Part shown: positions 1-44,794 of the stretch, in pieces
How the letters are laid out: each line of letters starts with the position of its first letter
Position numbering within the stretch: position 1 is the first letter of the stretch
NCBI GenBank assembly: GCA_046756725.1
Contig: JBHHWW010000001.1
Span: 1-44,794, forward strand
Length of the DNA stretch: 44,794 nucleotides
Direction of reading: 5' to 3'
Source of the DNA: Nitrospiria bacterium
Lineage (GTDB): Bacteria > Nitrospirota > Nitrospiria > SBBL01 > JAADHI01
Made by a program: the position numbers and the translations under genes
Notes under the pieces: generated by a model
What the model was told of the DNA's origin: nothing
The model's input: the letters and a program-made list of their open reading frames with translations, nothing else
The model's database searches: none

Positions 1-86
1 TTCTTAAATGGGTTCTTTACTAGAGAATCCGCTTTAAAAGGGATCGCCGCAACATTGAGCACTTACAGGCAATCACTGCAGCAGGC

Positions 87-371
87 TTGACAGAGCCCCT
101 TTCTCTCCATCCATTAATCGATCCAGATCGGTGTCTCGGTTCCGGGGCCTGTGTCACGGCCTGTTCTGAGGGAGATATTTTGGGACTGATCCATGGGAAA
201 ACGAAACTGATCAATCCGACGCATTGCATTGGGCACGGGGCCTGCCTTCCGGCCTGTCCTCATGAAGCGATCACCCTCGTTTTCGGAACAGAAAAACGAG
301 GCATCGATATTCCGCATATCAATGTCAATTTTGAAACAAATGTGCCGGGGATTTTCATCTTAGTCATTTGA
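87..371 (+). pseudogene. Ferredoxin-type dicluster domain fragment, likely a remnant of a ferredoxin-fused FAD/NAD(P) oxidoreductase
   Basis: Two cluster motifs, CLGSGACVTAC and CIGHGACLPACP, each lack the second Cys of CxxCxxCxxxCP (Ser and His instead). The ORF stops at ...TNVPGIF-ILVI*, where I would expect a dinucleotide-binding fold to continue. Only a TTG start is available, and there is an in-frame stop at 21-23. Confidence 0.4.
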
Positions 372-412
372 GAATGCGCCCAGGTTTTTCCCTTCCCCTC
401 ACCATCGATATT

Positions 413-442
413 TTGCAAGTTATACCTCTGTTCCGGTAAAAT
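413..442 (+). promoter_or_regulatory. Candidate sigma70-type promoter for the J-domain gene
   Basis: TTGCAA (413-418), 18-nt spacer, TAAAAT (437-442), about 40 nt upstream of the ATG at 481. Confidence 0.4.
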
Positions 443-480
443 TTTGCCTTACTTTATCCAAACATGATCAAAATAAGAAC

Positions 481-1068
481 ATGGATGATTCATACCAGAA
501 AAAACGCTTCATCGACCAGAAAGAAAAATTAAAACGACATCTGGTGCAATTGGCGAAGGCCCTTCCGGAAGACCTCGATCTTGCCTTTGATCGATATTTT
601 GAAACCCACATTCTCTCTTATCTGCGGATTGAAGAAAAACTCAATCACATTGAAACGCTTCTTCTAAAATTTGATCAGGAAATTGAAGCATGTGAAAGTA
701 TGGGCATCCTCCGTCAGTTGATAGGTCGCGTTGATTTTGTTGCAGACCGCTTGGATGAACTAGAAGCAATGATCTACCGCAGAAGCCGTCGCCGCAGTCG
801 CTACAATTTTCAATTTTCAAACTTTTTCAAGCGTTTTAATCAGCAGAACGGGAACGGATCCGCTTCAAAGGGAGAAATTCATTCTTTGCCGGATGCCTAC
901 CGGGTCTTGAACCTGGAAGAGGGCAGTAGTCTTACGGATGCGACGACAAGCTTTCGAGAGCTGGCAAAAAAACATCATCCGGACACCCGTGGCGGCGATA
1001 AAAATGATGACCTGGAACTCAGACGTGTCGTCGAATCCTACAAAATGATCAAGGCGTCTTTGTCGTAA
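481..1068 (+). CDS. J-domain (DnaJ-like) protein with an N-terminal coiled-coil-like region
   Basis: C-terminal J domain DAYRVLNLEEGSSLTDATTSFRELAKKHHPDTRGG with the HPD tripeptide. There is no Gly/Phe or zinc-finger region, so it is not canonical DnaJ. Confidence 0.8.
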   Translation: MDDSYQKKRFIDQKEKLKRHLVQLAKALPEDLDLAFDRYFETHILSYLRIEEKLNHIETLLLKFDQEIEACESMGILRQLIGRVDFVADRLDELEAMIYRRSRRRSRYNFQFSNFFKRFNQQNGNGSASKGEIHSLPDAYRVLNLEEGSSLTDATTSFRELAKKHHPDTRGGDKNDDLELRRVVESYKMIKASLS

Positions 1069-1089
1069 TAACCTGCCCGGTTCACATTT

Positions 1090-2331
1090 TTAAAGACGCT
1101 GCCGTATTTGAATACTTAGTTGGCGTTGCGCGGTGCGGAGCGCAGTCTCCACTCCCTCGGCTGTTTTTCCCCTGGCGAAGATAAACCCGAGGTAGCTTCT
1201 CCCTTCAGGCAAGGGGATGACCTCCTGATTGCGTCGGAGGGTGATTTCTATATCTGTAATACCGGAGACGGATTTTGCTTTTTCAATGTCATCCACCGCG
1301 ATCAAACGGCCTTCGCTTGGGATGGGGATCATCATCACTCCGGCGGCCTCTTGCGCCCGTTCAAGCGATGGGATGGGGACGTTCAGCACATGTCTCAAAA
1401 TAATTTCTTCCAGTGCGTATCCCGTTTGAAACTGAAGTATTCTGGAGCAGCGTCCGCCAATTGACCGCGCCGCAATTTCGATGATGAATGAACCTTGATC
1501 ATTCAGCCGCAGTTCGGCATGAATGGGTCCTTCTGTCAAACCCAGCGCATTTGTTCCCTTCTGAGTGCAATTTATCAGCTCTTTTTGATGCTTGTACGAA
1601 AGTCTGGACGGGGTGATGTAGAGGGTTTCCTCAAAAAACGGCCCTTCCAGGGGGTCGGGTTTATCAAAAATAGCCAGTGTTTTCAGACGCCCTCCCTGTA
1701 GCAACCCTTCGAGAGCAAACTCTTTTCCCGGAATATAGGATTCCACAAGAATTTTGTCTGCGGCAGTGCCGCCGCGTCGAACCATGTCCGGCGTCTCAAG
1801 CAGCTTTTTTATTCGGAGCCAAGCCGATTGAAATTCATCCGGATTATTGGCACGAATAACGCCCTGGCTTCCAGAGAGAAAGGTTGGTTTTAAAACCAGG
1901 GGATAGTTGATTTCGGGCGTGGTTTCTTCGAAGGTATTTACACAGGAATAAATTTGAAAGGACGGGGTTGGGATGCCTGCTGCAATCAAGCGTTTACGAA
2001 GAAGGTGTTTGTCTCTTGTTGCGGCAACGGCATCCATTTGATTGTGCGGCAGGGAGAGGGCTTTGGAGAGAGCGACAGCGAGGAGGGTCGCCTCCTCCTC
2101 TGTGGGCACCACCGCTGCAATGGGATATTGTTCGGCGAAAGAAAGGACTTTCTCTGTCGATTGTTCCAGGTTGTGAAAATCAAGGGTCAGGAGTTTTCCT
2201 GAAACGGTTTTTTCCAGGGTCTGGTGTTGATCGCAGGCCACGACCACATTGAGGTTGAGCCGTTCTGCGGCTTGAAGGAAATAATCGGCGCGGTAGGAAG
2301 TGCTCGGAATCAGGAGAAGGAGGTTTTTCAC
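1090..2331 (-). CDS. ATP-grasp domain protein (carboxylate-amine ligase type)
   Basis: 413 aa. It shows a pre-ATP-grasp and ATP-grasp layout (KHLLRKRLIAAGIPTP..., YPLVLKPTFLSGSQGV, ILVESYIPGKEFALEG, GPIHAELRL..., IIEIAARSIGG). It lies 24 nt downstream of the nfuA-like gene on the same strand. Confidence 0.8.
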   Translation of the reverse strand: MKNLLLLIPSTSYRADYFLQAAERLNLNVVVACDQHQTLEKTVSGKLLTLDFHNLEQSTEKVLSFAEQYPIAAVVPTEEEATLLAVALSKALSLPHNQMDAVAATRDKHLLRKRLIAAGIPTPSFQIYSCVNTFEETTPEINYPLVLKPTFLSGSQGVIRANNPDEFQSAWLRIKKLLETPDMVRRGGTAADKILVESYIPGKEFALEGLLQGGRLKTLAIFDKPDPLEGPFFEETLYITPSRLSYKHQKELINCTQKGTNALGLTEGPIHAELRLNDQGSFIIEIAARSIGGRCSRILQFQTGYALEEIILRHVLNVPIPSLERAQEAAGVMMIPIPSEGRLIAVDDIEKAKSVSGITDIEITLRRNQEVIPLPEGRSYLGFIFARGKTAEGVETALRTAQRQLSIQIRQRL

Positions 2332-2355
2332 CAGTTGAAACGATTCAGATTGCTG

Positions 2356-2973
2356 TTATTTCCCCGGTGAATAATAAGGATTGTTGCCACCGGCATGGTC
2401 TGTAACATCCAGGACATCTTTGATTTCCGGGACGCCTTTTTTGATGGCGACGATGACGCCCTGCTTGAGGGTGACATCCGCCATGCCGCACCCCTGACAC
2501 CCGCCGCCCAGGCGGATATAAGCGATTTGATCTTTGACATCGACAAGGCTGATAAATCCCCCGTGGGAGGCAACGGAAGGGTTGATTTCTGTATCGAGCA
2601 CCTTTTGAACGGCGACCGCTTCGGGTGTATCCAGCGCAGGCGGAGACTCCGGCGCTTTTTGCTCGGCCAAAACCACTTTTGGATTTTCGACTTTAAAACC
2701 GCTATTTTGAAGGTTTTGGATGAAGTCGATCTTGACATCTTCCAGGAATTTTGCATTTTTTAATTCGACATAGATTTTGATCCCGTCGCCGTCATAGCTG
2801 ACATCCCCTGCATCTTCCTTTCCCTCTTCAACAAAAGCCAGGGCATATTCAACATTGGGGATGGTCCCTTTTACCGTAATCCGGAGTCCGATGACTTTTT
2901 TTGAATGTTGTTCGAGTTGTGTTTGCATCAGCGTTTCAATTCTTTTTTTCGCAATCTCTGTAACCTGGATCAT
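2356..2973 (-). CDS. nfuA: NfuA-like Fe-S cluster carrier (Cys-less A-type domain + Nfu domain)
   Basis: The N-terminal HesB/IscA-like region has no Cys. The C-terminal Nfu domain is ...SHGGFISLVDVKD..AYIRLGGGCQGCGMADVTLKQGV with a CxxC pair. Confidence 0.75.
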   Translation of the reverse strand: MIQVTEIAKKRIETLMQTQLEQHSKKVIGLRITVKGTIPNVEYALAFVEEGKEDAGDVSYDGDGIKIYVELKNAKFLEDVKIDFIQNLQNSGFKVENPKVVLAEQKAPESPPALDTPEAVAVQKVLDTEINPSVASHGGFISLVDVKDQIAYIRLGGGCQGCGMADVTLKQGVIVAIKKGVPEIKDVLDVTDHAGGNNPYYSPGK

Positions 2974-2999
2974 AATGTATAGACTCCTTGAAAAATAAA

Positions 3000-3017
3000 G
3001 GGAATATCGGTATTCCC
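3000..3017. promoter_or_regulatory. Perfect 7-bp inverted repeat, possible operator or 5'UTR hairpin upstream of nfuA
   Basis: GGGAATA-tcgg-TATTCCC lies 27-44 nt upstream of the nfuA-like start codon at 2973. No T-tract follows in either orientation, so it is not a terminator. Confidence 0.3.
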
Positions 3018-3159
3018 GAGTACAAAAAAACGTAAGGTGATGATATCATGGGGGCTGTACCGGGTCAATTTACATCTTGGCTGAAGGGTTATCTCATTGA
3101 TCTCTCAATCAAAATCATCTTAAATAGCGCTTTATTCTCTAATGTTGTGAGCGTCCTTT

Positions 3160-4029
3160 ATGATCTGCCCGAAATGTCTCATTGAAAACCCTGAAGATGC
3201 GGTGAGGTGCGGTTGTGGTTTTGATTTCGGGCTCGGAAAGACGCCTTTATACGAACGTGAACAAGCCGAACAGATCAAGACATGGCATTCCGAAGAACCC
3301 GGTATTGTTTCTCAGTCGTTCGGCGTGATGCTTTCTCCGGCAACATGGCTCATTGATAAAATCATTCCGCAAGCCTCTATCAGAGGGGTTCTTGATTTTT
3401 CAAATGCCCTGGCTGAGTGGATGGCCGATGAAAAAGATATTCTGCGGGATGCAGGGGTTTCGGACCTTTTGGAACTTAAGAAAAGGGATCTCCGGTTGTC
3501 AGATGATCTGGCCGATTCGGTCCATAACTGGGCCATTGGCATCGGGGCTGGCGCGGGCGGCGCAACGGGTGCAGTGGGCCTGCCCGGCATCATTGTTGAT
3601 ATTCCGACGATCATCACTTTTGCATTGCGGACCATTCACAAAATAGGGCTGTGTTACGGCTATCGCGTGAATACAAAGGAAGAAAAAGATTTTATCCTGG
3701 CCATCATGGCGGCTGGCAGCGCGAATGAAATGAGTGAGAAAATGGCGGCGCTTTCCTTGTTGAGATCGATCGGCGTCACGCTGGCGGGACAAACCTGGGA
3801 AGGCATCGCACGTCGGGCCGCAGTTAATCGATTCAGCAAGGAAGGCGGCATTATTGCGGTCAAAACCCTTGCGAAACAACTGGGCATCAATCTGACGAAA
3901 CGAAAGGCATTGCAAGCCATTCCGGCCATCGGCGCTGTCGTCGGTGCATCCGCCAACGGCTGGTATATCAAAGAGGTCGGGTGGGCTGCGCGTCGGTCTT
4001 TTCAAGAACGATGGTTGTTGGATCAGTAA
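3160..4029 (+). CDS. EcsC-family-like protein with an N-terminal zinc-ribbon
   Basis: N-terminal CPKC...CGC zinc-ribbon. A central Gly-rich segment IGIGAGAGGATGAVGLPG is followed by LRTIHKIGLCYGY, as I recall for the EcsC family. Confidence 0.55.
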   Translation: MICPKCLIENPEDAVRCGCGFDFGLGKTPLYEREQAEQIKTWHSEEPGIVSQSFGVMLSPATWLIDKIIPQASIRGVLDFSNALAEWMADEKDILRDAGVSDLLELKKRDLRLSDDLADSVHNWAIGIGAGAGGATGAVGLPGIIVDIPTIITFALRTIHKIGLCYGYRVNTKEEKDFILAIMAAGSANEMSEKMAALSLLRSIGVTLAGQTWEGIARRAAVNRFSKEGGIIAVKTLAKQLGINLTKRKALQAIPAIGAVVGASANGWYIKEVGWAARRSFQERWLLDQ

Positions 4030-4058
4030 ACAGCTTATTCCGATACATTGAGGTTTTT

Positions 4059-4277
4059 ATGCAGAATGACGGCGATTTTGCAAATATGCAAGAAGGAGAA
4101 ATCCGGGATGTTTACGATCGGCCAGAGGGGTTTTGGGGACGGATGTTTCAACGTCCGGACAGAACAGCCATTAAAATAAAAGACAGAATCGATATTTATA
4201 ACAAAAAACCGGGCGTCTTCGGACGGTTTTTCCAACGTCCTGATAAAACCATCAAAATAAGACCGGCTTCAGATTAA
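4059..4277 (+). CDS. Small hypothetical protein with an internal tandem repeat
   Basis: ATG at 4059 (MQNDGDF...). The repeat is GFWGRMFQRPDRTAIKIK / GVFGRFFQRPDKTIKIR. A weak hairpin plus T-run follows at 4278-4296. Confidence 0.45.
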   Translation: MQNDGDFANMQEGEIRDVYDRPEGFWGRMFQRPDRTAIKIKDRIDIYNKKPGVFGRFFQRPDKTIKIRPASD

Positions 4278-4341
4278 GCCCGTTCAGGGCGCTTTTCGGT
4301 GATAATGTCTGAATCCCGAAAGATTGGGTGGTGTAATCAAT

Positions 4342-5145
4342 ATGCCGCGTCGTGGCCGCAACCTCGTACTTTTTTTATTTTTCATGTTTTCCGCAGGATG
4401 TGCCACGATGTCGAACGGCCGAAACTGGGGGCAGGATATGACGTTGCGTCCCGGTTGGGACCGCCTGAAGTCGGCGGCGATGCGTACGGTCCGGGACCCG
4501 CAGACCTGGGGTCCCTTGGCGGTTGCGGGCCTTCTTCAGATCAATGATTCGGACAGGAAAATTTCGGACTGGGCCGTGGATCATACGCCGGTTTTCGGTT
4601 CATCCAAAAATGCCCGGGATGCAACGGGTTGGACAGGTCAATCTCTTGACACGATTTTTTATGTCAGTCTGTTGGCGACCCCGAGCGGCGATGCGCCTGG
4701 GGAGTGGGTGCGAAACAAATTTCGTGGGGCGATGGTCGAGTTTACGGGATTTACCATCGCCAATGTGTCCGTTGATTTTCTAAAAGATGTCAGCGGGCGT
4801 GTTCGTCCGAGCAAGTCAGACGACAAGAGCTTCCCTTCAAGCCATGCCAGACGGTCGTCGGCAGACGTCACCCTGGCAACGCGGAATCTCGATGCGATGG
4901 CGCTCCCCCGCCATGTGCGTGTGCCACTGAAAACGGGGATGTATTCGCTGGGCCTTGTCTCGGCCTGGAGCCGTGTCGAAGCCCAGGCCCACTACCCCTC
5001 CGACGTGCTGGTCGGATGGGCGCTGGGGCACTTCTGGACGGCCTTCATCCACGACGCGTTTCTTTACAAGGAAGATCCTCTCTTTCTAATGCATTTCATG
5101 CCCGAACCGGATGGGATGCAGGTGCGGCTGCGCTGGCGGTTATAA
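4342..5145 (+). CDS. PAP2-family (type 2 phosphatidic acid phosphatase-like) lipoprotein
   Basis: All three PAP2 motifs are present: KDVSGRVRP, PSSH, SRVEAQAHYPSD. The signal peptide has a lipobox-like FSAGC. I prefer the ATG at 4342 to the upstream alternative at 4324. Confidence 0.8.
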   Translation: MPRRGRNLVLFLFFMFSAGCATMSNGRNWGQDMTLRPGWDRLKSAAMRTVRDPQTWGPLAVAGLLQINDSDRKISDWAVDHTPVFGSSKNARDATGWTGQSLDTIFYVSLLATPSGDAPGEWVRNKFRGAMVEFTGFTIANVSVDFLKDVSGRVRPSKSDDKSFPSSHARRSSADVTLATRNLDAMALPRHVRVPLKTGMYSLGLVSAWSRVEAQAHYPSDVLVGWALGHFWTAFIHDAFLYKEDPLFLMHFMPEPDGMQVRLRWRL

Positions 5146-5213
5146 CCCAAATCGATTGTCTTGTCTGCTTGTCTTACACATTATGGATATCTCCGGAATG
5201 AGTGGCATTTGTT

Positions 5214-5242
5214 TTGACACTTCCCGTATCTCCATGTAAAGT
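5214..5242 (+). promoter_or_regulatory. Candidate sigma70-type promoter for the TPR gene
   Basis: TTGACA (5214-5219), 17-nt spacer, TAAAGT (5237-5242). GGAGAGG lies upstream of the ATG at 5267. Confidence 0.4.
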
Positions 5243-5266
5243 AAGGGTATTGGAGAGGAAAACGGG

Positions 5267-6076
5267 ATGAATCTTTTTGAATTGACTTTCAAAGAGGCGA
5301 GCAATGCCTTCGATGATGGTCAACTGGGTAAAGCAGAACATCTCTACCTTCGTCTCCTGGAAAACCGGCCGGAGGGATATGCGGATATTTTAAATAAACT
5401 CGGCGTTATTTCGTATCGGAATAATAAGATCGAAAAATCGATTGCTTATTACAAAAAGGCATTAAAAATAAATCCCCGTTACATGGAAGCTTCGATCAAT
5501 TTGACGCTGGCTTATAATGATCTCGGCGCGTATGGAAAAGCGGGCGATACGTTTACAGACGCTGCGGAGTCTGTCCGAACAGGGCCCCCAAAACCGGATC
5601 CCTTTGTTCTGGGAAAACTGGCGAATGAGCACGCAAAGCTCGGAAATACTTATTTTGATCTGGGGCTGAAGGATGAAGCTTTGGAGGAATATCGCCGCGC
5701 CCTTTCTATGTGCCCTCAATTTGTGGATGTCCTCACTAAAATGGGGGTTGTTCTGCGTGAGAAGAACCGTCTGGATGATGCGATCCGCTGCTTTACAAAG
5801 GCGAAAGAAGTGAATCCGAAATACACGGCTGCAATGGTCCATCTCGGGGTGACATATTACCTCAGGGGGTTTTTCGATCTGGCGCTTGAGGAATGGGAAC
5901 AGGCCAAAAAAATTAATGCTGAAGAAGAAGGTTTGAAAACCTGCCTCGCCTTGTTCAATAAAAAGATTGTTGAACCGGAATACCCGGTCAACGGCACCCA
6001 GAGATCCAGTAAAAATTCCAACGCAGCTTCCAACGTGAATTCCTCAGCCCGTAAAAAAAAGCCCCTGGTCTGGTAA
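5267..6076 (+). CDS. TPR repeat protein
   Basis: Several 34-aa TPR-like units (e.g. AYYKKALKINPRYMEA, EEYRRALSMCPQFVDV, RCFTKAKEVNPKYTAA). Confidence 0.8.
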   Translation: MNLFELTFKEASNAFDDGQLGKAEHLYLRLLENRPEGYADILNKLGVISYRNNKIEKSIAYYKKALKINPRYMEASINLTLAYNDLGAYGKAGDTFTDAAESVRTGPPKPDPFVLGKLANEHAKLGNTYFDLGLKDEALEEYRRALSMCPQFVDVLTKMGVVLREKNRLDDAIRCFTKAKEVNPKYTAAMVHLGVTYYLRGFFDLALEEWEQAKKINAEEEGLKTCLALFNKKIVEPEYPVNGTQRSSKNSNAASNVNSSARKKKPLVW

Positions 6077-6106
6077 GGCTTCTCTTGTCGAAGCCGGTTT
6101 CTTTTT
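6077..6106 (+). terminator. Rho-independent terminator candidate
   Basis: GGCTTC-tcttgtc-GAAGCC stem-loop immediately after the stop codon, followed by GGTTTCTTTTT. Confidence 0.55.
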
Positions 6107-6162
6107 CCCGCCTGCGCTGAATTTTAAAAAGAGCCGTCCCTTTTTCTGGTGCTCAGTCAGTA

Positions 6163-7380
6163 TTACACACACAAACCCGCACAATGCCCTGAAGCCCAGG
6201 CCCATTGGAAGTTGTATCCGCCCAGCCAGCCGGTGACATCCAGCACTTCTCCGATAAAATAAAGTCCGTGGACGCCTTTGGTTTCGAAGCTTTTTGAAGA
6301 GAGTTCATCGGTGTCTACGCCGCCCGCTGTCACTTCTGCAAGCCGGTATCCGGCGGTTCCGGAAGGGATCGGCGTCCACTGATGGAAGTGCTGTGCGATC
6401 GCTTTGATTTCTCGCTGACTGCATTGATTGACGGCTTTGTCGTCGGCAATGCGACCGAGCCATCGTTGTGCCAGCCGTTTTGTGAGATGTTTCGACAGCA
6501 AATTTTTCAGGTTTGCCGTCGGACGGCGCTTCTGCCAATTTGGAATGGCTTCGCACAGGTTGAGATGGGGGAGGAGGTTAATGAGGAGACTGTCTCCCGG
6601 ATGCCAGTAATTGGAAATCTGCAAAACAGCGGGGCCGCTCAAGCCTTTGTGCGTGATCAGCATGGCTTCGTGAAATGTCTGCCCGTTGCAAGAGACGGAG
6701 ACGTTGGCAGAGGTTCCGGAAAGTCCTTCGGTCCATTTTAGCTCCGGTCCGTCCAGAGTGAGGGATACTAGTCCGGGCCGACAGGGGGTGACTTGCAAGC
6801 CGAATTGTCGGGCGCATCGGTGGCCGAAATCACTGGCCCCGATTTTTGGATAGGATAAGCCGCCGGTCGCAATCACGAGGGATTTGCAGTGGAAACTGCC
6901 CAGGGAAGTAGAGAGTTTAAAAAAATCGGGATGCTCAATTTTTTGAATGGTGCAGTTTGTTTTAATTTCCACCCGGCCGACGCGGCATTCTTCGAGCAGC
7001 ATGTTTAATATGTCGCTGGATCGTCCGTCGCAGAACAGTTTCCCCGACGTTTTTTCGTGGTAGCGGATTTTGTGTCGCTCAACAAGGTTGATAAAGTCTT
7101 CCGGCCCGAAACGGCTGAGTGCGGATTTACAGAAATGGGGATTTTGAGAAATATAATGTTCCGCTTTGACGCATTGGTTGGTGAAATTGCAGCGTCCCCC
7201 GCCGGAGATGAGAATTTTCTTCCCGACGGTCTGGGCATGGTCCAGAAGTAGAACGGACCGTCCGCGTCTCCCGGCAGTGAGCGCACACATCAGCCCGGCC
7301 GCACCTGCGCCGATGATGATGACATCTTTTGCGTTTGTGAGGGGCATTTCAGAGGCGGGTCGGCGGAATTTGCCGAACAC
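6163..7380 (-). CDS. BaiN/HI0933 (YhiN)-family NAD(P)/FAD-dependent oxidoreductase
   Basis: DVIIIGAGAAGLMCA dinucleotide fold, KILISGGGRCNFTN, and C-terminal GLYFIGEVLDVTGWLGGYNFQWAW, all typical of this family. The start is uncertain (GTG 7380 or ATG 7347). Confidence 0.85.
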   Translation of the reverse strand: MFGKFRRPASEMPLTNAKDVIIIGAGAAGLMCALTAGRRGRSVLLLDHAQTVGKKILISGGGRCNFTNQCVKAEHYISQNPHFCKSALSRFGPEDFINLVERHKIRYHEKTSGKLFCDGRSSDILNMLLEECRVGRVEIKTNCTIQKIEHPDFFKLSTSLGSFHCKSLVIATGGLSYPKIGASDFGHRCARQFGLQVTPCRPGLVSLTLDGPELKWTEGLSGTSANVSVSCNGQTFHEAMLITHKGLSGPAVLQISNYWHPGDSLLINLLPHLNLCEAIPNWQKRRPTANLKNLLSKHLTKRLAQRWLGRIADDKAVNQCSQREIKAIAQHFHQWTPIPSGTAGYRLAEVTAGGVDTDELSSKSFETKGVHGLYFIGEVLDVTGWLGGYNFQWAWASGHCAGLCV

Positions 7381-7403
7381 GACTTCGAGCGGTCAGCAAA
7401 TTT

Positions 7404-7913
7404 TTACTGGTTTTTTTCGGTGTGATCATGTGTCGGGATGACAAGAACAGGGCGGGAAGCATGCTTTAATACCCCTTCGCTGACGTTGCCCACGAGTAAA
7501 TTGTAGATTGCCCCATGCCCATGTGATCCCAGAATAATCATGTCAATGTCTAATTTTTCTGATTCGCTGAGAATGACCTGAATGATGGCGCCCTGTATAA
7601 GAAGGGCCGTGGTGTCTATGCCGGAATTGCGTAGCTTATCTGCTTCTTTTTGTAATTCTTTGTGGTCTTCATGGAATTTGTGGGCGACGTGTTTCCGAAG
7701 GGCGACCGGATCGGGGCCATAGTCAACGTATCCGCTGCCGTAGTCTGCAAAACCGCTTGTGTACCCGAACCCGACAAACCCCGGTTTTGGTTCTGCGACA
7801 TGGAGCAACCAGACTTTGGAGGGCACCCCTGAGGCCCCTGATGCAAGGGATTTTACGACCTGCAAAATCTTTTGAGCTGTATGAGAGAAGTCAATTGGAA
7901 CCAGCAGATTCAT
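7404..7913 (-). CDS. Universal stress protein (UspA family)
   Basis: MNLLVPIDFS... and C-terminal LGSHGHGAIYNLLVGNVSEGVLKHASRPVLVIP. The ATG at 7913 is preceded by GAGGGAG. A Gly/Tyr-rich insertion (GFVGFGYTSGFADYGSGYVDYG) is present. Confidence 0.8.
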   Translation of the reverse strand: MNLLVPIDFSHTAQKILQVVKSLASGASGVPSKVWLLHVAEPKPGFVGFGYTSGFADYGSGYVDYGPDPVALRKHVAHKFHEDHKELQKEADKLRNSGIDTTALLIQGAIIQVILSESEKLDIDMIILGSHGHGAIYNLLVGNVSEGVLKHASRPVLVIPTHDHTEKNQ

Positions 7914-8121
7914 CGTCACTCCCTCAGCCACCACCAAGTTTTCGATTTTACGCCGATACCACTATTAATTCAATGGGTTGTCCAGATTTTACAGGTGTTT
8001 ATTTCGTTTCAGACCCCTCATTTTGCCGCACTATCGAGGTCTTTTATGGGATGCATATTCTTGACCTTCTAAGCATTTATGTGATAGCTTTACCTTCTTT
8101 TTACTGAGTAGATTATTTCCT

Positions 8122-9591
8122 ATGCTTCCAGAGAAACTTCAAGAAGGATTGACTTTTGATGACGTGATTCTGGTTCCTGCGCGATCCCCTGTGATGCCGC
8201 GTGATGTGAACATTCAAACACGATTGTCCCGACACATCAAGCTCCAAATCCCCATCTTGAGCGCCGCAATGGATACGGTGACCGAATCGAGAATGGCCAT
8301 TGCCATGGCCCGTGAAGGCGGCATCGGCATTCTCCACCGGGCGCTTTCACCTTCGAAACAGGCTTCAGAAATCGATCTTGTGAAAAAATCTGAAAGCGGG
8401 ATGATTGTTGATCCCATTACCATTTCCCCGGATCAAGCGCTTCACGAGGCGTTGGCTTTAATGACCCAATATCGGATTTCAGGTGTTCCGGTGACCCGGA
8501 AAGGAAAGCTGGTCGGCATCATTACAAACAGGGATTTGCGGTTTGAGCACCACCTGGACCAGAAGGTCTCTGACGTCATGACAAAAGACAAGCTGTTTAC
8601 CGTTTCCGAAGGAACCACGTTGGAGGAAGCCCAGAAGATTCTTCATCAGCATAGAATTGAAAAACTCCCTGTGGTTGACGGAGATTTTGAGCTAAAAGGT
8701 TTGATTACCATTAAGGATATTGAAAAGAAAATACAGTTTCCGAATGCCTGTAAAGATCCTCTGGGTCGGCTTCGTGTGGGGGCTGCCGTGGGTGTTGGCG
8801 GAGACTCAAAAGAGCGGATTGATCAACTGATTCGGGCGGAGGTGGACCTCGTTGTTGTGGATACGGCCCATGCGCATTCGGTGTCTGTTTTAGAAGCCAT
8901 TCGTTCGATTCGAGATGCCTATCCTGATCTGGAATTGGTGGGCGGCAATGTTGCGACAGGGGAGGCAACCCTTGATTTAATTAAGAGTGGGGTGGATGCC
9001 GTGAAAGTCGGCGTCGGTCCTGGGTCCATTTGCACAACCCGTGTGATTGCCGGGGCCGGGGTTCCCCAGTTAACGGCCATTTCGGATTGTGCAAAGGCTG
9101 CAAAAAAATTTGACGTTCCGATTATTGCCGATGGGGGGGTTAAATTTTCTGGGGACATTACCAAGGCCATTGCGGCCGGTGCCGATACGGTGATGCTTGG
9201 GGGGCTTTTTGCTGGGGCGGACGAAAGCCCTGGAGAAACGATTCTCCTCCAGGGGCGGAGTTACAAGGTTTATCGTGGCATGGGTTCCATCGGTGCGATG
9301 GAACGTGGCGGAAGAGACCGCTATTTTCAAGAATTTGAACCGGTTTCCAAGCTGGTTCCTGAGGGTATTGAAGGAAGGGTTCCTTCCAAAGGCAGTCTTT
9401 CTGGAATCGTTTTTCAGTTGCTCGGAGGCTTGCGCGCAGGGATGGGCTATTGCGGCACGGGAACGATTGAAGCACTTCGGAAAGATGCCCGTTTTATTCG
9501 CATTACGCATTCCGGAATTCGTGAAAGTCACCCGCACGATGTCATCATCACAAAAGAAGCGCCAAACTATGAGTTGGGCGGAATGTCCTAG
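8122..9591 (+). CDS. guaB: IMP dehydrogenase
   Basis: [11 protein letters not shown]-terminus, tandem CBS region, catalytic loop [14 protein letters not shown], and GGVKFSGD... throughout its 489 aa. Confidence 0.97.
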
Positions 9592-9627
9592 TTGCATATT
9601 TTCGCAACCGAAATCCACAACAACTGA

Positions 9628-11172
9628 ATGTCCAATTTGACCGAAACAATCGTAATTTTAGACTTCGGGTCGCAATACACCCAACTGATTGCCCGCCGCG
9701 TTCGCGAAAGCAAAGTCTATTCGGAAATTGTCCCCTACCATCTGAGCTTCGATAAAATAAAAGCCTACAATCCGGTTGGGATCATCCTTTCAGGTGGCCC
9801 TGCCAGTGTCTATGACCGGGATGCGCCTTTATGTGACCCGCGCATCTTCAACCTGTCCATCCCGATTCTCGGAATCTGTTACGGGATGCAGGTGATGACG
9901 CATCTTTTGGGTGGAGAAATCGCCCGGTCACTCAAGCAGGAATATGGCCGTGCCAGCTTACGTACGGATGGAAAGTCTCTTCTTTTGAAGTCGCTGGCAC
10001 AAAAGATCCCAGTCTGGATGAGTCATGGTGACCGGATTGAAAGCCTCCCTCAGGGTTTTTCTGCCATTGCCGGGACTGAAAATTCACCCAGTGCGCTGAT
10101 AGAGGATGGCAGGCGACATTTTTACGCACTTCAGTTTCATCCTGAAGTCGTACATACGCCGGATGGGCTTCAGATCCTCCAGAATTTTCTTTATCGAATC
10201 TGCCGATGCACGCAGGCGTGGGATCTGGGATCATGGGTGGCAGTGGCGAAAAAAGAGATTGACGCAGCTATTGGCAGTGGTCGCGCCATTTGTGGATTGA
10301 GTGGCGGTGTTGATTCCAGTGTGGCTGCAGTGCTGACCCAGAAGGTGATTGGAAAACGACTGACCTGCATTTTTGTCGACAATGGTCTTTTGCGGAAGGA
10401 TGAAGGCCGAATGGTTGTTCAGGCCTTTAAAAAGCAGCTTAATCTAAATCTCAAATCGATTGATGCATCCGATCTTTTTCTGAAGCGGCTTTCTTCGACA
10501 TCCAATCCGGAAAAAAAAAGAACGATTATTGGACGCACTTTCATTAAAGTTTTTAACGAAGAAGCCAAAAAAGTGGGCAAGGTTGATTTCCTTGTTCAGG
10601 GAACGCTTTATCCGGATGTGATTGAAAGCGTTTCTATCAAGGGACCCTCTGCAACGATCAAAACCCATCACAATGTCGGTGGACTGCCAAAGCGGATGCG
10701 TTTAAAAATGATTGAGCCGCTTCGTTCGCTTTTCAAAGATGAGGTTCGAAGACTGGGGCTCGAGTTGGGAATTCCCGAAGATCTCCTTTATCGACATCCT
10801 TTTCCCGGGCCGGGTTTGGCGGTTCGTATTATTGGAAAATTGTCCAGGGAACGATTAAACTGCTTGCGGGATGCCGATGCAATTTTTGACGAAGAAATTC
10901 GAAAAGGGGGGCTCTATCATAAAATATGGCAGTCTTTTGCAGTCTATCTCCCCATTCGGAGCGTAGGAGTGATGGGGGATGAACGGACCTACGAGAATGC
11001 GATTGCTTTGAGGGCTGTGACCAGTCAGGATGGCATGACTGCAGACTGGTTTGAGTTTCCTTACGATATTTTAAAAAGAATTTCAAACCGGATTATCAAC
11101 GAAGTCAAAGGAGTGAATCGTGTGGTCTACGATATCTCTTCTAAACCTCCCAGCACGATTGAGTGGGAGTGA
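9628..11172 (+). CDS. guaA: GMP synthase (glutamine-hydrolysing)
   Basis: GATase domain ([25 protein letters not shown]), ATP-PPase P-loop SGGVDSSV, and C-terminal dimerisation domain ending ...PPSTIEWE. Confidence 0.97.
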
Positions 11173-11524
11173 ACGCCTTTTTCTTAATTTTAATAGACAT
11201 ATTGCATCCTCAAAGCTAATTTTCTTTCTGGAATCTGAAATGGTTTCCGGAAAGAGGAAATCGCGATGTTTCACCTCGTTGTTTATCATGAAGGAAGGGC
11301 ATTTTATGCCAGTCCTGAGTTGGTCCAGCCTTTGCTTTATTAATAATTCGGAGCAACTCAGGTTGTCCTTGACCTATTTTCGTCATGGCCTTGCGCTCTA
11401 AACGTATGGGTGAGATGCGGTTGGGGCTGAGTATTTCAGCAATGCTGGATGAAGTAGGTGGACAACTTGGGTTGTTCCGAGGAGATACTTTAAAGTTTCA
11501 GGGCTTATTTGCAATGTTTAATAT

Positions 11525-12749
11525 ATGAATCGTTTAGGACGATATGACATCATTGAGGAGGTTGGCCGCGGGGCGATGGGCATTGTCTACCGCGGCTGGG
11601 ATCCTAAAATTAACCGTGCGGTTGCTTTAAAGTGTCTGCGCCCGAGCGTTATTGAATTACGTGAAGGGGCCAGAAAGCATTTTAAGCAGGAAATGTATGC
11701 CCTTGGAAGAATGATTCACCCGAATATCGTGACGATTTTTGATGCGGGAGAAGATCCTTCTACCGGTTATATTTATATTGTTATGGAGTATGTCTCCGGA
11801 TTCTCCCTCGCTCAGCTTCTCAAAGAGAATAGTTCACTGTCCATGGCTCAAACCCTTGAAATAGGCGCCCAAGTTTGCCGAGGTCTTGGCTTTGCTCATT
11901 CAAAGGGTGTGATTCACAGGGATATTAAACCAGGGAACATTCTCTTGTCGAAAGATTTGAAGACGCTTAAGATTACCGATTTTGGCATTGCGCGATTGGA
12001 TACTACCGGCGGATCGCCTGACCGGAACACCGCGTTATATGTCCCCTGAACAGTGTCTGGGGGAAACGCTGGATGAACGATCTGATCTCTTTTCTGTTGG
12101 CAGCCTGCTCTACGAACTTCTGACACATCAAAGGGCTTACCCTGGAGAGACCGTGACGTCCGTGATTTACCAGGTGCTTCATGATACACCCGTGCCGCCT
12201 TCTGATGTTTCTTCTAATGTCCCACCGGATGTGAGTGATGCTGTGATGAAATCCATGCAAAAATCTCGGGAGAAGCGATTCTCCAGTGGGGAAGAGATGG
12301 CCAAAGCCCTTCTTTCTCCAGTGTTTCCCTCTAATATTGATGAACCGGATACCCTGGTGATGACTCAAGAGGCCGTTTCCAGACCACTTCCGTTTCGATG
12401 GCTTCAAATTTCAAGGTGGCAAGTGACCGGTTTGACTGCCATGTTGCTTGTTGTGGTCGGCATGTCCTTCTACTTTTCAAAAAATCAGACAGTGAAAGAG
12501 GTTCGCTCGGCACCTTCTCCCTCTGTTTCCGAGGGATTGATTGTCCTTTCAACGATGCCCAGCGGAGCTGATATTTTGATTAACGGAGATTTAAAAGGTG
12601 TGAGTCCATTGTCTCTCCGTCTTCCTCCGGGTGCCCATGATCTTATTGTGTCAAAGGAGGGGTATTATTCTCTTGAAGCAACTCTGGATTCACCTTCAGG
12701 AAAGGAAGTTCCAATCAAACTTCGATTGATGCCGGAAGACTTGCCATGA
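11525..12749 (+). pseudogene. Hanks-type Ser/Thr protein kinase with a TM segment and C-terminal PEGA domain, interrupted by a 1-nt frameshift
   Basis: ORF A (11525-12049) carries GRGAMGIVY, ALK, HRDIKPGN and DFGIARL, then runs out of frame. ORF B (+1 frame, 11982-12749) resumes with LTGTPRYMSPEQ. It then has a TM helix and a PEGA-like segment (PSGADILINGDLKGVSPL...LPPGAHDLIVSKEGY). The junction must lie within 12002-12017. Confidence 0.8.
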
Positions 12750-14719
12750 AAAGAATGAAAATTATTCTCTATCAGATAAGCGTATTTTTTTGTTGGATCG
12801 CTTTGTTGTTATTGTTTGATCTTCCCGTGGCGCGGGCATTGACGCCACTTCCTCTGAATAAAGGAACCCTTGCGCCGTCGTTTCCGGAATTAAAGGTGGA
12901 ACCATCCCGTCCTTTGATGATTGTCTATTTTTTTAAGCTTTCTTCAAAGCCCTCCCTCAAGGGGCTTGAACATCTGAACCAACTCTACAAGCAATATCGG
13001 AATGCAGGTATTGGCATCATCGCGGTGACTCAGGACCCTTCTCAAAAAATTGCCCGATATTTAAAGAAACACCCCCTGCCTTTTAAAGTCGTAAGAGATC
13101 GTGGAAAGATTTTCGAAGACTACGGCATTCAAGTCGTTTTTCCGACCACATTCCTTCTCGGACCCGGAAAGCGTATTTCGGATATTTTAGTGGGGGGAGG
13201 TCTCTCTTCGCACCACCTGATGACGGCCATTGCGCAACGCAGTCTTCAGATGAAAAAGTCAGAACTGGCCTTGGAACTTTTTACGAAAGTGTTGGATGAA
13301 GACCCTGGAAATGCGGTTGCTCAGTCCGGACTCGGAAGTGTCTATTTAAAAGAAGGCGCGCTTGATCGGGCAGAGGCTGCATTTTCCAAGGCTGCTGATA
13401 AAAAAGCGGATGGTTCGACCCTTGATCCGGATGTCATTCTTGCGAAAGAGGGGTTGGTTGCAGTCCATGTTCAAAAAGGAGAGCCGGAAAAGGCATTGAA
13501 AATTGCGGAAGAGGTGCGCACTGCTGATCCGAAGAGTGGTCTTGCAGACTGGATTGAAGGTGCGGTTCGTGTCCGTCAGGGGGATCATGAAGGGGCCTTG
13601 CAGTCTTTTCATCAAGTCATTGACGGAAACCTGAAAACGGATTGGATGAAGGCGGACGTTTACAACCAGGCTGCGCGCATTTACTCTGAGCAGGGTGATT
13701 TGGGAGACGCAGAGTTGATGTATGACGAGGCGATTGCCCACAATCCTTTTTCTTCAGAAATCCTGACGAATCGGGGGGTGCTCTATGAAAAACAGGGGAA
13801 GCCTCAAAAAGCCCTCGCGTTTTATAGAGAAGCATTGTTGCTTGATCCGAAAGATGAGGTGCCTTTTCTGCTTGCAAAGCGAATGAACCAACATCTTGAT
13901 TTCATAGAAGACGAGGCGAGGCGGAAGCAAATCAATGCCCTGGTTGCTGAACTTTCAGGTCGATTTCAGGATGGGAAATTTTCAAGACCACATCTTTCTG
14001 ACAGTTGGTCATCCCGCCCGATGACGATTGCCTTTCTGGGCATTCAATCCATCGCAGGAGGATTAATCCGTGAGGGAATGGCCACGGTTCTGCAACAGGA
14101 AATTGCGCAGAATATGATGTCTTCCGGCCGTTTTTTGATGGTGGAGCGTGAGGTTATGGACAAGCTCCTTGAGGAGCTGAAACTGGGTTCTTCTGAACTG
14201 ACCAATCAGGAAACAGCGCTTCGACTGGGAAAATTGTTTGCTGCACGTCTGATGATTACAGGCAGTCTTGTTCAGGCCCCCGGAGGCGTTCGCTTAAGTT
14301 TGCGGATCATTGATCCGGAAACTTCAGAGATTAAGATAACCTATGTCGATGAAATTGGTCCTGATAAAAATCTAATTGATCTTGCCGTACAGGCGGGAGA
14401 GCATATCCGACAGAAGATCCATACCCGCTACCGGCTCCGTGGAAAGATTGCAATGGTTGGAGAGGGTGGCGAGGTGGTGATTAACATTGGAAGAAAGCAT
14501 GGTGTCTTGCCGGGAATGCGCTTGAAGGTGATCTCCAATGGAGAACCTTTACAGGTGGACGGGCAGATCATTGGCCATAAAAAGAAGCAGATCGGTCTCA
14601 TTGAAATTATCGAAGTGGAACAGAGTGTTTCCGCCGCTAAGTTAATCGAACAGTCTGAAAAAATACAAAAAAATCAAAAGGTTATGGAAGATGTCAGTTC
14701 AGTTAAGTCGGATTTCTGA
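12746..14719 (+). CDS. Secreted multidomain protein: Cys-less redoxin-like fold + TPR repeats + CsgG/TolB-N-like module + small beta domain
   Basis: The ATG overlaps the kinase stop (ATGA). The signal/TM segment is followed by an AhpC/TSA-like region with FFKLSSKPS in place of a CxxC motif. TPRs follow (AVAQSGLGSVYLKEG...), then the module PMTIAFLGIQS...MVEREVMDKLLEELKLGSS...RLGKLFAARLMITGSL. Confidence 0.7.
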   Translation: MKRMKIILYQISVFFCWIALLLLFDLPVARALTPLPLNKGTLAPSFPELKVEPSRPLMIVYFFKLSSKPSLKGLEHLNQLYKQYRNAGIGIIAVTQDPSQKIARYLKKHPLPFKVVRDRGKIFEDYGIQVVFPTTFLLGPGKRISDILVGGGLSSHHLMTAIAQRSLQMKKSELALELFTKVLDEDPGNAVAQSGLGSVYLKEGALDRAEAAFSKAADKKADGSTLDPDVILAKEGLVAVHVQKGEPEKALKIAEEVRTADPKSGLADWIEGAVRVRQGDHEGALQSFHQVIDGNLKTDWMKADVYNQAARIYSEQGDLGDAELMYDEAIAHNPFSSEILTNRGVLYEKQGKPQKALAFYREALLLDPKDEVPFLLAKRMNQHLDFIEDEARRKQINALVAELSGRFQDGKFSRPHLSDSWSSRPMTIAFLGIQSIAGGLIREGMATVLQQEIAQNMMSSGRFLMVEREVMDKLLEELKLGSSELTNQETALRLGKLFAARLMITGSLVQAPGGVRLSLRIIDPETSEIKITYVDEIGPDKNLIDLAVQAGEHIRQKIHTRYRLRGKIAMVGEGGEVVINIGRKHGVLPGMRLKVISNGEPLQVDGQIIGHKKKQIGLIEIIEVEQSVSAAKLIEQSEKIQKNQKVMEDVSSVKSDF

Positions 14720-15431
14720 GCTTTCTTTATTCTGCATTGTGGTATTGACCGGGTTTGTTTTTACGGCTTGTTCCGGTCGGCAGATATCCCAAAAAAATCG
14801 ATCCTCTCCCCGGGAAACCCTGACTGTTGCGGTAATGCCCTTTCAAGTACAGCATATTCAGCGACCTGTTTCAGGAAGCCCTGTGCCGATTTCCGCGTTA
14901 TCTCGATCTCTGGTTGATCAAATTGAAGAAAAATTCATTGGATATCCGGGGGTGTCCCTCGTGGATCGGGAAGAGATTGATCAGGTCTTCCAAGAACTCT
15001 TTTTATCCAGCCATGAAGCCAGCCAGTCGGCGGTGCGGCTTCGGTTGGGAAGGCTTCTGGGCGCACAATATCTGGTGATGGGAACTTATACGCTGGTTGG
15101 TAAAGCCCTTCGAATGGATGCACGTATTGTCGAAGTCGAGCGGGGACGCGTTGTTGATAGCGTTTCAATGGATGGTTCTGTGACAGAAAGGGAGGCCATT
15201 GAGAGGTCTTTTTCTGAAAAAATCGTTGCAACCTTCTTGTCGAGCACAAGACGGTCGCTTCCTGAAAAGATGGTGAGCAGCGATGACCACTACTTAAAAG
15301 GGCGTTCACTTGAAAGAGAAAAAAACTTCACAAAGGCTTTGGTGCATTATAAAGCAGCCTTTTCCCTCAATCCTGAAAATCATAAAGTTTTAGATCGAAT
15401 CGAAGCATTGTCATTCAAGGAGATGGAATGA
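14691..15431 (+). CDS. Lipoprotein with a CsgG/TolB-N-like module + one TPR
   Basis: Lipobox VFTAC. The module is LTVAVMPFQ...LVDREEIDQVFQELFLSS...RLGRLLGAQYLVMGTY. A C-terminal TPR is present (ALVHYKAAFSLNPENH). It overlaps the upstream gene by 29 nt. Confidence 0.7.
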   Translation: MSVQLSRISELSLFCIVVLTGFVFTACSGRQISQKNRSSPRETLTVAVMPFQVQHIQRPVSGSPVPISALSRSLVDQIEEKFIGYPGVSLVDREEIDQVFQELFLSSHEASQSAVRLRLGRLLGAQYLVMGTYTLVGKALRMDARIVEVERGRVVDSVSMDGSVTEREAIERSFSEKIVATFLSSTRRSLPEKMVSSDDHYLKGRSLEREKNFTKALVHYKAAFSLNPENHKVLDRIEALSFKEME

Positions 15432-16759
15432 AGTTCAATCTTAAAAAGGATTTTTTGAGAGATAACTTACTGATTAAAGAAAGAAATATAGACTGTTTTT
15501 CCCATATGGAGACTTATATTTTTTTTCTGGCATGGCTGCTTGTTTTCTCAATGTCATCGTCCGGGTGGTCCAAGGAATTACCCGGGGCTGCGCTTCCTAA
15601 AGCTTCCTTTACCCACAAAGAAATGAAGGAAATCTACAGACGTGGCCGTTATGACCAGGTAATTTCAAAATTAAGCAATCTTAATGAACTGGATTCTACT
15701 CAAGCCCTTTTCCTGGGCTTGAGTTATCTCAGAGAGGGTTCGTCAAAGAAGGCAATTTCTGCTTGGCAGCATTATGTTCACCTTGAAGAAGGAAGTGAGG
15801 GAGGTAGGACTGTCTCTCAGTACTTGACGATTCTTATGCAGAGAGAGGCGCGCCGGTCCGCCCGGAATCTTGTCTTGAAAGAAAAAAACCTTTTCAGGAA
15901 AATAAATCCAAAAGCCATCGCCGTTTCTCCATTTCAAAACCTGGGAAGCGAAGCGTTTTCTCCTCTTTCCAAGGGGTTGGCGGCCATGGTAATGACTGAT
16001 CTTTCGAAAGTAAATGAGTTGACCGTTGTTGAGCGGATTGAAATGTCTGCCATACTGGATGAGCTCAGGTTGTCAAAATCAGGATTGGTCGATAAAAAAA
16101 CAGCCCCTCGTGTTGGACGGCTTGTCGGGGCGGGAAAAGTGACGACTGGAACATACCTTGATGTTGAAGACAAGATCATGCGCCTAAATGCGGCGGTGAC
16201 ACTGACAGAGAACGGACGGCTTCTTTCTGCCTCAAATTCATCCGGGGAAATACCCACTTTTTATATTTTGGAAAAAAGACTGGTGTTTCAGATTTTGTGT
16301 GGTATCGGTTATTGCCCTGAAAATCTCGATAAACAAGTGCGTCTCGAAATCGAGAAAGTTCATACAAAAAATTTCCAGGCCTTCCGTTTTTATTCTGAGG
16401 GGCTTGATTTTCTTGACCAGGGGAAATATCGAAAGGCCTCCCAGGCCTTCTTTTTTGCGCTTGAAGAAGACCCGGCATTTAAGTTGGCCAGAAAGGCTTT
16501 ACTTGAAACCCCGATTCTTCCATTTAATCTGGATGCGATGATTGCGGGTGGTGAATCGATCGTTTCAGGCGAAAATACCTTATTGACCCTGGGGCCCCTC
16601 CTGGTTTCCCCCTTGCCTGTCAAGGTCGCCGAATCTGATGGAACGTCGGTCAGGATTACGCCGGAAATTTTCCAGCAGCCGGTGACAGCAATCAAGGCGG
16701 GGGCGCCTGCGAATGTCCAGGTCCAAATCCAGATTAATATCTCAGAATCCGGACCATAG
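15428..16759 (+). CDS. Secreted TPR-like protein with a CsgG/TolB-N-like module
   Basis: ATGA overlap with the upstream gene (alternative start ATG 15506 directly before the hydrophobic signal). The module is KAIAVSPFQNLGS...VVERIEMSAILDELRLSKSG...RVGRLVGAGKVTTGTY. TPR-like helices flank it. Confidence 0.7.
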   Translation: MKFNLKKDFLRDNLLIKERNIDCFSHMETYIFFLAWLLVFSMSSSGWSKELPGAALPKASFTHKEMKEIYRRGRYDQVISKLSNLNELDSTQALFLGLSYLREGSSKKAISAWQHYVHLEEGSEGGRTVSQYLTILMQREARRSARNLVLKEKNLFRKINPKAIAVSPFQNLGSEAFSPLSKGLAAMVMTDLSKVNELTVVERIEMSAILDELRLSKSGLVDKKTAPRVGRLVGAGKVTTGTYLDVEDKIMRLNAAVTLTENGRLLSASNSSGEIPTFYILEKRLVFQILCGIGYCPENLDKQVRLEIEKVHTKNFQAFRFYSEGLDFLDQGKYRKASQAFFFALEEDPAFKLARKALLETPILPFNLDAMIAGGESIVSGENTLLTLGPLLVSPLPVKVAESDGTSVRITPEIFQQPVTAIKAGAPANVQVQIQINISESGP

Positions 16760-16814
16760 TATAAAGGATTTAAGTGCCCTTGATGCCCGTTTGTTGTAAA
16801 ATGAGAAAGGTCCC

Positions 16815-19800
16815 ATGGTGAAAAAAAGATGCTTTCTTTCGGTATGGCCCTTGTCTATTTTCCCCCTTGTTTTTTTTATGCTTCTTACAGCTTGTAGCGC
16901 TTCTGGTCCCTCTTTAGAAAATATTGAAAAAAGTGCTGGTTCAGAAGGAATGGTTTCTGTCGGGATTACTCTTAGAGTGCCTTCGGGCAGTAACCGTTTG
17001 CATCAGTCAAAACTCTCTGCGTTGACATTAGACGATCTCCGCTCGCTCAAGATTACCGTGACAGACGCCAATGGTTTGGTATTGACTGCTTCAGACGACA
17101 TTTTTGTCTCTCCCGGTCAACTCATTGAAGTCTTTCTGAGTGTTCCTGCCGGACCTGCACGTCAATTCAGCGTTGAACTTTTTGACCGCGATGGAAGAGT
17201 GGTGCTATTCGGGATGACGGAAAGGGATCTGGGTGGACTTGCTTCTATCAGCATCCCGATTGTTGTGTCTCCGCCCCTGTCGATTGTACCTGAAATAATG
17301 ACGGTTTCGACGGGGCATTCCGTACAGATCAATGTCATTTTAAGTGATGCTTTTAAAAGAAGTTTTGCGGATCCGACATTGCGTTGGGAAGTTGAGGGGA
17401 TTATTGGTGGAAACACTGCATTTGGCTTAATTAAAATAACGAATTCTCTCTCGGCTTCTTACACTGCTCCGGAAAATATACCGGTGCAGGCACAGGTTCT
17501 TGTTAAGGCGCACAGCGTTTCCAGACCCGCATATTTTGCTTCAGTCATGATGGACATTATTCTTTCGCCGCAGGGACGATTTGTTGACAACGGTTCAGGA
17601 TCTGACGAAACAGGTCCGGATGGCACTGTGTGCGGGGGAGAGACTTCTCCCTGTAAAACCGTGACGAAAGGGATTGAGGTGGCGAACCCCGGAGACACTG
17701 TTTTTATCAAAGCCGGCAGGTATGCCTTCACGACTTTTGGTCCTCCTGCCATTGAGATGAAGGCGGGAGTGAAAATTCAAGGGGCTGGGGCAGAGGTGAC
17801 CTTTTTTGATTTTACGAGTGCCCGATCCGATGGCGGAATCGGCATCCGTGGTGCGAATGGCTCTGCAATTTCAGGCCTGACCCTCAGTGATGTCGGGTTG
17901 AATCAAATTGATCTGATCGAGACGGACCATACTGATTTCAGGATCAGTGGCAATATTTTTCTCTGGCAATGTGAGACCTGTCTCCACATAAAAAATGCGG
18001 TCCATATTCAGGGTGGAAGCGGAATCAGTGTGACTGGAAATGTTTTCAGTCAGAGGAGCTTGGGTTCGATTGTCCCGAATAGTACGTCAATTCTAATTGA
18101 AGGGAGCGCGACCCCAGCGATTGTAAATAATGCTATTTGGCGAAATCATATCGGTATATTGATTAGAGGCCAGGCGAATGCTCTGATCGAGGGCAATGAA
18201 ATCCTTGGGAATGAACGTGGTATTCAGGTTGAGGCGTTCGCTGTTCCGGATATAGGCGGTGGTGGCCTTGGCAGTCTTGGCGGTAATATCTTAAGTTGTA
18301 ATACGTCGGTGGATCTTTTGAATAACACCCCCGGGATGCTTTTTGCACAGAGCAATCAATGGGATCATGAGTCGCCCGAAAGAGGCTCCTTGATTGGCAA
18401 TGGAATCGATATTGTCATGGGTCATGGGGAGGGTAATGTTGATGCCAGTGGCGCATCATTTTACTCTTTTGCCCCTTGTCAGGTGGGCATCACAGTCTCG
18501 TCGAATAGTGGTTTGGCGACAAGCGAAGTCGGCGGTATCGATACGTTTACGGTGGTTTTGAATACAGAACCCACTGAAAACGTCATTCTTGATCTGGCGA
18601 GCAGTGATGTGACGGAAGGAATTGTTACTCCTTCCATCCTCACTTTTACGCCGGTAGATTGGGATATCCCGAAGCTTGTGACAGTGGCGGGACTTGATGA
18701 TGCCCTTGAAGATGGCGATGTTCTTTACCGTATTCTCATTGCCCCAACAGAAAGCGTTGATCCCTTGTATCACGGGATCGACCTGGCTGACCCGTTGGTG
18801 ATGAATCAGGATAACGATGTTTCTCTTTCTGTGTCTGTACAGGGGAGCGGCAGTGTTGCGATGAATCCGCCTGGGGTCCTTTGTTTTCTTGATTGCACGG
18901 AAATTTTTACGGAAGGGACTTCTGTTCTTTTGACAGCGGCCTCGGATTCCCAGTTTGAATTCGTGGGCTGGGATGGAGATTGTGTCGGAAATGCCCTTTC
19001 GGTCACGGTGGATATGGCCGATGTACGACATTGCTCCGCGACTTTTCGTTTGAAAACATTTACGCTCAGCGTCATTCCCACAGGAAGTGGAGATGGAATG
19101 GTAAGATTGAACCCGGATAGCATTCACTGCCCACCGGATTGTTCAGTCGTTTTTCCAATCGATACGCAGATTTCTTTACTTGCCAGTCCGCAGACAGGTT
19201 CATTTTTTGCCGGATGGACAGGTCATCCAGACTGCGACGATGCGTTGGTCTCAATGACTCAGGATATGACTTGTGAAGCAAGGTTCGAAACAAACGCCCC
19301 GCCGCGGATTACCCGTTTTACAAGTGGTCGATCCCTGGTTCCACTTGGAGAAACGACCAGACTCTTTTGGACTGTAGAAGGTTTTGCAAGCTCACTGCAG
19401 CTCAATCCCGGAGGGGTCGAAGTCCGTGATTTAACGACGACGAATGTGATCCCTTTTCCGGTTGGAAAGGCTTCGTCCAATGCCCGATCCTACTTCAAAC
19501 TATTTGCAACAAATCCGGTATTGATGGAAGAGGCAGCGGAACTTACTTGGGCGAAAGGAATGGAGGGGAGCGGTTTCAATGAAGGTCTGGGTATTGTCGT
19601 GCTTTCGGATGGCAGCAGCATTGTGACGGGCCGTTTTGAAGGGGTGGCGACTTTTGGTTCGGGAGAAGAGTCTGAGACAGTTCTTAGGTCTTTTGGGGGA
19701 TCCGATATCTATGTCGCGCGTTACCATGCAGACGGTTCTCTTATTTGGGTGAGACAAGCCGGAGGCGCTCAGGATGACTGGAGCAACGCCATTGCAATCC

Positions 19801-20912
19801 TTCCAGACGAGAGTGTGGTTTTGACGGGCCGCTTCGATTTGGAAGCCACCTTTGCACGGGGAGCGACCAATGAAACAGTGCTTGTCTCAGAAGGAAGAGA
19901 GGATGTTTTTATCGCCCGTTATAGCCGGGAGGGTGTTCTTGTCTGGGTAAAACAGGCTGGAGGAGGGAGTCGGGAAGAAGGGTTCGGGGTTGCGTCTTTT
20001 CCTGATGGCAGTTTTGTGATCACCGGTTTTTTCTCATCAACGATCCACCTTGGTGCTGGTGAGGAAAACGAAACAAGCCTCAGATCCGAAGGCAGGTCAG
20101 AGATCTTTATCGCACGCTACAACGCGAATGGAACGCTTTCATGGGCGAAACGGGCTGGGGGGACAGGTTCTGAATCGGGTCTTGCCTTGGCGACCTTTTC
20201 GGATGGAAGTGCCGTAGTGACTGGAAGGTTCAGCCAGACCATTGTTTTTGGCGATGCTGAGCCAGATGAAACAGAATTATCATCGATAGGGAATGATGAT
20301 ATCTTTATTGCCCGCTACCATGCAGATGGAATGTTTGACTGGGCACGGCAGGCAGGGGGAAGCGGGAAGGATAGAGGCCATGGTATTGCGTCTTTGCCGA
20401 ATGGCAGTGTTGTTGTCATCGGCCGATTTGAGGAGCGTGCAACCTTTGCCCCGGGAGAACAGAATCAGACAAGCTTGTTATCGAGCGGGTTGGATGATTT
20501 TTTCCTGGCACGCTATCAGCTGAATGGTTCGCTTGACTGGGTCAAACAGGGTGGTGGAGTCGGCAGCGATGTCGGAAATGCGGTTGCCGCATTCCCGGAT
20601 GGAAGTGTCGTGACCACAGGACACTTCACGGATGCAGCCACTTTCGGGTCTTTAGAAAGACAAGAGGCCGTTCTCACATCAAATGGAGAAGAGGATGTTT
20701 TTGTTGCGACCTATCACTCGGACGGCACTTTAAACTGGGTGATGCAGACAGGGGGATCGGGTTTTGACAGCGGTAAGGGTGTCGCATCTGCCTCTGATGG
20801 GAGCGCTGTGATGACGGGAAAAACCGTTGCCGGAAGTTTTGACACTTTCATTACACGCTACACGCCCATCAATTATCGATTCATTGAGTTTTTTCTTCAG
20901 CCAGATGGTTGA
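16815..20912 (+). CDS. Giant (1365 aa) multidomain lipoprotein: Ig-like regions, right-handed beta-helix (PbH1) region, Calx-beta-like domain, two InlB-B-repeat-like domains, 7-bladed SBBP beta-propeller
   Basis: Signal peptide with lipobox LLTAC. Beta-helix repeats are ISGNIF / VTGNVF / IVNNAIWRNHIGILIRG / IEGNEILGNERGIQV. Two Cys-containing units have the pattern GSG.V..NP....C...C...F..GT.V.L.A......F.GW.G.C. Six exact 66-aa SBBP-type repeats follow. Confidence 0.85.
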   Translation: MVKKRCFLSVWPLSIFPLVFFMLLTACSASGPSLENIEKSAGSEGMVSVGITLRVPSGSNRLHQSKLSALTLDDLRSLKITVTDANGLVLTASDDIFVSPGQLIEVFLSVPAGPARQFSVELFDRDGRVVLFGMTERDLGGLASISIPIVVSPPLSIVPEIMTVSTGHSVQINVILSDAFKRSFADPTLRWEVEGIIGGNTAFGLIKITNSLSASYTAPENIPVQAQVLVKAHSVSRPAYFASVMMDIILSPQGRFVDNGSGSDETGPDGTVCGGETSPCKTVTKGIEVANPGDTVFIKAGRYAFTTFGPPAIEMKAGVKIQGAGAEVTFFDFTSARSDGGIGIRGANGSAISGLTLSDVGLNQIDLIETDHTDFRISGNIFLWQCETCLHIKNAVHIQGGSGISVTGNVFSQRSLGSIVPNSTSILIEGSATPAIVNNAIWRNHIGILIRGQANALIEGNEILGNERGIQVEAFAVPDIGGGGLGSLGGNILSCNTSVDLLNNTPGMLFAQSNQWDHESPERGSLIGNGIDIVMGHGEGNVDASGASFYSFAPCQVGITVSSNSGLATSEVGGIDTFTVVLNTEPTENVILDLASSDVTEGIVTPSILTFTPVDWDIPKLVTVAGLDDALEDGDVLYRILIAPTESVDPLYHGIDLADPLVMNQDNDVSLSVSVQGSGSVAMNPPGVLCFLDCTEIFTEGTSVLLTAASDSQFEFVGWDGDCVGNALSVTVDMADVRHCSATFRLKTFTLSVIPTGSGDGMVRLNPDSIHCPPDCSVVFPIDTQISLLASPQTGSFFAGWTGHPDCDDALVSMTQDMTCEARFETNAPPRITRFTSGRSLVPLGETTRLFWTVEGFASSLQLNPGGVEVRDLTTTNVIPFPVGKASSNARSYFKLFATNPVLMEEAAELTWAKGMEGSGFNEGLGIVVLSDGSSIVTGRFEGVATFGSGEESETVLRSFGGSDIYVARYHADGSLIWVRQAGGAQDDWSNAIAILPDESVVLTGRFDLEATFARGATNETVLVSEGREDVFIARYSREGVLVWVKQAGGGSREEGFGVASFPDGSFVITGFFSSTIHLGAGEENETSLRSEGRSEIFIARYNANGTLSWAKRAGGTGSESGLALATFSDGSAVVTGRFSQTIVFGDAEPDETELSSIGNDDIFIARYHADGMFDWARQAGGSGKDRGHGIASLPNGSVVVIGRFEERATFAPGEQNQTSLLSSGLDDFFLARYQLNGSLDWVKQGGGVGSDVGNAVAAFPDGSVVTTGHFTDAATFGSLERQEAVLTSNGEEDVFVATYHSDGTLNWVMQTGGSGFDSGKGVASASDGSAVMTGKTVAGSFDTFITRYTPINYRFIEFFLQPDG
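19503..20888 (+). repeat. Tandem coding repeats, period exactly 198 nt (66 aa), SBBP-type beta-propeller blades
   Basis: The blade motif [DE]-[DIV]-F-[IV]-A-R-Y-x-x-[DN]-G-x-L-x-W-[VA]-[KR]-Q-[AG]-G-G starts at 19701, 19899, 20097, 20295, 20493 and 20691. A degenerate first unit lies near 19503 and a shortened closing strand at 20835. Confidence 0.8.
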
Positions 20913-20921
20913 TCAAGTTAA

Positions 20922-22502
20922 ATGTATGAACGATTGTGGGGCAAACTTAAGGAGAATGGCGTGAGGATTCTTGTTTATTGGGTCCTGTCTTTTTGCCTGT
21001 TTTTCTTAGTGACATATCCAGCTTTGCCTGCTGAACCATCACAAGAATATTATATTTTTATTTCAGACGGAATCTCAAAATTGCAGGAGAATGATTTTTC
21101 CGCCGCACTCGGGTATTTTGAGACAGCCCTCTCTCTGGACCGCGAGGGTGTGGAGGCCCATTATTATCTTGGCGTGACCCATGCGCGTACAAGCAGAGTT
21201 AAAGAAGCTGAAACACATTTACTTAAAGCACTCTCAATTGACCGGACCTTCCTTGCGGCTTACTTTGACTTGGGTGTCCTGTATTATCAAATTAGAGAGG
21301 ACGAAAAAGCGTTGAAGGCCTTTGGGACAATCGAGCAGATTGACCCGGGACGGGCTCGGGTTCACTACTACCAAGGCTTGATTTATCGGCGTAATGGAAA
21401 AATGGATGAAGCGGCAGATAAGTTTGAAAAAACCGTCTTGTTGGATCCGAGCCTTGATGCTGAAGTTCGTTTCCAGGCAGGGACCGCCCATTTTGAGGGA
21501 GGGGCGCTTCAATCGGCAAAAGAGGCCTTTGAAGGGATTGTCAACGGTTTTCCTGAAGGCACTCTGGCCACCCCGGCGCGTGATTTCATTGATCAGATTG
21601 ATCGGGTGATGAAAGAAAAAAAGAGATGGCGACTCAATGCTTCTCTTGGTCTTCAGTATGATGACAATGTGATTCTTGATCCGAATACAGACTCTCCTGC
21701 AGCGAATCTTGTCTCGGACAAAGATGGTTTTTTAACGACTATTTTTCTTCAAGGTCGATATCAGTGGTTGAAAATGGATCATTGGGATGGAAATCTTGCT
21801 TACAGTTTTTATCAGAATCTCCATAACGACAGTGCCTTGGATGACTTCAATATCCAGAATCATCATTTTTTTATCAGTGGTGAGCACAGGGAAGGTCGAT
21901 ATGATTTACGCCTGAAATATGAGATTCAGCTTGCGACATTGGGAGGATCTTCTTTCCTCTTCCGACAAACAGTGGGGCCTGAATTGAACATTCGACACTC
22001 AGATGACCACCTGACGGAAATTGCCTATGAACTTGGCAAGAAAAATTTTGAGGCGGTTAGCCCGCTTTTTTCCAGTAATTCTGATCGCGATGTGAATACC
22101 CAGAAGATTGCCATGACACATTTTGTCCAGTTTCCGGGATATTTTATGTTACATGGCGGTTATGCTTTTGAAAAAGAGAATGCGAAGAATCGCCCAAACC
22201 AGGATGACTGGACCTATGGTGGGAATCGTTATCGGGTCGGCGGCCGTTCCCCTTCCTGGAAAGAGTGGACCCTGTCTTTTGAAGGTGAATGGCGGGATCG
22301 TCGCTACAGCAATTTGAACCAGTTATCCCCTCAAAAAAAAAGGCGTGATGAGGACCTTCTCCTGATTTTCGTGCTTTCCCGACCGATCCGTGAGTATGTC
22401 GATCTCGCTATCCAATCCCTCCACCAGAAAAACCATTCAAATATCCCTGCCTTTGATTATCGCCGAAACATAACGGGTTTGATCGTGACAGTGAGTTATT
22501 GA
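20922..22502 (+). CDS. TPR + outer-membrane beta-barrel protein (Slam/DUF560-like architecture)
   Basis: The signal peptide is followed by about 200 aa of TPRs (ALGYFETALSLDREGVEAHYYLG..., ALKAFGTIEQIDPGRARVHYYQG...). About 300 aa with alternating beta-strand pattern follows (WRLNASLGLQYDDNVILDPN...). It ends ...ITGLIVTVSY, an aromatic terminus typical of OM barrels. Confidence 0.6.
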   Translation: MYERLWGKLKENGVRILVYWVLSFCLFFLVTYPALPAEPSQEYYIFISDGISKLQENDFSAALGYFETALSLDREGVEAHYYLGVTHARTSRVKEAETHLLKALSIDRTFLAAYFDLGVLYYQIREDEKALKAFGTIEQIDPGRARVHYYQGLIYRRNGKMDEAADKFEKTVLLDPSLDAEVRFQAGTAHFEGGALQSAKEAFEGIVNGFPEGTLATPARDFIDQIDRVMKEKKRWRLNASLGLQYDDNVILDPNTDSPAANLVSDKDGFLTTIFLQGRYQWLKMDHWDGNLAYSFYQNLHNDSALDDFNIQNHHFFISGEHREGRYDLRLKYEIQLATLGGSSFLFRQTVGPELNIRHSDDHLTEIAYELGKKNFEAVSPLFSSNSDRDVNTQKIAMTHFVQFPGYFMLHGGYAFEKENAKNRPNQDDWTYGGNRYRVGGRSPSWKEWTLSFEGEWRDRRYSNLNQLSPQKKRRDEDLLLIFVLSRPIREYVDLAIQSLHQKNHSNIPAFDYRRNITGLIVTVSY

Positions 22503-22570
22503 AGGACTGGTCTCGTTATTTCTTAAAGTGTTCATGGGTGTTCCAGTTCGTCGGCGGGTTGCCCTTCCAA

Positions 22571-23368
22571 TTATTTCGAAATCGCTTTTTTGAGCGATGT
22601 GATCAGGTCTGATAATTTGGCAAGATAATTCGGGTTGTCTGGTGCGGTTGCGATGATTCGGACAAGGGCGCTTCCGACGATGATGCCATCTGCACTTCCG
22701 GCGATTTTTGAGGCTTCTTCAGGGCTTGAAATACCGAAACCGGCGGCGACCGGTCGGTCGGTCATTTCTTTCAGTGCTGAAATTCGTTGAGAGATGGATG
22801 CCCAGTCCTTCAATGTGGTGCCTGTCACGCCGGTGACGGGAACATAATAAACAAAGCCGCTTCCCGCCTTCAAAATCTTTTCAATTCGTTCAGGCGGAGT
22901 GGTCGGTGCGACCAGAAAAATCAGGTCAATCAGGTGTTTCCGGCCTTGATGGATGAAATCTCTGGCTTCTTCAATAGGAAGGTCGGGAATAATGATTCCA
23001 TTGACGCCGTTTCGTCGGGCCGCTTTAAAGAAGTTTTCAAGTCCGAAGGCATAAATCGGGTTGCAATAGGTCATGAGAATGAGGGGAATTTTTGTCTGCC
23101 TTCGAAGGGTTTTGACGAGGTCGAGCACTTTTGTGAGTGTGACGCCCTTTTGAAGGGCTCGATCTGCGGCTTGCTGAATGGTGGGACCATCAGCAATCGG
23201 GTCTGAAAACGGGATGCCAATTTCAATGATGTCTGCCCCTGCTTTCTCCATTTCGAAGACGATGCTTAGGGTTTCATCCAGGGATGGGTCGCCTGCCATT
23301 ACATAGGCGATCAGGGCTTTGTCACCCATTACGCCCACATTTTTAAGCGTTGCCTCAATCCGGCTCAT
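22571..23368 (-). CDS. trpA: Tryptophan synthase alpha chain
   Basis: [11 protein letters not shown]..., [22 protein letters not shown]. The ATG at 23368 is preceded by GGGAGG and overlaps the trpB end by 14 nt. Confidence 0.93.
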
Positions 23369-24587
23369 TTTGCCTCCCGTGTTTTTCTCTTGTCGCTCCC
23401 GACAGGCCGCAGATCTTTGCAATCTGGTCCACATCTTTGTCGCCGCGCCCTGAGAGGTTGACGATAATGAGTTGATCTTTTTTCATGGAAGGGGCGATTT
23501 TAACGAGATGGGCAATCGCGTGTGATGATTCGAGGGCAGGGAGAATGCCTTCTGTTTCTGAAAGGAGTTGGAAGGCGGCGAGCGCCTCGTCATCAGTCAC
23601 AGAAGTGTAGGTAATTCGGCCACTGTCCCGGTAATAGCTGTGCTCCGGCCCGACGGCGGGGTAGTCTAGGCCAGCGGAAACGGAATGGGTTGCCTGGATT
23701 TGTCCATCTGCGTTTTGGAGCAGCATGGACATCGTGCCGTGAAGCACTCCAATTTCGCCGCTTGCAAATCGGGCGGCATGTTTACCAGTTGTAATTCCCA
23801 GTCCGCCTGCCTCGACACCGACCAAAGCAACAGAAGAATCGGAAAGGAAGGGGTAAAAGAGGCCGATGGCATTGCTCCCGCCGCCGACACAGGCAAGTAA
23901 AAGGTCCGGGAGTTGACCGGTGAACCGGAGGATTTGTTGTCGCGCCTCCTGACCGATGACGGCCTGGAAATCCCGGATCATCATCGGGTAGGGGTGGGGA
24001 CCGAGCACGGAGCCGAGAATATAATGGGTGTCTTTGACGTTTGTGGTCCAGTCACGAAGCGCTTCATTGATGGCATCTTTCAGGGTCCTGCTCCCGACAT
24101 CGATTCCCGTCACTTTGGCACCCAAGAGGCGCATTCGAATGACATTGAGCGCCTGTCGCTCCATATCTTCAGTGCCCATGTAGATTTCACAGGCCAGGCC
24201 GAAGCGGGCGGCGACGGTGGCGACGGCCACGCCATGTTGCCCCGCGCCGGTTTCCGCGATGACACGCTTTTTCCCCATGATCCGTGTCAGTAAGATTTGC
24301 CCGATGGTGTTGTTGATTTTATGCGCCCCTGTGTGACAAAGATCTTCTCTCTTGAGGTAGATTTGGGCGCCTCCCAGATGTTCGGTCAGACGTTTGGCAA
24401 AATAGAGCGCGGTGGGACGGCCCACATAATTTTTGAGATTTTCGCTTAACTCATTTTTAAACGCCGGTGTTCTCCGGACAGCCTGGTATGTAAGTTCTAA
24501 TTCCTGGAGTGCAGGGATGAGCGTTTCGGCAACATATCGTCCACCGTAGGGGCCGAAGCGCCCTTTTTTATTCGGTAGCTGCGGCAT
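23355..24587 (-). CDS. trpB: Tryptophan synthase beta chain
   Basis: [31 protein letters not shown] (PLP lysine), [17 protein letters not shown]. Confidence 0.97.
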
Positions 24588-25218
24588 TGCCAGTTCCTTT
24601 TTCTTTTGCGGCAGAAATAAATGCTCTCATTTTCCTTGGGTCTTTCTTCCCTTTTTGTCTCTCGACCCCGCTGCTGACATCGACGCCGTAGGGCTGAACG
24701 GTCTGGATGGCTGTTTTAACATTATTTGAGGTCAGTCCTCCAGCCAGAATCACTTTTCCGAATTGTTTTGCAGGGGTGGCGAAGTTCCAATTGAACGCGA
24801 TTCCACTGCCGCCCGCCACTTTTTCGTGATAGGTATCCAGAAGAATGGCGCGTCCGGAAGCGGAGATAAACCCCTTGAGGGAGCGTTCATCTTTGACCTG
24901 GATGACCTGGATCGCCCGGTGGGAAAAGTGGAGGAGTGTTTTGTGGGGAAAATCTCCGTGAAATTGAATCAAATGGACGCCGGAGAGGGCGATCAGATTC
25001 TGAATATCTTCAATTTCTGAGGCGGTAATCACGGCCACTGTGGTGATAAAGGGAGGCAGCTTTGAGATGATTTTTTTTGCTTCGATGGCTGAAATATGTC
25101 GTGGGCTTTCCGGGGCGAAGACGAAGCCCAATGCATCCGCACCCAGTGCTACCGCTGAAAGCGCATCTTCTAAATTTGTAATGCCGCAGATCTTGACTTT
25201 CACCTCTGAAGGTCTCAT
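24568..25218 (-). CDS. trpF: Phosphoribosylanthranilate isomerase
   Basis: [12 protein letters not shown]..., [17 protein letters not shown]. It overlaps trpB by 20 nt. Confidence 0.9.
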
Positions 25219-25237
25219 TCCTGAAAATCTCTAATGA

Positions 25238-26029
25238 TTACAAGCCTTCCGTAAACAAGCCTTTTATTTTTTCGTTTATTTTTTCAGAAGCCATGAGTGA
25301 TTCGCCAATTAAAACAGCATCGATCCCGGCCTCTCCAAGCCGGACGATTTCCCTTCGGGATGAGATGCCGCTTTCGCTGATGATGGTGCGATCAGATGGA
25401 ATCTCCGGAAAAATCCGGAAGGTCGTTTCAAGATCGGTCTGAAATGTTGTCAGGTCTCGATTATTGATGCCGATCATGGGTGCCCATTCAATGACTCGCT
25501 CCAATTCTTTTTCATCATGAATTTCGACAAGCACGTCGAGTGAAAGTTCTTGAGCCAGATCAAAATAATCTTTCATCTGTCTTTTTTCCAGAAGTGCTGT
25601 GATGAGAAGGATTGCATCCGCTTCCCAGGCCCGTGCCTCGTATATTTGTAGCTCATCAATCATAAAATCTTTTTGCAAGAGGGGCAGGGAGACCTTTTTC
25701 CGAACCTTATGAATATAGGAGGGATGTTCCAGGAAATAATGTTCTTCCGTCAGTACGGAAAGGGCTGCCGCGCCATTGTCTTCATAAATTTGTGCAATTT
25801 CAATGGGGTCAAAAGATGCTCGAATGATGCCTTTTGAGGGGGAAGCCTTCTTTATTTCAGCGATGAGATGGGGGCGGGGGCGACCTTGATGTGTCACTGC
25901 ATTTTTGAAAGGACGGGTTGGTTCTGTATCTGCAATTTTTGATTGAACTTCCTGAAGATATCGCCGACCTTTTCGCTTGCCCACGGCCGCCCGCTTTGTT
26001 GCCGCTATTTTATCTAGGATGTTCATCAC
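25238..26029 (-). CDS. trpC: Indole-3-glycerol phosphate synthase
   Basis: LIAEIKKASPSKG, LSVLTEEHYF, LLQKDFMIDELQIYEAR, GINNRDL, ISESGI. Confidence 0.93.
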   Translation of the reverse strand: MMNILDKIAATKRAAVGKRKGRRYLQEVQSKIADTEPTRPFKNAVTHQGRPRPHLIAEIKKASPSKGIIRASFDPIEIAQIYEDNGAAALSVLTEEHYFLEHPSYIHKVRKKVSLPLLQKDFMIDELQIYEARAWEADAILLITALLEKRQMKDYFDLAQELSLDVLVEIHDEKELERVIEWAPMIGINNRDLTTFQTDLETTFRIFPEIPSDRTIISESGISSRREIVRLGEAGIDAVLIGESLMASEKINEKIKGLFTEGL

Positions 26030-26038
26030 GATACTGGA

Positions 26039-27049
26039 TTATTGGTGGGTCATCTCTTGGAGTTTCTCAAGTTTCGACATCGCCTTTCCGGAATCAATCG
26101 ATTCTGCCGCGATCTGCAGGCCCTCCTGAAGGGTCTTTGCTTTTCCGACGGCGACCAGGGCAGGCGCTGCATTCATGAGAACAACATCTCTTCTTGAACT
26201 TTTTTCTCCCCGGAGAATGGCGAGAAGGATGGCCGCATTTTTGTGGGCATCTCCGCCAATCAAATCTCTTATCTGTCCCTTGGGAAGTTGAAAGTCTTTT
26301 GGTTCTATAAAATAGGCGGCAACACGGCCTTTTTTCCCTTCGGACACACGGCTTTTTCCAGTGTTTGTTATTTCATCCAGGCCGTCCATGCCATGCACGA
26401 TAAAACAATGTCTCGAAGAAAGATTGACCAAAACTTGCGCAAGAAGGTCGGTCAGTTCCGGAGCGAAGACGCCAAGGACCTGAATCGAGGCCCTCGCAGG
26501 ATTGGTCAAAGGGCCCAGGATGTTAAAAATGGTCCGGATTCCGGTTTCCTTTCTTGGAATGACGGCATGTTTCATCGCGCCATGGAAGAGCGGGGCGAAA
26601 AGAAATCCAATGCCGATCTTGTTAATGCAGGCTTCTACTCGATCAGGGGAGATATCGATTTTCACCCCGACCTCTTTTAATACATCTGCGCTTCCGCAAG
26701 CGCTCGATACCGACCGGTTTCCATGTTTGGCAACGGTGGCACCTGCACCTGAAACGACAAAGGCTACGGTGGTCGAGATATTAAAGGTGTTTTTTTTGTC
26801 TCCTCCCGTACCGCAAGTATCCACGACCAGTGGATCATCGACGCGGACATGGATTGCTTTTTCCCGCATGACACGCGCCGAGCCGGTAATTTCGGAGACC
26901 GTTTCTCCTTTCATACGCAAGGCTGTGATGTAAGAAGCAATTTGCGAAGGGCTTGCGGCGCCCTCCATGATTTCTCTCATGACGGCTTCGGCTTCGGCTT
27001 CATCCAGGTCAATGCGTTCTACAATCTTACTGATGGCTTCTTTAATCAT
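26039..27049 (-). CDS. trpD: Anthranilate phosphoribosyltransferase
   Basis: [36 protein letters not shown]-like. The ATG at 27049 is preceded by GAGGAA. Confidence 0.93.
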
Positions 27050-27109
27050 TCTGTGATTCCTCAAAGCAGTGGATTTGTGAGTTCCTTTCGTTGTTTTGAT
27101 TCGAGTGCC

Positions 27110-27673
27110 CTACATTTTTAGAAAGTTTTTCAACAGTTTCTTGCCGACACCGGTCAAGATGGATTCCGGGTGGAATTGCACTCCCTCGATTGGAAGACGC
27201 TTATGCCGGATTCCCATAATTTCTCCTTCATCTGTCCAGGCAGTCATCTCAAAAATGTCGGGCAATGTGTCTCTTTCCAGAATAAGTGAATGGTAGCGGG
27301 TCGCTTCAAATGGCTGGGGGAGATTGTTGTAGATTGTTTTCCCGGTGTGAGCAATCATCGAGGTTTTTCCATGCATTAAGCGATCTGCCCGAATGACTTT
27401 CCCTCCGAATGCCTCACCAATGGCTTGATGACCGAGACAAACACCCAGTATGGGTATTTTCTTGCCGAAGGTTTGCACTATCGCAATGGAAATGCCTGCA
27501 TCTTTCGGTATTCCCGGACCGGGAGAAATAACGATTTTTTCGGGTTGCCTTTGTTCTATTTCGGATAAGGTAATTTGATCGTTACGATATACCGTGATGT
27601 CTGCGCCCAGTTCACCTAGATATTGAACCAGGTTGTATGTAAATGAGTCGTAGTTGTCAATGACGAGGAGCAT
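27110..27673 (-). CDS. trpG: Anthranilate synthase component II (glutamine amidotransferase)
   Basis: [33 protein letters not shown] (catalytic Cys), GVQFHPES. The ATG at 27673 overlaps the trpE end by 17 nt. The longer 262-aa ORF in the track is an upstream extension with no family similarity. Confidence 0.93.
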
Positions 27674-29177
27674 GTTGCCGCCCTTGGGGTTCAAGACCAT
27701 TATTGGCCAAATCCAATGCCGCCAACATCGCCTTGGCTTTATTGACTGTTTCCTGATATTCCCGGTCCGGGTCAGAATCGGCAACGATGCCTGCTGCTGC
27801 CTGTACGTTTGCCTGGTTCCCTTCAATAACGATTGTTCGTATGGTAATGCAGATATCCATGTTGCCTTGAAAGCTGAAATAGCCCACGGCGCCGGCATAG
27901 AGCGAGCGACTTTCCGTTTCGAGTTCGTCTATGATTTCCATTGCCCGTATCTTGGGTGCGCCGGTGACGGTGCCAGCTGGAAAACAGGCTTTTAAAACGT
28001 CGAAGGCATCTTTCCCTTTTTCTAAGTCACCAGCCACATTGGAGACGATGTGCATGACATGAGAGTAGCGCTCGATCACCATTAATTCATCCACTTGAAC
28101 AGTGTCATATTCACATACACGGCCGATGTCATTCCGCCCGAGGTCGATCAGCATGACATGTTCTGCACGTTCTTTCGGGTCTGCGAGAAGCTCTGCTTCC
28201 AGAGCCTTATCTCCTTCGGGAGTGTGGCCGCGAGGACGGGTTCCGGCAATGGGACGTGTTTCGACCCGGTTCTCTTCAAGGCGGACGAGTACTTCCGGAG
28301 AGGTTCCGACCAGGTGGTTCTGATCTAACTGGAGATAAAACATGTAGGGTGAGGGGTTGATGGTTCGAAGGGCGCGATAGACCATGAATGGGTCTGTTTT
28401 AAGTTCGACAGAAAAACGTTGTGAAATCTGAACTTGAAAGATATCTCCTGCCTTAATATATTCCTTTGCCTTCAGAACGGATTTTTTAAACCGATTCCGG
28501 GTGACATTTGAGGTCGGTGTATTTCCCTCCTTTGTTGCTCCTAAGGCATTGTTTTGTTCAAGGGGACGGTTTAAGCAGGCGATTAAGGCATCGATTTTTT
28601 CAATGGCCTGATCATAAACACCCCTCAAGTCCTCACCTTTAATCACCGCATTGGAGACAACCTTAATCCGGTGCTGTACGTTGTCGAAGATCAAGAGACT
28701 GTCGGTAATGAGGAAGAAGAAGTCAGGCGTTGCTTTGGGTGGATGCCGGGAAGTTATTGGCTCAAAAAAACGGACCATATCGTATGCGAGATAACCGACG
28801 GCACCTCCGAAAAATCGAGGCAGTCCTTCTACATTGACTGGCTGATACTCAGAAAGAATCTTTTTCAGAAAGTGAAGTGGATCTTCGCCGGTCGGGTGTT
28901 TCTCCACCTTTCCATTCCGGGTGACGATTACTTCCGACGGCCCCCCTTGGATGATGACAGAAGGATTGGTTCCGAGAAAGGAATATCGTCCCCATTTTTC
29001 ACCGCCTTCGACCGATTCAAAGAGGAAAGGATAGTCCCCTTTTCGTATTTTAAGAAAGGCAGAAACAGGGGTTTCGCAATCAGCGACAACTTCCCGATAA
29101 AGGGGGACGAGATTCCCTTCTTTGGCTTTTATGGAAAATTGCTGAAATGACAGATTTAACAACCGATACAACCTCAA
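27657..29177 (-). CDS. trpE: Anthranilate synthase component I
   Basis: [20 protein letters not shown], chorismate-binding C-terminal half (GTRPRG..., [12 protein letters not shown]-like [26 protein letters not shown]). Only TTG starts are available (29177, 29171 or 29162). Confidence 0.93.
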
Positions 29178-29538
29178 TTCCGGGGCGCAAAGCTATCATA
29201 GAGATTGTAAAAGTGTCAATAATTCTAGGGAGTTAATGTCCGGATATAGGGGATGCATTTCATGTCAGGGATGAGCAGATGATGAACACAATGAGGAATA
29301 TATGCTTTGATTCAAGTCGATGAAAGGAAGAGGATGTCTGATTTGTTTGGCATAAGAGATAATTTTGACCGGTGGTTTCATGCAATTGGTCTGTCATTTT
29401 GGTGATATGTTGATCGAGAAAATAAGGAAGATTCATATCCGATCAGAAATTTAAATGCTATGAAAAGTATACAGATATGATGTTTTTTGTGTGGGTTGTG
29501 AAAGGATAAATAGTGATTTTGTATGGCTGTAAAAATGT

Positions 29539-29567
29539 TTGACAAGGTAGGGAGGGTATGCTATAAA
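29539..29567 (+). promoter_or_regulatory. Near-consensus sigma70-type promoter with extended -10, facing the respiratory cluster
   Basis: TTGACA (29539-29544), 17-nt spacer ending TGc, TATAAA (29562-29567). The first downstream CDS starts about 270 nt later. Confidence 0.5.
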
Positions 29568-29585
29568 TTCCCCGTTTTGAGCCGG

Positions 29586-29661
29586 TTGCCTGGTGCCGTC
29601 AATCTTCCATAAGTGGTGACTTTAGCTATGGAAATTGGGCGTAGCGGCAAGCTGTTTTGTT
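29586..29661 (+). promoter_or_regulatory. Long imperfect stem-loop followed by a U-rich tract (attenuator-like leader or short sRNA)
   Basis: Manual fold gives an apical helix TTCCATA (29605-29611) / TATGGAA (29627-29633). It extends through CAAT/ATTG and GC pairs to a basal helix TTGCC (29586-29590) / GGCAA (29646-29650). GCTGTTTTGTT (29651-29661) follows. It begins about 12 nt after the predicted transcription start. Confidence 0.3.
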
Positions 29662-29777
29662 CCACGAAAGAAGGTGTCTGAATAGGTTATACGTGATGTT
29701 CCAGGGAGGGTGATTTATTCATTGTCCATGTTGTTGCTGGGATTCACACTTCATTAATATTGAACCATTTCTGTCCT

Positions 29778-29812
29778 ACCCACAATCCCTTTTAGGAGTT
29801 AAAGGGGTGGGT
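29778..29812 (+). promoter_or_regulatory. 12-bp interrupted hairpin in the 5' leader of the first cytochrome gene
   Basis: ACCCAC-aat-CCCTTT-[TAGGAGTT]-AAAGGG-GTGGGT. The loop displays AGGAG but sits about 40 nt from the TTG start at 29839, so it is not that gene's SD. Confidence 0.3.
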
Positions 29813-29838
29813 CCTTGTCTCGGGAAAGGGTTTGACTT

Positions 29839-30993
29839 TTGAGTCGAACGAAAGAAGTTAGTTTCAAATCAACCCTTTATTCTCTCGTCTTTTTATTTTT
29901 CTTTGTTGTTCCTACTTTAGCAACGGCTGAGCCTGACCCCATGGTCGGGAAACATCTGTTTCGTCATTACTGCGCCGTCTGTCATGGTTTTTCAGGCAAG
30001 GGCGATGGGATTAATGCCGATCATTTAGGCGATGTGCATCCGACTGATCTGACCACGTCTGAGTTTGACAAGTATGACGATGAGGAAATTTATGAAGTCA
30101 TTGAAGGAGGGGGGGCAGCGGTCGATATTTCTTATTATATGCCTCCTTGGGGCGGCGTCTTTGATGAAGAGCAAATACATAGCATTATCGCATATGTTCG
30201 GACTTTGTCGGCGGCGCAGGGCAGTCCGATTTCGGATATGGTGCGGGTTCCTGTCAATCGAAGTGGGAAGAAGGAGTGTCGCGTCTGTCATGTAGAAACG
30301 ACGAGTGTCTTGCGGCCCATCGCACCCAATATTGGACATGAAGGGAGCAAGTTGAAGCGCGATTGGCTAGAGACTTTTTTGAAGCAGCCGGAGAAGTTGA
30401 GGCCGATTGGTTTTATGCCCTTCACGAAGTCGAAGATGCCCAATTTTTACTTCACAGATGGCGAGGTGACTGCGCTTGTCGATTATCTGATGACACTCAA
30501 GGATGAAGGTATTGACGAAAGCGTTCTGATGGGTTGGGATGCTTCAGATTCAGCATTGATCGAAGAGGGGCAGTTCCTTTTTGAAGAAGAGTTCGCCTGC
30601 GACGGCTGTCACAAACGGTCTCCTGGCGGCGATGGCGGGATCGTCGGGCCAGAGCTGTCGTATGCAATGGAACGGATTCGCGTGGAGTGGATGTTTTACT
30701 GGATTAAAAACCCGCAAGCGATTCATCCAAATTCTCCAATGCCGAATTTCAGGATGTCGGATGAACAAATCCGGGCTGTTCTCGCTTATATGTCCAGTCT
30801 GAGTGAGGGGCGTTCAGTTGCAGCAACTGTTGCGGATGTTTCAGGCAGTGCGACCAGTATTGCGCGGGGAAAGAAAATTCTCGAAGGAAAGAACTGTGTT
30901 GGGTGCCATCTGGTTGATTCATTTAATAGTCAGTTGAAGGTCGAGGGTGATTCCCTCGGGGCGAGTGATTCGTCCGAAGGCATAGAAGAATAA
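29839..30993 (+). CDS. Secreted tetrahaem c-type cytochrome (class I-like domains)
   Basis: Signal peptide ...VVPTLATA. Haem motifs are CAVCH, CRVCH, CDGCH and CVGCH. Met-ligand regions are MPPWGG, MPNFYF and MPNFRM. TTG is the only start that includes the signal peptide (in-frame stop at 29833). Confidence 0.85.
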   Translation: MSRTKEVSFKSTLYSLVFLFFFVVPTLATAEPDPMVGKHLFRHYCAVCHGFSGKGDGINADHLGDVHPTDLTTSEFDKYDDEEIYEVIEGGGAAVDISYYMPPWGGVFDEEQIHSIIAYVRTLSAAQGSPISDMVRVPVNRSGKKECRVCHVETTSVLRPIAPNIGHEGSKLKRDWLETFLKQPEKLRPIGFMPFTKSKMPNFYFTDGEVTALVDYLMTLKDEGIDESVLMGWDASDSALIEEGQFLFEEEFACDGCHKRSPGGDGGIVGPELSYAMERIRVEWMFYWIKNPQAIHPNSPMPNFRMSDEQIRAVLAYMSSLSEGRSVAATVADVSGSATSIARGKKILEGKNCVGCHLVDSFNSQLKVEGDSLGASDSSEGIEE

Positions 30994-31015
30994 AACGTTG
31001 AAAAGGGGGGCAAGA

Positions 31016-31540
31016 ATGACGAAGAGGGTTTCGCTTTGGGTGCTGGTTTTGTTCGCAGTATTAATGCTATTGATTCCTGATTTGGGTCATGCAAAAAAAG
31101 ATGATGATAAGCCCTTAAAACCTGTTCCTAAAGCCTATGCGGACAAGAAAATGCCGAGTGGGTGGTGGACCGATGCAAAAATTATTGCAGAGGGAAAAGA
31201 GATCTTTGAAACACGGAAGATAGAATACATTTACAAGAGGAAGAAAAAGGTTGCAAAAGAAGGTTGTGCGACCTGCCATGCGATCAATAAGAAAAAAGAC
31301 CGCCCAAAAAAGCGGGGTGCCCGTGACTTTCGCGTAGCAAAACGGATGAACCGTTTTTCAGAGTCCTACTGGTTCTGGCGGATTGCCGAAGGGGTTAAGA
31401 AAACGGCAATGCCCGCGTGGAAAAAAGAGCTTACCGACGAAGAAATTTGGAAAACGATAGCCTACGAGCATACTTGGTCGCATGGGAACAAGCCTGCGGT
31501 TCATGATCATCCGGAAATTGAACATACATTTGAAAAATGA
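31016..31540 (+). CDS. Lys-rich monohaem c-type cytochrome
   Basis: Signal peptide, CATCH, distal TAMPAW. The ATG at 31016 is preceded by AAGGGGGG. Confidence 0.85.
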   Translation: MTKRVSLWVLVLFAVLMLLIPDLGHAKKDDDKPLKPVPKAYADKKMPSGWWTDAKIIAEGKEIFETRKIEYIYKRKKKVAKEGCATCHAINKKKDRPKKRGARDFRVAKRMNRFSESYWFWRIAEGVKKTAMPAWKKELTDEEIWKTIAYEHTWSHGNKPAVHDHPEIEHTFEK

Positions 31541-31622
31541 TCGATAATAAGCTGTTAGAAGCTTACATTGTGAAGTACTTTTGTTGGAATAAGGTAGTTT
31601 AGGACAGGAAACCAGAGAAGAC

Positions 31623-33179
31623 ATGGAAGTTGAGTCTATTAAGCCGTTCTTAGCTGTTATGATCCCTCTTGTCGGGTCCGTGTTTATTATTTTGGCCCGG
31701 AAGAAGCCGAATGTTCGAGAGGTCTGTACCTTGGTTACTGCCTTCGCGATGATGTTTTCTGTGATCGCGATGATTCCTTCTGTCCTTTCGGGAGAATTGC
31801 TTCACTATACTTTATTTACATTTTGGCCGACCGTTCCGTTTGGATTGCGTGTGGATGGGTTGGGGCTTGTTTTTGCGCTTGTCGCTTCTATCACGTGGGT
31901 TCTTACGAGTTTTTATGCCATCGGGTACATGCGAAGCCTTAATGAACATGCGCAAACGCGTTTTTTTTATTGTTTCGCGGTCACGCTGTTTGCCACGATG
32001 GGGGCGGCCTTCTCGAACAATTGGTTCACGCTTTTTATCTTTTACGAGTTGATCACCTTTTTTACCTATCCCCTGGTTGCTCATCATGAAACCAACGAAG
32101 CATGGGAAAAAGGGAATAAATACCTCGCATATCTTTTGGGGACCTCCAAGGTCTTTCTAATTCCTGCTATTCTTGCGACCTACTATTTTGCGGGTTCTAT
32201 CGATTTTAAGCCAGGAGGGATTATTCCTGTTGATGCAGACAAAACATTGTTGATAGGTATTTTTGTTCTCTATTTGGCTGGGATTGGGAAAGTGGCCTTC
32301 ATGCCGCTTCATTCCTGGCTCCCTGCTTCGATGGTCGCGCCGACGCCTGTTAGTGCTTTGCTGCATGCGGTTGCCGTTGTGAATACAGGTGCATTTTGTG
32401 TCCTCCGTGTCATCATCAACATCTTCGGATTTGATTTGGTGGGGACGTTGCATATCTCGACGTGGAGTCTTGGGGAAATAACGGCGGTGATTGCTTCCTT
32501 TACGATTATTACGGCCTCAATTTATTGCATGAAGGCGAATAACCTGAAAGAACGGATTGCCTATTCGACGGTGAGTCAGCTTTCCTATATGGTCCTCGGG
32601 GGCGCACTTTTGACACCCAGTGGTTTGTCAGGTGGTATTCTGCACATTGCCATGCATGCCTTTGCCAAGATTACACTCTTCTTTTGTGCTGGTTCGATTT
32701 ATGTAGCAACAAAAAAGACGCATGTTTCTCAATTGTCGGGGATCGGGCGAAAGATGCCTTGGACGATGGCCGCTTTTGCGATTGCAACGCTCAGTATGGT
32801 TGGGATTCCCCCTGCGGGTGGATTTGTGAGTAAGTGGTATCTGATGGTTGGCGCGACGGAAGCAAAAGAATTTTGGACCCTGATCGTTTTGGCGACGAGT
32901 TCCGTCTTGAATGCCTTTTATTTTGTCCCGATTGTGGTCAATGGATTTTTTGGGAAGTCCGAGGAGGAGGATGAGGTTCAGCCGCAGGCTGTGCCGCACC
33001 TCGTTCCGCAGAGTGTCGGTGCGGCTGCGGCAACAGTGAATAGAGGAAGGGGAGGATCGGAAATTCAAGAAGCGCCTTTGTTTGTCGTTGTCCCTCTTTG
33101 TATCACTGCTGTGGTGTCCTTGCTGTTGGGGATGTATCCAGGTTTTTTATTGGGGCTTGCTCAATTAATGCAACCATAA
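31623..33179 (+). CDS. Complex I/Mrp antiporter-like membrane subunit (NuoN/MrpD-type, proton-conducting membrane transporter family)
   Basis: 518 aa and polytopic. Hallmarks are TM5 Glu (FIFYELITFFTYPLVAH), GIGKVAFMPLHSWLPASMVAPTPVSALLHA, and HAFAKITLFFCAGS. Confidence 0.9.
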   Translation: MEVESIKPFLAVMIPLVGSVFIILARKKPNVREVCTLVTAFAMMFSVIAMIPSVLSGELLHYTLFTFWPTVPFGLRVDGLGLVFALVASITWVLTSFYAIGYMRSLNEHAQTRFFYCFAVTLFATMGAAFSNNWFTLFIFYELITFFTYPLVAHHETNEAWEKGNKYLAYLLGTSKVFLIPAILATYYFAGSIDFKPGGIIPVDADKTLLIGIFVLYLAGIGKVAFMPLHSWLPASMVAPTPVSALLHAVAVVNTGAFCVLRVIINIFGFDLVGTLHISTWSLGEITAVIASFTIITASIYCMKANNLKERIAYSTVSQLSYMVLGGALLTPSGLSGGILHIAMHAFAKITLFFCAGSIYVATKKTHVSQLSGIGRKMPWTMAAFAIATLSMVGIPPAGGFVSKWYLMVGATEAKEFWTLIVLATSSVLNAFYFVPIVVNGFFGKSEEEDEVQPQAVPHLVPQSVGAAAATVNRGRGGSEIQEAPLFVVVPLCITAVVSLLLGMYPGFLLGLAQLMQP

Positions 33180-33318
33180 GACCAGTAAGGATTTTTTGAA
33201 AGACATAAAAAGCATATTGGTTTAATCCGGTAATTTGAATCGGCATTGTTTTTAGTAGGCAGCTGGGTCTGGTTTGAGAGTAGATAGAATGTTGGTAGAT
33301 GTAGTTAGGAGCCTTTAG

Positions 33319-35112
33319 ATGGAGACAGCCATTCCAGTCTGGGTAATTGCCGTCCCCGTTATTGGGGCCCTGGCGTTGCTTTTTAAAAGAGATTCAGATC
33401 AATATCGAGATGGTGTTGTCGTCACTGCATGCACACTGCCCTTTCTTCTTCTCCTAAGCATCTATAGCAAGGCTGTCGATGGCGGCGTGAATTATGCACT
33501 TTCCTGGTTGCCGGGGATGGAACTGACCTTTAAGGTGGACTCCGCCAGTTTGCTAATTGCGCTAGTCACTGCCTTGCTCTGGATACTTTGTTCCATTTTC
33601 AGTATCACTTACATGACCCATGAAAAAAACCGCTTCCGCTATGACTTCTTCTCACTTCTGACTTTGGCGACAAACCTCGGGGTGCTTCTTGCCGGTGATT
33701 TCTTTACGCTCTTTATCTTTTTTGAAGGTCTGCTCTTATTCCCCTATCCCTTGATTGCGCATAAGGGCGATGCGCCAGCGATCAAAGGGGCCAACCTTTA
33801 CCTCTATGTTGGCGTTATCACGAGCTTGCTCCTTCTTTCGGGGATCGTCCTCTTGAAATTTTACACAGGAGGGGTTGCGCTACAGCCGATTGCGGATAGC
33901 ATCGCCGCAAATATGAGCAGTGGATTAAAATTTCAGATTGCGGCATTGATGGTCGTCGGATTCGGCGGAAAAGCCGGTCTCTTTTTTGAGCACTTCTGGT
34001 TGCCGGAGGCCCATCCCGTTGCGCCCTCACCTGCCTCTGCGCTTCTCTCCGCCGCTATGATAAAAGCGGGTGCCTACGGGATTTACAGGGTGGTGAATCT
34101 GCTATTTGTTCCGCAGGATGGCTCTGTCGGGGCTTGGTTGACCTTAAGTAATATCGGTTATGTGACGATCTTGATCGGGGCCATTACGATGTTCTTTGCT
34201 GTTATTTCTGCCTTGCTTTCTTCCAATTCCAAGCGGATGCTTGCTTTTCACAGTATCAGCCAGATGGGTTATATTGTGCTGGGGATTGGATGTGCGGCCT
34301 ACCTTGGGCGGGATGGAGCGATGGGGGCTGCAGGTGCCCTGTACCATATTGTGAACCATGCACTTTTTAAGGCGGCTCTCTTTTTAGGAGTTGGTGCAGT
34401 CTACTTTAGAACAAACGAGCTCGATATGTACAAGCTGGGTGGGCTTATGAAGAACATGCCAGTTACTGCCATTTGTCTGTTGATTGCTGTTTTCGGTATA
34501 TCTGGTGTTCCCTTCTTCAACGGTTTTGCGAGCAAGACTATCTTGCATCATGCCATCATAGAATCGTATGAGCATGGGCATGATACGATTCTATGGATTG
34601 TCGAAAAACTTTTTATTATTACGGCGGCAGGCACATTTGCCTCGAATTTTAAGCTATTTTATCTGACTTTCCGGGGGGATCGTCTAAAGAAATATGATCA
34701 TGTTGAGCCCGCGCCACTTCCGATGAAGATCGGGATGATCGGCTTTGCCGTCGCTATCCTCTTCCTTGGAATCTTTCCCAACTGGTTGCTGGAAGCGGCC
34801 ATCGGCCCGGCCTTGGCCAGTTTTGGATTTGATGCAAGTTCCCACGCCTACCATCTTTTGTATGACGTGCAGACACAAGTCTCTGGGCTGGCAATTCTTT
34901 ACCCAGGCGCGGAATCATTTTCGAGTGTTCTACACAATCTTTTCTCCGGTGTTATTGCCATTGGCTTAGGTGTAGGACTGATGTTCAGTGGGATGAAGTT
35001 TGGTTGGTTTCACATTCACTTACCTAAATTTATGACCTTTGATTTTTATGCGACCAAGGCGCTTAAACGCTTGTTAAACCCCTGGTCGCTTGTTGTGGAT
35101 AAACAAACTTGA
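33319..35112 (+). CDS. Complex I/Mrp antiporter-like membrane subunit (NuoL/NuoM/MrpA-type)
   Basis: 597 aa and polytopic. Hallmarks are FIFFEGLLLFPYPLIAH, GGKAGLFFEHFWLPEAHPVAPSPASALLSAAMIKAGAYG, and NHALFKAALFLGVGAV. AGGAG lies upstream of the ATG. Confidence 0.9.
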   Translation: METAIPVWVIAVPVIGALALLFKRDSDQYRDGVVVTACTLPFLLLLSIYSKAVDGGVNYALSWLPGMELTFKVDSASLLIALVTALLWILCSIFSITYMTHEKNRFRYDFFSLLTLATNLGVLLAGDFFTLFIFFEGLLLFPYPLIAHKGDAPAIKGANLYLYVGVITSLLLLSGIVLLKFYTGGVALQPIADSIAANMSSGLKFQIAALMVVGFGGKAGLFFEHFWLPEAHPVAPSPASALLSAAMIKAGAYGIYRVVNLLFVPQDGSVGAWLTLSNIGYVTILIGAITMFFAVISALLSSNSKRMLAFHSISQMGYIVLGIGCAAYLGRDGAMGAAGALYHIVNHALFKAALFLGVGAVYFRTNELDMYKLGGLMKNMPVTAICLLIAVFGISGVPFFNGFASKTILHHAIIESYEHGHDTILWIVEKLFIITAAGTFASNFKLFYLTFRGDRLKKYDHVEPAPLPMKIGMIGFAVAILFLGIFPNWLLEAAIGPALASFGFDASSHAYHLLYDVQTQVSGLAILYPGAESFSSVLHNLFSGVIAIGLGVGLMFSGMKFGWFHIHLPKFMTFDFYATKALKRLLNPWSLVVDKQT

Positions 35113-35147
35113 AAATCCTCAAAAATATAAGCGAAAGAGGGATTGTC

Positions 35148-37610
35148 ATGGTTTTTAAAAAAGTAATAAAGCAACCCATGGTCTGGGCATCTTTTCTCAT
35201 TGCCTTACTCCTCTTGATACCAACTGGTTCACTTTTTGCCGAAACAGTAGAATCTCTTTACCGTGACGTGCCCAGTATGGGCAGTCGTAATATCATCTGG
35301 TTGTTTTCTCAGGTTCACATTTTATTCGGGGCCTTTGTCCTGGGTGTTCCGATGTTTATTATCATCATCGAAATTATCGGTATTACGACAGGAGAGAAGC
35401 GGTATGACCGCTTGGCTCAGGAATTTATGGATTTGATTGTCGCGTGTTTTGCGACGACGGCCACGATCGGGATTTTCTTTCTTTTTGCGTTGCTCGTCTT
35501 CTATCCCACACTCATGTCAACGATGGCAGACATCTTTAAACCGACTTATTATATTTATGTCTTACTCTTCTTATATGAAACCCTTTCTGTTTATGTTTAT
35601 TGGGATCGCTGGGATAAATGGCAGAACCGCAAAGGACTTCATCTTTTCTGGGGTTTTATGCTCAATACCGCTGGAATCTTGCTTGTTATCTTGCCAAGTG
35701 GCTTTCTTGCTTTCCAGGCGAGCCCTGTGGTCTTGAATCCTGAGTTTGGCCCTTGGGAAAAGGCTTGGGCGGCACTTAATAATCCGACTTGGGTTCCCGT
35801 GATTATCCATCGGATTGTTGGAAACCTCATCTTAGGAGGGTTTGTTTGCGGGGCCTACGCCGGGGTGGCTTACCTGGGCGCTAAAACGCAGGAAGAGCGG
35901 GAACATTACGACTGGATGGGATATATCGGAAATTTTATCGGGGTTTTCGGTCTCCTCCCAATGCCCTTTGCAGGTTATTATTTGATGCGCGAAGTCTATG
36001 AATACAACCAGCAGATGGGGATTACTTTGATGGGAGGGATCCTGTCCTGGCTTTTTATCTTACAGGCTGTGCTCATCGGGGTTCTTTTCCTTGGTGCCAA
36101 TTATTATTTCTGGCAGGGAATCGCTTACCGAACCCATTCCGCGCCAAAGTATAAAAACGCCATTGTTATTATGTTGGTTGCATTGGTTGGGGCTTTCTCT
36201 GTCTGGCTTACACCTCATTCGCTTGTGGCCAGTGTTTCTGAAGCCAGAGCAATGGGAGGAGCGCATCATCCACTCCTGGGGGTGTTTGGTGTTATGTCGG
36301 CCAAGTTGACTGTTGTGAATTTGATGATTGTGACAACCTTTGTTTGCTTTATCTTATACTGGCGGGCAGATAAGGTTGTGACTGTTAAGTGGGGGAAGGC
36401 CGCAAATATATTTACAGTTGCTTTGATTACCGTTGCGGTTATTTTCATTATCTGGTTGGGTGTCTACGGTTATTTTGTCCCCTCTGTTTATCGTGTGAAT
36501 GTCCTTTCCGTTGCTCAGGTGTTTGCTGTTCTTTTTGTGATGTTTACGATTACGCCTCTCACGGCACTTTCCTTGAAATCTGCGAAATTGACCCATGAGA
36601 TGAAGTGGGGTGTCATGCCGCCTCGCTCCCAGTATGCTTTGGTTATCAATGCTGTCTTTGTGGTTTTAACGATGGCGCTGATGGGATATGCCCGGTCTGC
36701 GTCCCGGGTTCACTGGCATATTTATGGTGTTTTGGAAGATACCTCTTCATATGCCTATACCCCGACCCTCGGTGTCGCGTCTTTCCTTTTTGTGCTGTCC
36801 ACAGCTGTTTTTTGCATAATGACGGGCATTGTTTTTTGGACCTCGCACACGATCCGACATAATCGTTTTTCCACCCGTTACTTCTTTCTAGCCCCTGTTT
36901 TTATGTGGTTTACGGAATTATTTGGGGACAAACAGAAGGAGAAAAAAATACATGCGGGAGGACGGAGGTTTGTTATTACGAAAGTAACGGCTGTGGTCGG
37001 TCTATTTTTGCTTGCCTACGCCTACGTAGGTTATCAAGTACCTCAGAAAGTGGGTCTGCCACCCGAGAAGAAAGCCTTGGATCTGTCTAAGATTAAAACC
37101 AAAGACGATATGGTTCAAATTGGACAGGATATTTTTTATAGCAAGGGGCAGTGTGCCCTTTGTCACTCAATCGGAGCCGGCCATGGTCGCTGTCCGAATC
37201 TTTTAGGAGTCGGGGCGCGTTTGACGCGAGAGTTTATCTATGAAACGCTGGTAAAGCCAGAGGCCTATATCAAGTTGGACTTTCATTCTGCAAAACCAGT
37301 AAATTATGCTGCAGAAATGCCCATTATCAACAAGGCCCCCATTGGTCTATCCGAAGAGGAGCTTTTGACCGTAGTTGCTTTTGTTCAGAGCAATGGTGGA
37401 AAAGTCACGGTCACTCCAGAAGAGTTGAGAGAGACGTCAAGTGGGCCGGAAACAGTGCCGGGGGGCCTCGATGTGCCTCCGGAAGTAGAGCCAGCTGAGA
37501 TGATTGGAGAAGAATCTAATGAAGATCCTGAAGAACTTGCGATGTTTGGTGGAAAATCCCCGAGGAATACAGAGCATTCTAGTATGGCTGAATTAAAAGT
37601 AGGTGAATAA
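35148..37610 (+). CDS. Cytochrome bd subunit I-like ('bd-like') oxidase with extra TM helices, fused to a C-terminal monohaem cytochrome c domain
   Basis: CydA-like N-terminus GSRNIIWLFSQVHILFGAFVLGVP (axial His), LFLYETLSVYVYW (conserved Glu), VIIHRIVGNLILGGF (second His). About 14-16 hydrophobic segments, then CALCH (37152-37166) and an acidic tail. No cydB-like gene is adjacent. The ATG at 35148 is preceded by AGAGGGA; a TTG at 35109 is possible. Confidence 0.85.
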   Translation: MVFKKVIKQPMVWASFLIALLLLIPTGSLFAETVESLYRDVPSMGSRNIIWLFSQVHILFGAFVLGVPMFIIIIEIIGITTGEKRYDRLAQEFMDLIVACFATTATIGIFFLFALLVFYPTLMSTMADIFKPTYYIYVLLFLYETLSVYVYWDRWDKWQNRKGLHLFWGFMLNTAGILLVILPSGFLAFQASPVVLNPEFGPWEKAWAALNNPTWVPVIIHRIVGNLILGGFVCGAYAGVAYLGAKTQEEREHYDWMGYIGNFIGVFGLLPMPFAGYYLMREVYEYNQQMGITLMGGILSWLFILQAVLIGVLFLGANYYFWQGIAYRTHSAPKYKNAIVIMLVALVGAFSVWLTPHSLVASVSEARAMGGAHHPLLGVFGVMSAKLTVVNLMIVTTFVCFILYWRADKVVTVKWGKAANIFTVALITVAVIFIIWLGVYGYFVPSVYRVNVLSVAQVFAVLFVMFTITPLTALSLKSAKLTHEMKWGVMPPRSQYALVINAVFVVLTMALMGYARSASRVHWHIYGVLEDTSSYAYTPTLGVASFLFVLSTAVFCIMTGIVFWTSHTIRHNRFSTRYFFLAPVFMWFTELFGDKQKEKKIHAGGRRFVITKVTAVVGLFLLAYAYVGYQVPQKVGLPPEKKALDLSKIKTKDDMVQIGQDIFYSKGQCALCHSIGAGHGRCPNLLGVGARLTREFIYETLVKPEAYIKLDFHSAKPVNYAAEMPIINKAPIGLSEEELLTVVAFVQSNGGKVTVTPEELRETSSGPETVPGGLDVPPEVEPAEMIGEESNEDPEELAMFGGKSPRNTEHSSMAELKVGE

Positions 37611-38430
37611 TAGATTGTTGATTGAAATAAAACGAAACTACTTGCTTGTCTCGATACTGTTGCTCTTTATCCTCTTTTCAGTAGGGTGCGAAAATAAATA
37701 TGTTGCCAAGGGACATGAGATTTATAGTCGTTACTGTTCTGCGTGCCACGGTGAGAAGGGCGATGGGACCGGATACAATGCGGGGAATCTTGATCCAGTT
37801 CCTCGCGATTTGACCGATAGCGAAGAAGTCTACATGTCAAAACTATCGAATGATGAAATCTTTGAAGTCCTTCAATTGGGTGGTTACGGGGTGGATCTTT
37901 CAGGAGGGATGCCAGTCTGGGGAAAGGTATTCTCGGAAGAAGAACTCTGGTCTCTTGTCGCCTATGTCCGTACGCTTCATCCGAATGAAGGCAATGAGAT
38001 TGTATTTACAAAACCTGATTCTGAAGAACCGGTATTTGATTCAAAGCGCGTGCGATATCCCAAGGTGAAAGAAAAAAATTTTTACGACCTTCTTGGGTCT
38101 CTGGCGCCTGATGAAGATGCTTTCCAGGAACAAGTCGCTTTGGGAGAAGAGATCTTTAGTGAAGTCGGGTGTAATGCGTGCCATAAGGTGAATGGAGAAG
38201 GGGGGGAATTGGGGCCTGATTTATCCCGAGCCGGTTTTATGCTCCAAACCCAGTTCATCTTTCGTTGGATCATGAATCCGCAATCGTTTCTCCCTAAAAC
38301 GAGGATGGCAAACCTGGATTTAAAAGAGGAAGATGCCCTTGCTATTTCTCTCTACCTAAGTACACTGAACGGTGATGCTCCAAAAAATAATGTTTCAGAG
38401 GAAGATGAAGATGAGGGTGGGGGAGTTTAG
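37603..38430 (+). CDS. Dihaem c-type cytochrome, probable lipoprotein
   Basis: Signal with ...FSVGC, then CSACHGEKGDG and CNACHKVNGEG, with Met regions GMPVWG and KTRMANL. The GTG start overlaps the upstream stop by 8 nt. Confidence 0.85.
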   Translation: MNNRLLIEIKRNYLLVSILLLFILFSVGCENKYVAKGHEIYSRYCSACHGEKGDGTGYNAGNLDPVPRDLTDSEEVYMSKLSNDEIFEVLQLGGYGVDLSGGMPVWGKVFSEEELWSLVAYVRTLHPNEGNEIVFTKPDSEEPVFDSKRVRYPKVKEKNFYDLLGSLAPDEDAFQEQVALGEEIFSEVGCNACHKVNGEGGELGPDLSRAGFMLQTQFIFRWIMNPQSFLPKTRMANLDLKEEDALAISLYLSTLNGDAPKNNVSEEDEDEGGGV

Positions 38431-38432
38431 AT

Positions 38433-39179
38433 ATGAAATTACCTCTAATTGTTAAGGCCACAGCCACTGAATTAGGAATCTACGCTTTTTTAAAATTGGG
38501 GATGCCTCTTTTTACGAGTCCTCTTCCTTCCAGTGTTGTCTTTATGTACATGACCTTGGCGACGATATCGATCCTGGTCTACGTTTCGATTTATGAGGAT
38601 GACTTTAATAACTTTTATGTTCCGATTACTTCGTTTATTCGTGGAAATGCGGAAGACAATGCCGGTCGGAAAATGAGCCGTGCAGCCGTATTGATCATGA
38701 TTCCTCTCTTTTTCGGTTTTCGTTCATATCAGAGTGTACAGCCTAATTATGAGCCTCCTTTTCCGCAACGTGTCATTCATCCCGCGCCTCCTGGTTCGGC
38801 CGCAGGATTTACGAATCCCTACGGAGATGACGAGGCAAATCATGAAGCATTTGTTCAAGAGGGGAGAGATGTCTACTATCGCAATTGTGTTTTTTGTCAC
38901 GGCGACAAACTGGATGGAAAAGGTTTATTCGCCCATGCGTTGAATGTTAAACCAGCGAATTTTGCAGATTCAACAACGATTTCAATGCTGATGGAATCCT
39001 TTGTTTTTTGGCGTGTCAAGACGGGAGGCATCGGGTTGCCTGAAGAATCGACTCCGTGGGATTCTGCGATGCCGAGATGGGAATTGATTTTATCGGAAGA
39101 GGAAAGATGGAAAGCCATTATGTTTTTATATGACTATACGGGTTGGAAACCACGGACTTGGGAATTAGATGCGGAGTGA
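38433..39179 (+). CDS. Membrane-anchored (about 3 TM) monohaem c-type cytochrome
   Basis: The N-terminal hydrophobic segments are followed by CVFCHGDKLDG and distal SAMPRW. It starts 2 nt after the upstream stop. Confidence 0.8.
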   Translation: MKLPLIVKATATELGIYAFLKLGMPLFTSPLPSSVVFMYMTLATISILVYVSIYEDDFNNFYVPITSFIRGNAEDNAGRKMSRAAVLIMIPLFFGFRSYQSVQPNYEPPFPQRVIHPAPPGSAAGFTNPYGDDEANHEAFVQEGRDVYYRNCVFCHGDKLDGKGLFAHALNVKPANFADSTTISMLMESFVFWRVKTGGIGLPEESTPWDSAMPRWELILSEEERWKAIMFLYDYTGWKPRTWELDAE

Positions 39180-40747
39180 ATAAGTTGTTTATTGTTAGTA
39201 GGGAGAATATTAGTCTATTGGCCTTCTTAACGCTCCTGATTCTATTTGGATGGGCGCCCTTTGTTCTGACTGATGAAGAAGAACTTCCTCCTCAGGTTGC
39301 CGAGCAAGAAGCGCTCCCGACTGATGATCTTGCTGCCGGTAAAAAGATTTACGAAAAACGATGCATCTCATGCCATGGGGACGAAGGGGACGGAGACGGG
39401 CCCGCTGCGGACAGGTTCCAGCCAAAGCCTCGAAGCTTTAAAAAGGCCGAGTATAAATATCGGACGACACCCCGGGGTGCGCTTCCGACTGATGATGATC
39501 TTTTTAAAGTCATCACAAATGGACTTCCCGGTACTGGAATGCCTGACTGGGCGGATGTATTAACTGAAAAGAATAGGCATCAGGTTATTAAATATATCAA
39601 AACTTTTTCTGACAAATGGGAAAAACAGGAAGGTTCGCCTGAAGTTGTAAAAATTGGGAAAATGGTGCCTTCCAGTCCAGAAAGCATAGAAAGAGGAAAG
39701 AATCAATTCAAAACATTGGGATGTAATCTTTGTCATGGTGTAGAAGGAAGGGGGGATGGACCAACGTCTTCTTCGTTGAAAAATCACCGGGGAGATCCTG
39801 TTTATCCAAGAAACCTTAGCAAGAATTGGTTGTTCAGAGGAGGGGGTGAGGCTGAGAATATCTACATGCGGTTTAATACAGGCCTGAATGGGACACCCAT
39901 GCCCTCATTTAGTAAAGCCCTAGATAATGAGAAGAGTTGGGATTTAGCAAATTATGTCCGTTCCCTCTCTCCTCCTAAAAAGCCCGAGAGAGGCTCAATG
40001 GTGAACTCTCTTCGAACCGAGGGGCCTGTTCCAACCGATCCTGACGATCCCCTTTGGCTGGAAGCTGGGCCCAATTGGTTTCCGATGATGGGGCAAATTT
40101 CCTTTAAGAAAAGACTTTTTACCCCCTCAGTTACGGATATAACAGTAAAATCGATCTTCAATGAAAAGGAGATTGGATTCCTGTTGACTTGGGATGACAG
40201 AAGCAAGAGTAAGGTGAGCAAGCCAGGGGCGAAAAAACAAATTTATAGTGACCAGGTTGCGATTCAGTTTCCAGAGAAGCTACAGCCCGGAGGGGTTAAA
40301 AAGCCTTACTTTATCATGGGTGATGAGAAATTAGGCGTGAACTTATGGTATTGGTCGGCCGACGATAACCGGTTTTTTGAGACCAATGCAAACGGGGTTT
40401 GGAACAATAGTGAAGTGGAGCAGGGCAACTCGGACATTACAGGAAAAGGCTATTACAAAGATGGGCAATATCGTGTCGTAATAAAACGATCTTTACAGAC
40501 AGCGGATAAAGAGAAAGATATTCAATTTGAGCAAGGGGTTTTTTACCCCATTGCTTTTTTTGCGATGGATGGAACCAATGGTGAGACGGGTTCGAAGAGG
40601 TCTATTACGCCATGGTATTTTGTCTTTATGGAGCCGGAATTTGATACGAGTGTTTATATCTTTCCGCCAATGGTCATACTGCTTGCTTTCTGTGTCGAAT
40701 TCGTCCTAGTAAAAATCTTGAAAAAGAATCACAAAAAGACAAGCTAG
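39176..40747 (+). CDS. Dihaem cytochrome c fused to an EB_dh/DOMON-like haem-binding domain, with a C-terminal TM anchor
   Basis: CISCHGDEGDGDG and CNLCHGVEGRGDG. The next part, ...DQVAIQFPEK...PYFIMGDEKLGVNLWYWSADD...GQYRVVIKRSL...IAFFAMDG, resembles the gamma-subunit haem b domain of ethylbenzene dehydrogenase/Nar-type enzymes. The C-terminal helix is IFPPMVILLAFCVEFVLV. The start is ambiguous (TTG 39143, GTG 39176, TTG 39185). Confidence 0.75.
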   Translation: MNKLFIVSRENISLLAFLTLLILFGWAPFVLTDEEELPPQVAEQEALPTDDLAAGKKIYEKRCISCHGDEGDGDGPAADRFQPKPRSFKKAEYKYRTTPRGALPTDDDLFKVITNGLPGTGMPDWADVLTEKNRHQVIKYIKTFSDKWEKQEGSPEVVKIGKMVPSSPESIERGKNQFKTLGCNLCHGVEGRGDGPTSSSLKNHRGDPVYPRNLSKNWLFRGGGEAENIYMRFNTGLNGTPMPSFSKALDNEKSWDLANYVRSLSPPKKPERGSMVNSLRTEGPVPTDPDDPLWLEAGPNWFPMMGQISFKKRLFTPSVTDITVKSIFNEKEIGFLLTWDDRSKSKVSKPGAKKQIYSDQVAIQFPEKLQPGGVKKPYFIMGDEKLGVNLWYWSADDNRFFETNANGVWNNSEVEQGNSDITGKGYYKDGQYRVVIKRSLQTADKEKDIQFEQGVFYPIAFFAMDGTNGETGSKRSITPWYFVFMEPEFDTSVYIFPPMVILLAFCVEFVLVKILKKNHKKTS

Positions 40748-40810
40748 GAAAAAATACTTCTGTTGTAGAGGCAAAGGTAAGAGATAATCTATAGTCGTGA
40801 AAAGAGCAGT

Positions 40811-41305
40811 GTGATTAAAAATGCTGTCATTATCCTGCTCATTCTATTGGGTTCTGTGGGCCCACTTTTAGCGACGCATGAGGCGGATCATCGATATGTT
40901 CTGTCAGGTTATGTAAGAGACACAAGTGGCATTCCCCTATCTGAGGTGACGGTCTTTTTGGAACATAAAGGGGGAGAAAAAAAGAGTATAAAAACAAATA
41001 ACGACGGTTACTATGAAATTCTTTTTCACCTACATAATAGTAATCTTGGGGATCAAATAATTGTTAAGTATGGAGAGAATAAAATAAAACACAGAGTTGA
41101 GTTTGATCCTGATGATAAGTTCACGAATAGAGGCGCGGAATTAAATTTTGGTGCACCTGGGAAGGAAAGTGGAAATTTTTGGATTTATTTGACTGGGGGC
41201 GGCATCCTTGTTTTTCTCCCCTTTGTGTATAGAGGTTTCTTCGGGAAAAAAAAGGTTGTAGGTAAGGTTTCGGCAGAAAAAAAACGAAGAAGAAAGAAAT
41301 CGTAA
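40811..41305 (+). CDS. Secreted CarboxypepD_reg-like beta-sandwich protein with a C-terminal TM helix and polybasic tail
   Basis: Signal peptide, then YVLSGYVRDTSGIPLSEVTVFLEHKGGEKKSIKTNNDGYYEI. A TM segment FWIYLTGGGILVFLPFVY follows. The tail is KKKVVGKVSAEKKRRRKKS. Confidence 0.6.
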   Translation: MIKNAVIILLILLGSVGPLLATHEADHRYVLSGYVRDTSGIPLSEVTVFLEHKGGEKKSIKTNNDGYYEILFHLHNSNLGDQIIVKYGENKIKHRVEFDPDDKFTNRGAELNFGAPGKESGNFWIYLTGGGILVFLPFVYRGFFGKKKVVGKVSAEKKRRRKKS

Positions 41306-41341
41306 GGTTGGTATGGAATGTGACGATGGAGGTTGTGAAAG

Positions 41342-41893
41342 ATGAGCCCGGTAGAGAGTAGCGATGAAGATGTCAGCCGTCGACGCTTCTTTACCCTGAT
41401 GGGGTTGGGTGTCGGATGGGGTGGTGTGGCAGCGGCTTTGGGAGGCGTGGGTGTTGGTGCGGCACGCTATATGTTTCCGTCTGTGGTTTATGAACCACCC
41501 ACTGTATTTAAAATAGGGCTTCCCAGCGATTATGGAATCGGAACCGATACGAAACTCAAAAAAGAACGACAGATTTGGGTTGTGCGCAATACTAAGGGGA
41601 TCTATGTTCTGGTCGCAATCTGTCGGCATTTGGGATGTACCCCGAACTATTTTAATGATCAACAATTGTTTCGGTGTCCCTGCCATGGCAGTATCTACGA
41701 TATTTATGGCAATGTCCTTGGCGGACCGGCACCGCGCACTTTGTGGCGTACAGCAATTTCTATTGACCCCGTCGATGGACAGATTGTCGTCGATTTTAAT
41801 CGTAGGCAAGATCCCGATCCGAAAGGAACAGAAGAAGGACTGATGGTGGATGAGGCAAGCAGAGAAGTCGAGCCCTTCTTTTTAAGGGTTTAG
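41342..41893 (+). CDS. Rieske [2Fe-2S] subunit with a Tat signal
   Basis: Twin-arginine [12 protein letters not shown]. Cluster boxes are CRHLGC and CPCHGS. GGAGG lies upstream of the ATG. Confidence 0.93.
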
Positions 41894-41915
41894 TTGTCAT
41901 GAGGAGCAAGGCAGG

Positions 41916-42686
41916 ATGTTGAAATTACTTCAGCAGATTCGCGCAGTAATTAATAAAACACAGGTATGGAAGTCCATTTTTCGACATGGTTATCCGGATA
42001 ACGATGGTAATCGCGCATTGGTGATGTTCAGCAATGTAATTTTACATCTCCATCCGGTTCGTATTCGACGAGGTGCCCTGAAAATAAAATTTACCTGGTG
42101 TTTGGGGGGGCTCACTTTTTTCTTCTTTATTCTTCTCGCGATTACGGGTGTATTCCTGATGTTCTATTACGTCCCGGATACGAACCGTGCTTACAATAAC
42201 ATTCGGGATTTGGGGACCGTTATCTTTTTTGGTGATTTATTTCGGAGTCTTCATCGCTGGTCTGCGCATGCGATGGTGCTGTTTGTCTGGTTGCATATGA
42301 CGCGGGTGTTTTTAACGGGTTCTTACAAACCTCCCAGAGAGTTTAACTGGGTTGTCGGGGTGATCTTGTTAGCAACAACACTGGTGTTAAGTTGGACGGG
42401 GTATCTTTTGCCGTGGGATCAGTTGGCCTTGTGGGCTGTGACGGTCGGAAGCAAAATGGCGGAAGCGTCTCCACTCATTGGAAAGGCGGGGCCATTTGGG
42501 CCGGAGTTAGGGATGACAGCCGATAATGATATTACCTTTGCCTTACTTGGGGGAACGGTTGTTGGTCAGAGTGCTCTGCTTCGTTTCTATGTCCTTCACT
42601 GTCTCGCTTTGCCGTTAGTGACTGCTCTTTTTATAGCCGTTCATTTTTGGAGAATCCGGAAGGACGGATTCTCGGGTCCATTATAA
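41916..42686 (+). CDS. Cytochrome b6-type (split) cytochrome b, N-terminal haem-binding subunit
   Basis: The His pairs are [15 protein letters not shown] (13 residues between ligands) and [16 protein letters not shown] (14 between). WCLGG matches the b6 YCLGG Cys. The C-terminus RKDGFSGPL is close to b6 RKQGISGPL. Confidence 0.93.
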
Positions 42687-42711
42687 ACAAACGATTTGAT
42701 TGAGGAAGTCT

Positions 42712-43572
42712 ATGTCAGAGAAATCTTCAGGTTCCGCGGCTACCGCAACAGAAACCCCGTCGAAATCTTTAGCCGAAATGATCAAGAGGACTGCTAAAGA
42801 AAAAATTGGGCCGGAAGACACAGTCTTGGTATGGCCAAACCTGGTTTACCTAGAATTAATTTCCATGCTTTTTGCCTTGGCAATTTTGTTATTCCTTTGC
42901 TTGTATTCTCCCGCACCATTGGAAGAGCTCGCAAGTGCCGATACGACGCCAAATCCGACGAAGGCGCCTTGGTATTTTCTAGGATTGCAGGAACTGCTTG
43001 TTTATTTTGATCCCTGGCTTGCCGGGGTTGTCCTGCCGTCTCTGATTATCGTCGGACTTATTCTGATTCCGTATATTGATCCAAACCCCAAGGGGAAGGG
43101 GTATTATTGTTTTTCTGAAAGGAAGTTTTCTGTCTTGGGTTTTAGTTTTGGATTAGCACTCTGGTATATTTTGATCGTGATTGGGGTCTGGTTCAGAGGG
43201 CTTGATTGGTCCTGGTATTGGCCGTGGGATGATCCACATTTCCATCAACCAGCAGGTGCTGTTAAGCTGGTTGATCTGCAGGTGATTATCCAGAGTGCGC
43301 TCGGGTTGAGTGAAAACCCGATCGTTACCCTGGGGCGTTATGCGATAACGATCGCAAATATGATCACTTGGGCGATATTTTTAGGATATTATGCCATTGG
43401 TTTTACAATCCCTGCTATTTTTATGCGGAGCTTTTATAATCGTTTGGGGTTCGTCAGGTACAATTTGACCATGGTCATGTTTCTATCCATGATGGGCGTT
43501 CCTTTAAAAATCTTTGTTCGCTTATTGGCGGATATTAAGTATGTGCTTGTGACACCTTGGTTTAATATTTAA
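42712..43572 (+). CDS. Subunit IV-like / cytochrome b C-terminal subunit with extra C-terminal helices
   Basis: PetD-like core WPNLVYLEL...TKAPWYFLGLQELLVYF...LILIPYID. At about 286 aa it is much longer than the roughly 160-aa subunit IV. The ATG at 42712 is preceded by GAGGAAG. Confidence 0.85.
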   Translation: MSEKSSGSAATATETPSKSLAEMIKRTAKEKIGPEDTVLVWPNLVYLELISMLFALAILLFLCLYSPAPLEELASADTTPNPTKAPWYFLGLQELLVYFDPWLAGVVLPSLIIVGLILIPYIDPNPKGKGYYCFSERKFSVLGFSFGLALWYILIVIGVWFRGLDWSWYWPWDDPHFHQPAGAVKLVDLQVIIQSALGLSENPIVTLGRYAITIANMITWAIFLGYYAIGFTIPAIFMRSFYNRLGFVRYNLTMVMFLSMMGVPLKIFVRLLADIKYVLVTPWFNI

Positions 43573-43593
43573 CTTTCTTGGATGAGGTTCTAA

Positions 43594-43734
43594 ATGGATG
43601 ATCTATGGGCTTATCCCTATCGTTTGGGGATTGGAATCTTCATTGTGGTCGGGACTATCCTCCTGACTGGGGGTTTTGTTGCTTTTACTGCCTGGCTTGA
43701 ACATGATTTTAAAAAGGATAAATCGAAAAAGTAG
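43594..43734 (+). CDS. Unlisted 46-aa single-TM peptide, candidate small subunit of the Rieske/cyt b complex
   Basis: ATG at 43594 with GAGG 7 nt upstream. The translation is MDDLWAYPYRLGIGIFIVVGTILLTGGFVAFTAWLEHDFKKDKSKK*, with one hydrophobic helix and a basic tail. It is too short to appear in the supplied ORF track and fills the gap between subunit IV and the tetrahaem c gene. Confidence 0.5.
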   Translation: MDDLWAYPYRLGIGIFIVVGTILLTGGFVAFTAWLEHDFKKDKSKK

Positions 43735-43793
43735 GTACCCTTATACAACAGCTTAATAGATATTGAAGTGTTGAAGAGGAGAACGATCGGTAT

Positions 43794-44714
43794 ATGGTAA
43801 AGCATTTTGTTTTTGCGGTTTCAAGTGTTCTTGTAGTTTTTCAGCTAGGCATCTTTGTTTATAAATATGAAACAGCCGAATGGAGAACCTATCAATCGAC
43901 CTATTATCAAAAACTTTCCGAGGTCGTAAATCAGCCGAGCATTGCAGAGACCCCTCTTAAGGTTGATCAAATCTGGGATAAAAATCTCAATCGACCGGAT
44001 CGTTGTACGACTTGTCATGGTGGAATTGCAAATCCGGCTTTTGAGAGTGAGTCACAACCTTACAAAGTCCATCCACATTTTAAAGACAAGGGTTTTATTT
44101 CGAAGCATCCATTTGAGAAATTCGGGTGCACCATTTGCCACGAAGGAAATGGGCAGGCCGTTACTGTGGCTGCAACGCATGGTGTTGTTCATCATCTAGA
44201 TCGGCAGTTGTTGACGGGTCCCTATGTTCAGGCTTCCTGTACAAAATGTCATTATGAACTTCATTCCCGCGATGTCTATTGGCCTGAGGCAGATGTTCTC
44301 ATGAAAGGGAAGCAACTTGCTTATGAGTTGGGATGTGGCGCTTGTCATGCAATTCGACAATTTGGCACAAACCCGACTGTTGCGCCTGAAATTTCAAATA
44401 TGGGAAGTAAAACAGAACTCGCTTTTTCTCTTGTCCATGATTTTACACATCTTGAATCAGAAGATCATCTGACGCGTGTTTGGGAATTTGAACACTTCAA
44501 AGATCCGCAAAAAATTGTTCCCGGTAATCCTGATGCGGAAGATCCAAAAGAACGCACTTCGCCTACTATTATGCCAGATTGGGATTTGACGGATGAAGAA
44601 GCCACTGCATTGACTGTTTTCGTGATGTCGCTCAGGGACCCTCAAGTTGAAAATATTCCGAGATCCTACTTTCCAAAGATTGATAGCCACGAAGGCTTCC
44701 TTCAGTACAGATAG
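43794..44714 (+). CDS. Membrane-anchored tetrahaem c-type cytochrome
   Basis: N-terminal TM FAVSSVLVVFQLGIFVY. Haem motifs are CTTCH, CTICH, CTKCH and CGACH. GAGGAG lies upstream of the ATG. Confidence 0.85.
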   Translation: MVKHFVFAVSSVLVVFQLGIFVYKYETAEWRTYQSTYYQKLSEVVNQPSIAETPLKVDQIWDKNLNRPDRCTTCHGGIANPAFESESQPYKVHPHFKDKGFISKHPFEKFGCTICHEGNGQAVTVAATHGVVHHLDRQLLTGPYVQASCTKCHYELHSRDVYWPEADVLMKGKQLAYELGCGACHAIRQFGTNPTVAPEISNMGSKTELAFSLVHDFTHLESEDHLTRVWEFEHFKDPQKIVPGNPDAEDPKERTSPTIMPDWDLTDEEATALTVFVMSLRDPQVENIPRSYFPKIDSHEGFLQYR

Positions 44715-44794
44715 ATTTACCTCTGTATTTTCTCCTTGTTTTTCTCATCTTGAAGTGCCAGTACCAAACTCGTAGATATTTGCGCGAGTCTAGG

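Follow-up and report, generated by a model that had tools for sequence, protein, structure and literature searches.

The distal part of a conserved envelope gene cluster in Manganitrophaceae-type Nitrospirota: a possible Slam-like display module for variable lipoproteins

Slam, or type 11 secretion (DUF560, SlipAM PF04575), is represented by Neisseria Slam1/2 and by Xenorhabdus NilB and HrpB, outer-membrane proteins of ~500 aa that combine an N-terminal periplasmic TPR domain with a 14-stranded barrel and adjoin the gene of a Sec-dependent lipoprotein. The 14-stranded topology is reported for DUF560 proteins, the system has been described in Proteobacteria, and the hallmark of its cargo is a C-terminal 8-stranded barrel of the TbpBBD or Lipoprotein C type (PMC8406197). 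A second set of TPR-plus-barrel proteins, the PelBC exporter (PDB 9h80), BcsC and PgaA, is accompanied by a small lipoprotein of TolB-N-like fold and by polysaccharide synthase genes. The barrels of PelB and BcsC have 16 strands. The PgaA barrel also has 16 (PMC8406197).

Here, we compare with these systems a set of genes on a 44.8-kb stretch of Nitrospirota DNA (the window, by which we mean the whole stretch analyzed), and find it to be the rear portion of an envelope gene cluster that is conserved in Nitrospirota of the Manganitrophaceae type. On the plus strand, a kinase (K) is followed by five ORFs encoding protein A (12746..14719; 657 aa), protein B (14691..15431; 246 aa), protein C (15428..16759; 443 aa), protein D (16815..20912; 1365 aa), and protein E (20922..22502; 526 aa). 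The tight packing described in the original prediction was found again in the sequence, with ATGA overlaps at 12746 (kinase/A) and 15428 (B/C) and a 29-nt overlap between A and B, and the intergenic gaps of 55 nt (C-D) and 9 nt (D-E) complete an operon-like arrangement. The count of six consecutive same-strand genes holds for A to E, at the coordinates just given, but the kinase consists of two overlapping ORFs and is not one gene. Housekeeping operons, guaBA upstream and trpEGDCFBA, form flanks that are matched by no relative. Sigma-70 and terminator scans of 11000-23000 gave no excess over shuffles, the sigma-54 promoter pattern had 45 matches against 39 expected, and a sigma-54-like match 5' of the kinase (11321-11335) carries two mismatches and was not counted as evidence. 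There are no tRNA genes in the 44.8-kb window.

The order K-A-B-C-D-E was found in more than 20 independent loci with flanks unlike those of the window, and those of known origin are Nitrospirota of the Manganitrophaceae type. This recurrence exceeds chance and supports the genes as a conserved unit. A lack of synteny in any related genome had been named as a refutation of the joint system, and the order conserved across Nitrospirota with varied flanks shows that this refutation does not apply. Written out in full, the order in more than 20 loci is K-A-B-(lipoprotein)-C-lipoprotein(s)-E, and the cluster of relatives runs to ~12 genes, of which the six in the window are the distal part only. 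Upstream, relatives carry small Asn/Ser-rich secreted proteins (S1 and S2, with no Pfam match as curlin, CsgF, or CsgE), a true CsgG gene (F, a full-length CsgG-family match at 103-105 bits), and a TPR-trypsin protease (T). S1, S2, the CsgG-family gene, and the TPR-trypsin gene occur nowhere in the 44.8-kb window, 11172-11525 holds no remnant of the TPR-trypsin gene, and the window copy falls four to five genes short of the canonical set. Many relatives have a convergent GT2 gene behind the cluster (249 aa in some), which neither the window nor the Manganitrophus-group loci contain. No publication on this cluster was found under Manganitrophus, PEGA with CsgG, or PEGA with kinase, and a comparative-genomics paper on the Manganitrophaceae does not cover cell-surface construction; in the literature searched, no system of this composition turned up, in line with the original prediction.

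The first gene of the window copy encodes a Hanks-type Ser/Thr kinase in two pieces. The N-terminal part (11525..12049, plus strand; glycine loop, VALK, HRD, DFG) matches Pfam Pkinase at 7.5e-38 over profile positions 1-149 of 263, aligns with intact orthologues as far as DFGIARLD, and is 66-71% identical to them over aa 1-162. Its DFG occupies residues 152-154 of 174, and the stop falls 20 codons past this motif because of a frameshift. The C-lobe (DRLTGTPRYMSPEQ; Pkinase positions 156-256), a TM helix (12423-12476), and a periplasmic PEGA domain (~12534-12737; 1e-11) are encoded in the other frame (11982..12749, plus strand). The catalytic domain is split across the two frames at 11985-12047, in the activation loop, with every catalytic motif still encoded, and removal of any single base in this interval (11985..12047, plus strand) yields a 407-aa ORF. 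Orthologues, which are intact at 416-509 aa, read DFGIARLDNTALTQTDRLTGTPHYMSPEQ across the region; the frameshift site is most likely around 12006-12018, in CCGGCGG, and the shift could have arisen in assembly. The predicted membrane Ser/Thr kinase with its periplasmic PEGA domain is encoded, TM helix included, but its ORF is broken by 1 nt.

A missing front and a broken kinase raise the question of decay, in which a rearrangement would have brought guaBA upstream and cut away the cluster's front, with the kinase later becoming a pseudogene and the rest forming no working system. The absence of S1, S2, the CsgG-family gene, and the TPR-trypsin gene from the window with no remnant in 11172-11525, the frameshift itself, and the flanks shared with no relative all fit this account. 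We nevertheless hold it to be quite improbable: five long ORFs remain uninterrupted (246-1365 aa), at ~50% identity to orthologues and with conserved columns retained; the kinase keeps all its motifs but for one base, at the identity given above, with an assembly error possible; and the absent genes may be elsewhere in the genome. In this genome the front half is absent and the kinase frameshifted; if the sequence is correct, no more than scaffold, cargo, and barrel can be functional. The kinase and the relatives' protease might also be read as the basis of an anti-phage or conflict system, in that PADLOC single-gene kinase models (PD-T4-6, mad6) match the kinase domain and, in relatives, the trypsin domain is hit by PADLOC RT-Protease models. 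These matches are to generic domains, PADLOC is blank for A, B, C, D, E, and the CsgG gene, and everything but the kinase domain is extracytoplasmic, with signal peptides, lipoboxes, and an outer-membrane barrel; we consider a role in defence extremely improbable.

Proteins A, B, and C have an alpha/beta module in common, with pairwise BLASTP identities of 23-28% (E 1e-7 to 3e-9) and Pfam matches to CsgG in all three, LpoB in A and C, FlgO in B, and FlgT_C in A, and each contains TPRs. The original prediction of three paralogues joining a common alpha/beta module to TPRs is borne out by these searches, and its description of the module as TolB-N/CsgG-like agrees with the structure comparison of C by Foldseek. 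Protein A has a signal peptide, a thioredoxin-like domain (aa 58-150; Pfam AhpC-TSA), TPRs (~160-375; TPR families), the TolB-N/CsgG-like module (~430-560; CsgG, LpoB), and an FlgT_C-like beta domain (575-641), and is 53-57% identical to Manganitrophaceae-type orthologues and 43% to that of L023. The thioredoxin-like domain is without CxxC: its active-site position reads YFFKxxSKPS and lacks cysteine in both the window protein and 12 orthologues, and we therefore reject A as a thiol-disulfide oxidoreductase of the AhpC/TSA or ResA-like kind; the ResA match at fold level stands. A PDB sequence search with A was dominated by TPR proteins, the sole other match being ResA-like and covering the first domain, and one with the C profile was swamped by TPR proteins. 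Scanning metagenome contigs with A as a single sequence returned no close relatives, and a profile scan did find relatives. Protein B is a small lipoprotein (lipobox VFTAC, kept in orthologues) with the TolB-N/CsgG-like module (CsgG 1.5e-6, FlgO) and one TPR. Protein C, for which the AF2 model has a pLDDT of 84, comprises an N-terminal hydrophobic helix, TPR-like helices (aa 63-150), a TolB-N-fold module (160-292), TPRs (302-379), and a disordered tail that ends in a motif, NVQVQIQINI, conserved in the orthologue alignment. The module of C is compact and free of transmembrane hairpins, and its Foldseek matches are the TolB N-domain, the CadC periplasmic domain, LpoB, CsgG, PelC, and FlgT.

Several proteins of the TolB-N/LpoB/CsgG/PelC/FlgT fold form rings beneath the outer membrane, and three of these comparisons bear on what A, B, and C may do. 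With the curli-type channel CsgG/HfaB (PF03783), the trio shares only the N-terminal half of the Pfam model (~positions 3-100 of 210, at 28-36 bits), and the half-model matches and the lack of membrane-spanning hairpins in the C model lead us to reject A, B, and C as such a channel. The full-length CsgG-family gene stands in relatives behind the small Asn/Ser-rich secreted proteins, which have no curlin match, and both are absent from the window. The Vibrio H/T-ring proteins FlgT/FlgO/FlgP have the same alpha/beta fold (Pfam FlgT_C, FlgT_M, and FlgO; Foldseek FlgT, 3w1e, and the LPHT ring, 8z5n), whereas flagellar genes are absent from the window and related loci and the proteins here carry TPR and thioredoxin-like additions. 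Nor are A, B, and C TolB itself: the likeness is to the N-domain fold only, there is no six-bladed propeller, and tol-pal genes are not nearby.

CadC-type sensors and the 'TolB-like + TPR' modules of cyclases and regulators likewise place an alpha/beta subdomain before a helical bundle, and C matches both the CadC periplasmic sensor domain (3ly9; Foldseek, 247 aligned columns) and NCBIfam TIGR04510, a similarity at the level of fold only, with the module here carried on separate secreted or lipidated proteins unfused to a transducer. This likeness is one ground for an account centred on trans-envelope sensing, in which protease, kinase, and A would form the core, D, held by E, would be a ligand-binding receptor at the surface or in the periplasm, and A, B, and C would relay to PEGA and then to FHA/sigma-54 regulators, D display being a means and not the end. 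The same account draws on a protease-kinase-A (T-K-A) triad that occurs without B, C, lipoprotein, or barrel in a distant group of loci from other lineages (L038, L040, L043, and L044). With cargo and barrel missing there, A is more than a secretion scaffold, and its primary role may be signalling. Further points in the same direction are that A-type modules occur in L048 as fusions with a cyclase and a CHAT protease, that C-like genes are found near both a CHASE2 protein and a CsgG-caspase fusion, that FecR and CHASE2 cyclases adjoin distant relatives of E, and that FHA and sigma-54 regulators adjoin the cluster in L021 and L023. Hanks kinase-FHA-sigma-54 circuits resemble this arrangement, with a membrane Ser/Thr kinase bearing an extracytoplasmic domain, but here the kinase is frameshifted and the scanned ORFs of the window include no gene for an FHA or sigma-54 activator. 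That the window copy has a broken kinase and a missing protease while A-E are intact would be odd were signalling the sole purpose, the diversity of passengers suits adhesins or enzymes equally well as receptors, and no candidate ligand or output gene was identified. We regard sensing as the main function as unlikely, though a serious contender.

Protein D is, as predicted, a 1365-aa lipoprotein with beta-helix and propeller domains. Pfam and NCBIfam place behind its lipobox (LLTAC, Cys27) a conserved N-terminal module (aa ~43-250), a DUF1565/NosD beta-helix (254-551), repeats including Flg_new_2 (~556-830), and an SBBP/DUF5122 propeller (~830-1365), and the families matched include Leptospira LIC10774 and LipL53. 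Between the scaffold genes and E lies a slot that is always filled, with one to three lipoproteins, and the cluster lipoproteins of relatives all lie directly before or after E. They have in common the N-terminal module of ~200 aa and vary in their passengers (DUF1565 helix, fn3, Big_7, Flg_new_2, SBBP or lactonase propellers); the D propeller was found only in the window copy, and the slot in L023 has a lactonase-type propeller and no beta-helix. A homologue search with the N-terminal 260 aa of D gave no match at E<=1e-3. A shared N-terminal module with a differing remainder is how cargo would be expected to look, judging from these domain layouts. Like the partner gene of Slam, D carries a lipobox and immediately precedes its barrel gene; unlike Slam cargo, the conserved part of the cluster lipoproteins is N-terminal, and no Pfam or NCBIfam match points to a TbpBBD-type C-terminal 8-stranded barrel in D, whose C-terminus appears to be the SBBP/DUF5122 propeller.

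Protein E has a signal peptide, a periplasmic TPR domain (aa 41-231), and an outer-membrane beta-barrel (236-525) that is 14-stranded in an AF2 model with a pLDDT of 91; with its multiple TPR Pfam matches, this agrees with the proposal of a TPR and beta-barrel protein. TPR_Slam scores 26.2 bits, under the cut-off of 35.2, the only Pfam barrel match is a marginal one to MtrB_PioB (24 bits), EpsL is matched weakly, and SlipAM has no match in the window protein at E<=1. The E family does match SlipAM and TPR_Slam: SlipAM is found in 19 of 46 members (E<=1, best 4e-11) and in 38 of 100 representatives (E<=0.01, best 3.5e-14), is the commonest barrel family among E relatives, and is precomputed as PF04575 for the syntenic orthologues P0008, P0012, and P0020. 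Downstream of a distant homologue that is SlipAM-positive, there are a FecR gene and one for a Flg_new_2-repeat protein of >1100 aa. At 50% identity, the TPR-barrel family of E falls into about 9,000 clusters, and an exact look-up of the E sequence returned no record. The label "Slam-like" stands for the TPR/14-strand topology and the SlipAM overlap of the family, but not for a SlipAM match in the window protein or for a C-terminal 8-stranded barrel in D.

Foldseek placed BcsC, PelB, OmpG, and FadL at the top for E, and the comparison brought up no Slam structure. The top full-length fold matches, BcsC (9b8a) and PelBC (9h80_M), suggest an exporter or modifier of exopolysaccharide in which E would be the TPR-porin, B (with A and C) a PelC-like ring, and D a beta-helix enzyme for trimming or altering the polymer, with the GT2 of relatives aiding synthesis. 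The C module matches PelC (9h80_A), weakly (E 5.6e-3, TMt 0.47), BBP2_2 is matched by 20 of 46 members and 32 of 100 representatives of the E family, the weak EpsL match of E and the convergent GT2 of many relatives point the same way, and D has a DUF1565/NosD/Beta_helix domain. The beta-helix fold is common among polysaccharide lyases and epimerases. However, E has 14 strands and not the 16 of these exporters, neither the window nor the conserved part of the cluster encodes a synthase, co-polymerase, or c-di-GMP receptor, the GT2 is missing where noted above, and the neighbour of E is a variable giant lipoprotein that in L023 is without a beta-helix. We find this function improbable.

Our preferred reading, which we hold tentatively and at somewhat less than even probability, is that the cluster would display variable lipoproteins on the cell surface in a Slam-like manner, with the help of a TolB-fold periplasmic scaffold and in connection with signalling by the Ser/Thr kinase. 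The assignment of sensor, scaffold, cargo, and translocator roles to the genes is one that we infer. D would be exported by Sec, lipidated, and transported to the outer membrane, where E, as a relative of Slam/DUF560 (type 11 secretion), would bring it to the cell surface; there, its beta-helix, repeats, and propeller may work as an adhesin or enzyme. A, B, and C, with B lipid-anchored, would form a periplasmic scaffold beneath the outer membrane that holds cargo or encircles the barrel, in the way that PelC forms a ring around PelB. The kinase, with its cytoplasmic Hanks domain, one TM helix, and periplasmic PEGA domain, would signal the state of the apparatus to FHA/sigma-54 regulators. Known Slam systems need no TolB-fold/TPR trio or kinase, both of which are present here, and they have been described in Proteobacteria, whereas the host here belongs to the Nitrospirota.

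A more ambitious version, which we rate as a long shot, would see in the cluster an envelope machine, hitherto undescribed, of Nitrospirota of the manganese-oxidising type. Its translocon, related to DUF560 and ringed by TolB-fold/TPR proteins as in PelBC, would export giant lipoproteins recognised via the shared N-terminal module and not via a C-terminal barrel, and would be joined genetically to a CsgG-type fibre-secretion module and a Ser/Thr-kinase/FHA/sigma-54 circuit, the whole building and regulating a mineral-contacting surface layer. Were the display of lipoproteins by this cluster true, Slam-type export would reach the Nitrospirota with another cargo build and extra accessory proteins, the reach and rules of surface-lipoprotein export would be broadened, and candidate surface proteins of the Manganitrophaceae would be indicated.

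Seven same-strand ORFs are bounded on one side by guaB-guaA (8122-11172, + strand) and on the other by the convergent operon trpEGDCFBA (22571-29177, - strand). The original prediction placed a six-gene surface-display system here, at 11525-22502, and five of its genes are matched by ORFs at the coordinates assigned to them, all on the + strand: A (12746-14719), B (14691-15431) and C (15428-16759), paralogues with a TolB-N/CsgG-like module and TPRs; D (16815-20912), a 1365-aa lipoprotein; and E (20922-22502), a 526-aa TPR and beta-barrel protein. Both ATGA overlaps (12746 and 15428) are real, as is the overlap of A with B by 29 nt; C and D are separated by 55 nt, and D and E by 9 nt. This packing is compatible with a single operon without proving one, and scans for consensus promoters and terminators gave no excess over shuffles. 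A sigma-54-like TGGTCCAGCCTTTGC at 11321-11335 has two mismatches and is not above chance. A 47-aa ORF (11386-11529) reaches the kinase start codon through an ATGA overlap and has no similarity to the TPR-trypsin (TPR-Trypsin_2) protease gene, T, that holds this position in relatives.

Downstream, the listed trpG and trpE ORFs (27110-27898 and 27657-29177, - strand) overlap by ~240 nt, probably because the longest trpG ORF begins too far upstream; otherwise the operon has its full gene set (trpE, G, D, C, F, B and A). A respiratory gene cluster follows at 29839-44714, with several genes for cytochrome c, two for Proton_antipo_M (NuoL/M-like) proteins and one for a bd-like oxidase subunit of 833 aa, together with a cytochrome c-EB_dh domain fusion and genes for Rieske protein and cytochrome b, which we take to be the kind of unusual terminal-oxidase cluster known from Nitrospirota.

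The sixth gene, the PEGA Ser/Thr kinase K, is not the single gene that was predicted and is split over two + strand ORFs in different frames. The N-terminal ORF (11525-12049) spans positions 1-149 of Pkinase and ends 20 codons past the DFG motif, while the C-terminal ORF (11982-12749) encodes the remaining kinase, a TM helix (12423-12476) and the PEGA domain. In alignment, intact orthologues of 416-509 aa read DFGIARLDNTALTQTDRLTGTPHYMSPEQ, and the window kinase reads DFGIARLDTT, changes frame and resumes with ADRLTGTPRYMSPEQ. A single-base deletion anywhere in 11985-12047 restores a 407-aa ORF; all catalytic motifs are retained, and orthologues share 66-71% identity with the N-terminal part. 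Either the gene has become a pseudogene very recently or the frameshift is a sequencing error.

The prediction had been staked on synteny in related genomes, and the gene order clearly recurs there. There are ~40 homologues of E, at 36-51% identity, the named ones coming from Nitrospirota, Nitrospiria and Ca. Manganitrophaceae. A profile of C finds 11 loci in 185,579 species genomes (ten Nitrospirota and one Desulfobulbia), a lower bound obtained with narrow search patterns, and a profile of A finds 43 loci in metagenome contigs. BLAST and HMM maps give the canonical order S1 (x1-3), S2, F, T, K, A, B, (lipoprotein), C, one or two lipoproteins, E, where S1 and S2 are small secreted proteins and F is a full-length CsgG-family gene (103-105 bits). 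The flanks in relatives are unlike those of the window, and the cluster is therefore conserved as a unit.

To the core, relatives add the protease, FHA/sigma-54 regulators and the CsgG-type module. In Ca. Manganitrophus the locus occupies about 2.053-2.074 Mb of CP114553.1. Sigma-54 activators (enhancer-binding proteins) stand on both sides of the cluster in the Manganitrophus group (L021, 662-1681 and 19645-21206), and one of these carries two FHA domains; three FHA proteins lie upstream of the cluster in L023 (1169-5339). The Ser/Thr kinase probably has its partners among such regulators, none of which is seen in the window. Many loci of relatives also have a convergent GT2 gene after the cluster. 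The S1 genes, in tandem where there are several, lie upstream of F and encode products of ~95 aa when mature, rich in Asn, Ser, Gly and Gln and with an N-terminal CLxxC; S2 is secreted, ~160 aa long and rich in Glu and Lys (S1/S2 genes in L021, 2111-3504; L009, 1457-3234; L015, 1662-3304; L024, 4671-6115; also L030, L028 and L036). Neither protein has a Pfam match, and their arrangement with a CsgG-family gene recalls curli subunits with accessory proteins.

S1, S2, F and T are all absent from the window, and the 353-nt spacer upstream of the kinase holds no remnant of T. The window copy of the cluster is incomplete and its kinase possibly dead; that it represents a decaying remnant is, in our estimate, quite improbable. 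Window A is 53-57% identical to A of Manganitrophaceae-type loci, which are 58-93% identical among themselves, and 43% identical to the more distant A of L023, so that the window represents an outlying lineage.

The three paralogues share their module in different settings. A consists of a signal peptide, a thioredoxin-like domain, about six TPRs, a CsgG/LpoB-like module and a FlgT_C-like domain, in that order; B, a small lipoprotein with a conserved lipobox, joins the same module to one TPR; and C has TPR-like helices ahead of the module and further TPRs behind it, then a disordered tail whose terminal motif is conserved. The paralogy of the modules is detected by BLASTP at 23-28% identity (E 1e-7 to 3e-9). 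The best fold match of the C model (AF2, pLDDT 84) is the TolB N-domain (rmsd 2.5-3.4 Å over ~136 residues), followed by the CadC periplasmic domain, GNA1162, LpoB, CsgG, the Vibrio LPHT ring, PelC and FlgT, in agreement with the predicted CsgG/TolB-N-like module. Identity with the CsgG channel itself was rejected because the profile match covers the first half of CsgG only and membrane hairpins are absent from the model. In A, the thioredoxin/AhpC-like domain (aa 58-150; window 12917-13195) is cysteine-free at the CxxC position in the window and in 12 aligned orthologues; it is a thioredoxin fold that is redox-dead and may serve in binding or as a chaperone. The tail of C (aa 380-443; window 16565-16756) is a disordered linker ending in a strand-like NVQVQIQINI..P motif common to orthologues, which could dock into a barrel or sheet.

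D begins with the lipobox LLTAC. Its conserved N-terminal module is followed by a beta-helix (DUF1565/NosD), repeats of the Flg_new_2 type and, last, an SBBP propeller, and the protein resembles Leptospira surface-protein families. D-type proteins of all loci, counting the additional ones encoded between B and C as well as a 545-aa protein of L007, begin with a lipobox, the sole exception being one ORF without its start, and all have the N-terminal module of ~200 aa in common. The remainder is variable: most have a DUF1565 helix, then Big_7, fn3, Flg_new_2 or Big_2 repeats, the L023 protein has a lactonase-type propeller and Calx-beta, some have no Pfam match, and the SBBP propeller of window D is found in no relative. 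Constant machinery next to a variable lipoprotein bearing a common handle is what a cargo-like pattern would look like.

The model of E (pLDDT 91) has TPR helices at 41-231 and 14 strands at 236-525. Its protein database entry is 492 aa long, starting 34 codons downstream (window 20922-21030) and so missing the signal peptide; read as 526 aa, or from a GTG at codon 14, E has a normal signal peptide ending in ALPA. Type 11 secretion proteins, the DUF560 family described across Proteobacteria, likewise combine a 14-stranded barrel with an N-terminal TPR domain (14 strands: PMC8406197), and they export cargo in which N-terminal domains that vary precede an 8-stranded barrel at the C-terminus. The predicted likeness to Slam holds for the topology and adjacency of E but fails for the cargo: no TbpBBD-type domain is found in D with Pfam or NCBIfam, and the cluster lipoproteins are conserved at the N-terminus. 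Slam export has been reconstituted in E. coli. E itself does not match SlipAM by sequence, whereas 19 of 46 E-family members do, orthologues from syntenic clusters among them. A barrel-only profile found 8,969 clusters among 1.84 billion representatives, mostly of 400-530 aa with the barrel C-terminal; in a sample of 100, SlipAM was matched by 38 (best 3.5e-14) and BBP2_2 by 32. E therefore falls within a large TPR-barrel family, for the most part unannotated, that overlaps DUF560.

Foldseek with E turned up no Slam structure for comparison, and the best matches were two proteins that combine TPRs with a barrel, BcsC and PelB, along with OmpG, FadL and CymA, which have 14 strands. Such fold matches, together with the beta-helix of D and the GT2 gene of relatives, would suit PelBC-like polysaccharide export, which we consider unlikely given the strand number of E, the missing synthase and the variability of the D slot.

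More distant A-like proteins (27-32% identity) accompany T and K only (L038, L040, L043 and L044), with no B, C, lipoprotein or barrel detected nearby. In L048 (7889-19971), the A-type C-terminal/TolB-like module occurs in a 1113-aa fusion with Guanylate_cyc, CHAT (protease) and TPR. Beside it lie genes for a FadL-type barrel, for a Glucodextran_B/Big_13 protein that also contains the module, for a TPR protein and for a Ser/Thr kinase bearing an FGE-sulfatase domain, so that L048 has a signalling system of another kind that uses this periplasmic module. C-like genes elsewhere stand beside a CsgG-caspase fusion and a CHASE2 protein, or downstream of a MacAB-TolC-like pump. Distant TPR-barrel homologues (L003, L004/L005 and L067) are each directly followed by a FecR-domain gene, a recurrent pairing that includes a CHASE2 cyclase in the L004/L005 pair and a Flg_new_2 protein of >1100 aa in L067. 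From these contexts of A-, C- and barrel-type proteins, the oldest association is that of a protease, a signalling enzyme and a TPR/TolB-fold protein, to which the duplicated B/C, lipoproteins, barrel and CsgG module were added in Nitrospirota.

We tentatively favor a Slam-like display module for variable lipoproteins, in which E would translocate and display D, A, B and C may form a TolB-fold/TPR periplasmic scaffold aiding display, and signalling through the PEGA Ser/Thr kinase would be coupled to the module. What the analysis shows directly is the genes, their folds, paralogy and synteny, and the variability of the cargo slot. Trans-envelope sensing, which has most parts in common with display and puts signalling first, is a lesser possibility. 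A defence system is highly improbable, the PADLOC matches being to generic kinase and protease domains only. The literature searched contained no published description of the cluster. The display module is a reading that we purely infer, for a cluster that is well conserved and structurally coherent; its parts are of known kinds, and their combination and lineage are new.

Follow-up and report, generated by a model that had tools for sequence, protein, structure and literature searches.

A new copy of the TO_2 respiratory gene cluster of Candidatus Manganitrophaceae, with a bd-like haem protein beside two antiporter-like subunits

The "terminal oxidase 2" (TO_2) cluster of Candidatus Manganitrophaceae was reportedly described by Yu and Leadbetter in Nature in 2020. 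It combines a bd-like protein and two MrpD-like subunits with two cytochromes b, one periplasmic and one in the membrane (Yu et al., 2022 mBio, PMC9040806), and the hypothesis put forward is that Mn-derived electrons are passed to O2 and to quinone, with the MrpD-like subunits tied to the ion gradient (PMC9040806). A related, highly transcribed locus of Nitrospira moscoviensis contains CIII_1, bd-like_1, bd-like_2, alt_nxrC_1 and cytochromes c, and a III-IV supercomplex has been proposed for it (Mundinger et al., 2019, PMC6606698). In Nitrospira, an OR-N1/OR-N2 pair has been proposed as the oxidase. The OR-N family, found mainly in Nitrospirota, lacks the Q-loop, has ca. 14 TM helices, conserves the equivalent of His19 and has cytochromes c as neighbours and likely donors (Murali, Gennis & Hemp, 2021). 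Related bd-like modules are also known from strictly anaerobic anammox bacteria (PMC6606698, PMC3578206), which suggests that O2 reduction is not obligatory in the family. No purified or structurally solved OR-N enzyme was found in the searched literature or the PDB, in line with the original prediction that bd-like oxidases are biochemically uncharacterised, and we found no biochemistry or solved structure for any TO_2-type cluster in the literature or the PDB either.

The window analysed here is the whole 44,794-nt stretch at the start of contig JBHHWW010000001.1. Between positions 29839 and 44714 (ca. 15 kb) lie 14 ORFs, all on the forward strand and exactly where they had been predicted, as follows.

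29539..29567, +, promoter-like site read from the sequence: TTGACA-17 nt-TATAAA with TG upstream of the -10 element, ~270 nt before ORF1
29839..30993, +, ORF1, tetrahaem cytochrome c, secreted or anchored, 384 aa, 4 CxxCH
30998..31540, +, ORF2, monohaem cytochrome c with N-terminal signal or anchor, 180 aa
31623..33179, +, ORF3, antiporter-like (MrpD/NuoL-type) ion-translocating subunit 1, 518 aa, Proton_antipo_M ~173-174 bits
33319..35112, +, ORF4, antiporter-like subunit 2, "type A", 597 aa, Proton_antipo_M 173 bits
35109..37610, +, ORF5, bd-like (OR-N family) membrane haem protein, 833 aa, ~14-15 TM helices
37603..38430, +, ORF6, dihaem cytochrome c, probable lipoprotein, 275 aa
38433..39179, +, ORF7, membrane-anchored monohaem cytochrome c, 248 aa
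39143..40747, +, ORF8, dihaem cytochrome c with EB_dh (NxrC/EbdC-like haem b) domain and C-terminal TM anchor, 534 aa
40811..41305, +, ORF9, small secreted CarboxypepD_reg-like protein with C-terminal TM helix and basic tail, 164 aa
41342..41893, +, ORF10, Tat-exported Rieske [2Fe-2S] protein, 183 aa, Pfam Rieske
41916..42686, +, ORF11, cytochrome b6-type subunit, 256 aa, Pfam Cytochrome_B
42700..43572, +, ORF12, long subunit-IV-like protein, 290 aa, ~5 TM, weak Pfam Cytochrom_B_C
43594..43734, +, ORF13, single-TM peptide, 46 aa
43794..44714, +, ORF14, membrane-anchored tetrahaem cytochrome c and last gene of the cluster, 306 aa

Taking the longest ORFs, the successive gaps are 4, 82, 139, -4, -8, 2, -37, 63, 36, 22, 13, 21 and 59 nt, with overlaps at ORF4/ORF5 and ORF5/ORF6. 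The predicted range of -8 to +139 nt with two overlaps is at odds with the -37 of the longest ORFs, but agrees with a start of ORF8 at TTG 39185, which is preceded by GGAG 9 nt upstream, removes that overlap and is likely the true start. The -4 junction hinges on TTG 35109 as the start of ORF5; starting at ATG 35148, which fits the public gene call of 820 aa, makes the gap +35. Recounting CxxCH motifs gave the predicted 15 (4, 1, 0, 0, 1, 2, 1, 2, 0, 0, 0, 0, 0 and 4 for ORF1 to ORF14), every one within the cluster; the window's 24 remaining ORFs of 100 aa or more have none. The near-consensus promoter is also present and is kept in three relatives (L012, L002 and L006) in which the flanking spacer diverges; it escaped the promoter scan owing to an A at position 6 of the -10 hexamer. 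Pfam supported all the predicted domains, with Cytochrom_C or Cytochrome_CBB3 matches in ORF1, 2, 6, 7, 8 and 14 and a CarboxypepD_reg match of ORF9 just under the cut-off (31.6 against 32.3 bits). The same scan of the ORFs of the window bore out the absence of CydB, haem-copper oxidase, NuoH/J/K and MrpB/C/E/F/G, and the mismatch with textbook complex III, complex IV and bd operons holds.

The 14 genes are all syntenic in eight loci of the Manganitrophaceae lineage, with protein identities of 45-92%, and the modules are not confined to a single genome. The marine-type loci L001, L002, L003, L006 and L009 keep the same gene order; in L010, L011 and L025 (Ca. Manganitrophus sp. GAC4) ORF6 has moved and the rest is syntenic. 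Because the whole gene order recurs in independent genomes, the cluster is not a chance assemblage. All 14 gene families are common to TO_2 and the window, the periplasmic cytochrome b of TO_2 being the EB_dh protein, and the best named relatives of ORF5 (82% identity) are labelled Ca. Manganitrophaceae. The identification of the cluster as the TO_2 operon of a saline or marine member of this Nitrospirota lineage is therefore well supported. The copies are not uniform, however, as protein identity to the TO_2 of freshwater Manganitrophus is only ~46-86%, and a conserved 80-aa two-TM protein that elsewhere precedes the second antiporter-like subunit is missing in this window. In Mn1, a freshwater relative and not this organism, the counterparts (Ga0306812_102279-102288) have even transcript levels, from the 69th to the 85th percentile. 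The cluster is not novel, since the type is already described, named and transcribed in a cultured relative; the window provides a new copy of a biochemically untested system.

At the centre of the cluster, ORF5 agrees with the OR-N family in having no Q-loop, in its number of TM helices, in the conserved His19 equivalent and in its cytochrome c neighbours, but differs in that no second CydA-like partner is found in the cluster. We infer, by comparison with Nitrospira and not with N1/N2 reference sequences, that it belongs to subfamily N1, since in Nitrospira the paralogue accompanying its homologue is the shorter one and resembles NIDE0901. The Pfam Cyt_bd_oxida_I match (50 bits) covers only profile positions 10-253 of 418. 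Alignment to PDB sequences equates His70 with Geobacillus His21 (taken as E. coli His19), His234 with Geobacillus His186, Glu157 with Glu108 and Tyr150 with Glu101. The two histidine equivalents are invariant among homologues, and the Glu108 equivalent is kept in every listed homologue of at least 57% identity, Manganitrophaceae-type included, whereas the position of Glu101, the second canonical proton-channel glutamate, is an invariant Tyr. The AlphaFold2 model (pLDDT 73.6, pTM 0.76) retrieved only CydA/AppC among its top 10 Foldseek matches (probability 1.0 in all), which supports a predicted bd subunit I fold. With canonical CydAB(X), ORF5 shares the predicted N-terminal fold and the ligands equivalent to E. 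coli His19 and His186, yet it has extra TM helices, no Q-loop and Tyr for one of the two channel glutamates, and CydB and CydX are absent from its cluster. Its C-terminal fusion to a periplasmic monohaem cytochrome c domain suggests that the donor would be cytochrome c, not quinol.

The neighbouring cytochromes c follow this protein to different degrees. Homologues of ORF7 and ORF8 adjoin the bd-like gene in all 22 well-flanked metagenome loci, and one Nitrospinota locus has the two as a fusion; those of ORF6 accompany ORF5-type genes in most loci. ORF8 matches TIGR03477 ("DMSO reductase type II haem b subunit") and Pfam EB_dh, and its residues 59-280 align with the Kuenenia cytochrome 6h5l_B (E = 7e-58); the alignment retains the EbdC haem ligand Met108 and places Lys201 at "SKRS", off by one residue. 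Homologues of ORF1 hold the same position in Manganitrophaceae loci (48-67% identity), ORF2 is 63-91% identical in related loci and 41-44% in Nitrospira loci, and ORF9 has homologues in Manganitrophaceae loci (47-57%) and also at the head of Nitrospira loci.

Both antiporter-like subunits share with NuoL/M/N, MrpA/D and MbhH full PF00361 domains and the conserved Glu/Lys/His channel residues. In ORF3, whose closest solved relatives are NuoL, MrpD and MbhH, Glu142 (TM5), Lys223 (TM7), His248 (TM8), His341/His345/Lys349 and Lys404 are invariant or nearly so among 45 homologues; it scored 655 bits against the "MrpD" model NF006236 (cut-off 663) and is 56% identical to the subunit at the NuoL position of a N. 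defluvii complex I operon. In ORF4 (closest solved relatives MbhH, MrpA and MrpD) the residues Glu136, Lys218, Lys249, His343/His347/Lys351 and Lys406 are invariant among homologues. ORF4 shares only ~30% identity with its counterpart, the second subunit, in most TO_2 (Ca. Manganitrophus included), Nitrospira and Nitrospinota loci. Closer relatives (50-57% identity) are long PF00361 proteins, including one from a multi-pump complex-I-like operon; ORF4 is a non-orthologous replacement of the usual partner. Although these subunits had been called orphan, the pair lies directly beside the ORF5-type gene in every locus that has it. In two marine MAGs (L007 and L020) the two genes and the bd-like gene form a stand-alone trio with no Rieske or cytochrome b gene in the fetched flanks, and in three metagenome loci (L039, L045 and L061) the pair adjoins the bd-like gene with no Rieske/b gene within ~10 kb. 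These trios argue that the supposed orphan pumps belong with the bd-like protein, the partner to which gene order points. Of the partner subunits in complex I, Mrp and MBH (NuoA/H/J/K, MrpB/C/E/F/G and MbhD/E/G/M), none is present in the cluster or the window. With NuoH/J/K- and MrpC/F/G-type connectors absent, no known route connects redox chemistry with the antiporter-like subunits, and we know of no characterised case of such a subunit paired with a bd-type haem protein.

The last five genes make up a Rieske/b6 unit. ORF10 has a Tat motif (SRRRFF) and the cluster motifs CRHLGC and CPCHGS, and its best NCBIfam matches are b6f iron-sulfur subunits. ORF11 is closer to cytochrome b6 (E = 3e-45) than to bc1 cytochrome b (8e-23) in the PDB; in the alignment it keeps all four His ligands and, in "CLGG", the Cys of the haem ci site. 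ORF12 matches b6f subunit IV at E = 1.5e-5, and both ExtQ and subunit IV in NCBIfam. The split cytochrome b6 and subunit IV are therefore as in b6f, but cytochrome f is missing, ORF12 is ~130 aa longer than b6f subunit IV, and its PEWY motif reads APWY, with the Qo-site glutamate replaced. The unit resembles Geobacter ExtO-P-Q-S both in the order of its genes and in the kinds of subunit (Rieske, cytochrome b, membrane protein, tetrahaem c), although ORF11 is slightly under the ExtP cut-off (NF040969, 274 against 290 bits), ORF14 matched no ExtS model, and the unit is embedded with a bd-like module and not with a porin-cytochrome conduit. The small ORF13 keeps its place in every complete related locus (47-84% identity), and ORF14 homologues were found in 12 loci, all of Manganitrophaceae type. 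In relatives, speH/speE are the next genes after ORF14.

The combination of bd-like and antiporter-like genes extends beyond Manganitrophaceae. In Nitrospira sp. Kam-Ns4a, a second Nitrospira MAG and Nitrospinota loci the bd-like/cytochrome c gene adjoins two antiporter-like genes, which in the two Nitrospira genomes come right after the ORF5 homologue. The Nitrospira locus with the NIDE0901-type bd-like_2 has homologues of ORF9, 2, 10, 11(/12), 5, 7, 8 and 6/1. However, Nitrospira loci differ from the window in gene order and in having a second bd-like paralogue (~31% identical to ORF5, absent here), an unsplit (fused) cytochrome b and a longer Rieske protein, and in lacking an ORF14-type tetrahaem cytochrome c, and an antiporter-like partner is absent from 17 of the 22 well-flanked metagenome loci with ORF5 relatives.

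How these parts work together can be read in several ways. The functional reading of the original prediction, an assembly joining cytochrome c, quinone and O2 that may spend an ion gradient on uphill flow, is essentially the published TO_2 hypothesis (PMC9040806). In its strict form all 14 products make one electron-bifurcating machine, in which Mn(II) electrons are split between O2 at the bd-like protein and quinone at the membrane cytochrome b, and inward ion flow through the two MrpD-like subunits dissipates the gradient and drives uphill quinone reduction (Yu et al., 2022). The order of the 14 genes, Rieske/b6/tetrahaem unit included, is intact across the family and the related Mn1 genes are evenly transcribed, both of which favour a single machine. 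A reversed bc-type complex alone supplies ca. one charge per electron, less than a gap of ~350 mV. As the Mn couple (+466 mV) lies this far from ubiquinone (+113 mV) (PMC9040806), extra gradient-consuming modules would help. Nevertheless, the stand-alone trios and L039, L045 and L061 show the antiporter-like pair accompanying the bd-like gene, not Rieske/cytochrome b, and no known bifurcating cofactor was identified; we consider a single machine unlikely.

O2 reduction by ORF5 is itself an assumption, because no OR-N enzyme has been purified or solved. An idea raised for the bd-like proteins of Nitrospina and Nitrospira (PMC3578206, PMC6606698) is that they are not oxidases; here ORF5 with the antiporter-like pair would act as a cytochrome c:quinone oxidoreductase driven by the gradient, equivalent in function to a reversed alternative complex III or to the complex I membrane arm, with O2 reduced elsewhere, e.g., by TO_1. 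The bd-like/alt-NxrC/cytochrome c modules of anammox bacteria, the invariant Tyr in the proton channel and the quinone-reactive partners that antiporter-like subunits have elsewhere all point this way. Against it, the canonical CydA Q-loop and quinol-binding residues are absent (the Pfam match ends at 253; Murali et al., 2021, PMC3578206), the four-helix core of the O2 site is conserved along with the His19 equivalent, and the Rieske/b6 unit is already quinone-reactive, so that we find this role for ORF5 improbable. The gene families shared with the Nitrospira loci, and the supercomplex proposed for Nitrospira moscoviensis (PMC6606698), would also fit an ordinary downhill chain, from quinol through Rieske/b6 and c-haems to a bd-like oxidase, with proton pumping added by the antiporter-like subunits. 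But the cultivated Manganitrophaceae are obligate lithoautotrophs using a donor more positive than quinones (PMC9040806), which makes quinol a product and not the main fuel, and the PEWY glutamate is replaced; although flow direction is not readable from sequence, such a chain seems quite unlikely here.

We favour, at about an even chance, the TO_2 identity taken together with two membrane units that share periplasmic c-haems (ORF1, 2, 6, 7, 8 and 14) and would be expressed as a single transcript from the conserved promoter. The first unit (ORF3-8), with the OR-N-type ORF5 as its core, would take electrons from cytochrome c through the fused c-haem domain and ORF7, ORF8 and ORF6 and pass them to O2, while ORF3 and ORF4, attached to ORF5, would couple turnover to ion translocation. 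O2 at this site is argued for by the presence of a dedicated quinone-reactive module in the operon and by the lack of cbb3 oxidase in the marine Manganitrophaceae genus (PMC9040806). The second unit (ORF10-14), a b6-type, ExtOPQS-like complex, would connect the shared c-haems with the quinone pool. Where a lithotroph depends on a donor of high potential, this complex would mainly carry electrons uphill from cytochrome c to quinone, spending the ion gradient and feeding reverse electron transport.

The fourteen-gene cluster at 29839-44714 (+) is a copy of TO_2, the known and named "terminal oxidase 2" cluster of Candidatus Manganitrophaceae (Yu et al., 2022, PMC9040806), which is transcribed and biochemically uncharacterised. 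The notable variation in this copy is its swapped second pump. The genes are, in order:

ORF1 and ORF2 (+; the first gene starts at 29839): cytochromes c
ORF3 and ORF4 (+; ORF4 at 33319-35112): antiporter-like subunits, or pumps
ORF5 (+): bd-like protein fused to cytochrome c
ORF6 and ORF7 (+): cytochromes c
ORF8 (+): dihaem cytochrome c with an EB_dh domain
ORF9 (+): CarboxypepD_reg-like protein
ORF10, ORF11 and ORF12 (+; ORF12 at 42700-43572): Rieske protein, cytochrome b6 and subunit IV
ORF13 (+): 46-aa TM peptide
ORF14 (+; ends at 44714): tetrahaem cytochrome c

One mark of TO_2 is a bd-like gene (ORF5) together with two MrpD-like (PF00361) genes (ORF3 and ORF4), in the same arrangement as in the Manganitrophaceae loci; another is the combination of a periplasm-accessible cytochrome b, here ORF8 with the Met ligand of its EB_dh domain kept, and a membrane cytochrome b, here the b6-type ORF11. 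TO_2 is common to all Manganitrophaceae (PMC9040806). In strain Mn1, the genes Ga0306812_102279-102288 match ORF6 through ORF1 in domains and haem counts, in the freshwater gene order (Table S6, PMC9040806), and their transcript levels are alike, at the 69th-85th percentile (PMC9040806). They are unlabelled in that table, and we infer from their order and content that they are TO_2. The nearest named relatives of ORF5 (82% identity) are Candidatus Manganitrophaceae, and the best matches of the proteins, at 82-88%, are to MAGs labelled Manganitrophaceae, Nitrospiria or Nitrospirota (best hits only; tRNA and Rfam scans of the window gave no RNA gene, neither rRNA nor tRNA, hence no RNA marker for taxonomy). 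The closest MAGs are the OFTM isolates, obtained from saline biofilms in a subsea tunnel; they were placed near Manganitrophus. An exact search with the cytochrome b6 of the window matched just two short Logan contigs, which carry no environmental details.

Scanning one genome per species, we obtained 25 loci. The gene order recurs in other genomes of the Manganitrophaceae lineage, with protein identities of 45-92% across the collinear loci:

L001, L002, L003, L006 (Ca. Manganitrophaceae M_MetaBat.18) and L009: 14 of 14 genes collinear with the window
L004, L005, L008 and L012: collinear up to the contig ends
L010, L011 and L025 (Ca. Manganitrophus sp. GAC4): collinear except that ORF6 is relocated behind ORF8

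Since speH/speE come next in relatives, the cluster ends after ORF14.

What had been read from the bare sequence proved accurate. The ORF listing bears out the fourteen same-strand ORFs, with intergenic gaps (longest ORFs) of 4, 82, 139, -4, -8, 2, -37, 63, 36, 22, 13, 21 and 59 nt. The -37 overlap is probably a longest-ORF artefact, because TTG 39185 has GGAG 9 nt upstream, and once ORF8 starts there the claimed range of -8 to +139 is reproduced. The ORF4/ORF5 junction of -4 holds only with TTG 35109 as the start of ORF5; the public gene call (820 aa) fits a start at ATG 35148. The 15 CxxCH motifs are split over ORF1-14 as 4, 1, 0, 0, 1, 2, 1, 2, 0, 0, 0, 0, 0 and 4, and the window's 24 other ORFs of 100 aa or more have none. 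Every domain call was matched in the Pfam search, two of them weakly: Cyt_bd_oxida_I in ORF5 (50 bits) and CarboxypepD_reg in ORF9 (31.6 bits vs. a cut-off of 32.3). The near-consensus promoter, TTGACA-17 nt-TATAAA at 29539-29567, can be read directly from the sequence, and three relatives preserve it in the alignment amid a spacer that is not conserved. A promoter/terminator scan found no more sites than in shuffled sequence, and did not include this promoter because of a rule on position 6 of the -10 hexamer. Among the scanned ORFs of the window there was, as predicted, no CydB, haem-copper oxidase, NuoH/J/K or Mrp small subunit. As for interpretation, the original prediction reached the same hypothesis as the field; the cluster, however, was already named, reportedly discussed as TO_2 since 2020, and transcribed in a cultured relative.

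The remainder of the window is of housekeeping type, with guaB/guaA, a trp operon (minus strand) and a TPR/CsgG-like/beta-helix cluster. At 11525-12749, the gene for a PEGA-domain Ser/Thr protein kinase is broken into two ORFs (11525-12049 and 11982-12749) that overlap in different frames; as the break lies inside the kinase domain, it is a frameshift, whether by misassembly or in a pseudogene. At 12746-22502 lie five same-strand genes with secreted or lipoprotein-like products, which may form an outer-membrane or surface assembly:

one TPR/thioredoxin-like/CsgG-like protein
two CsgG-like proteins
one 1365-aa DUF1565/NosD beta-helix protein
one TPR protein with a weak MtrB/PioB porin match

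In spite of that weak match, a porin-cytochrome conduit was rejected here, as these ORFs contain no CxxCH.

The features of ORF5 fit the OR-N family of the cytochrome bd superfamily, in which the Q-loop is absent, there are ~14 TM helices, His19 is kept and cytochrome c is the likely donor (Murali et al.). Its AlphaFold2 model (72 homologues; pLDDT 73.6, pTM 0.76) has the N-terminal bd subunit I fold, and all ten top Foldseek matches in the PDB were cytochrome bd subunit I (CydA/AppC), with probability 1.0 and a TM-score of 0.41-0.54 on the target. The Q-loop is absent, the Pfam match covering the first 253 of 418 profile positions and ending there, and we count 13 hydrophobic segments, or, among the helices of the AlphaFold2 model, ~15 of membrane length (an N-terminal anchor and 14 others). 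In an alignment with Geobacillus CydA that rests on ~13-15% identity, His70 corresponds to His21 (which we take to be E. coli His19), His234 to His186 (a b558 ligand), Glu157 to Glu108 and Tyr150 to Glu101. The canonical channel Glu pair (E. coli Glu99/Glu107; Geobacillus Glu101/Glu108) is thus incomplete, with Glu157 kept and an invariant Tyr at the Glu101 site. Invariant in the 72 homologues are His70, Tyr150, His178, His234, Glu295, Glu378, Met382, His386, His387, Met396, Lys399, Trp536 and His537, likewise the c-haem CxxCH and Met737. Position 157 is Glu in all listed homologues of at least 57% identity (Manganitrophaceae/Troglogloeales type) and Ser in the named Nitrospira and Nitrospinota homologues. 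This difference does not track with the antiporter-like pair, as pair-bearing Nitrospira loci have Ser. A shorter bd-like paralogue co-resident in Nitrospira keeps Glu at this site. To our knowledge the OR-N bd-like proteins, presumed terminal oxidases, have never been characterised; our literature search gave no cryo-EM structure of one, and the PDB sequence and fold matches are canonical bd oxidases only. A canonical cytochrome bd operon was rejected because the Q-loop is missing, as is CydB, both in the cluster and among the scanned ORFs of the window. Alternative complex III was also rejected, the cluster being without ActB/ActC-type genes.

ORF5 has constant companions in ORF7, ORF8 and ORF6. 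Homologues of ORF7 and ORF8 adjoin the ORF5-type gene in 22 of 22 well-flanked metagenome loci (at least 4.5 kb on both sides), and in a Nitrospinota locus the two are fused. The dihaem domain of ORF8 matches the Kuenenia cytochrome 6h5l_B (E = 7e-58), and its second domain is of the NxrC/EbdC-like haem b type, in which the Lys ligand is probably kept as well as the Met. Such a bd-like/alt-NxrC/cytochrome c module (ORF5/8/7 type) is known in Nitrospira, Nitrospina and anammox bacteria (PMC6606698; PMC3578206).

Both antiporter-like subunits are complete, and the canonical ion-path residues (TM5 Glu, TM7 Lys, TM8 His/Lys, TM12 Lys) are invariant within their families. Neither the cluster nor the scanned ORFs of the window contain connecting subunits (MrpB/C/E/F/G, NuoA/H/J/K), and a Mrp antiporter or partial complex I was rejected since these partners are missing. 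The pair directly adjoins the bd-like gene in all loci that have it; it goes with the bd-like protein rather than the Rieske/cytochrome b unit. The second pump comes in two non-orthologous kinds with ~30% identity. Type A (597 aa), the rarer form, is that of the window (ORF4) and of L001, L009, L012 and L035, whereas type B (511-531 aa) is found in most other TO_2 loci, in trios (two antiporter-like genes plus the bd-like gene), in Nitrospira and in Nitrospinota, e.g., at L002:8393-9940 and L026:14207-15802. Where checked, type B is accompanied, usually just upstream, by an 80-aa two-TM protein (e.g., L002:8191-8412, L026:13990-14232) that is missing from the window. In the lineage of the window, the second pump would be a non-orthologous replacement. 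At a greater distance (50-57%), type A is related to long PF00361 proteins, and a complex-I-like operon holding five PF00361-type genes includes one of these. In a Nitrospira defluvii assembly (L027:416-11473), the gene after the complex I operon nuoA-K, in the NuoL position, is MrpD-like and shares 56% identity with ORF3, so that one pump lineage is used in complex I variants as well as in the bd-like cluster.

The Rieske/cytochrome b unit is built on a split cytochrome b. The best PDB matches of ORF11 are to cytochrome b6 (3e-45, vs. 8e-23 for bc1 cytochrome b); its four His ligands align, it ends in SGPL like b6, and the Cys of haem ci is kept ("WCLGG" vs. "YCLGG" in b6), while ORF12 matches subunit IV. 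The Qo motif of ORF12 reads "KAPWYF", i.e., APWY for PEWY, so that the usual glutamate is missing. Unlike in b6f, the c-type subunit is the tetrahaem ORF14 and not cytochrome f. [quoted passage not shown]

The TO_2-type gene set is not confined to Manganitrophaceae. In Nitrospira sp. Kam-Ns4a (L026:2394-19046) and a second Nitrospira MAG (L030), Rieske, cytochrome b, ORF2-like and ORF9-like genes and a second bd-like paralogue precede an ORF5 homologue (56-58%). After the latter come an ORF3 homologue (53-54%), a pair of small ORFs and another antiporter-like gene, and genes of ORF7, EB_dh and cytochrome c type. The bd-like/pump/pump arrangement, again with EB_dh and cytochrome c genes, is also present in two Nitrospinota loci (L028, and L031 from TARA), in the first of which, as in both Nitrospira loci, a cytochrome b gene is nearby; a Rieske gene is near in the Nitrospira loci. 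Specific to the Manganitrophaceae-type loci are the ORF14 tetrahaem c (12 of the 12 loci having ORF14), pumps that precede the bd-like gene, and the lack of a second bd-like paralogue. In the literature we found the combination of a bd-like gene and an antiporter-like pair described for Manganitrophaceae only. The published statement that TO_2 is unique may reflect a comparison that covered the order Troglogloeales (PMC9040806).

How would such a cluster work? In the reading that we find likeliest, ORF5 with ORF6-8 would take electrons from cytochrome c and reduce O2, ORF3 and ORF4 would couple its turnover to ion translocation, and ORF10-14 would join the c-haem pool to quinone, mainly uphill in such a lithotroph. 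O2 is favoured as the acceptor of ORF5 because the bd fold keeps its O2-site core with the His, this lineage has kept the equivalent of Geobacillus Glu108, quinone already has its own reactive unit in the operon, and the marine Manganitrophaceae genus is without a cbb3 oxidase (PMC9040806). Against an O2-reducing, pump-coupled ORF5 stand an uncharacterised family, a Tyr in place of one channel Glu and the absence of a CydB/CydA' partner; there are also the related modules in anaerobic anammox bacteria and the lack of connecting subunits. The Tyr and the anammox modules would sit more easily with ORF5 as a gradient-driven cytochrome c:quinone reductase, a reading that we consider improbable given the quinone-reactive unit already in the operon.

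Rieske/cytochrome b genes occur in 17 of the 22 well-flanked metagenome loci and the antiporter-like pair in five, with pumps absent from most Nitrospira-type loci. A plain downhill III-IV supercomplex is a further rival reading, and an improbable one in our view. In the published model of a bifurcating supercomplex, TO_2 may send electrons from Mn(II) partly to O2 and partly to quinone, and the MrpD-like subunits are proposed to dissipate an ion gradient (PMC9040806). The window has all the parts for this, collinear with its relatives, and we regard it as unlikely, as the pair goes with the bd-like gene, also where no Rieske/cytochrome b genes are found nearby. Three metagenome loci have the antiporter-like pair and no Rieske/cytochrome b genes within ~10 kb, and the marine Nitrospirota MAGs OFTM244 and OFTM249 carry, besides a full TO_2, a stand-alone second set (L007:5496-12313, L020:5317-12373) of two CBS-domain genes, two antiporter-like genes and a bd-like/cytochrome c gene, whose fetched flanks hold no Rieske or cytochrome b gene and, in L007, no further cytochrome c gene either. 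We tentatively put forward, with considerable doubt, that ORF3, ORF4 and the OR-N bd-like/cytochrome c protein are a self-contained, uncharacterised enzyme, in which complex-I-type ion modules might drive, or be driven by, a bd-type haem protein directly, with NuoH/J/K- or MrpC/F/G-type connectors absent. A span of ~350 mV permits at most about two charges per electron, so that extra pumping would be thermodynamically possible, only just. From the Mn couple to O2 the span is roughly 350 mV (PMC9040806).

How bacteria conserve energy and obtain low-potential reductant from very high-potential donors such as Mn(II) and nitrite is an open question, one that is not opened here; the window adds another, divergent TO_2 sequence, in which the second pump proves replaceable by a non-orthologous one. 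That a cultured Nitrospira (Kam-Ns4a) and Nitrospinota also pair the bd-like protein with pumps means that the view of TO_2 parts as unique to Manganitrophaceae needs qualifying. Because the trio stands alone in some genomes, it offers a minimal construct for expression, and together with its wider distribution it provides concrete constructs and comparisons for a system that is still an attractive problem. Beyond Manganitrophaceae the trio is seen in Nitrospira lineage VIII, in Nitrospinota and, stand-alone, in the two marine MAGs; it may thus be an accessory in general use among lithotrophs with high-potential donors. If this is true, it would raise the yield of ions per electron, or the uphill driving force, on such donors.

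Follow-up and report, generated by a model that had tools for sequence, protein, structure and literature searches.

Two antiporter-like subunits beside a CydB-less bd-like oxidase in a Nitrospirota terminal-oxidase operon

Why should two antiporter-like subunits, with none of their canonical partners, be encoded directly upstream of a bd-like oxidase? The window analysed here, a 44.8-kb stretch of Nitrospirota DNA (44,794 nt), contains such a pair, P1 and P2, and the original prediction proposed that a redox enzyme had recruited proton-pumping modules, which could work in one direction or the other. The genes for P1, P2 and the oxidase (BD) were confirmed at the coordinates in Table 1, all within one 14-gene operon that also encodes c-type cytochromes, an NxrC-like haem-b protein and a Rieske/cytochrome b complex.

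Identity of the operon

The published TO_2 cluster combines a bd-like oxidase and two MrpD-like subunits with two cytochromes b, one periplasmic and one in the membrane (PMC9040806). The gene content of the operon agrees with this description, including the Rieske protein beside the membrane cytochrome b and the many cytochromes c, and hydrothermal metagenome-assembled genomes (MAGs) supply the closest named relatives, proteins labelled 'Candidatus Manganitrophaceae bacterium' (76–82% identity), which points to the same taxon. A homologous cluster is present in the freshwater Ca. Manganitrophus sp. SA1. The best explanation of the region is therefore a terminal-oxidase operon of the TO_2 kind, in its marine form, from Ca. 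Manganitrophaceae (Nitrospirota); together with the coupling reading set out below, this explanation falls a little short of an even chance.

The cluster of these manganese-oxidising Nitrospirota has been described before (Yu & Leadbetter 2020, Nature 583:453; Yu et al. 2022, mBio, PMC9040806), and both directional hypotheses, pumping and consumption of the proton-motive force (pmf), are in print (Yu et al. 2022). The original prediction was right that genome papers on lithotrophic Nitrospirota had noted such pairings, but the novelty it implied was overstated. What we add is a wider distribution of the pairing, an Mrp-operon origin for P1 and for P2', the second subunit of the freshwater cluster, the replacement of P2', and an insertion in BD. 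TO_2 was called unique to Ca. Manganitrophaceae (PMC9040806), yet BD with a PF00361 pair also occurs in Nitrospira-type MAGs, in other MAGs and in six-gene modules that have no bc-type complex.

Table 1 Genes and features of the operon (window coordinates).
Feature	Position	Strand	Evidence
c4, tetrahaem c-type cytochrome; opens the operon	29839..30993	+	PF00034/PF13442; four CxxCH
c1, monohaem cytochrome c	30998..31540	+	PF13442; one CxxCH
P1, MrpD-family antiporter-like subunit, 518 aa	31623..33179	+	PF00361, E=6e-51
P2, MrpA/NuoL-like antiporter subunit, 597 aa	33319..35112	+	PF00361, E=1e-50
BD, OR-N2-type cytochrome bd-like (CydA-like) protein	35148..37610	+	PF01654, 50.3 bits; PF00034
BD insertion RFSTRYFFLAPVFMWFTELF, residues 573–592	36864..36923	+	14 of 14 PF00361-linked BDs, plus L015; none of 17 PF00361-less BDs
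c2, dihaem cytochrome c	37603..38430	+	Adjoins BD module in all cluster types
TMc, membrane-anchored monohaem cytochrome c	38433..39179	+	Domain search, CxxCH count, conserved neighbourhood
cEB, dihaem cytochrome c fused to NxrC/EbdC-like haem-b domain	39143..40747	+	PF09459, E=5e-18; TIGR03477
CPD, small membrane protein, CarboxypepD_reg-like domain	40811..41305	+	Domain match, conserved neighbourhood
Rieske 2Fe-2S protein	41342..41893	+	PF00355
Cytochrome b, N-terminal, b6-like	41916..42686	+	PF00033, E=8e-41
Cytochrome b C-terminal part/subunit IV-like protein	42700..43572	+	Weak PF00032, 18.8 bits, below cut-off; position conserved
Conserved 46-aa single-TM ORF	43594..43734	+	46-aa gene called likewise in L001, L003
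Tetrahaem c-type cytochrome; closes the cluster	43794..44714	+	Domain match, haem motifs; conserved

The position of c4 is conserved in loci L001, L003, L008 and L090, and c4–c1 immediately precede BD in the PF00361-less clusters L013, L014 and L046. cEB carries a C-terminal TM anchor, is the 'periplasmic cytochrome b' of the TO complexes, and accompanies BD in every neighbourhood examined (the best 80 of at least 598 bd-like loci).

Channel residues and ancestry of the antiporter-like subunits

Alignment with Escherichia coli NuoL, NuoM and NuoN showed that P1 and P2 both retain the TM5 Glu, TM7 Lys, TM8 His/Lys, TM11 Lys and TM12 Lys (E144, K229, K342 of the HAFxK motif and K399 are the TM5, TM7, TM11 and TM12 positions in NuoL). 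All five motifs that had been read as proton-channel signatures fall on functional residues. In P1, these are E142, K223, H249, K349 and K404, with the NuoL-type TM8 His (H254 position); in P2, they are E136, K218, K249, K351 and K406, with the NuoM-type TM8 Lys (K265 position).

The absence of partners was borne out. Pfam scans of the 37 main open reading frames in the 44.8 kb (at least 120 aa, not counting frames that lie within a longer gene) gave no match to CydB, NuoA/H/J/K, MrpB/C/E/F/G or DabA, and the intergenic gaps of at most ~230 nt leave no room in the cluster for a hidden NuoK-sized gene.

The best NCBIfam model for P1 is NF006236 'MrpD', which scores 654.7 bits, below its cut-off of 663. 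Two settings hold relatives with 56% identity: an Mrp operon in which the relative comes first among the PF00361 genes (L088), and the complex I operon of Nitrospira defluvii, in which it follows NuoK (L089). Sequence comparison places P1 in the MrpD family and traces it to the gene that leads a Nitrospirota Mrp operon.

The AlphaFold2 model of P2 (pLDDT 88.6) has MrpA as its top Foldseek matches (7qru_A, TMq 0.85; 6z16_A, TMq 0.83). It contains an extra TM15 (residues 534–561, nt 34918–35001); of the lateral helix that the original prediction proposed to look for, only a 13-residue stub was found (residues 574–586, nt 35038–35076), and no TM16. The nearest outside relatives, 49–57% identical, are terminal subunits of 800–1000 aa in Mrp- or complex-I-like clusters with several PF00361 genes. 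Among 79 metagenome loci with P2 relatives, a single one, of the ~600-aa clade, adjoins BD, and the 78 long relatives lie elsewhere. By homology, P2 is a shortened MrpA/NuoL-type terminal subunit.

The freshwater Ca. Manganitrophus TO_2 differs here: its P2' resembles the MrpA N domain, has Asn for the TM7 Lys and is not orthologous to P2, and its small 2-TM protein is missing from the window-type (marine) cluster. The genes that open the Nitrospirota Mrp operon have homologues in P1, the small protein and P2', and P1 and P2' derive from them. On these comparisons, with trees built by neighbour-joining only, P2 has in the marine lineage taken over from the original P2' and the small 2-TM protein.

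The oxidase and its conserved neighbourhood

The longest BD reading frame spans 35109–37610; read from its first codon, TTG, it would share 4 nt with the P2 gene, stop codon included. An ATG at 35148, preceded by an AGAGGG ribosome-binding site, was chosen as the start by the public annotation (820 aa), so the two genes are probably separated by 35 nt; they adjoin as predicted and probably do not overlap. BD was expected to be bd-like, and it has a PF01654 match, covering only residues 67–313. It has ~15 TM helices, and its C terminus forms a cytochrome c domain with a single CxxCH haem motif (CALCH, nt 37152–37166); H57 and H221, equivalent to His19 and His186, are invariant. Foldseek matched its low-confidence model (pLDDT 63.7) to CydA chains with probability 1.0.

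BD is 50–60% identical to Nitrospira proteins. The OR-N2/NIDE0901-type oxidase module of Nitrospira and Nitrospina (Luecker et al. 2010; Murali et al. 2021, bioRxiv 10.1101/2021.01.16.426971) shares with the window the BD companions TMc, cEB, c2 and Rieske/cytochrome b, the lack of a Q-loop and CydB, and the retained His19 equivalent. Canonical Nitrospira loci, ~60 of the 80 examined (the best 80 of at least 598), differ in having neither PF00361 genes nor the insertion at BD residues 573–592, and usually an OR-N1 paralogue instead. This aromatic insertion of ~20 residues occurs in 14 of 14 PF00361-linked BDs and in L015, and in none of 17 PF00361-less BDs. Its position between two basic loops makes a re-entrant or interfacial element at the cytoplasmic face probable, and it is a candidate docking site for P1/P2.

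Synteny of the antiporter-like pair with BD is conserved at 57–84% protein identity in three gene orders, all with a P1 orthologue, and across two BD clades, down to 57% P1 identity. Retention in every relative examined argues against chance. The cluster of 13–14 genes is identical in L001, L003, L008 and L011 despite differing flanks, and in the type iii arrangement BD and P1 overlap by 1–11 nt. The pair always adjoins BD and never cytochrome b (best 80 of at least 598 bd-like loci), and the second subunit has been exchanged for a non-orthologous protein in the same position. The Rieske protein, cytochrome b and the cytochrome b C-terminal-like protein share the operon in the window and in all type i/ii clusters, and a bc-type complex is always part of the Manganitrophaceae operon. 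In L019 and L020, by contrast, no Rieske or cytochrome b gene was found within 10 kb of the PF00361 pair, BD, cEB and cytochromes c. The L019 module adjoins an AioA-like gene; the six-gene module of L020 is flanked by transposases and seems to have been mobilised en bloc.

Coupling, direction and alternative readings

The interpretation that we tentatively favour, at slightly below even chance, is that a bd-like oxidase module added P1/P2, which would dock on BD and move ions, most likely outward. BD, a putative O2 reductase, would oxidise cytochrome c together with the c-type cytochromes, cEB and Rieske/cytochrome b. A P1–P2 heterodimer would dock on it, possibly via the aromatic insertion; proton-coupled O2 reduction would be transmitted to the Lys/Glu axis, and P1/P2 would expel H+ (or Na+), raising the charge yield from ~1 to ~2 per electron. 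Such a yield would be energetically allowed, as Mn(II)- or nitrite-level donors leave ~350–390 mV to O2.

The intact channel residues and the confident, MrpA-like P2 model suggest that P1/P2 are functional. Coupling to BD is suggested by the cluster that stays identical while its flanks differ, the abutting pair in three gene orders, the second subunit swapped in place, the restriction of BD adjacency to the ~600-aa clade of P2 relatives, and the perfect co-occurrence of the insertion with PF00361 neighbours. Recruitment by the oxidase, as originally proposed, gains support from a pair that follows the BD, haem-b and cytochrome c module even without a bc complex, and from the private BD insertion. 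Outward movement is favoured because the bc-less modules offer the pair no endergonic reaction to drive. We infer the physical association, ion specificity and pumping direction, and the original interpretation is partly supported. It withstood the sequence-based objections that it had named for itself, since the channel residues do align and synteny with the bd-like gene is retained among relatives. Counted against the favoured reading are most Nitrospira, which have similar redox spans and the oxidase module without PF00361, the low confidence of the BD model, and the bc-type complex in the Manganitrophaceae operon, which fits the published pmf-driven quinone reduction.

P1 and P2 share their fold and Lys/Glu axis with the Mrp antiporter (MrpA–G) and the complex I membrane arm. 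Unlike these, the window has no MrpB/C/E/F/G, NuoA/H/J/K, Q-module or full lateral helix, and the presumed driver is a bd-family oxidase, for which, to our knowledge, no coupling path is known. With no E-channel-like module (NuoH/A/J/K), the coupling route would be without precedent. PF00361 subunits do couple to other enzymes away from NuoH/J/K-type modules in DAB (DabA/DabB) and in cyanobacterial CupA–NdhD3/F3 CO2 uptake; the window differs in lacking DabA (PF10070) and CupA, in its redox-enzyme partner and in having two PF00361 subunits, not one.

The same complex could run in reverse, which we consider unlikely: ions would enter through P1/P2, and the pmf so spent would push electrons uphill, by way of the Rieske/cytochrome b encoded alongside, from cytochrome c at the Mn(II) or nitrite level to quinone. 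BD, by reducing O2, may supply the exergonic branch of a bifurcation. Yu et al. 2022 (PMC9040806) put this hypothesis forward. It suits the bc-type genes in the type i/ii operons and autotrophs that need reverse electron flow. Complex I antiporter modules are, moreover, reversible. Against it stand the bc-less L019 and L020, the adjacency to BD rather than cytochrome b, and the location of the co-varying insertion in BD. Canonical Nitrospira, with bc complex and BD but no PF00361 genes, still perform reverse electron transport, and a reversed Q-cycle is already pmf-driven.

Less likely still, P1/P2 would act on their own as a minimal cation/proton antiporter, or as a channel, in pH or Na+ homeostasis, co-transcribed but energetically uncoupled. 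Descent from Mrp-type antiporter genes, intact channel residues and hosts that include marine and hydrothermal organisms speak for this, and PF00361 proteins such as DabB and NdhD3/F3 function outside complex I and Mrp. However, characterised Mrp antiporters require all their subunits, and at least one TO_2 genome appears to carry a complete Mrp operon too (P0284 and P0018 are both recorded on a contig of 757,770 nt). Nor would mere co-regulation lead one to expect strict BD adjacency in three gene orders and a BD-specific insertion.

Very improbably, P1/P2 would be spare or alternative subunits for Mrp or a multi-subunit complex I, such as the five-pump Complex_I_3, beside BD by historical accident: the P1 relatives in L088 and L089 and the unusual Manganitrophaceae complex I forms with extra MrpD-like subunits (PMC9040806) are compatible with this, but a terminal subunit holds its neighbours in complex I or Mrp by a lateral helix and TM16, both of which are missing from P2, and the adjacency across two BD clades and the apparent mobility of the minimal six-gene module also speak against it.

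Operon layout and identity with TO_2

The two PF00361 antiporter-like subunits, P1 and P2, are encoded directly ahead of BD, a CydA-like protein fused to a C-terminal cytochrome c domain, within a single closely packed gene cluster (see table). Scanned against Pfam, the window's 37 main ORFs gave no match for CydB, NuoA/H/J/K, MrpB/C/E/F/G or DabA, in agreement with the original prediction of an antiporter-like pair without its usual Nuo or Mrp partners. Hidden NuoK/MrpC-like small genes were ruled out by the size of the gaps in the cluster (≤ ~230 nt). The sole small conserved ORF encodes a 46-aa single-TM peptide. It follows the cytochrome b C-terminal-like gene and precedes the final tetrahaem cytochrome, and comparison loci L001 and L003 have an equally long gene call in the matching position.

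The cluster itself is already known. Yu et al. 2022 (mBio, PMC9040806), extending Yu & Leadbetter 2020, describe it for Ca. Manganitrophaceae as the terminal-oxidase cluster TO_2, which also has a membrane cytochrome b and another cytochrome b accessible from the periplasm. The window contains these components, namely a bd-like oxidase, two MrpD-like subunits and both the periplasmic and the membrane cytochrome b, and appears to match the marine arrangement of that paper gene by gene. The closest named relatives of BD belong to 'Candidatus Manganitrophaceae bacterium' from hydrothermal-vent MAGs (76–82% identity), and a homologous cluster is present in Ca. Manganitrophus sp. SA1 (GCA_021651075.1). 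The feature first noticed in the sequence is real, and the reasoning behind the original prediction was sound, but it corresponds to a described, still uncharacterised cluster; the statement that genome papers mention such pairings is correct for this family. Our additions are a wider distribution, an origin at the Mrp operon head with subunit replacement, a shortened lateral helix and an oxidase-specific insertion.

BD is the only CydA-like gene of the window. It matches PF01654 over profile positions 10–253 of 418 only, and PDB CydA with 28.7 bits across the first ~200 residues. A canonical CydAB quinol oxidase combines a full-length CydA bearing a Q-loop with CydB; BD has no such extent, and the window has no CydB. 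The haem-ligand histidines of Geobacillus CydA have counterparts in BD: H57 lines up with His21, and H221 with the b558 His. The two are invariant among 23 homologues, and ~14–15 TM helices are predicted. Oxidases of the OR-N type N2 have ~14 TM helices, no quinol site and a conserved four-helix core at the O2 site that retains the His19 equivalent, often lack a second cydA and occur mainly in Nitrospirota (Murali et al. 2021). Judged by comparison of its sequence with this description, BD is an OR-N2 member. The AlphaFold2 model is weak (pLDDT 63.7) and interpretable only as a CydA-like fold; reviews of Nitrospirales and Nitrospinota regard OR-N subunit composition and function as experimentally unconfirmed. 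The most likely start codon is ATG 35148, which is preceded by the ribosome-binding site AGAGGG and gives 820 aa as in the public protein collection. This start places BD 35 nt downstream of P2, so that the overlap of the two genes first proposed is probably not real.

Upstream of the cluster, a trp operon lies on the opposite strand. A promoter and terminator scan returned the same counts as shuffled sequence. Elsewhere in the window, a Ser/Thr protein kinase is broken into two overlapping ORFs, a possible frameshift, pseudogene or assembly error. About 7 kb ahead of the oxidase operon is a run of genes for TPR/CsgG-like lipoproteins, a beta-helix protein of 1365 aa (DUF1565/NosD-like) and a TPR protein that weakly matches MtrB/PioB-type porins (24.2 bits). 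Their products could form an apparatus of the outer membrane with a bearing on extracellular electron uptake.

Coordinates of the oxidase cluster, neighbouring features and related genes in comparison loci
Order	Feature	Locus	Coordinates (nt)	Strand	Description
	Gene cluster	window	29839-44714	+	
1	c4, c1	window		+	tetrahaem cytochrome c, monohaem cytochrome c
2	P1	window	31623-33179	+	518 aa, PF00361
3	P2	window	33319-35112	+	597 aa, PF00361
4	BD	window		+	CydA-like with C-terminal cytochrome c domain
	BD insertion	window	36864-36923		residues 573-592
5	c2, TMc	window		+	dihaem cytochrome c, membrane-anchored cytochrome c
6	cEB	window		+	dihaem cytochrome c fused to NxrC/EbdC-like haem-b domain
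7	small protein gene	window		+	CarboxypepD_reg-like
8	Rieske, cytochrome b	window		+	followed by protein like cytochrome b C-terminal part
9	peptide, cytochrome c	window	43594-43734 (peptide)	+	46 aa, then tetrahaem cytochrome c
	Split kinase	window	11525-12749		N-lobe 11525-12049; C-lobe and PEGA domain 11982-12749
	Lipoprotein/TPR gene run	window	12746-22502	+	
	MrpA	L088	11768-14011		
	P2'	L090	11657-13186		
	P2'	L016	14068-15648		
	2-TM companion	L088	11527-11775		
	2-TM companion	L090	13209-13556		
	2-TM companion	L010	1351-1608		
	2-TM companion	L016	13833-14075		
	2-TM companion	L019	13984-14238		
	2-TM companion	L020	13841-14086		
	2-TM companion	L018	7582-7848		
	Oxidase module	L020	8234-18674		
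	AioA-like gene set	L019	1436-9695		

Fold, channel residues and origin of the antiporter-like pair

P1 and P2 score 173.7 and 173.0 bits against the PF00361 core (cut-off 21.5), and P1 narrowly misses the MrpD equivalog NF006236 of NCBIfam (654.7 bits, cut-off 663). We read their channel residues from an alignment with E. coli NuoL, NuoM and NuoN. Both proteins carry the TM5 Glu and the TM7 Lys in invariant columns (NuoL E144 and K229), the TM11 His-x3-His-x3-Lys of NuoL (H334/H338/K342) and the TM12 Lys (K399). The two differ at TM8, where a His of NuoL type is found in P1 (H254 column) and a Lys of NuoM type in P2 (K265 column). This alignment places the motifs quoted in the original prediction at the functional positions.

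The antiporter-like fold of 14 TM helices with two inverted 5-TM repeats is found in P2 by model; for P1 it is putative, from sequence matches to PDB chains. The AlphaFold2 model of P2 is confident (pLDDT 88.6), and Foldseek ranked MrpA first (TMq 0.85), ahead of MrpD/MbhH (0.73–0.74). Beyond its 14-TM core, P2 has TM15 (residues 534–561) and then a 13-residue helix (574–586). This stub lies where NuoL and the relatives of P2 run into the lateral helix HL and TM16, ruling out a full HL; in alignment, P2 is shortened relative to both NuoL and its own 800–1000-aa relatives. It thus lacks the long amphipathic HL, anchored by TM16, of NuoL/MrpA-type terminal subunits.

Other known assemblies did not fit the window either. 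The MrpA C-terminal domain is, like MrpB, C, E, F and G, absent from the 37 main ORFs, and an Mrp complex is not encoded; these components do occur in comparison loci L005, L006 and L088. Profiles of the complex I/MBH coupling module, with its NuoH-like, NuoA/J/K-like and NuoB/D-like parts (PF00146, PF00507, PF00499, PF00420, PF00346 and PF01058) found no match in the window, nor did PF10070 (DabA). DAB/Cup-like CO2 hydration was ruled out, the window having neither DabA nor CupA.

P1 orthologues occur in all three BD-linked arrangements described below. P1-like proteins with 56% identity occur in two further contexts: a Nitrospirota Mrp operon (L088), ordered P1-like, 82-aa protein, MrpA, B, C, D, E, F, G, and a complex I operon of Nitrospira defluvii (L089), where the gene follows NuoK. 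In other arrangements the second subunit is a different protein, P2', which shares 65% identity with the L088 MrpA over the latter's N-terminal antiporter domain. The two have in common an unusual replacement of the otherwise invariant TM7 Lys by Asn/Ser. All P2' proteins and this MrpA also have Arg for the TM10 Lys.

P2 represents a separate lineage. Its closest relatives (49–57% identity) are terminal subunits of 750–1000 aa, in clusters of three to six PF00361 genes with Mrp or Nuo small subunits. A metagenome scan with P2 returned 79 loci, 78 of which encode this long kind and none of those with BD; the remaining one (L091) has the only ~600-aa P2-like protein (64% identity), accompanied by BD, and is the sole further TO_2 locus. 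A neighbour-joining tree recovered P1 with P1-like proteins, P2 with the long terminal subunits and P2' with MrpA, each in 50/50 bootstraps. The P1/P2' pair derives from the head of an Mrp-type operon. P2, a shortened MrpA/NuoL-like subunit, took the place of P2' and a small companion protein in the marine Manganitrophaceae lineage, with adjacency to BD kept throughout.

The companion (80–115 aa, 2 TM) ends in ...LMKxEDYYD, lies between the P1-like gene and MrpA in L088, and adjoins P1/P2' in the type ii and iii arrangements. It matched no Pfam family and has no homologue in the window. Its full pattern is ...W[DE]xxPxF...YG...SKxxxHxxLMKxEDYYD. It goes with P1-like/MrpA-like pairs in a true Mrp operon as well as beside bd-like oxidases, and may represent an accessory subunit of Mrp that has escaped recognition.

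Arrangements across genomes and an insertion in the oxidase

Scanning GTDB species representatives with a bd-like alignment gave at least 598 matching loci. Among the best 80 of these, onto which the window genes were mapped, BD has two PF00361 genes as immediate neighbours in three different arrangements, and the proposed synteny with bd-like genes extends to relatives. Type i, that of the window, reads c4-c1-P1-P2-BD-...; the complete 13–14-gene cluster recurs in L001 (P2 84% identity), L003 (64%), L008 and L011, with unrelated flanks. Type ii is the same cluster with P2' as second subunit (L009, L010, L012 and Ca. Manganitrophus SA1, L090). Type iii reads BD-P1-small protein-P2'-TMc-cEB-c2, with BD and P1 overlapping by 1–11 nt. 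In L016 ('Nitrospira sp. RCA', Rifle) and L017 it is embedded in a cluster that is otherwise of Nitrospira type; in L018, L019 (a MAG of marine Nitrospirae) and L020 (MAG labelled Gammaproteobacteria) it makes up short modules. Among the same best 80, ~60 loci of canonical Nitrospira, N. moscoviensis (L070) and N. defluvii (L086) among them, have BD-TMc-cEB-c2 and Rieske-cytochrome b with no PF00361 gene.

Since type iii occurs under other taxon labels, as given in record titles, the pairing extends beyond Ca. Manganitrophaceae. Our literature search found no report of it outside this family, and Nitrospira and Nitrospina papers gave no match. A Ca. Troglogloeales contig (L013, SBBT01000106.1) has three BD-TMc-cEB modules in tandem, all lacking PF00361. 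As in the window, c4-c1 stands immediately ahead of its cluster, before the first module, and the locus resembles the operon in its pre-insertion state.

The L020 module comprises c1, BD, P1, the small protein, P2', a cytochrome c x3-EB_dh fusion and c2, referred to as a six-gene module, flanked by transposases upstream and unrelated genes downstream. The adjoining IS66 and Mutator-family transposase genes, directly upstream, and the Gammaproteobacteria label suggest horizontal transfer of the whole module, or mis-binning.

In a distance-based tree of BD, oxidases linked to PF00361 fall into two clades, types i and ii versus type iii with L015, a 2.4-kb contig ending in a P1 fragment. The PF00361 pair is present at each locus of the two clades whose flanking sequence is long enough. 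An aromatic segment of ~20 residues is present in all 14 linked BDs and in L015, and in none of 17 unlinked BDs. In the window it reads RFSTRYFFLAPVFMWFTELF; it separates the last core TM helix from the one anchoring the cytochrome c domain. We infer a re-entrant or interfacial element at the cytoplasmic face, because the loops on both sides are basic and its length is insufficient for two membrane crossings. As such, it would be the obvious candidate for a docking site of the pair. The correlation may reflect one shared origin rather than convergence; either way, it links a structural change in the oxidase with the presence of the antiporter-like genes.

Possible coupling between the pair and the oxidase

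The c-type cytochromes and the NxrC-like haem b would feed periplasmic electrons to BD, which would reduce O2 with cytoplasmic protons. Enzymes of the cytochrome bd family are the textbook non-pumping oxidases, with ~1 charge per electron. P1 and P2, probably a heterodimer inherited from the Mrp head interface, would dock on BD, and each would move one ion per turnover event. From the potentials in PMC9040806 (Mn(II) +466 mV, O2 +818 mV), we computed that ~350 mV per electron is left. Additional outward pumping would be thermodynamically possible, as this covers about two charges at a pmf of 150–170 mV.

We tentatively favour outward ion pumping by P1/P2 coupled to BD, which we place a little below an even chance. 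With more reserve, we consider it possible that a bd-family oxygen reductase was made a true ion pump by two added Mrp-derived subunits, with no NuoH/E-channel module and with coupling through an insertion at the cytoplasmic face that is private to the oxidase. Redox-driven pumping would then have evolved by an independent route, packaged as a portable module (L020).

According to the published proposal (PMC9040806), TO_2 may split electrons from Mn(II) between O2 and quinone by bifurcation, and its MrpD-like subunits would dissipate ion motive force. We regard such pmf consumption as unlikely: the pair also occurs with BD modules that encode no quinone-reactive partner. L020 has no Rieske/cytochrome b within 10 kb, and L019, with an AioA-like molybdoenzyme alongside, likewise lacks cytochrome b. 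Outward pumping is preferred because the pair accompanies an exergonic oxidase module even there. An uncoupled mini-antiporter, with the channel residues that P1 and P2 retain, is a poorer prospect beside an oxidase whose insertion tracks the pair. Other explanations, including that BD is not an O2 reductase, have a slim chance. That a pair adjoining BD in three arrangements consists of spare subunits for Mrp or complex I is very improbable.

If the pair truly couples to the oxidase, bd-type oxygen reductases could pump ions, and the E-channel of complex I could be dispensable for antiporter-like modules to be driven or to drive chemistry. Coupling would also bear on the energy supply of lithotrophs using high-potential donors (Mn(II), nitrite, possibly arsenite). 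Our additions make the pumping hypothesis more concretely testable: the minimal L020 module is a candidate for heterologous expression, the 20-residue insertion and the defined Lys residues are mutagenesis targets, and closely related oxidase modules without PF00361 and the two non-orthologous second subunits (P2, P2') are natural controls. The L019 module might serve an arsenite-type donor; directly upstream of its BD-P1-P2' genes lie the AioA-like gene (Rieske_3 and Molybdopterin, 929 aa) and genes for a HEAT-repeat protein, a dihaem cytochrome c and an EB_dh protein.

Follow-up and report, generated by a model that had tools for sequence, protein, structure and literature searches.

A CydA homologue of the OR-N2 type with a fused cytochrome c as the probable core subunit of a TO_2 respiratory complex in a Candidatus Manganitrophaceae bacterium

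Introduction

The 44.8 kb stretch of Nitrospiria DNA analysed here (the window) contains a gene whose product resembles CydA at its N terminus and a cytochrome c at its C terminus, and the question raised by this locus is from which donor such a protein takes its electrons and where it delivers them. An earlier note had proposed that electrons arrive from cytochrome c rather than from quinol, and had compared two His motifs with the copper ligands of haem-copper oxidases. We consider that the gene probably encodes the haem-binding core subunit, of the OR-N2 type, of the TO_2 respiratory complex of a Candidatus Manganitrophaceae bacterium, and we infer that this complex reduces O2. Both the protein type and the gene cluster have already been published from genome sequences of nitrite- and manganese-oxidising Nitrospirota, where their function is a predicted one.

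Architecture of the bd-like protein

The features of the gene and of its neighbours are collected in Table 1. The ATG start codon at 35148 is preceded by a Shine-Dalgarno-like AGAGGGA and its position is shared by the homologues. A TTG at 35109 was rejected as the start in favour of this ATG, which has both the ribosome-binding site and the agreement of the homologues. Two Pfam families are found in the protein: Cyt_bd_oxida_I (PF01654) matches residues 54-300 through profile positions 10-253 of 418 (E 4e-13, above the cut-off), and Cytochrom_C (PF00034) matches residues 658-748 with 23.6 bits against a cut-off of 21.3. The search for homologues yielded 4018 sequences, the best named ones being from Ca. 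Manganitrophaceae and Nitrospiria.

Table 1. Features of the bd-like gene and of the surrounding cluster (positions in the window).
Feature	Position	Strand	Basis
Two secreted c-type cytochromes: tetrahaem (384 aa) and monohaem (180 aa)	29839..31540	+	Pfam, CxxCH counts, synteny in Manganitrophaceae loci
Two MrpD/NuoL-like antiporter-type subunits (518 and 597 aa)	31623..35112	+	Pfam Proton_antipo_M, E 1e-50; NCBIfam
CydA homologue, OR-N2-type ("cytochrome bd-like oxidase"), with fused membrane-anchored monohaem cytochrome c (820 aa)	35148..37610	+	Pfam PF01654 and PF00034, homologues, Foldseek
Signal peptide or anchor, residues 1-30 (KK..K, hydrophobic core, LFA/ET)	35148..35237	+	Hydropathy and charge
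Conserved CydA core, TM1-TM5	35304..35876	+	HMM and hhalign alignments to G. thermodenitrificans, M. smegmatis and E. coli CydA
TM8-TM9 periplasmic loop, residues 357-384: H357, GGAHHPLL (H373, H374), M383	36216..36299	+	Topology
SASRVHWHIY, periplasmic end of TM12 helix (S517, H522, W523, H524)	36696..36725	+	Inside model helix 492-528
TM14 anchor (609-631) and periplasmic monohaem cytochrome c domain (~650-760)	36972..37427	+	Pfam, Kustd1711 profile match, invariant CxxCH and MP
Acidic disordered tail, residues 761-820, poorly conserved	37428..37610	+	Charge count, pLDDT <50, alignments
Dihaem cytochrome c (possible lipoprotein, 275 aa) and membrane-anchored monohaem cytochrome c (248 aa)	37603..39179	+	Pfam, CxxCH counts
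Dihaem cytochrome c fused to EbdC/NxrC-like haem b domain (EB_dh), C-terminal membrane helix	39143..40747	+	Pfam EB_dh, E 5e-18
CarboxypepD_reg-like, Rieske, cytochrome b (PetB-like), 5-TM protein, tetrahaem cytochrome c	40811..44714	+	Pfam, CxxCH and TM counts, synteny

Hydropathy, charge and the structural model give a signal peptide or anchor followed by 14 hydrophobic helices, in line with the 14-16 segments counted in the earlier note against the nine of canonical CydA. By hydropathy and charge, the N-terminal signal or anchor makes TM1 begin at the periplasmic face, an orientation shared with canonical CydA, and the positive-inside count finds 32 Lys and Arg residues in the cytoplasmic loops versus 8 in the periplasmic ones. 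From this charge distribution the c domain, whose orientation the earlier note had left to a topology prediction, is predicted to face the periplasm and not the cytoplasm, and both His motifs are predicted to lie on the same side. The structural model (AlphaFold) is of moderate quality, with a pLDDT of 70 and a pTM of 0.74.

A conserved CydA core without the quinol site

The reading of CydA signatures in the N-terminal third holds, with SR at residues 46-47, SQVHILF at 54-60 (H57), LYETLS at 142-147 (E144) and VIIHRIV at 218-224 (H221). In the alignment with solved CydA proteins, H57 corresponds to H19/H21, E144 to E107/E108, H165 to H126 and H221 to H186. These equivalences show that the four-helix core of CydA is kept, with H57 as the predicted ligand of the active-site haem, E144 and H165 as the putative Glu and His of the proton channel, and H221 as the predicted ligand of the low-spin haem b. 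Our own alignments to CydA (profile-sequence with E. coli, and PDB profile search) cover residues 44-239 only; the region after TM5 is not alignable by sequence to canonical CydA, and the equivalences for canonical helices 6-9 are taken from the published table.

Across 50 homologues with a mean column identity of 54%, residues H57, H165, H221, H373, H374, H524, C669, C672, H673 and M724-P725 are invariant, and 8 other His residues of the protein are not conserved. H57 is also present in 33 of 35 diverse homologues, among which the equivalents of H19, E107 and H126 are almost invariant family-wide. CydA chains make up the ten best Foldseek matches of the model (E 1e-5 to 3e-4, probability 1.00) and every match with E below 1e-3. 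Judged by the H19-equivalent His and by the similarity of the modelled fold to CydA, the protein is a member of the cytochrome bd superfamily.

Canonical CydA proteins (E. coli 6rko/6rx4 and G. thermodenitrificans 5doq), the only significant structural matches, have this N-terminal core and the four equivalent residues in common with the protein, but the remainder differs. The long Q-loop, which the earlier note could not recognise, is missing: a short loop stands in its place, the loops that follow TM6 measure 17-28 residues, and the C-terminal half of the CydA profile finds no match. The quinol-binding residues (K252 and E257, between canonical helices 6 and 7) were not detected, the Pfam match ending at profile position 253 of 418 and the CydA alignments by residue 239, and none of the larger ORFs scanned with Pfam in the window matches CydB (Cyt_bd_oxida_II), a weak negative. 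Compared with the canonical protein, this one shows the loss of the Q-loop and the quinol site, and is predicted to have 13 helices of its own instead of nine, plus a fused single-helix anchor bearing a putative periplasmic His/Met monohaem cytochrome c. In terms of Q-loop, quinol site, nine helices and CydB partner, it is not a canonical quinol-oxidising CydAB oxidase.

Assignment to the OR-N2 subfamily

The OR-N2 subfamily has 14 helices and no quinol site, carries H/Y/E/H/H/M/S/W at E. coli positions 19/99/107/126/186/393/445/441, and is encoded in operons with several cytochromes c and an ebdC homologue (Murali, Gennis and Hemp 2021). The 14-helix architecture without a Q-loop was already described in 2013, and OR-N2 is equated in PMC12342949 with the NIDE0901-like "cytochrome bd-like oxidase" of Nitrospira. 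In our protein H57, Y137, E144, H165, H221, M383, S517 and W523 are colinear with the OR-N2 reference TKS59798.1 at constant offsets of 42-48, where the equation of M383 with M393, S517 with E445 and W523 with W441 rests on colinearity with the published OR-N2 row and not on an alignment of our own. The Gly at E107 that is the hallmark of OR-N1 is absent, this position being occupied by E144. By its helices, lost quinol site, residue pattern and operon content, the predicted protein belongs to OR-N2, from which it shows no essential difference.

Two glutamates of canonical CydA are apparently replaced: in the HMM and hhalign alignments the E. coli E99 position is replaced by I136/Y137, and the E445 ligand becomes Ser according to the published OR-N2 table. 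Both replacements speak against reading the protein as an oxidase.

Membership in the OR-C family of cytochrome c-fused CydA proteins was rejected on the helix number and the E99 position. OR-C proteins (Desulfobacterota, Acidobacteria and others) have likewise lost the quinol site, carry a periplasmic haem c extension and are presumed to receive electrons from cytochrome c, but they form a separate clade with about 8 helices and keep both E99 and E107, whereas the protein described here has 14 helices and a Tyr at E99. The homologues of Nitrospira and Nitrospinota, 55-58% identical, likewise carry a C-terminal cytochrome c. A CydAA' pairing has been proposed for Nitrospira, whereas the present cluster has no second CydA-like (OR-N1) gene.

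The fused cytochrome c and the entry of electrons

The CALCH motif that the earlier note had assigned to a cytochrome c domain is found at residues 669-673 (nt 37152-37166), and the acidic tail that it had described is present as well, with 15 Asp and Glu versus 4 Lys and Arg in the last 60 residues. The domain gives a profile match to Kustd1711 (7zs0; E 1e-20), and M724-P725 constitutes its distal Met motif. A chance CxxCH was rejected on conservation and on the Pfam and PDB profile matches. With CxxCH, a distal Met and a predicted periplasmic location, the domain has the features of a c-type cytochrome, for which covalent haem is predicted. In two related loci (L023 and L026), TM14 and the cytochrome c are encoded by a separate downstream gene, and these split-gene relatives show that the c module is apparently a bona fide partner subunit that has become fused.

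Among proteins of solved structure, the closest relative of the c domain is Kustd1711, a His/Met dihaem cytochrome of +350 mV whose gene belongs to the nxr cluster of anammox bacteria. The two have His/Met ligation and the MP motif in common, but Kustd1711 is a soluble protein that binds Ca2+ and possesses a "nose" domain besides its two haems, whereas the domain described here is a membrane-anchored monohaem unit fused to CydA.

The predicted periplasmic c domain, its Met-Pro motif, its likeness to Kustd1711 and the missing quinol region agree with the earlier proposal of a cytochrome c donor, and electron entry from cytochrome c is a well-supported prediction. The additional remark that this would be atypical for bd oxidases applies to the canonical enzymes only; in the published OR-N and OR-C families it is the defining property.

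The bd-like gene lies in a TO_2 cluster

According to Yu et al. (2022, mBio, PMC9040806), the TO_2 complex is restricted to Candidatus Manganitrophaceae and combines a bd-like protein with two MrpD-like subunits and two cytochromes b, one of them periplasmic and the other in the membrane. In the window, a 13-gene cluster reproduces the gene order of TO_2, i.e., cytochromes c, two MrpD-like subunits, the bd-like protein, cytochromes c, a periplasmic haem b subunit, Rieske and cytochrome b, and this gene-for-gene match identifies it, at the level of sequence, as the TO_2 terminal-oxidase cluster. MAGs labelled Manganitrophaceae or Nitrospiria show synteny for all 13 genes, and loci of Troglogloeales lack the MrpD genes. 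The bd-like proteins of the closest TO_2 MAGs, with a Guaymas Basin (GBIDBA) contig among them, have 76-88% identity to ours, which represents a new orthologue at species or genus level with respect to the known TO_2.

Besides the haem c of the bd-like protein, the cluster contains six genes of c-type cytochromes, one of them fused to EB_dh. This fusion also matches TIGR03477 with E 1e-26, yet below the cut-off of that model. The starts and stops of the two cytochrome c genes directly downstream of the bd-like gene overlap or abut those of their neighbours. Both MrpD-like subunits retain the TM5 Glu, the TM7 Lys and the TM12 Lys, and both look functional as far as their sequences indicate. The second subunit is divergent among MAGs, with 83-85% identity in two of them and ~30% in most.

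The histidine motifs and the copper question

Both His motifs highlighted by the earlier note are present, GGAHHPLL at residues 370-377 (HH at nt 36264-36269) and SRVHWHIY at 519-526 (HWH at 522-524). In haem-copper oxidases, CuB has three His ligands beside a high-spin haem. The HH and HxH pairs could be imagined to bind a CuB-like copper beside the haem and to make the protein a convergent cytochrome c oxidase on a bd scaffold, a reading that we regard as unlikely.

The motifs themselves are not accidental. About 0.4 HH pairs are expected by chance from 18 His in 820 aa, and it is the conservation that makes HH, like CxxCH, a genuine feature: within the clade of the 50 homologues, H373, H374 and H524 are invariant and H522 is nearly so. 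This clade-wide conservation favours a copper site, as does the predicted periplasmic location of both motifs near positions equivalent to haem ligands. Over the 35 diverse homologues, H374-P375 is kept in 28-30 sequences and H373 in only 9, and W523 and H524 are kept in 27-28 and H522 in 12. Among the 50%-identity representatives, a small sample, H373 and H522 are both found in 5, H522 alone in 6 and H373 alone in 0. The conservation of the histidines, on which the earlier note had made its proposal depend, is consequently split: H374 and H524 are kept across the family, whereas most occurrences of H373 and H522 are confined to this clade, and the two co-occur mainly there. The occurrence of H373 only together with H522 in these representatives is a further point for copper, as is a paralogue in the same loci that carries YH and DWH in place of HH and HWH. 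Putative copper sites have moreover been reported for NIDE0901-like proteins, and later papers attribute the copper idea to Lücker et al. (2010).

Against a haem-copper hybrid, only one His of each pair is conserved family-wide. The HH pair sits in a Gly/Pro-rich periplasmic loop of the model (residues 358-380, pLDDT <50) and not in a membrane helix, whereas haem-copper oxidases have theirs in a helix, and H522 and H524 would point to opposite faces if helical. The protein has no COX1 Pfam match, and the best Foldseek match to a haem-copper oxidase is 4g71_A (E 0.62, probability 0.08); to judge from the model, it does not have the 12-helix fold of haem-copper subunit I. The Sco, PCuAC and CtaG families had no match among the larger ORFs scanned with Pfam in the window, a weak negative. 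In addition, colinearity with the published table equates W523 with W441, which lies at the di-haem site of E. coli CydA, and a role of H524 as a haem ligand is therefore no less likely than one as a copper ligand. The His pairs of the earlier note are real, but the copper role given to them is not sustained by these observations, and copper binding by the motifs is neither supported nor excluded.

Proposed function of the complex

We propose the following route for the TO_2 complex of this bacterium. Electrons from Mn(II) oxidation or from another high-potential donor would reach the fused haem c by way of the many c-type cytochromes that the cluster provides in the periplasm. The low-spin haem b would receive them next and hand them on to the di-haem site, at which O2 would be reduced to water with cytoplasmic protons. 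H374, by M383, and H524, by W523, would most likely complete the haem environment in replacement of the canonical M393 and E445, and H373 and H522, an addition found mostly in this clade, may bind a further metal or cofactor near the haems at the periplasmic face. The MrpD-like subunits would couple the redox reaction to ion translocation by pumping outwards; alternatively, the motive force might push some electrons uphill to quinone via the Rieske/cytochrome b module.

The OR-N family is without a purified member, and O2 reduction is an assumption in the published accounts consulted here. A different function, to which we assign a low probability, is that of an electron-transfer module and not an oxidase, which would connect periplasmic cytochromes c with the quinone pool or with Rieske/cytochrome b, in the manner of a reverse alternative complex III whose MrpD-like subunits spend motive force. 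The presence of Rieske, cytochrome b and two antiporter-like subunits in one co-directional cluster fits this arrangement, as does the loss of the glutamates equivalent to E99 and E445. Strictly anaerobic anammox bacteria possess related bd-like proteins, with homologues in NXR clusters for which reverse electron transport has been proposed, and for TO_2 itself bifurcation or reverse flow of electrons was considered by Yu et al. (2022, PMC9040806). On the other side, the near-invariance of the H19, E107 and H126 equivalents, i.e., of the O2-reducing site and the proton channel, and the undetectable quinol-binding residues (Pfam) argue against such a module. Furthermore, a canonical cbb3 oxidase was not found in the marine genus (Yu et al. 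2022, PMC9040806), and therefore some other complex must reduce O2 there.

Within the oxidase reading that we prefer, a more far-reaching version is conceivable, although we hold it to be quite improbable: H373/H374 and H522/H524 would offer a further metal or cofactor its binding site next to the di-haem centre, and together with the MrpD-like modules TO_2 would be an ion-pumping cytochrome c oxidase on a bd scaffold. If true, it would represent a third kind of pumping terminal oxidase, one that evolved independently and is adapted to the electrons that Mn(II) supplies at very high potential.

Significance

The window provides one more complete and well-assembled copy of the TO_2 cluster. It adds the details that the c module is apparently a fused partner subunit, that H374/H524 are family-wide and H373/H522 mostly clade-limited, and that the antiporter-like subunits look functional. 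It opens no new question and leaves the prevailing view unchanged, according to which Nitrospira, Nitrospina and the Mn(II)-oxidising Manganitrophaceae use OR-N bd-like oxidases as their main terminal oxidases. These organisms account for a large share of global nitrite oxidation.

The bd-like gene and its cluster

The bd-like ORF ends at 37610 and has two possible starts, at 35109 (TTG) and 35148 (ATG). Since AGAGGGA precedes the ATG and the homologues start at the same point, the product was taken to be a protein of 820 amino acids. Its gene is the fifth of 13 genes (29839-44714) that lie on the forward strand with short gaps or overlaps.

Genes of the respiratory cluster and motifs of the bd-like protein
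Feature	Description	Residues	Nucleotides	Strand
Gene 1	tetrahaem cytochrome c			+
Gene 2	monohaem cytochrome c			+
Genes 3 and 4	two MrpD/NuoL-like subunits		31623-35112	+
Gene 5	bd-like protein		35148-37610	+
Gene 6	dihaem cytochrome c		37603-38430	+
Gene 7	membrane-anchored monohaem cytochrome c			+
Gene 8	dihaem cytochrome c fused to EB_dh (EbdC/NxrC-like) haem b domain, C-terminal helix			+
Gene 9	CarboxypepD_reg-like protein			+
Gene 10	Rieske protein			+
Gene 11	PetB-like cytochrome b			+
Gene 12	5-helix protein			+
Gene 13	tetrahaem cytochrome c			+
HH	bd-like protein	373/374	36264-36269	+
HWH	bd-like protein	522-524		+
CALCH	bd-like protein	669-673	37152-37166	+

All 13 genes occur in the same order in MAGs labelled Candidatus Manganitrophaceae or Nitrospiria, where the bd-like protein is 57-88% identical. 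The cluster is the TO_2 terminal-oxidase cluster, reported to be unique to, and common to, Manganitrophaceae, and to contain two MrpD-like subunits, a periplasmic cytochrome b and a membrane cytochrome b; its proposed role is to couple electrons derived from Mn(II) to the reduction of O2 and perhaps also to an uphill reduction of quinone (Yu et al., 2022; PMC9040806). The Troglogloeales relatives lack the MrpD genes and carry instead a second CydA-like paralogue, resembling the TO_1 arrangement.

Three charged residues of complex I antiporter modules, the Glu in TM5 and the Lys in TM7 and TM12, are retained in both MrpD-like subunits. The second subunit (597 aa) is extended at its C-terminus by about 100 residues, without convincing alignment to the NuoL lateral helix, and diverges strongly among MAGs (83-85% identity in two, about 30% in most). 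In the gene 6 cytochrome, a lipobox-like ...FSVGC motif follows the signal sequence, and the gene, which starts with GTG, shares 8 nt with the end of the bd-like gene, suggesting a lipid-anchored electron carrier that may be translationally coupled to the bd-like gene. The MAGs OFTM244 and OFTM249 (loci L011 and L024) hold a second bd-like copy, 76-77% identical, that adjoins an MrpD1-like gene but is not followed by the cytochrome, Rieske and cytochrome b genes; the cluster appears to have been partly duplicated there.

Elsewhere in the window, two overlapping ORFs share a Ser/Thr protein kinase (11525-12749): the one at 11525-12049 encodes the N-terminal kinase half and the one at 11982-12749 the C-terminal half with a PEGA domain, which suggests a frameshift, a pseudogene or a sequencing error. 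The co-directional block at 12746-22502 may represent a cell-surface apparatus; its products are a TPR/AhpC/CsgG-like protein, two proteins resembling CsgG, a beta-helix protein of 1365 aa (DUF1565/NosD-like) and a TPR protein that weakly matches MtrB/PioB-type outer-membrane porins (24.2 bits, cut-off 23). Between this block and the respiratory cluster stands a reverse-strand run of tryptophan-biosynthesis genes (22571-29177) with Pfam matches to trpE, trpG, trpD, trpF, trpB and trpA (ORF 25238-26029 was left out of the scan).

Relation to CydA and the OR-N2 subfamily

The motifs described in the earlier note, i.e., SQVHILF (H57), LYETLS (E144), VIIHRIV (H221), HH, HWH and CALCH, were all found in place, as was the acidic tail (15 acidic versus 4 basic residues in the last 60). 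The sequence matches to canonical CydA are confined to the N-terminal part: Pfam Cyt_bd_oxida_I covers residues 54-300, with no more than positions 10-253 of its 418 aligned, a profile built from 50 homologues reaches solved CydA chains only at residues 44-239, and hhalign against E. coli CydA aligns residues 46-187. H57 aligns on H19 (H21 in Geobacillus), E144 on E107/E108, H165 adjacent to H126 and H221 on H186, and the E99 position is occupied by I136/Y137. All Foldseek matches with E <= 3e-4 were CydA chains; the best haem-copper oxidase reached only E 0.62 (probability 0.08). No CydB gene was found among the ORFs of the window scanned with Pfam.

Bd-like oxidases with 14 helices, conserved N-terminal haem b ligands, three helices in place of the Q-loop and no quinol-binding residues were described by Lücker et al. 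(2013). Murali, Gennis and Hemp (2021) defined the OR-N family, in which OR-N1 and OR-N2 have 14 helices and OR-N2 operons contain several cytochromes c and an EbdC homologue. Their OR-N2 reference residues (Table S6: H99, Y183, E190, H213, H269, M430, S563 and W569) have counterparts at constant offsets of 42-48 in H57, Y137, E144, H165, H221, M383, S517 and W523. Because these residues are colinear and the protein has E144 at the E107 position, where OR-N1 has Gly, we assigned it to OR-N2; that it belongs to OR-N2 and TO_2 is nearly certain. By colinearity with the published table, M383 is probably the counterpart of M393, a ligand of haem b558, and W523 (the middle residue of HWH) that of W441 at the di-haem site, with the ligand E445 apparently replaced by S517.

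Topology and the histidine motifs

Hydropathy and AlphaFold secondary structure indicate 14 membrane helices behind an N-terminal signal peptide or anchor. When TM1 is taken to start outside, as in canonical CydA, the assigned cytoplasmic loops contain 32 K+R in 141 residues versus 8 in 147 for the periplasmic loops, a clear positive-inside pattern. The cytochrome c domain, the HH loop and HWH are therefore predicted on the periplasmic side, and the charge pattern speaks against the cytoplasmic c domain that the earlier note held incompatible with its reading. The TM8-TM9 loop, assigned periplasmic, carries H357, H373, H374 and M383. The earlier note likened both motifs to copper-ligand pairs and took a position outside the membrane core as evidence against its reading; this partly applies to HH, which stands in a Gly/Pro-rich loop (pLDDT <50), whereas HWH is at the outer end of TM12, inside model helix 492-528.

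In all 50 near homologues (50-85% identity, mean column identity 54%), H57, H165, H221, H373, H374, H524, C669, C672, H673 and M724-P725 are invariant; H522, H253 and H357 are kept at >=90%, and eight other His show no conservation. Across 35 diverse sequences (identity down to 25%), H57, H165 and H221 are kept in 33-34, P375 in 30, H374 and W523 in 28 each, H524 in 27, H522 in 12 and H373 in 9. Among 50%-identity representatives, five have both H373 and H522, six H522 alone, none H373 alone and 18 neither. A paralogous CydA-like gene in two Candidatus Troglogloeales MAGs (L023:7213-9366 and L026:7641-9719) has YH and DWH at these places and lacks the cytochrome c; about 64 residues, forming two extra helices, are inserted between its TM10 and TM11. 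From these patterns, each "pair" consists of one family-wide and one largely clade-restricted histidine.

A copper-hybrid oxidase, in which the HH and HWH histidines would bind copper, has a precedent in the 2010 proposal, as relayed by later papers, that the Nitrospira paralogue NIDE0901 (bd-like_2) is a novel terminal oxidase, a proposal based on its putative haem b and copper-binding sites. H374 lies nine residues ahead of M383 and H524 adjoins W523, which would place both at the haem sites; a haem-ligand or haem-environment role would thus be no less likely than copper binding. We regard the hybrid as unlikely.

The fused cytochrome c domain

Pfam Cytochrom_C matches residues 658-748. In the same Troglogloeales MAGs (L023:989-3657 and L026:1369-4077), the orthologue is split into a CydA-like gene of 616-628 aa, ending after TM13, and a gene of 271-273 aa encoding a single TM helix and a cytochrome c with a second CxxCH (dihaem). 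This separate protein aligns with the window protein from residue 609 on; the window form is fused and has one haem, whereas theirs is separate and dihaem. The c domain is thus a fused partner subunit. Its closest solved relative is Kustd1711 (7zs0, E 1e-20), a dihaem cytochrome with His/Met ligation and a potential of about +350 mV, whose gene belongs to the anammox nxr cluster; this relationship supports a high-potential electron-entry module.

Proposed function

On the best-supported reading, the protein would serve TO_2 as the subunit of a bd-type oxygen reductase that depends on cytochrome c. Haem c would hand the electrons to the low-spin haem b, from which they would reach the di-haem site, and the MrpD-like subunits would couple this flow to ion movement. 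That O2 is reduced we infer in common with the literature. A non-oxidase role in reverse electron transport, suggested by the anammox homologues and by the Rieske/cytochrome b and MrpD genes, seems improbable to us.

Earlier publications already cover the architecture, the lost quinol site, the role of cytochrome c as donor, the histidines as possible copper ligands and the gene cluster itself. The remaining interest comes from the OR-N-type family being biochemically uncharacterised; to it, the window contributes a new orthologue, and our analysis adds three refinements, namely the distinction of a fused from a separate c module, that of family-wide from largely clade-restricted histidines, and the intact antiporter residues.
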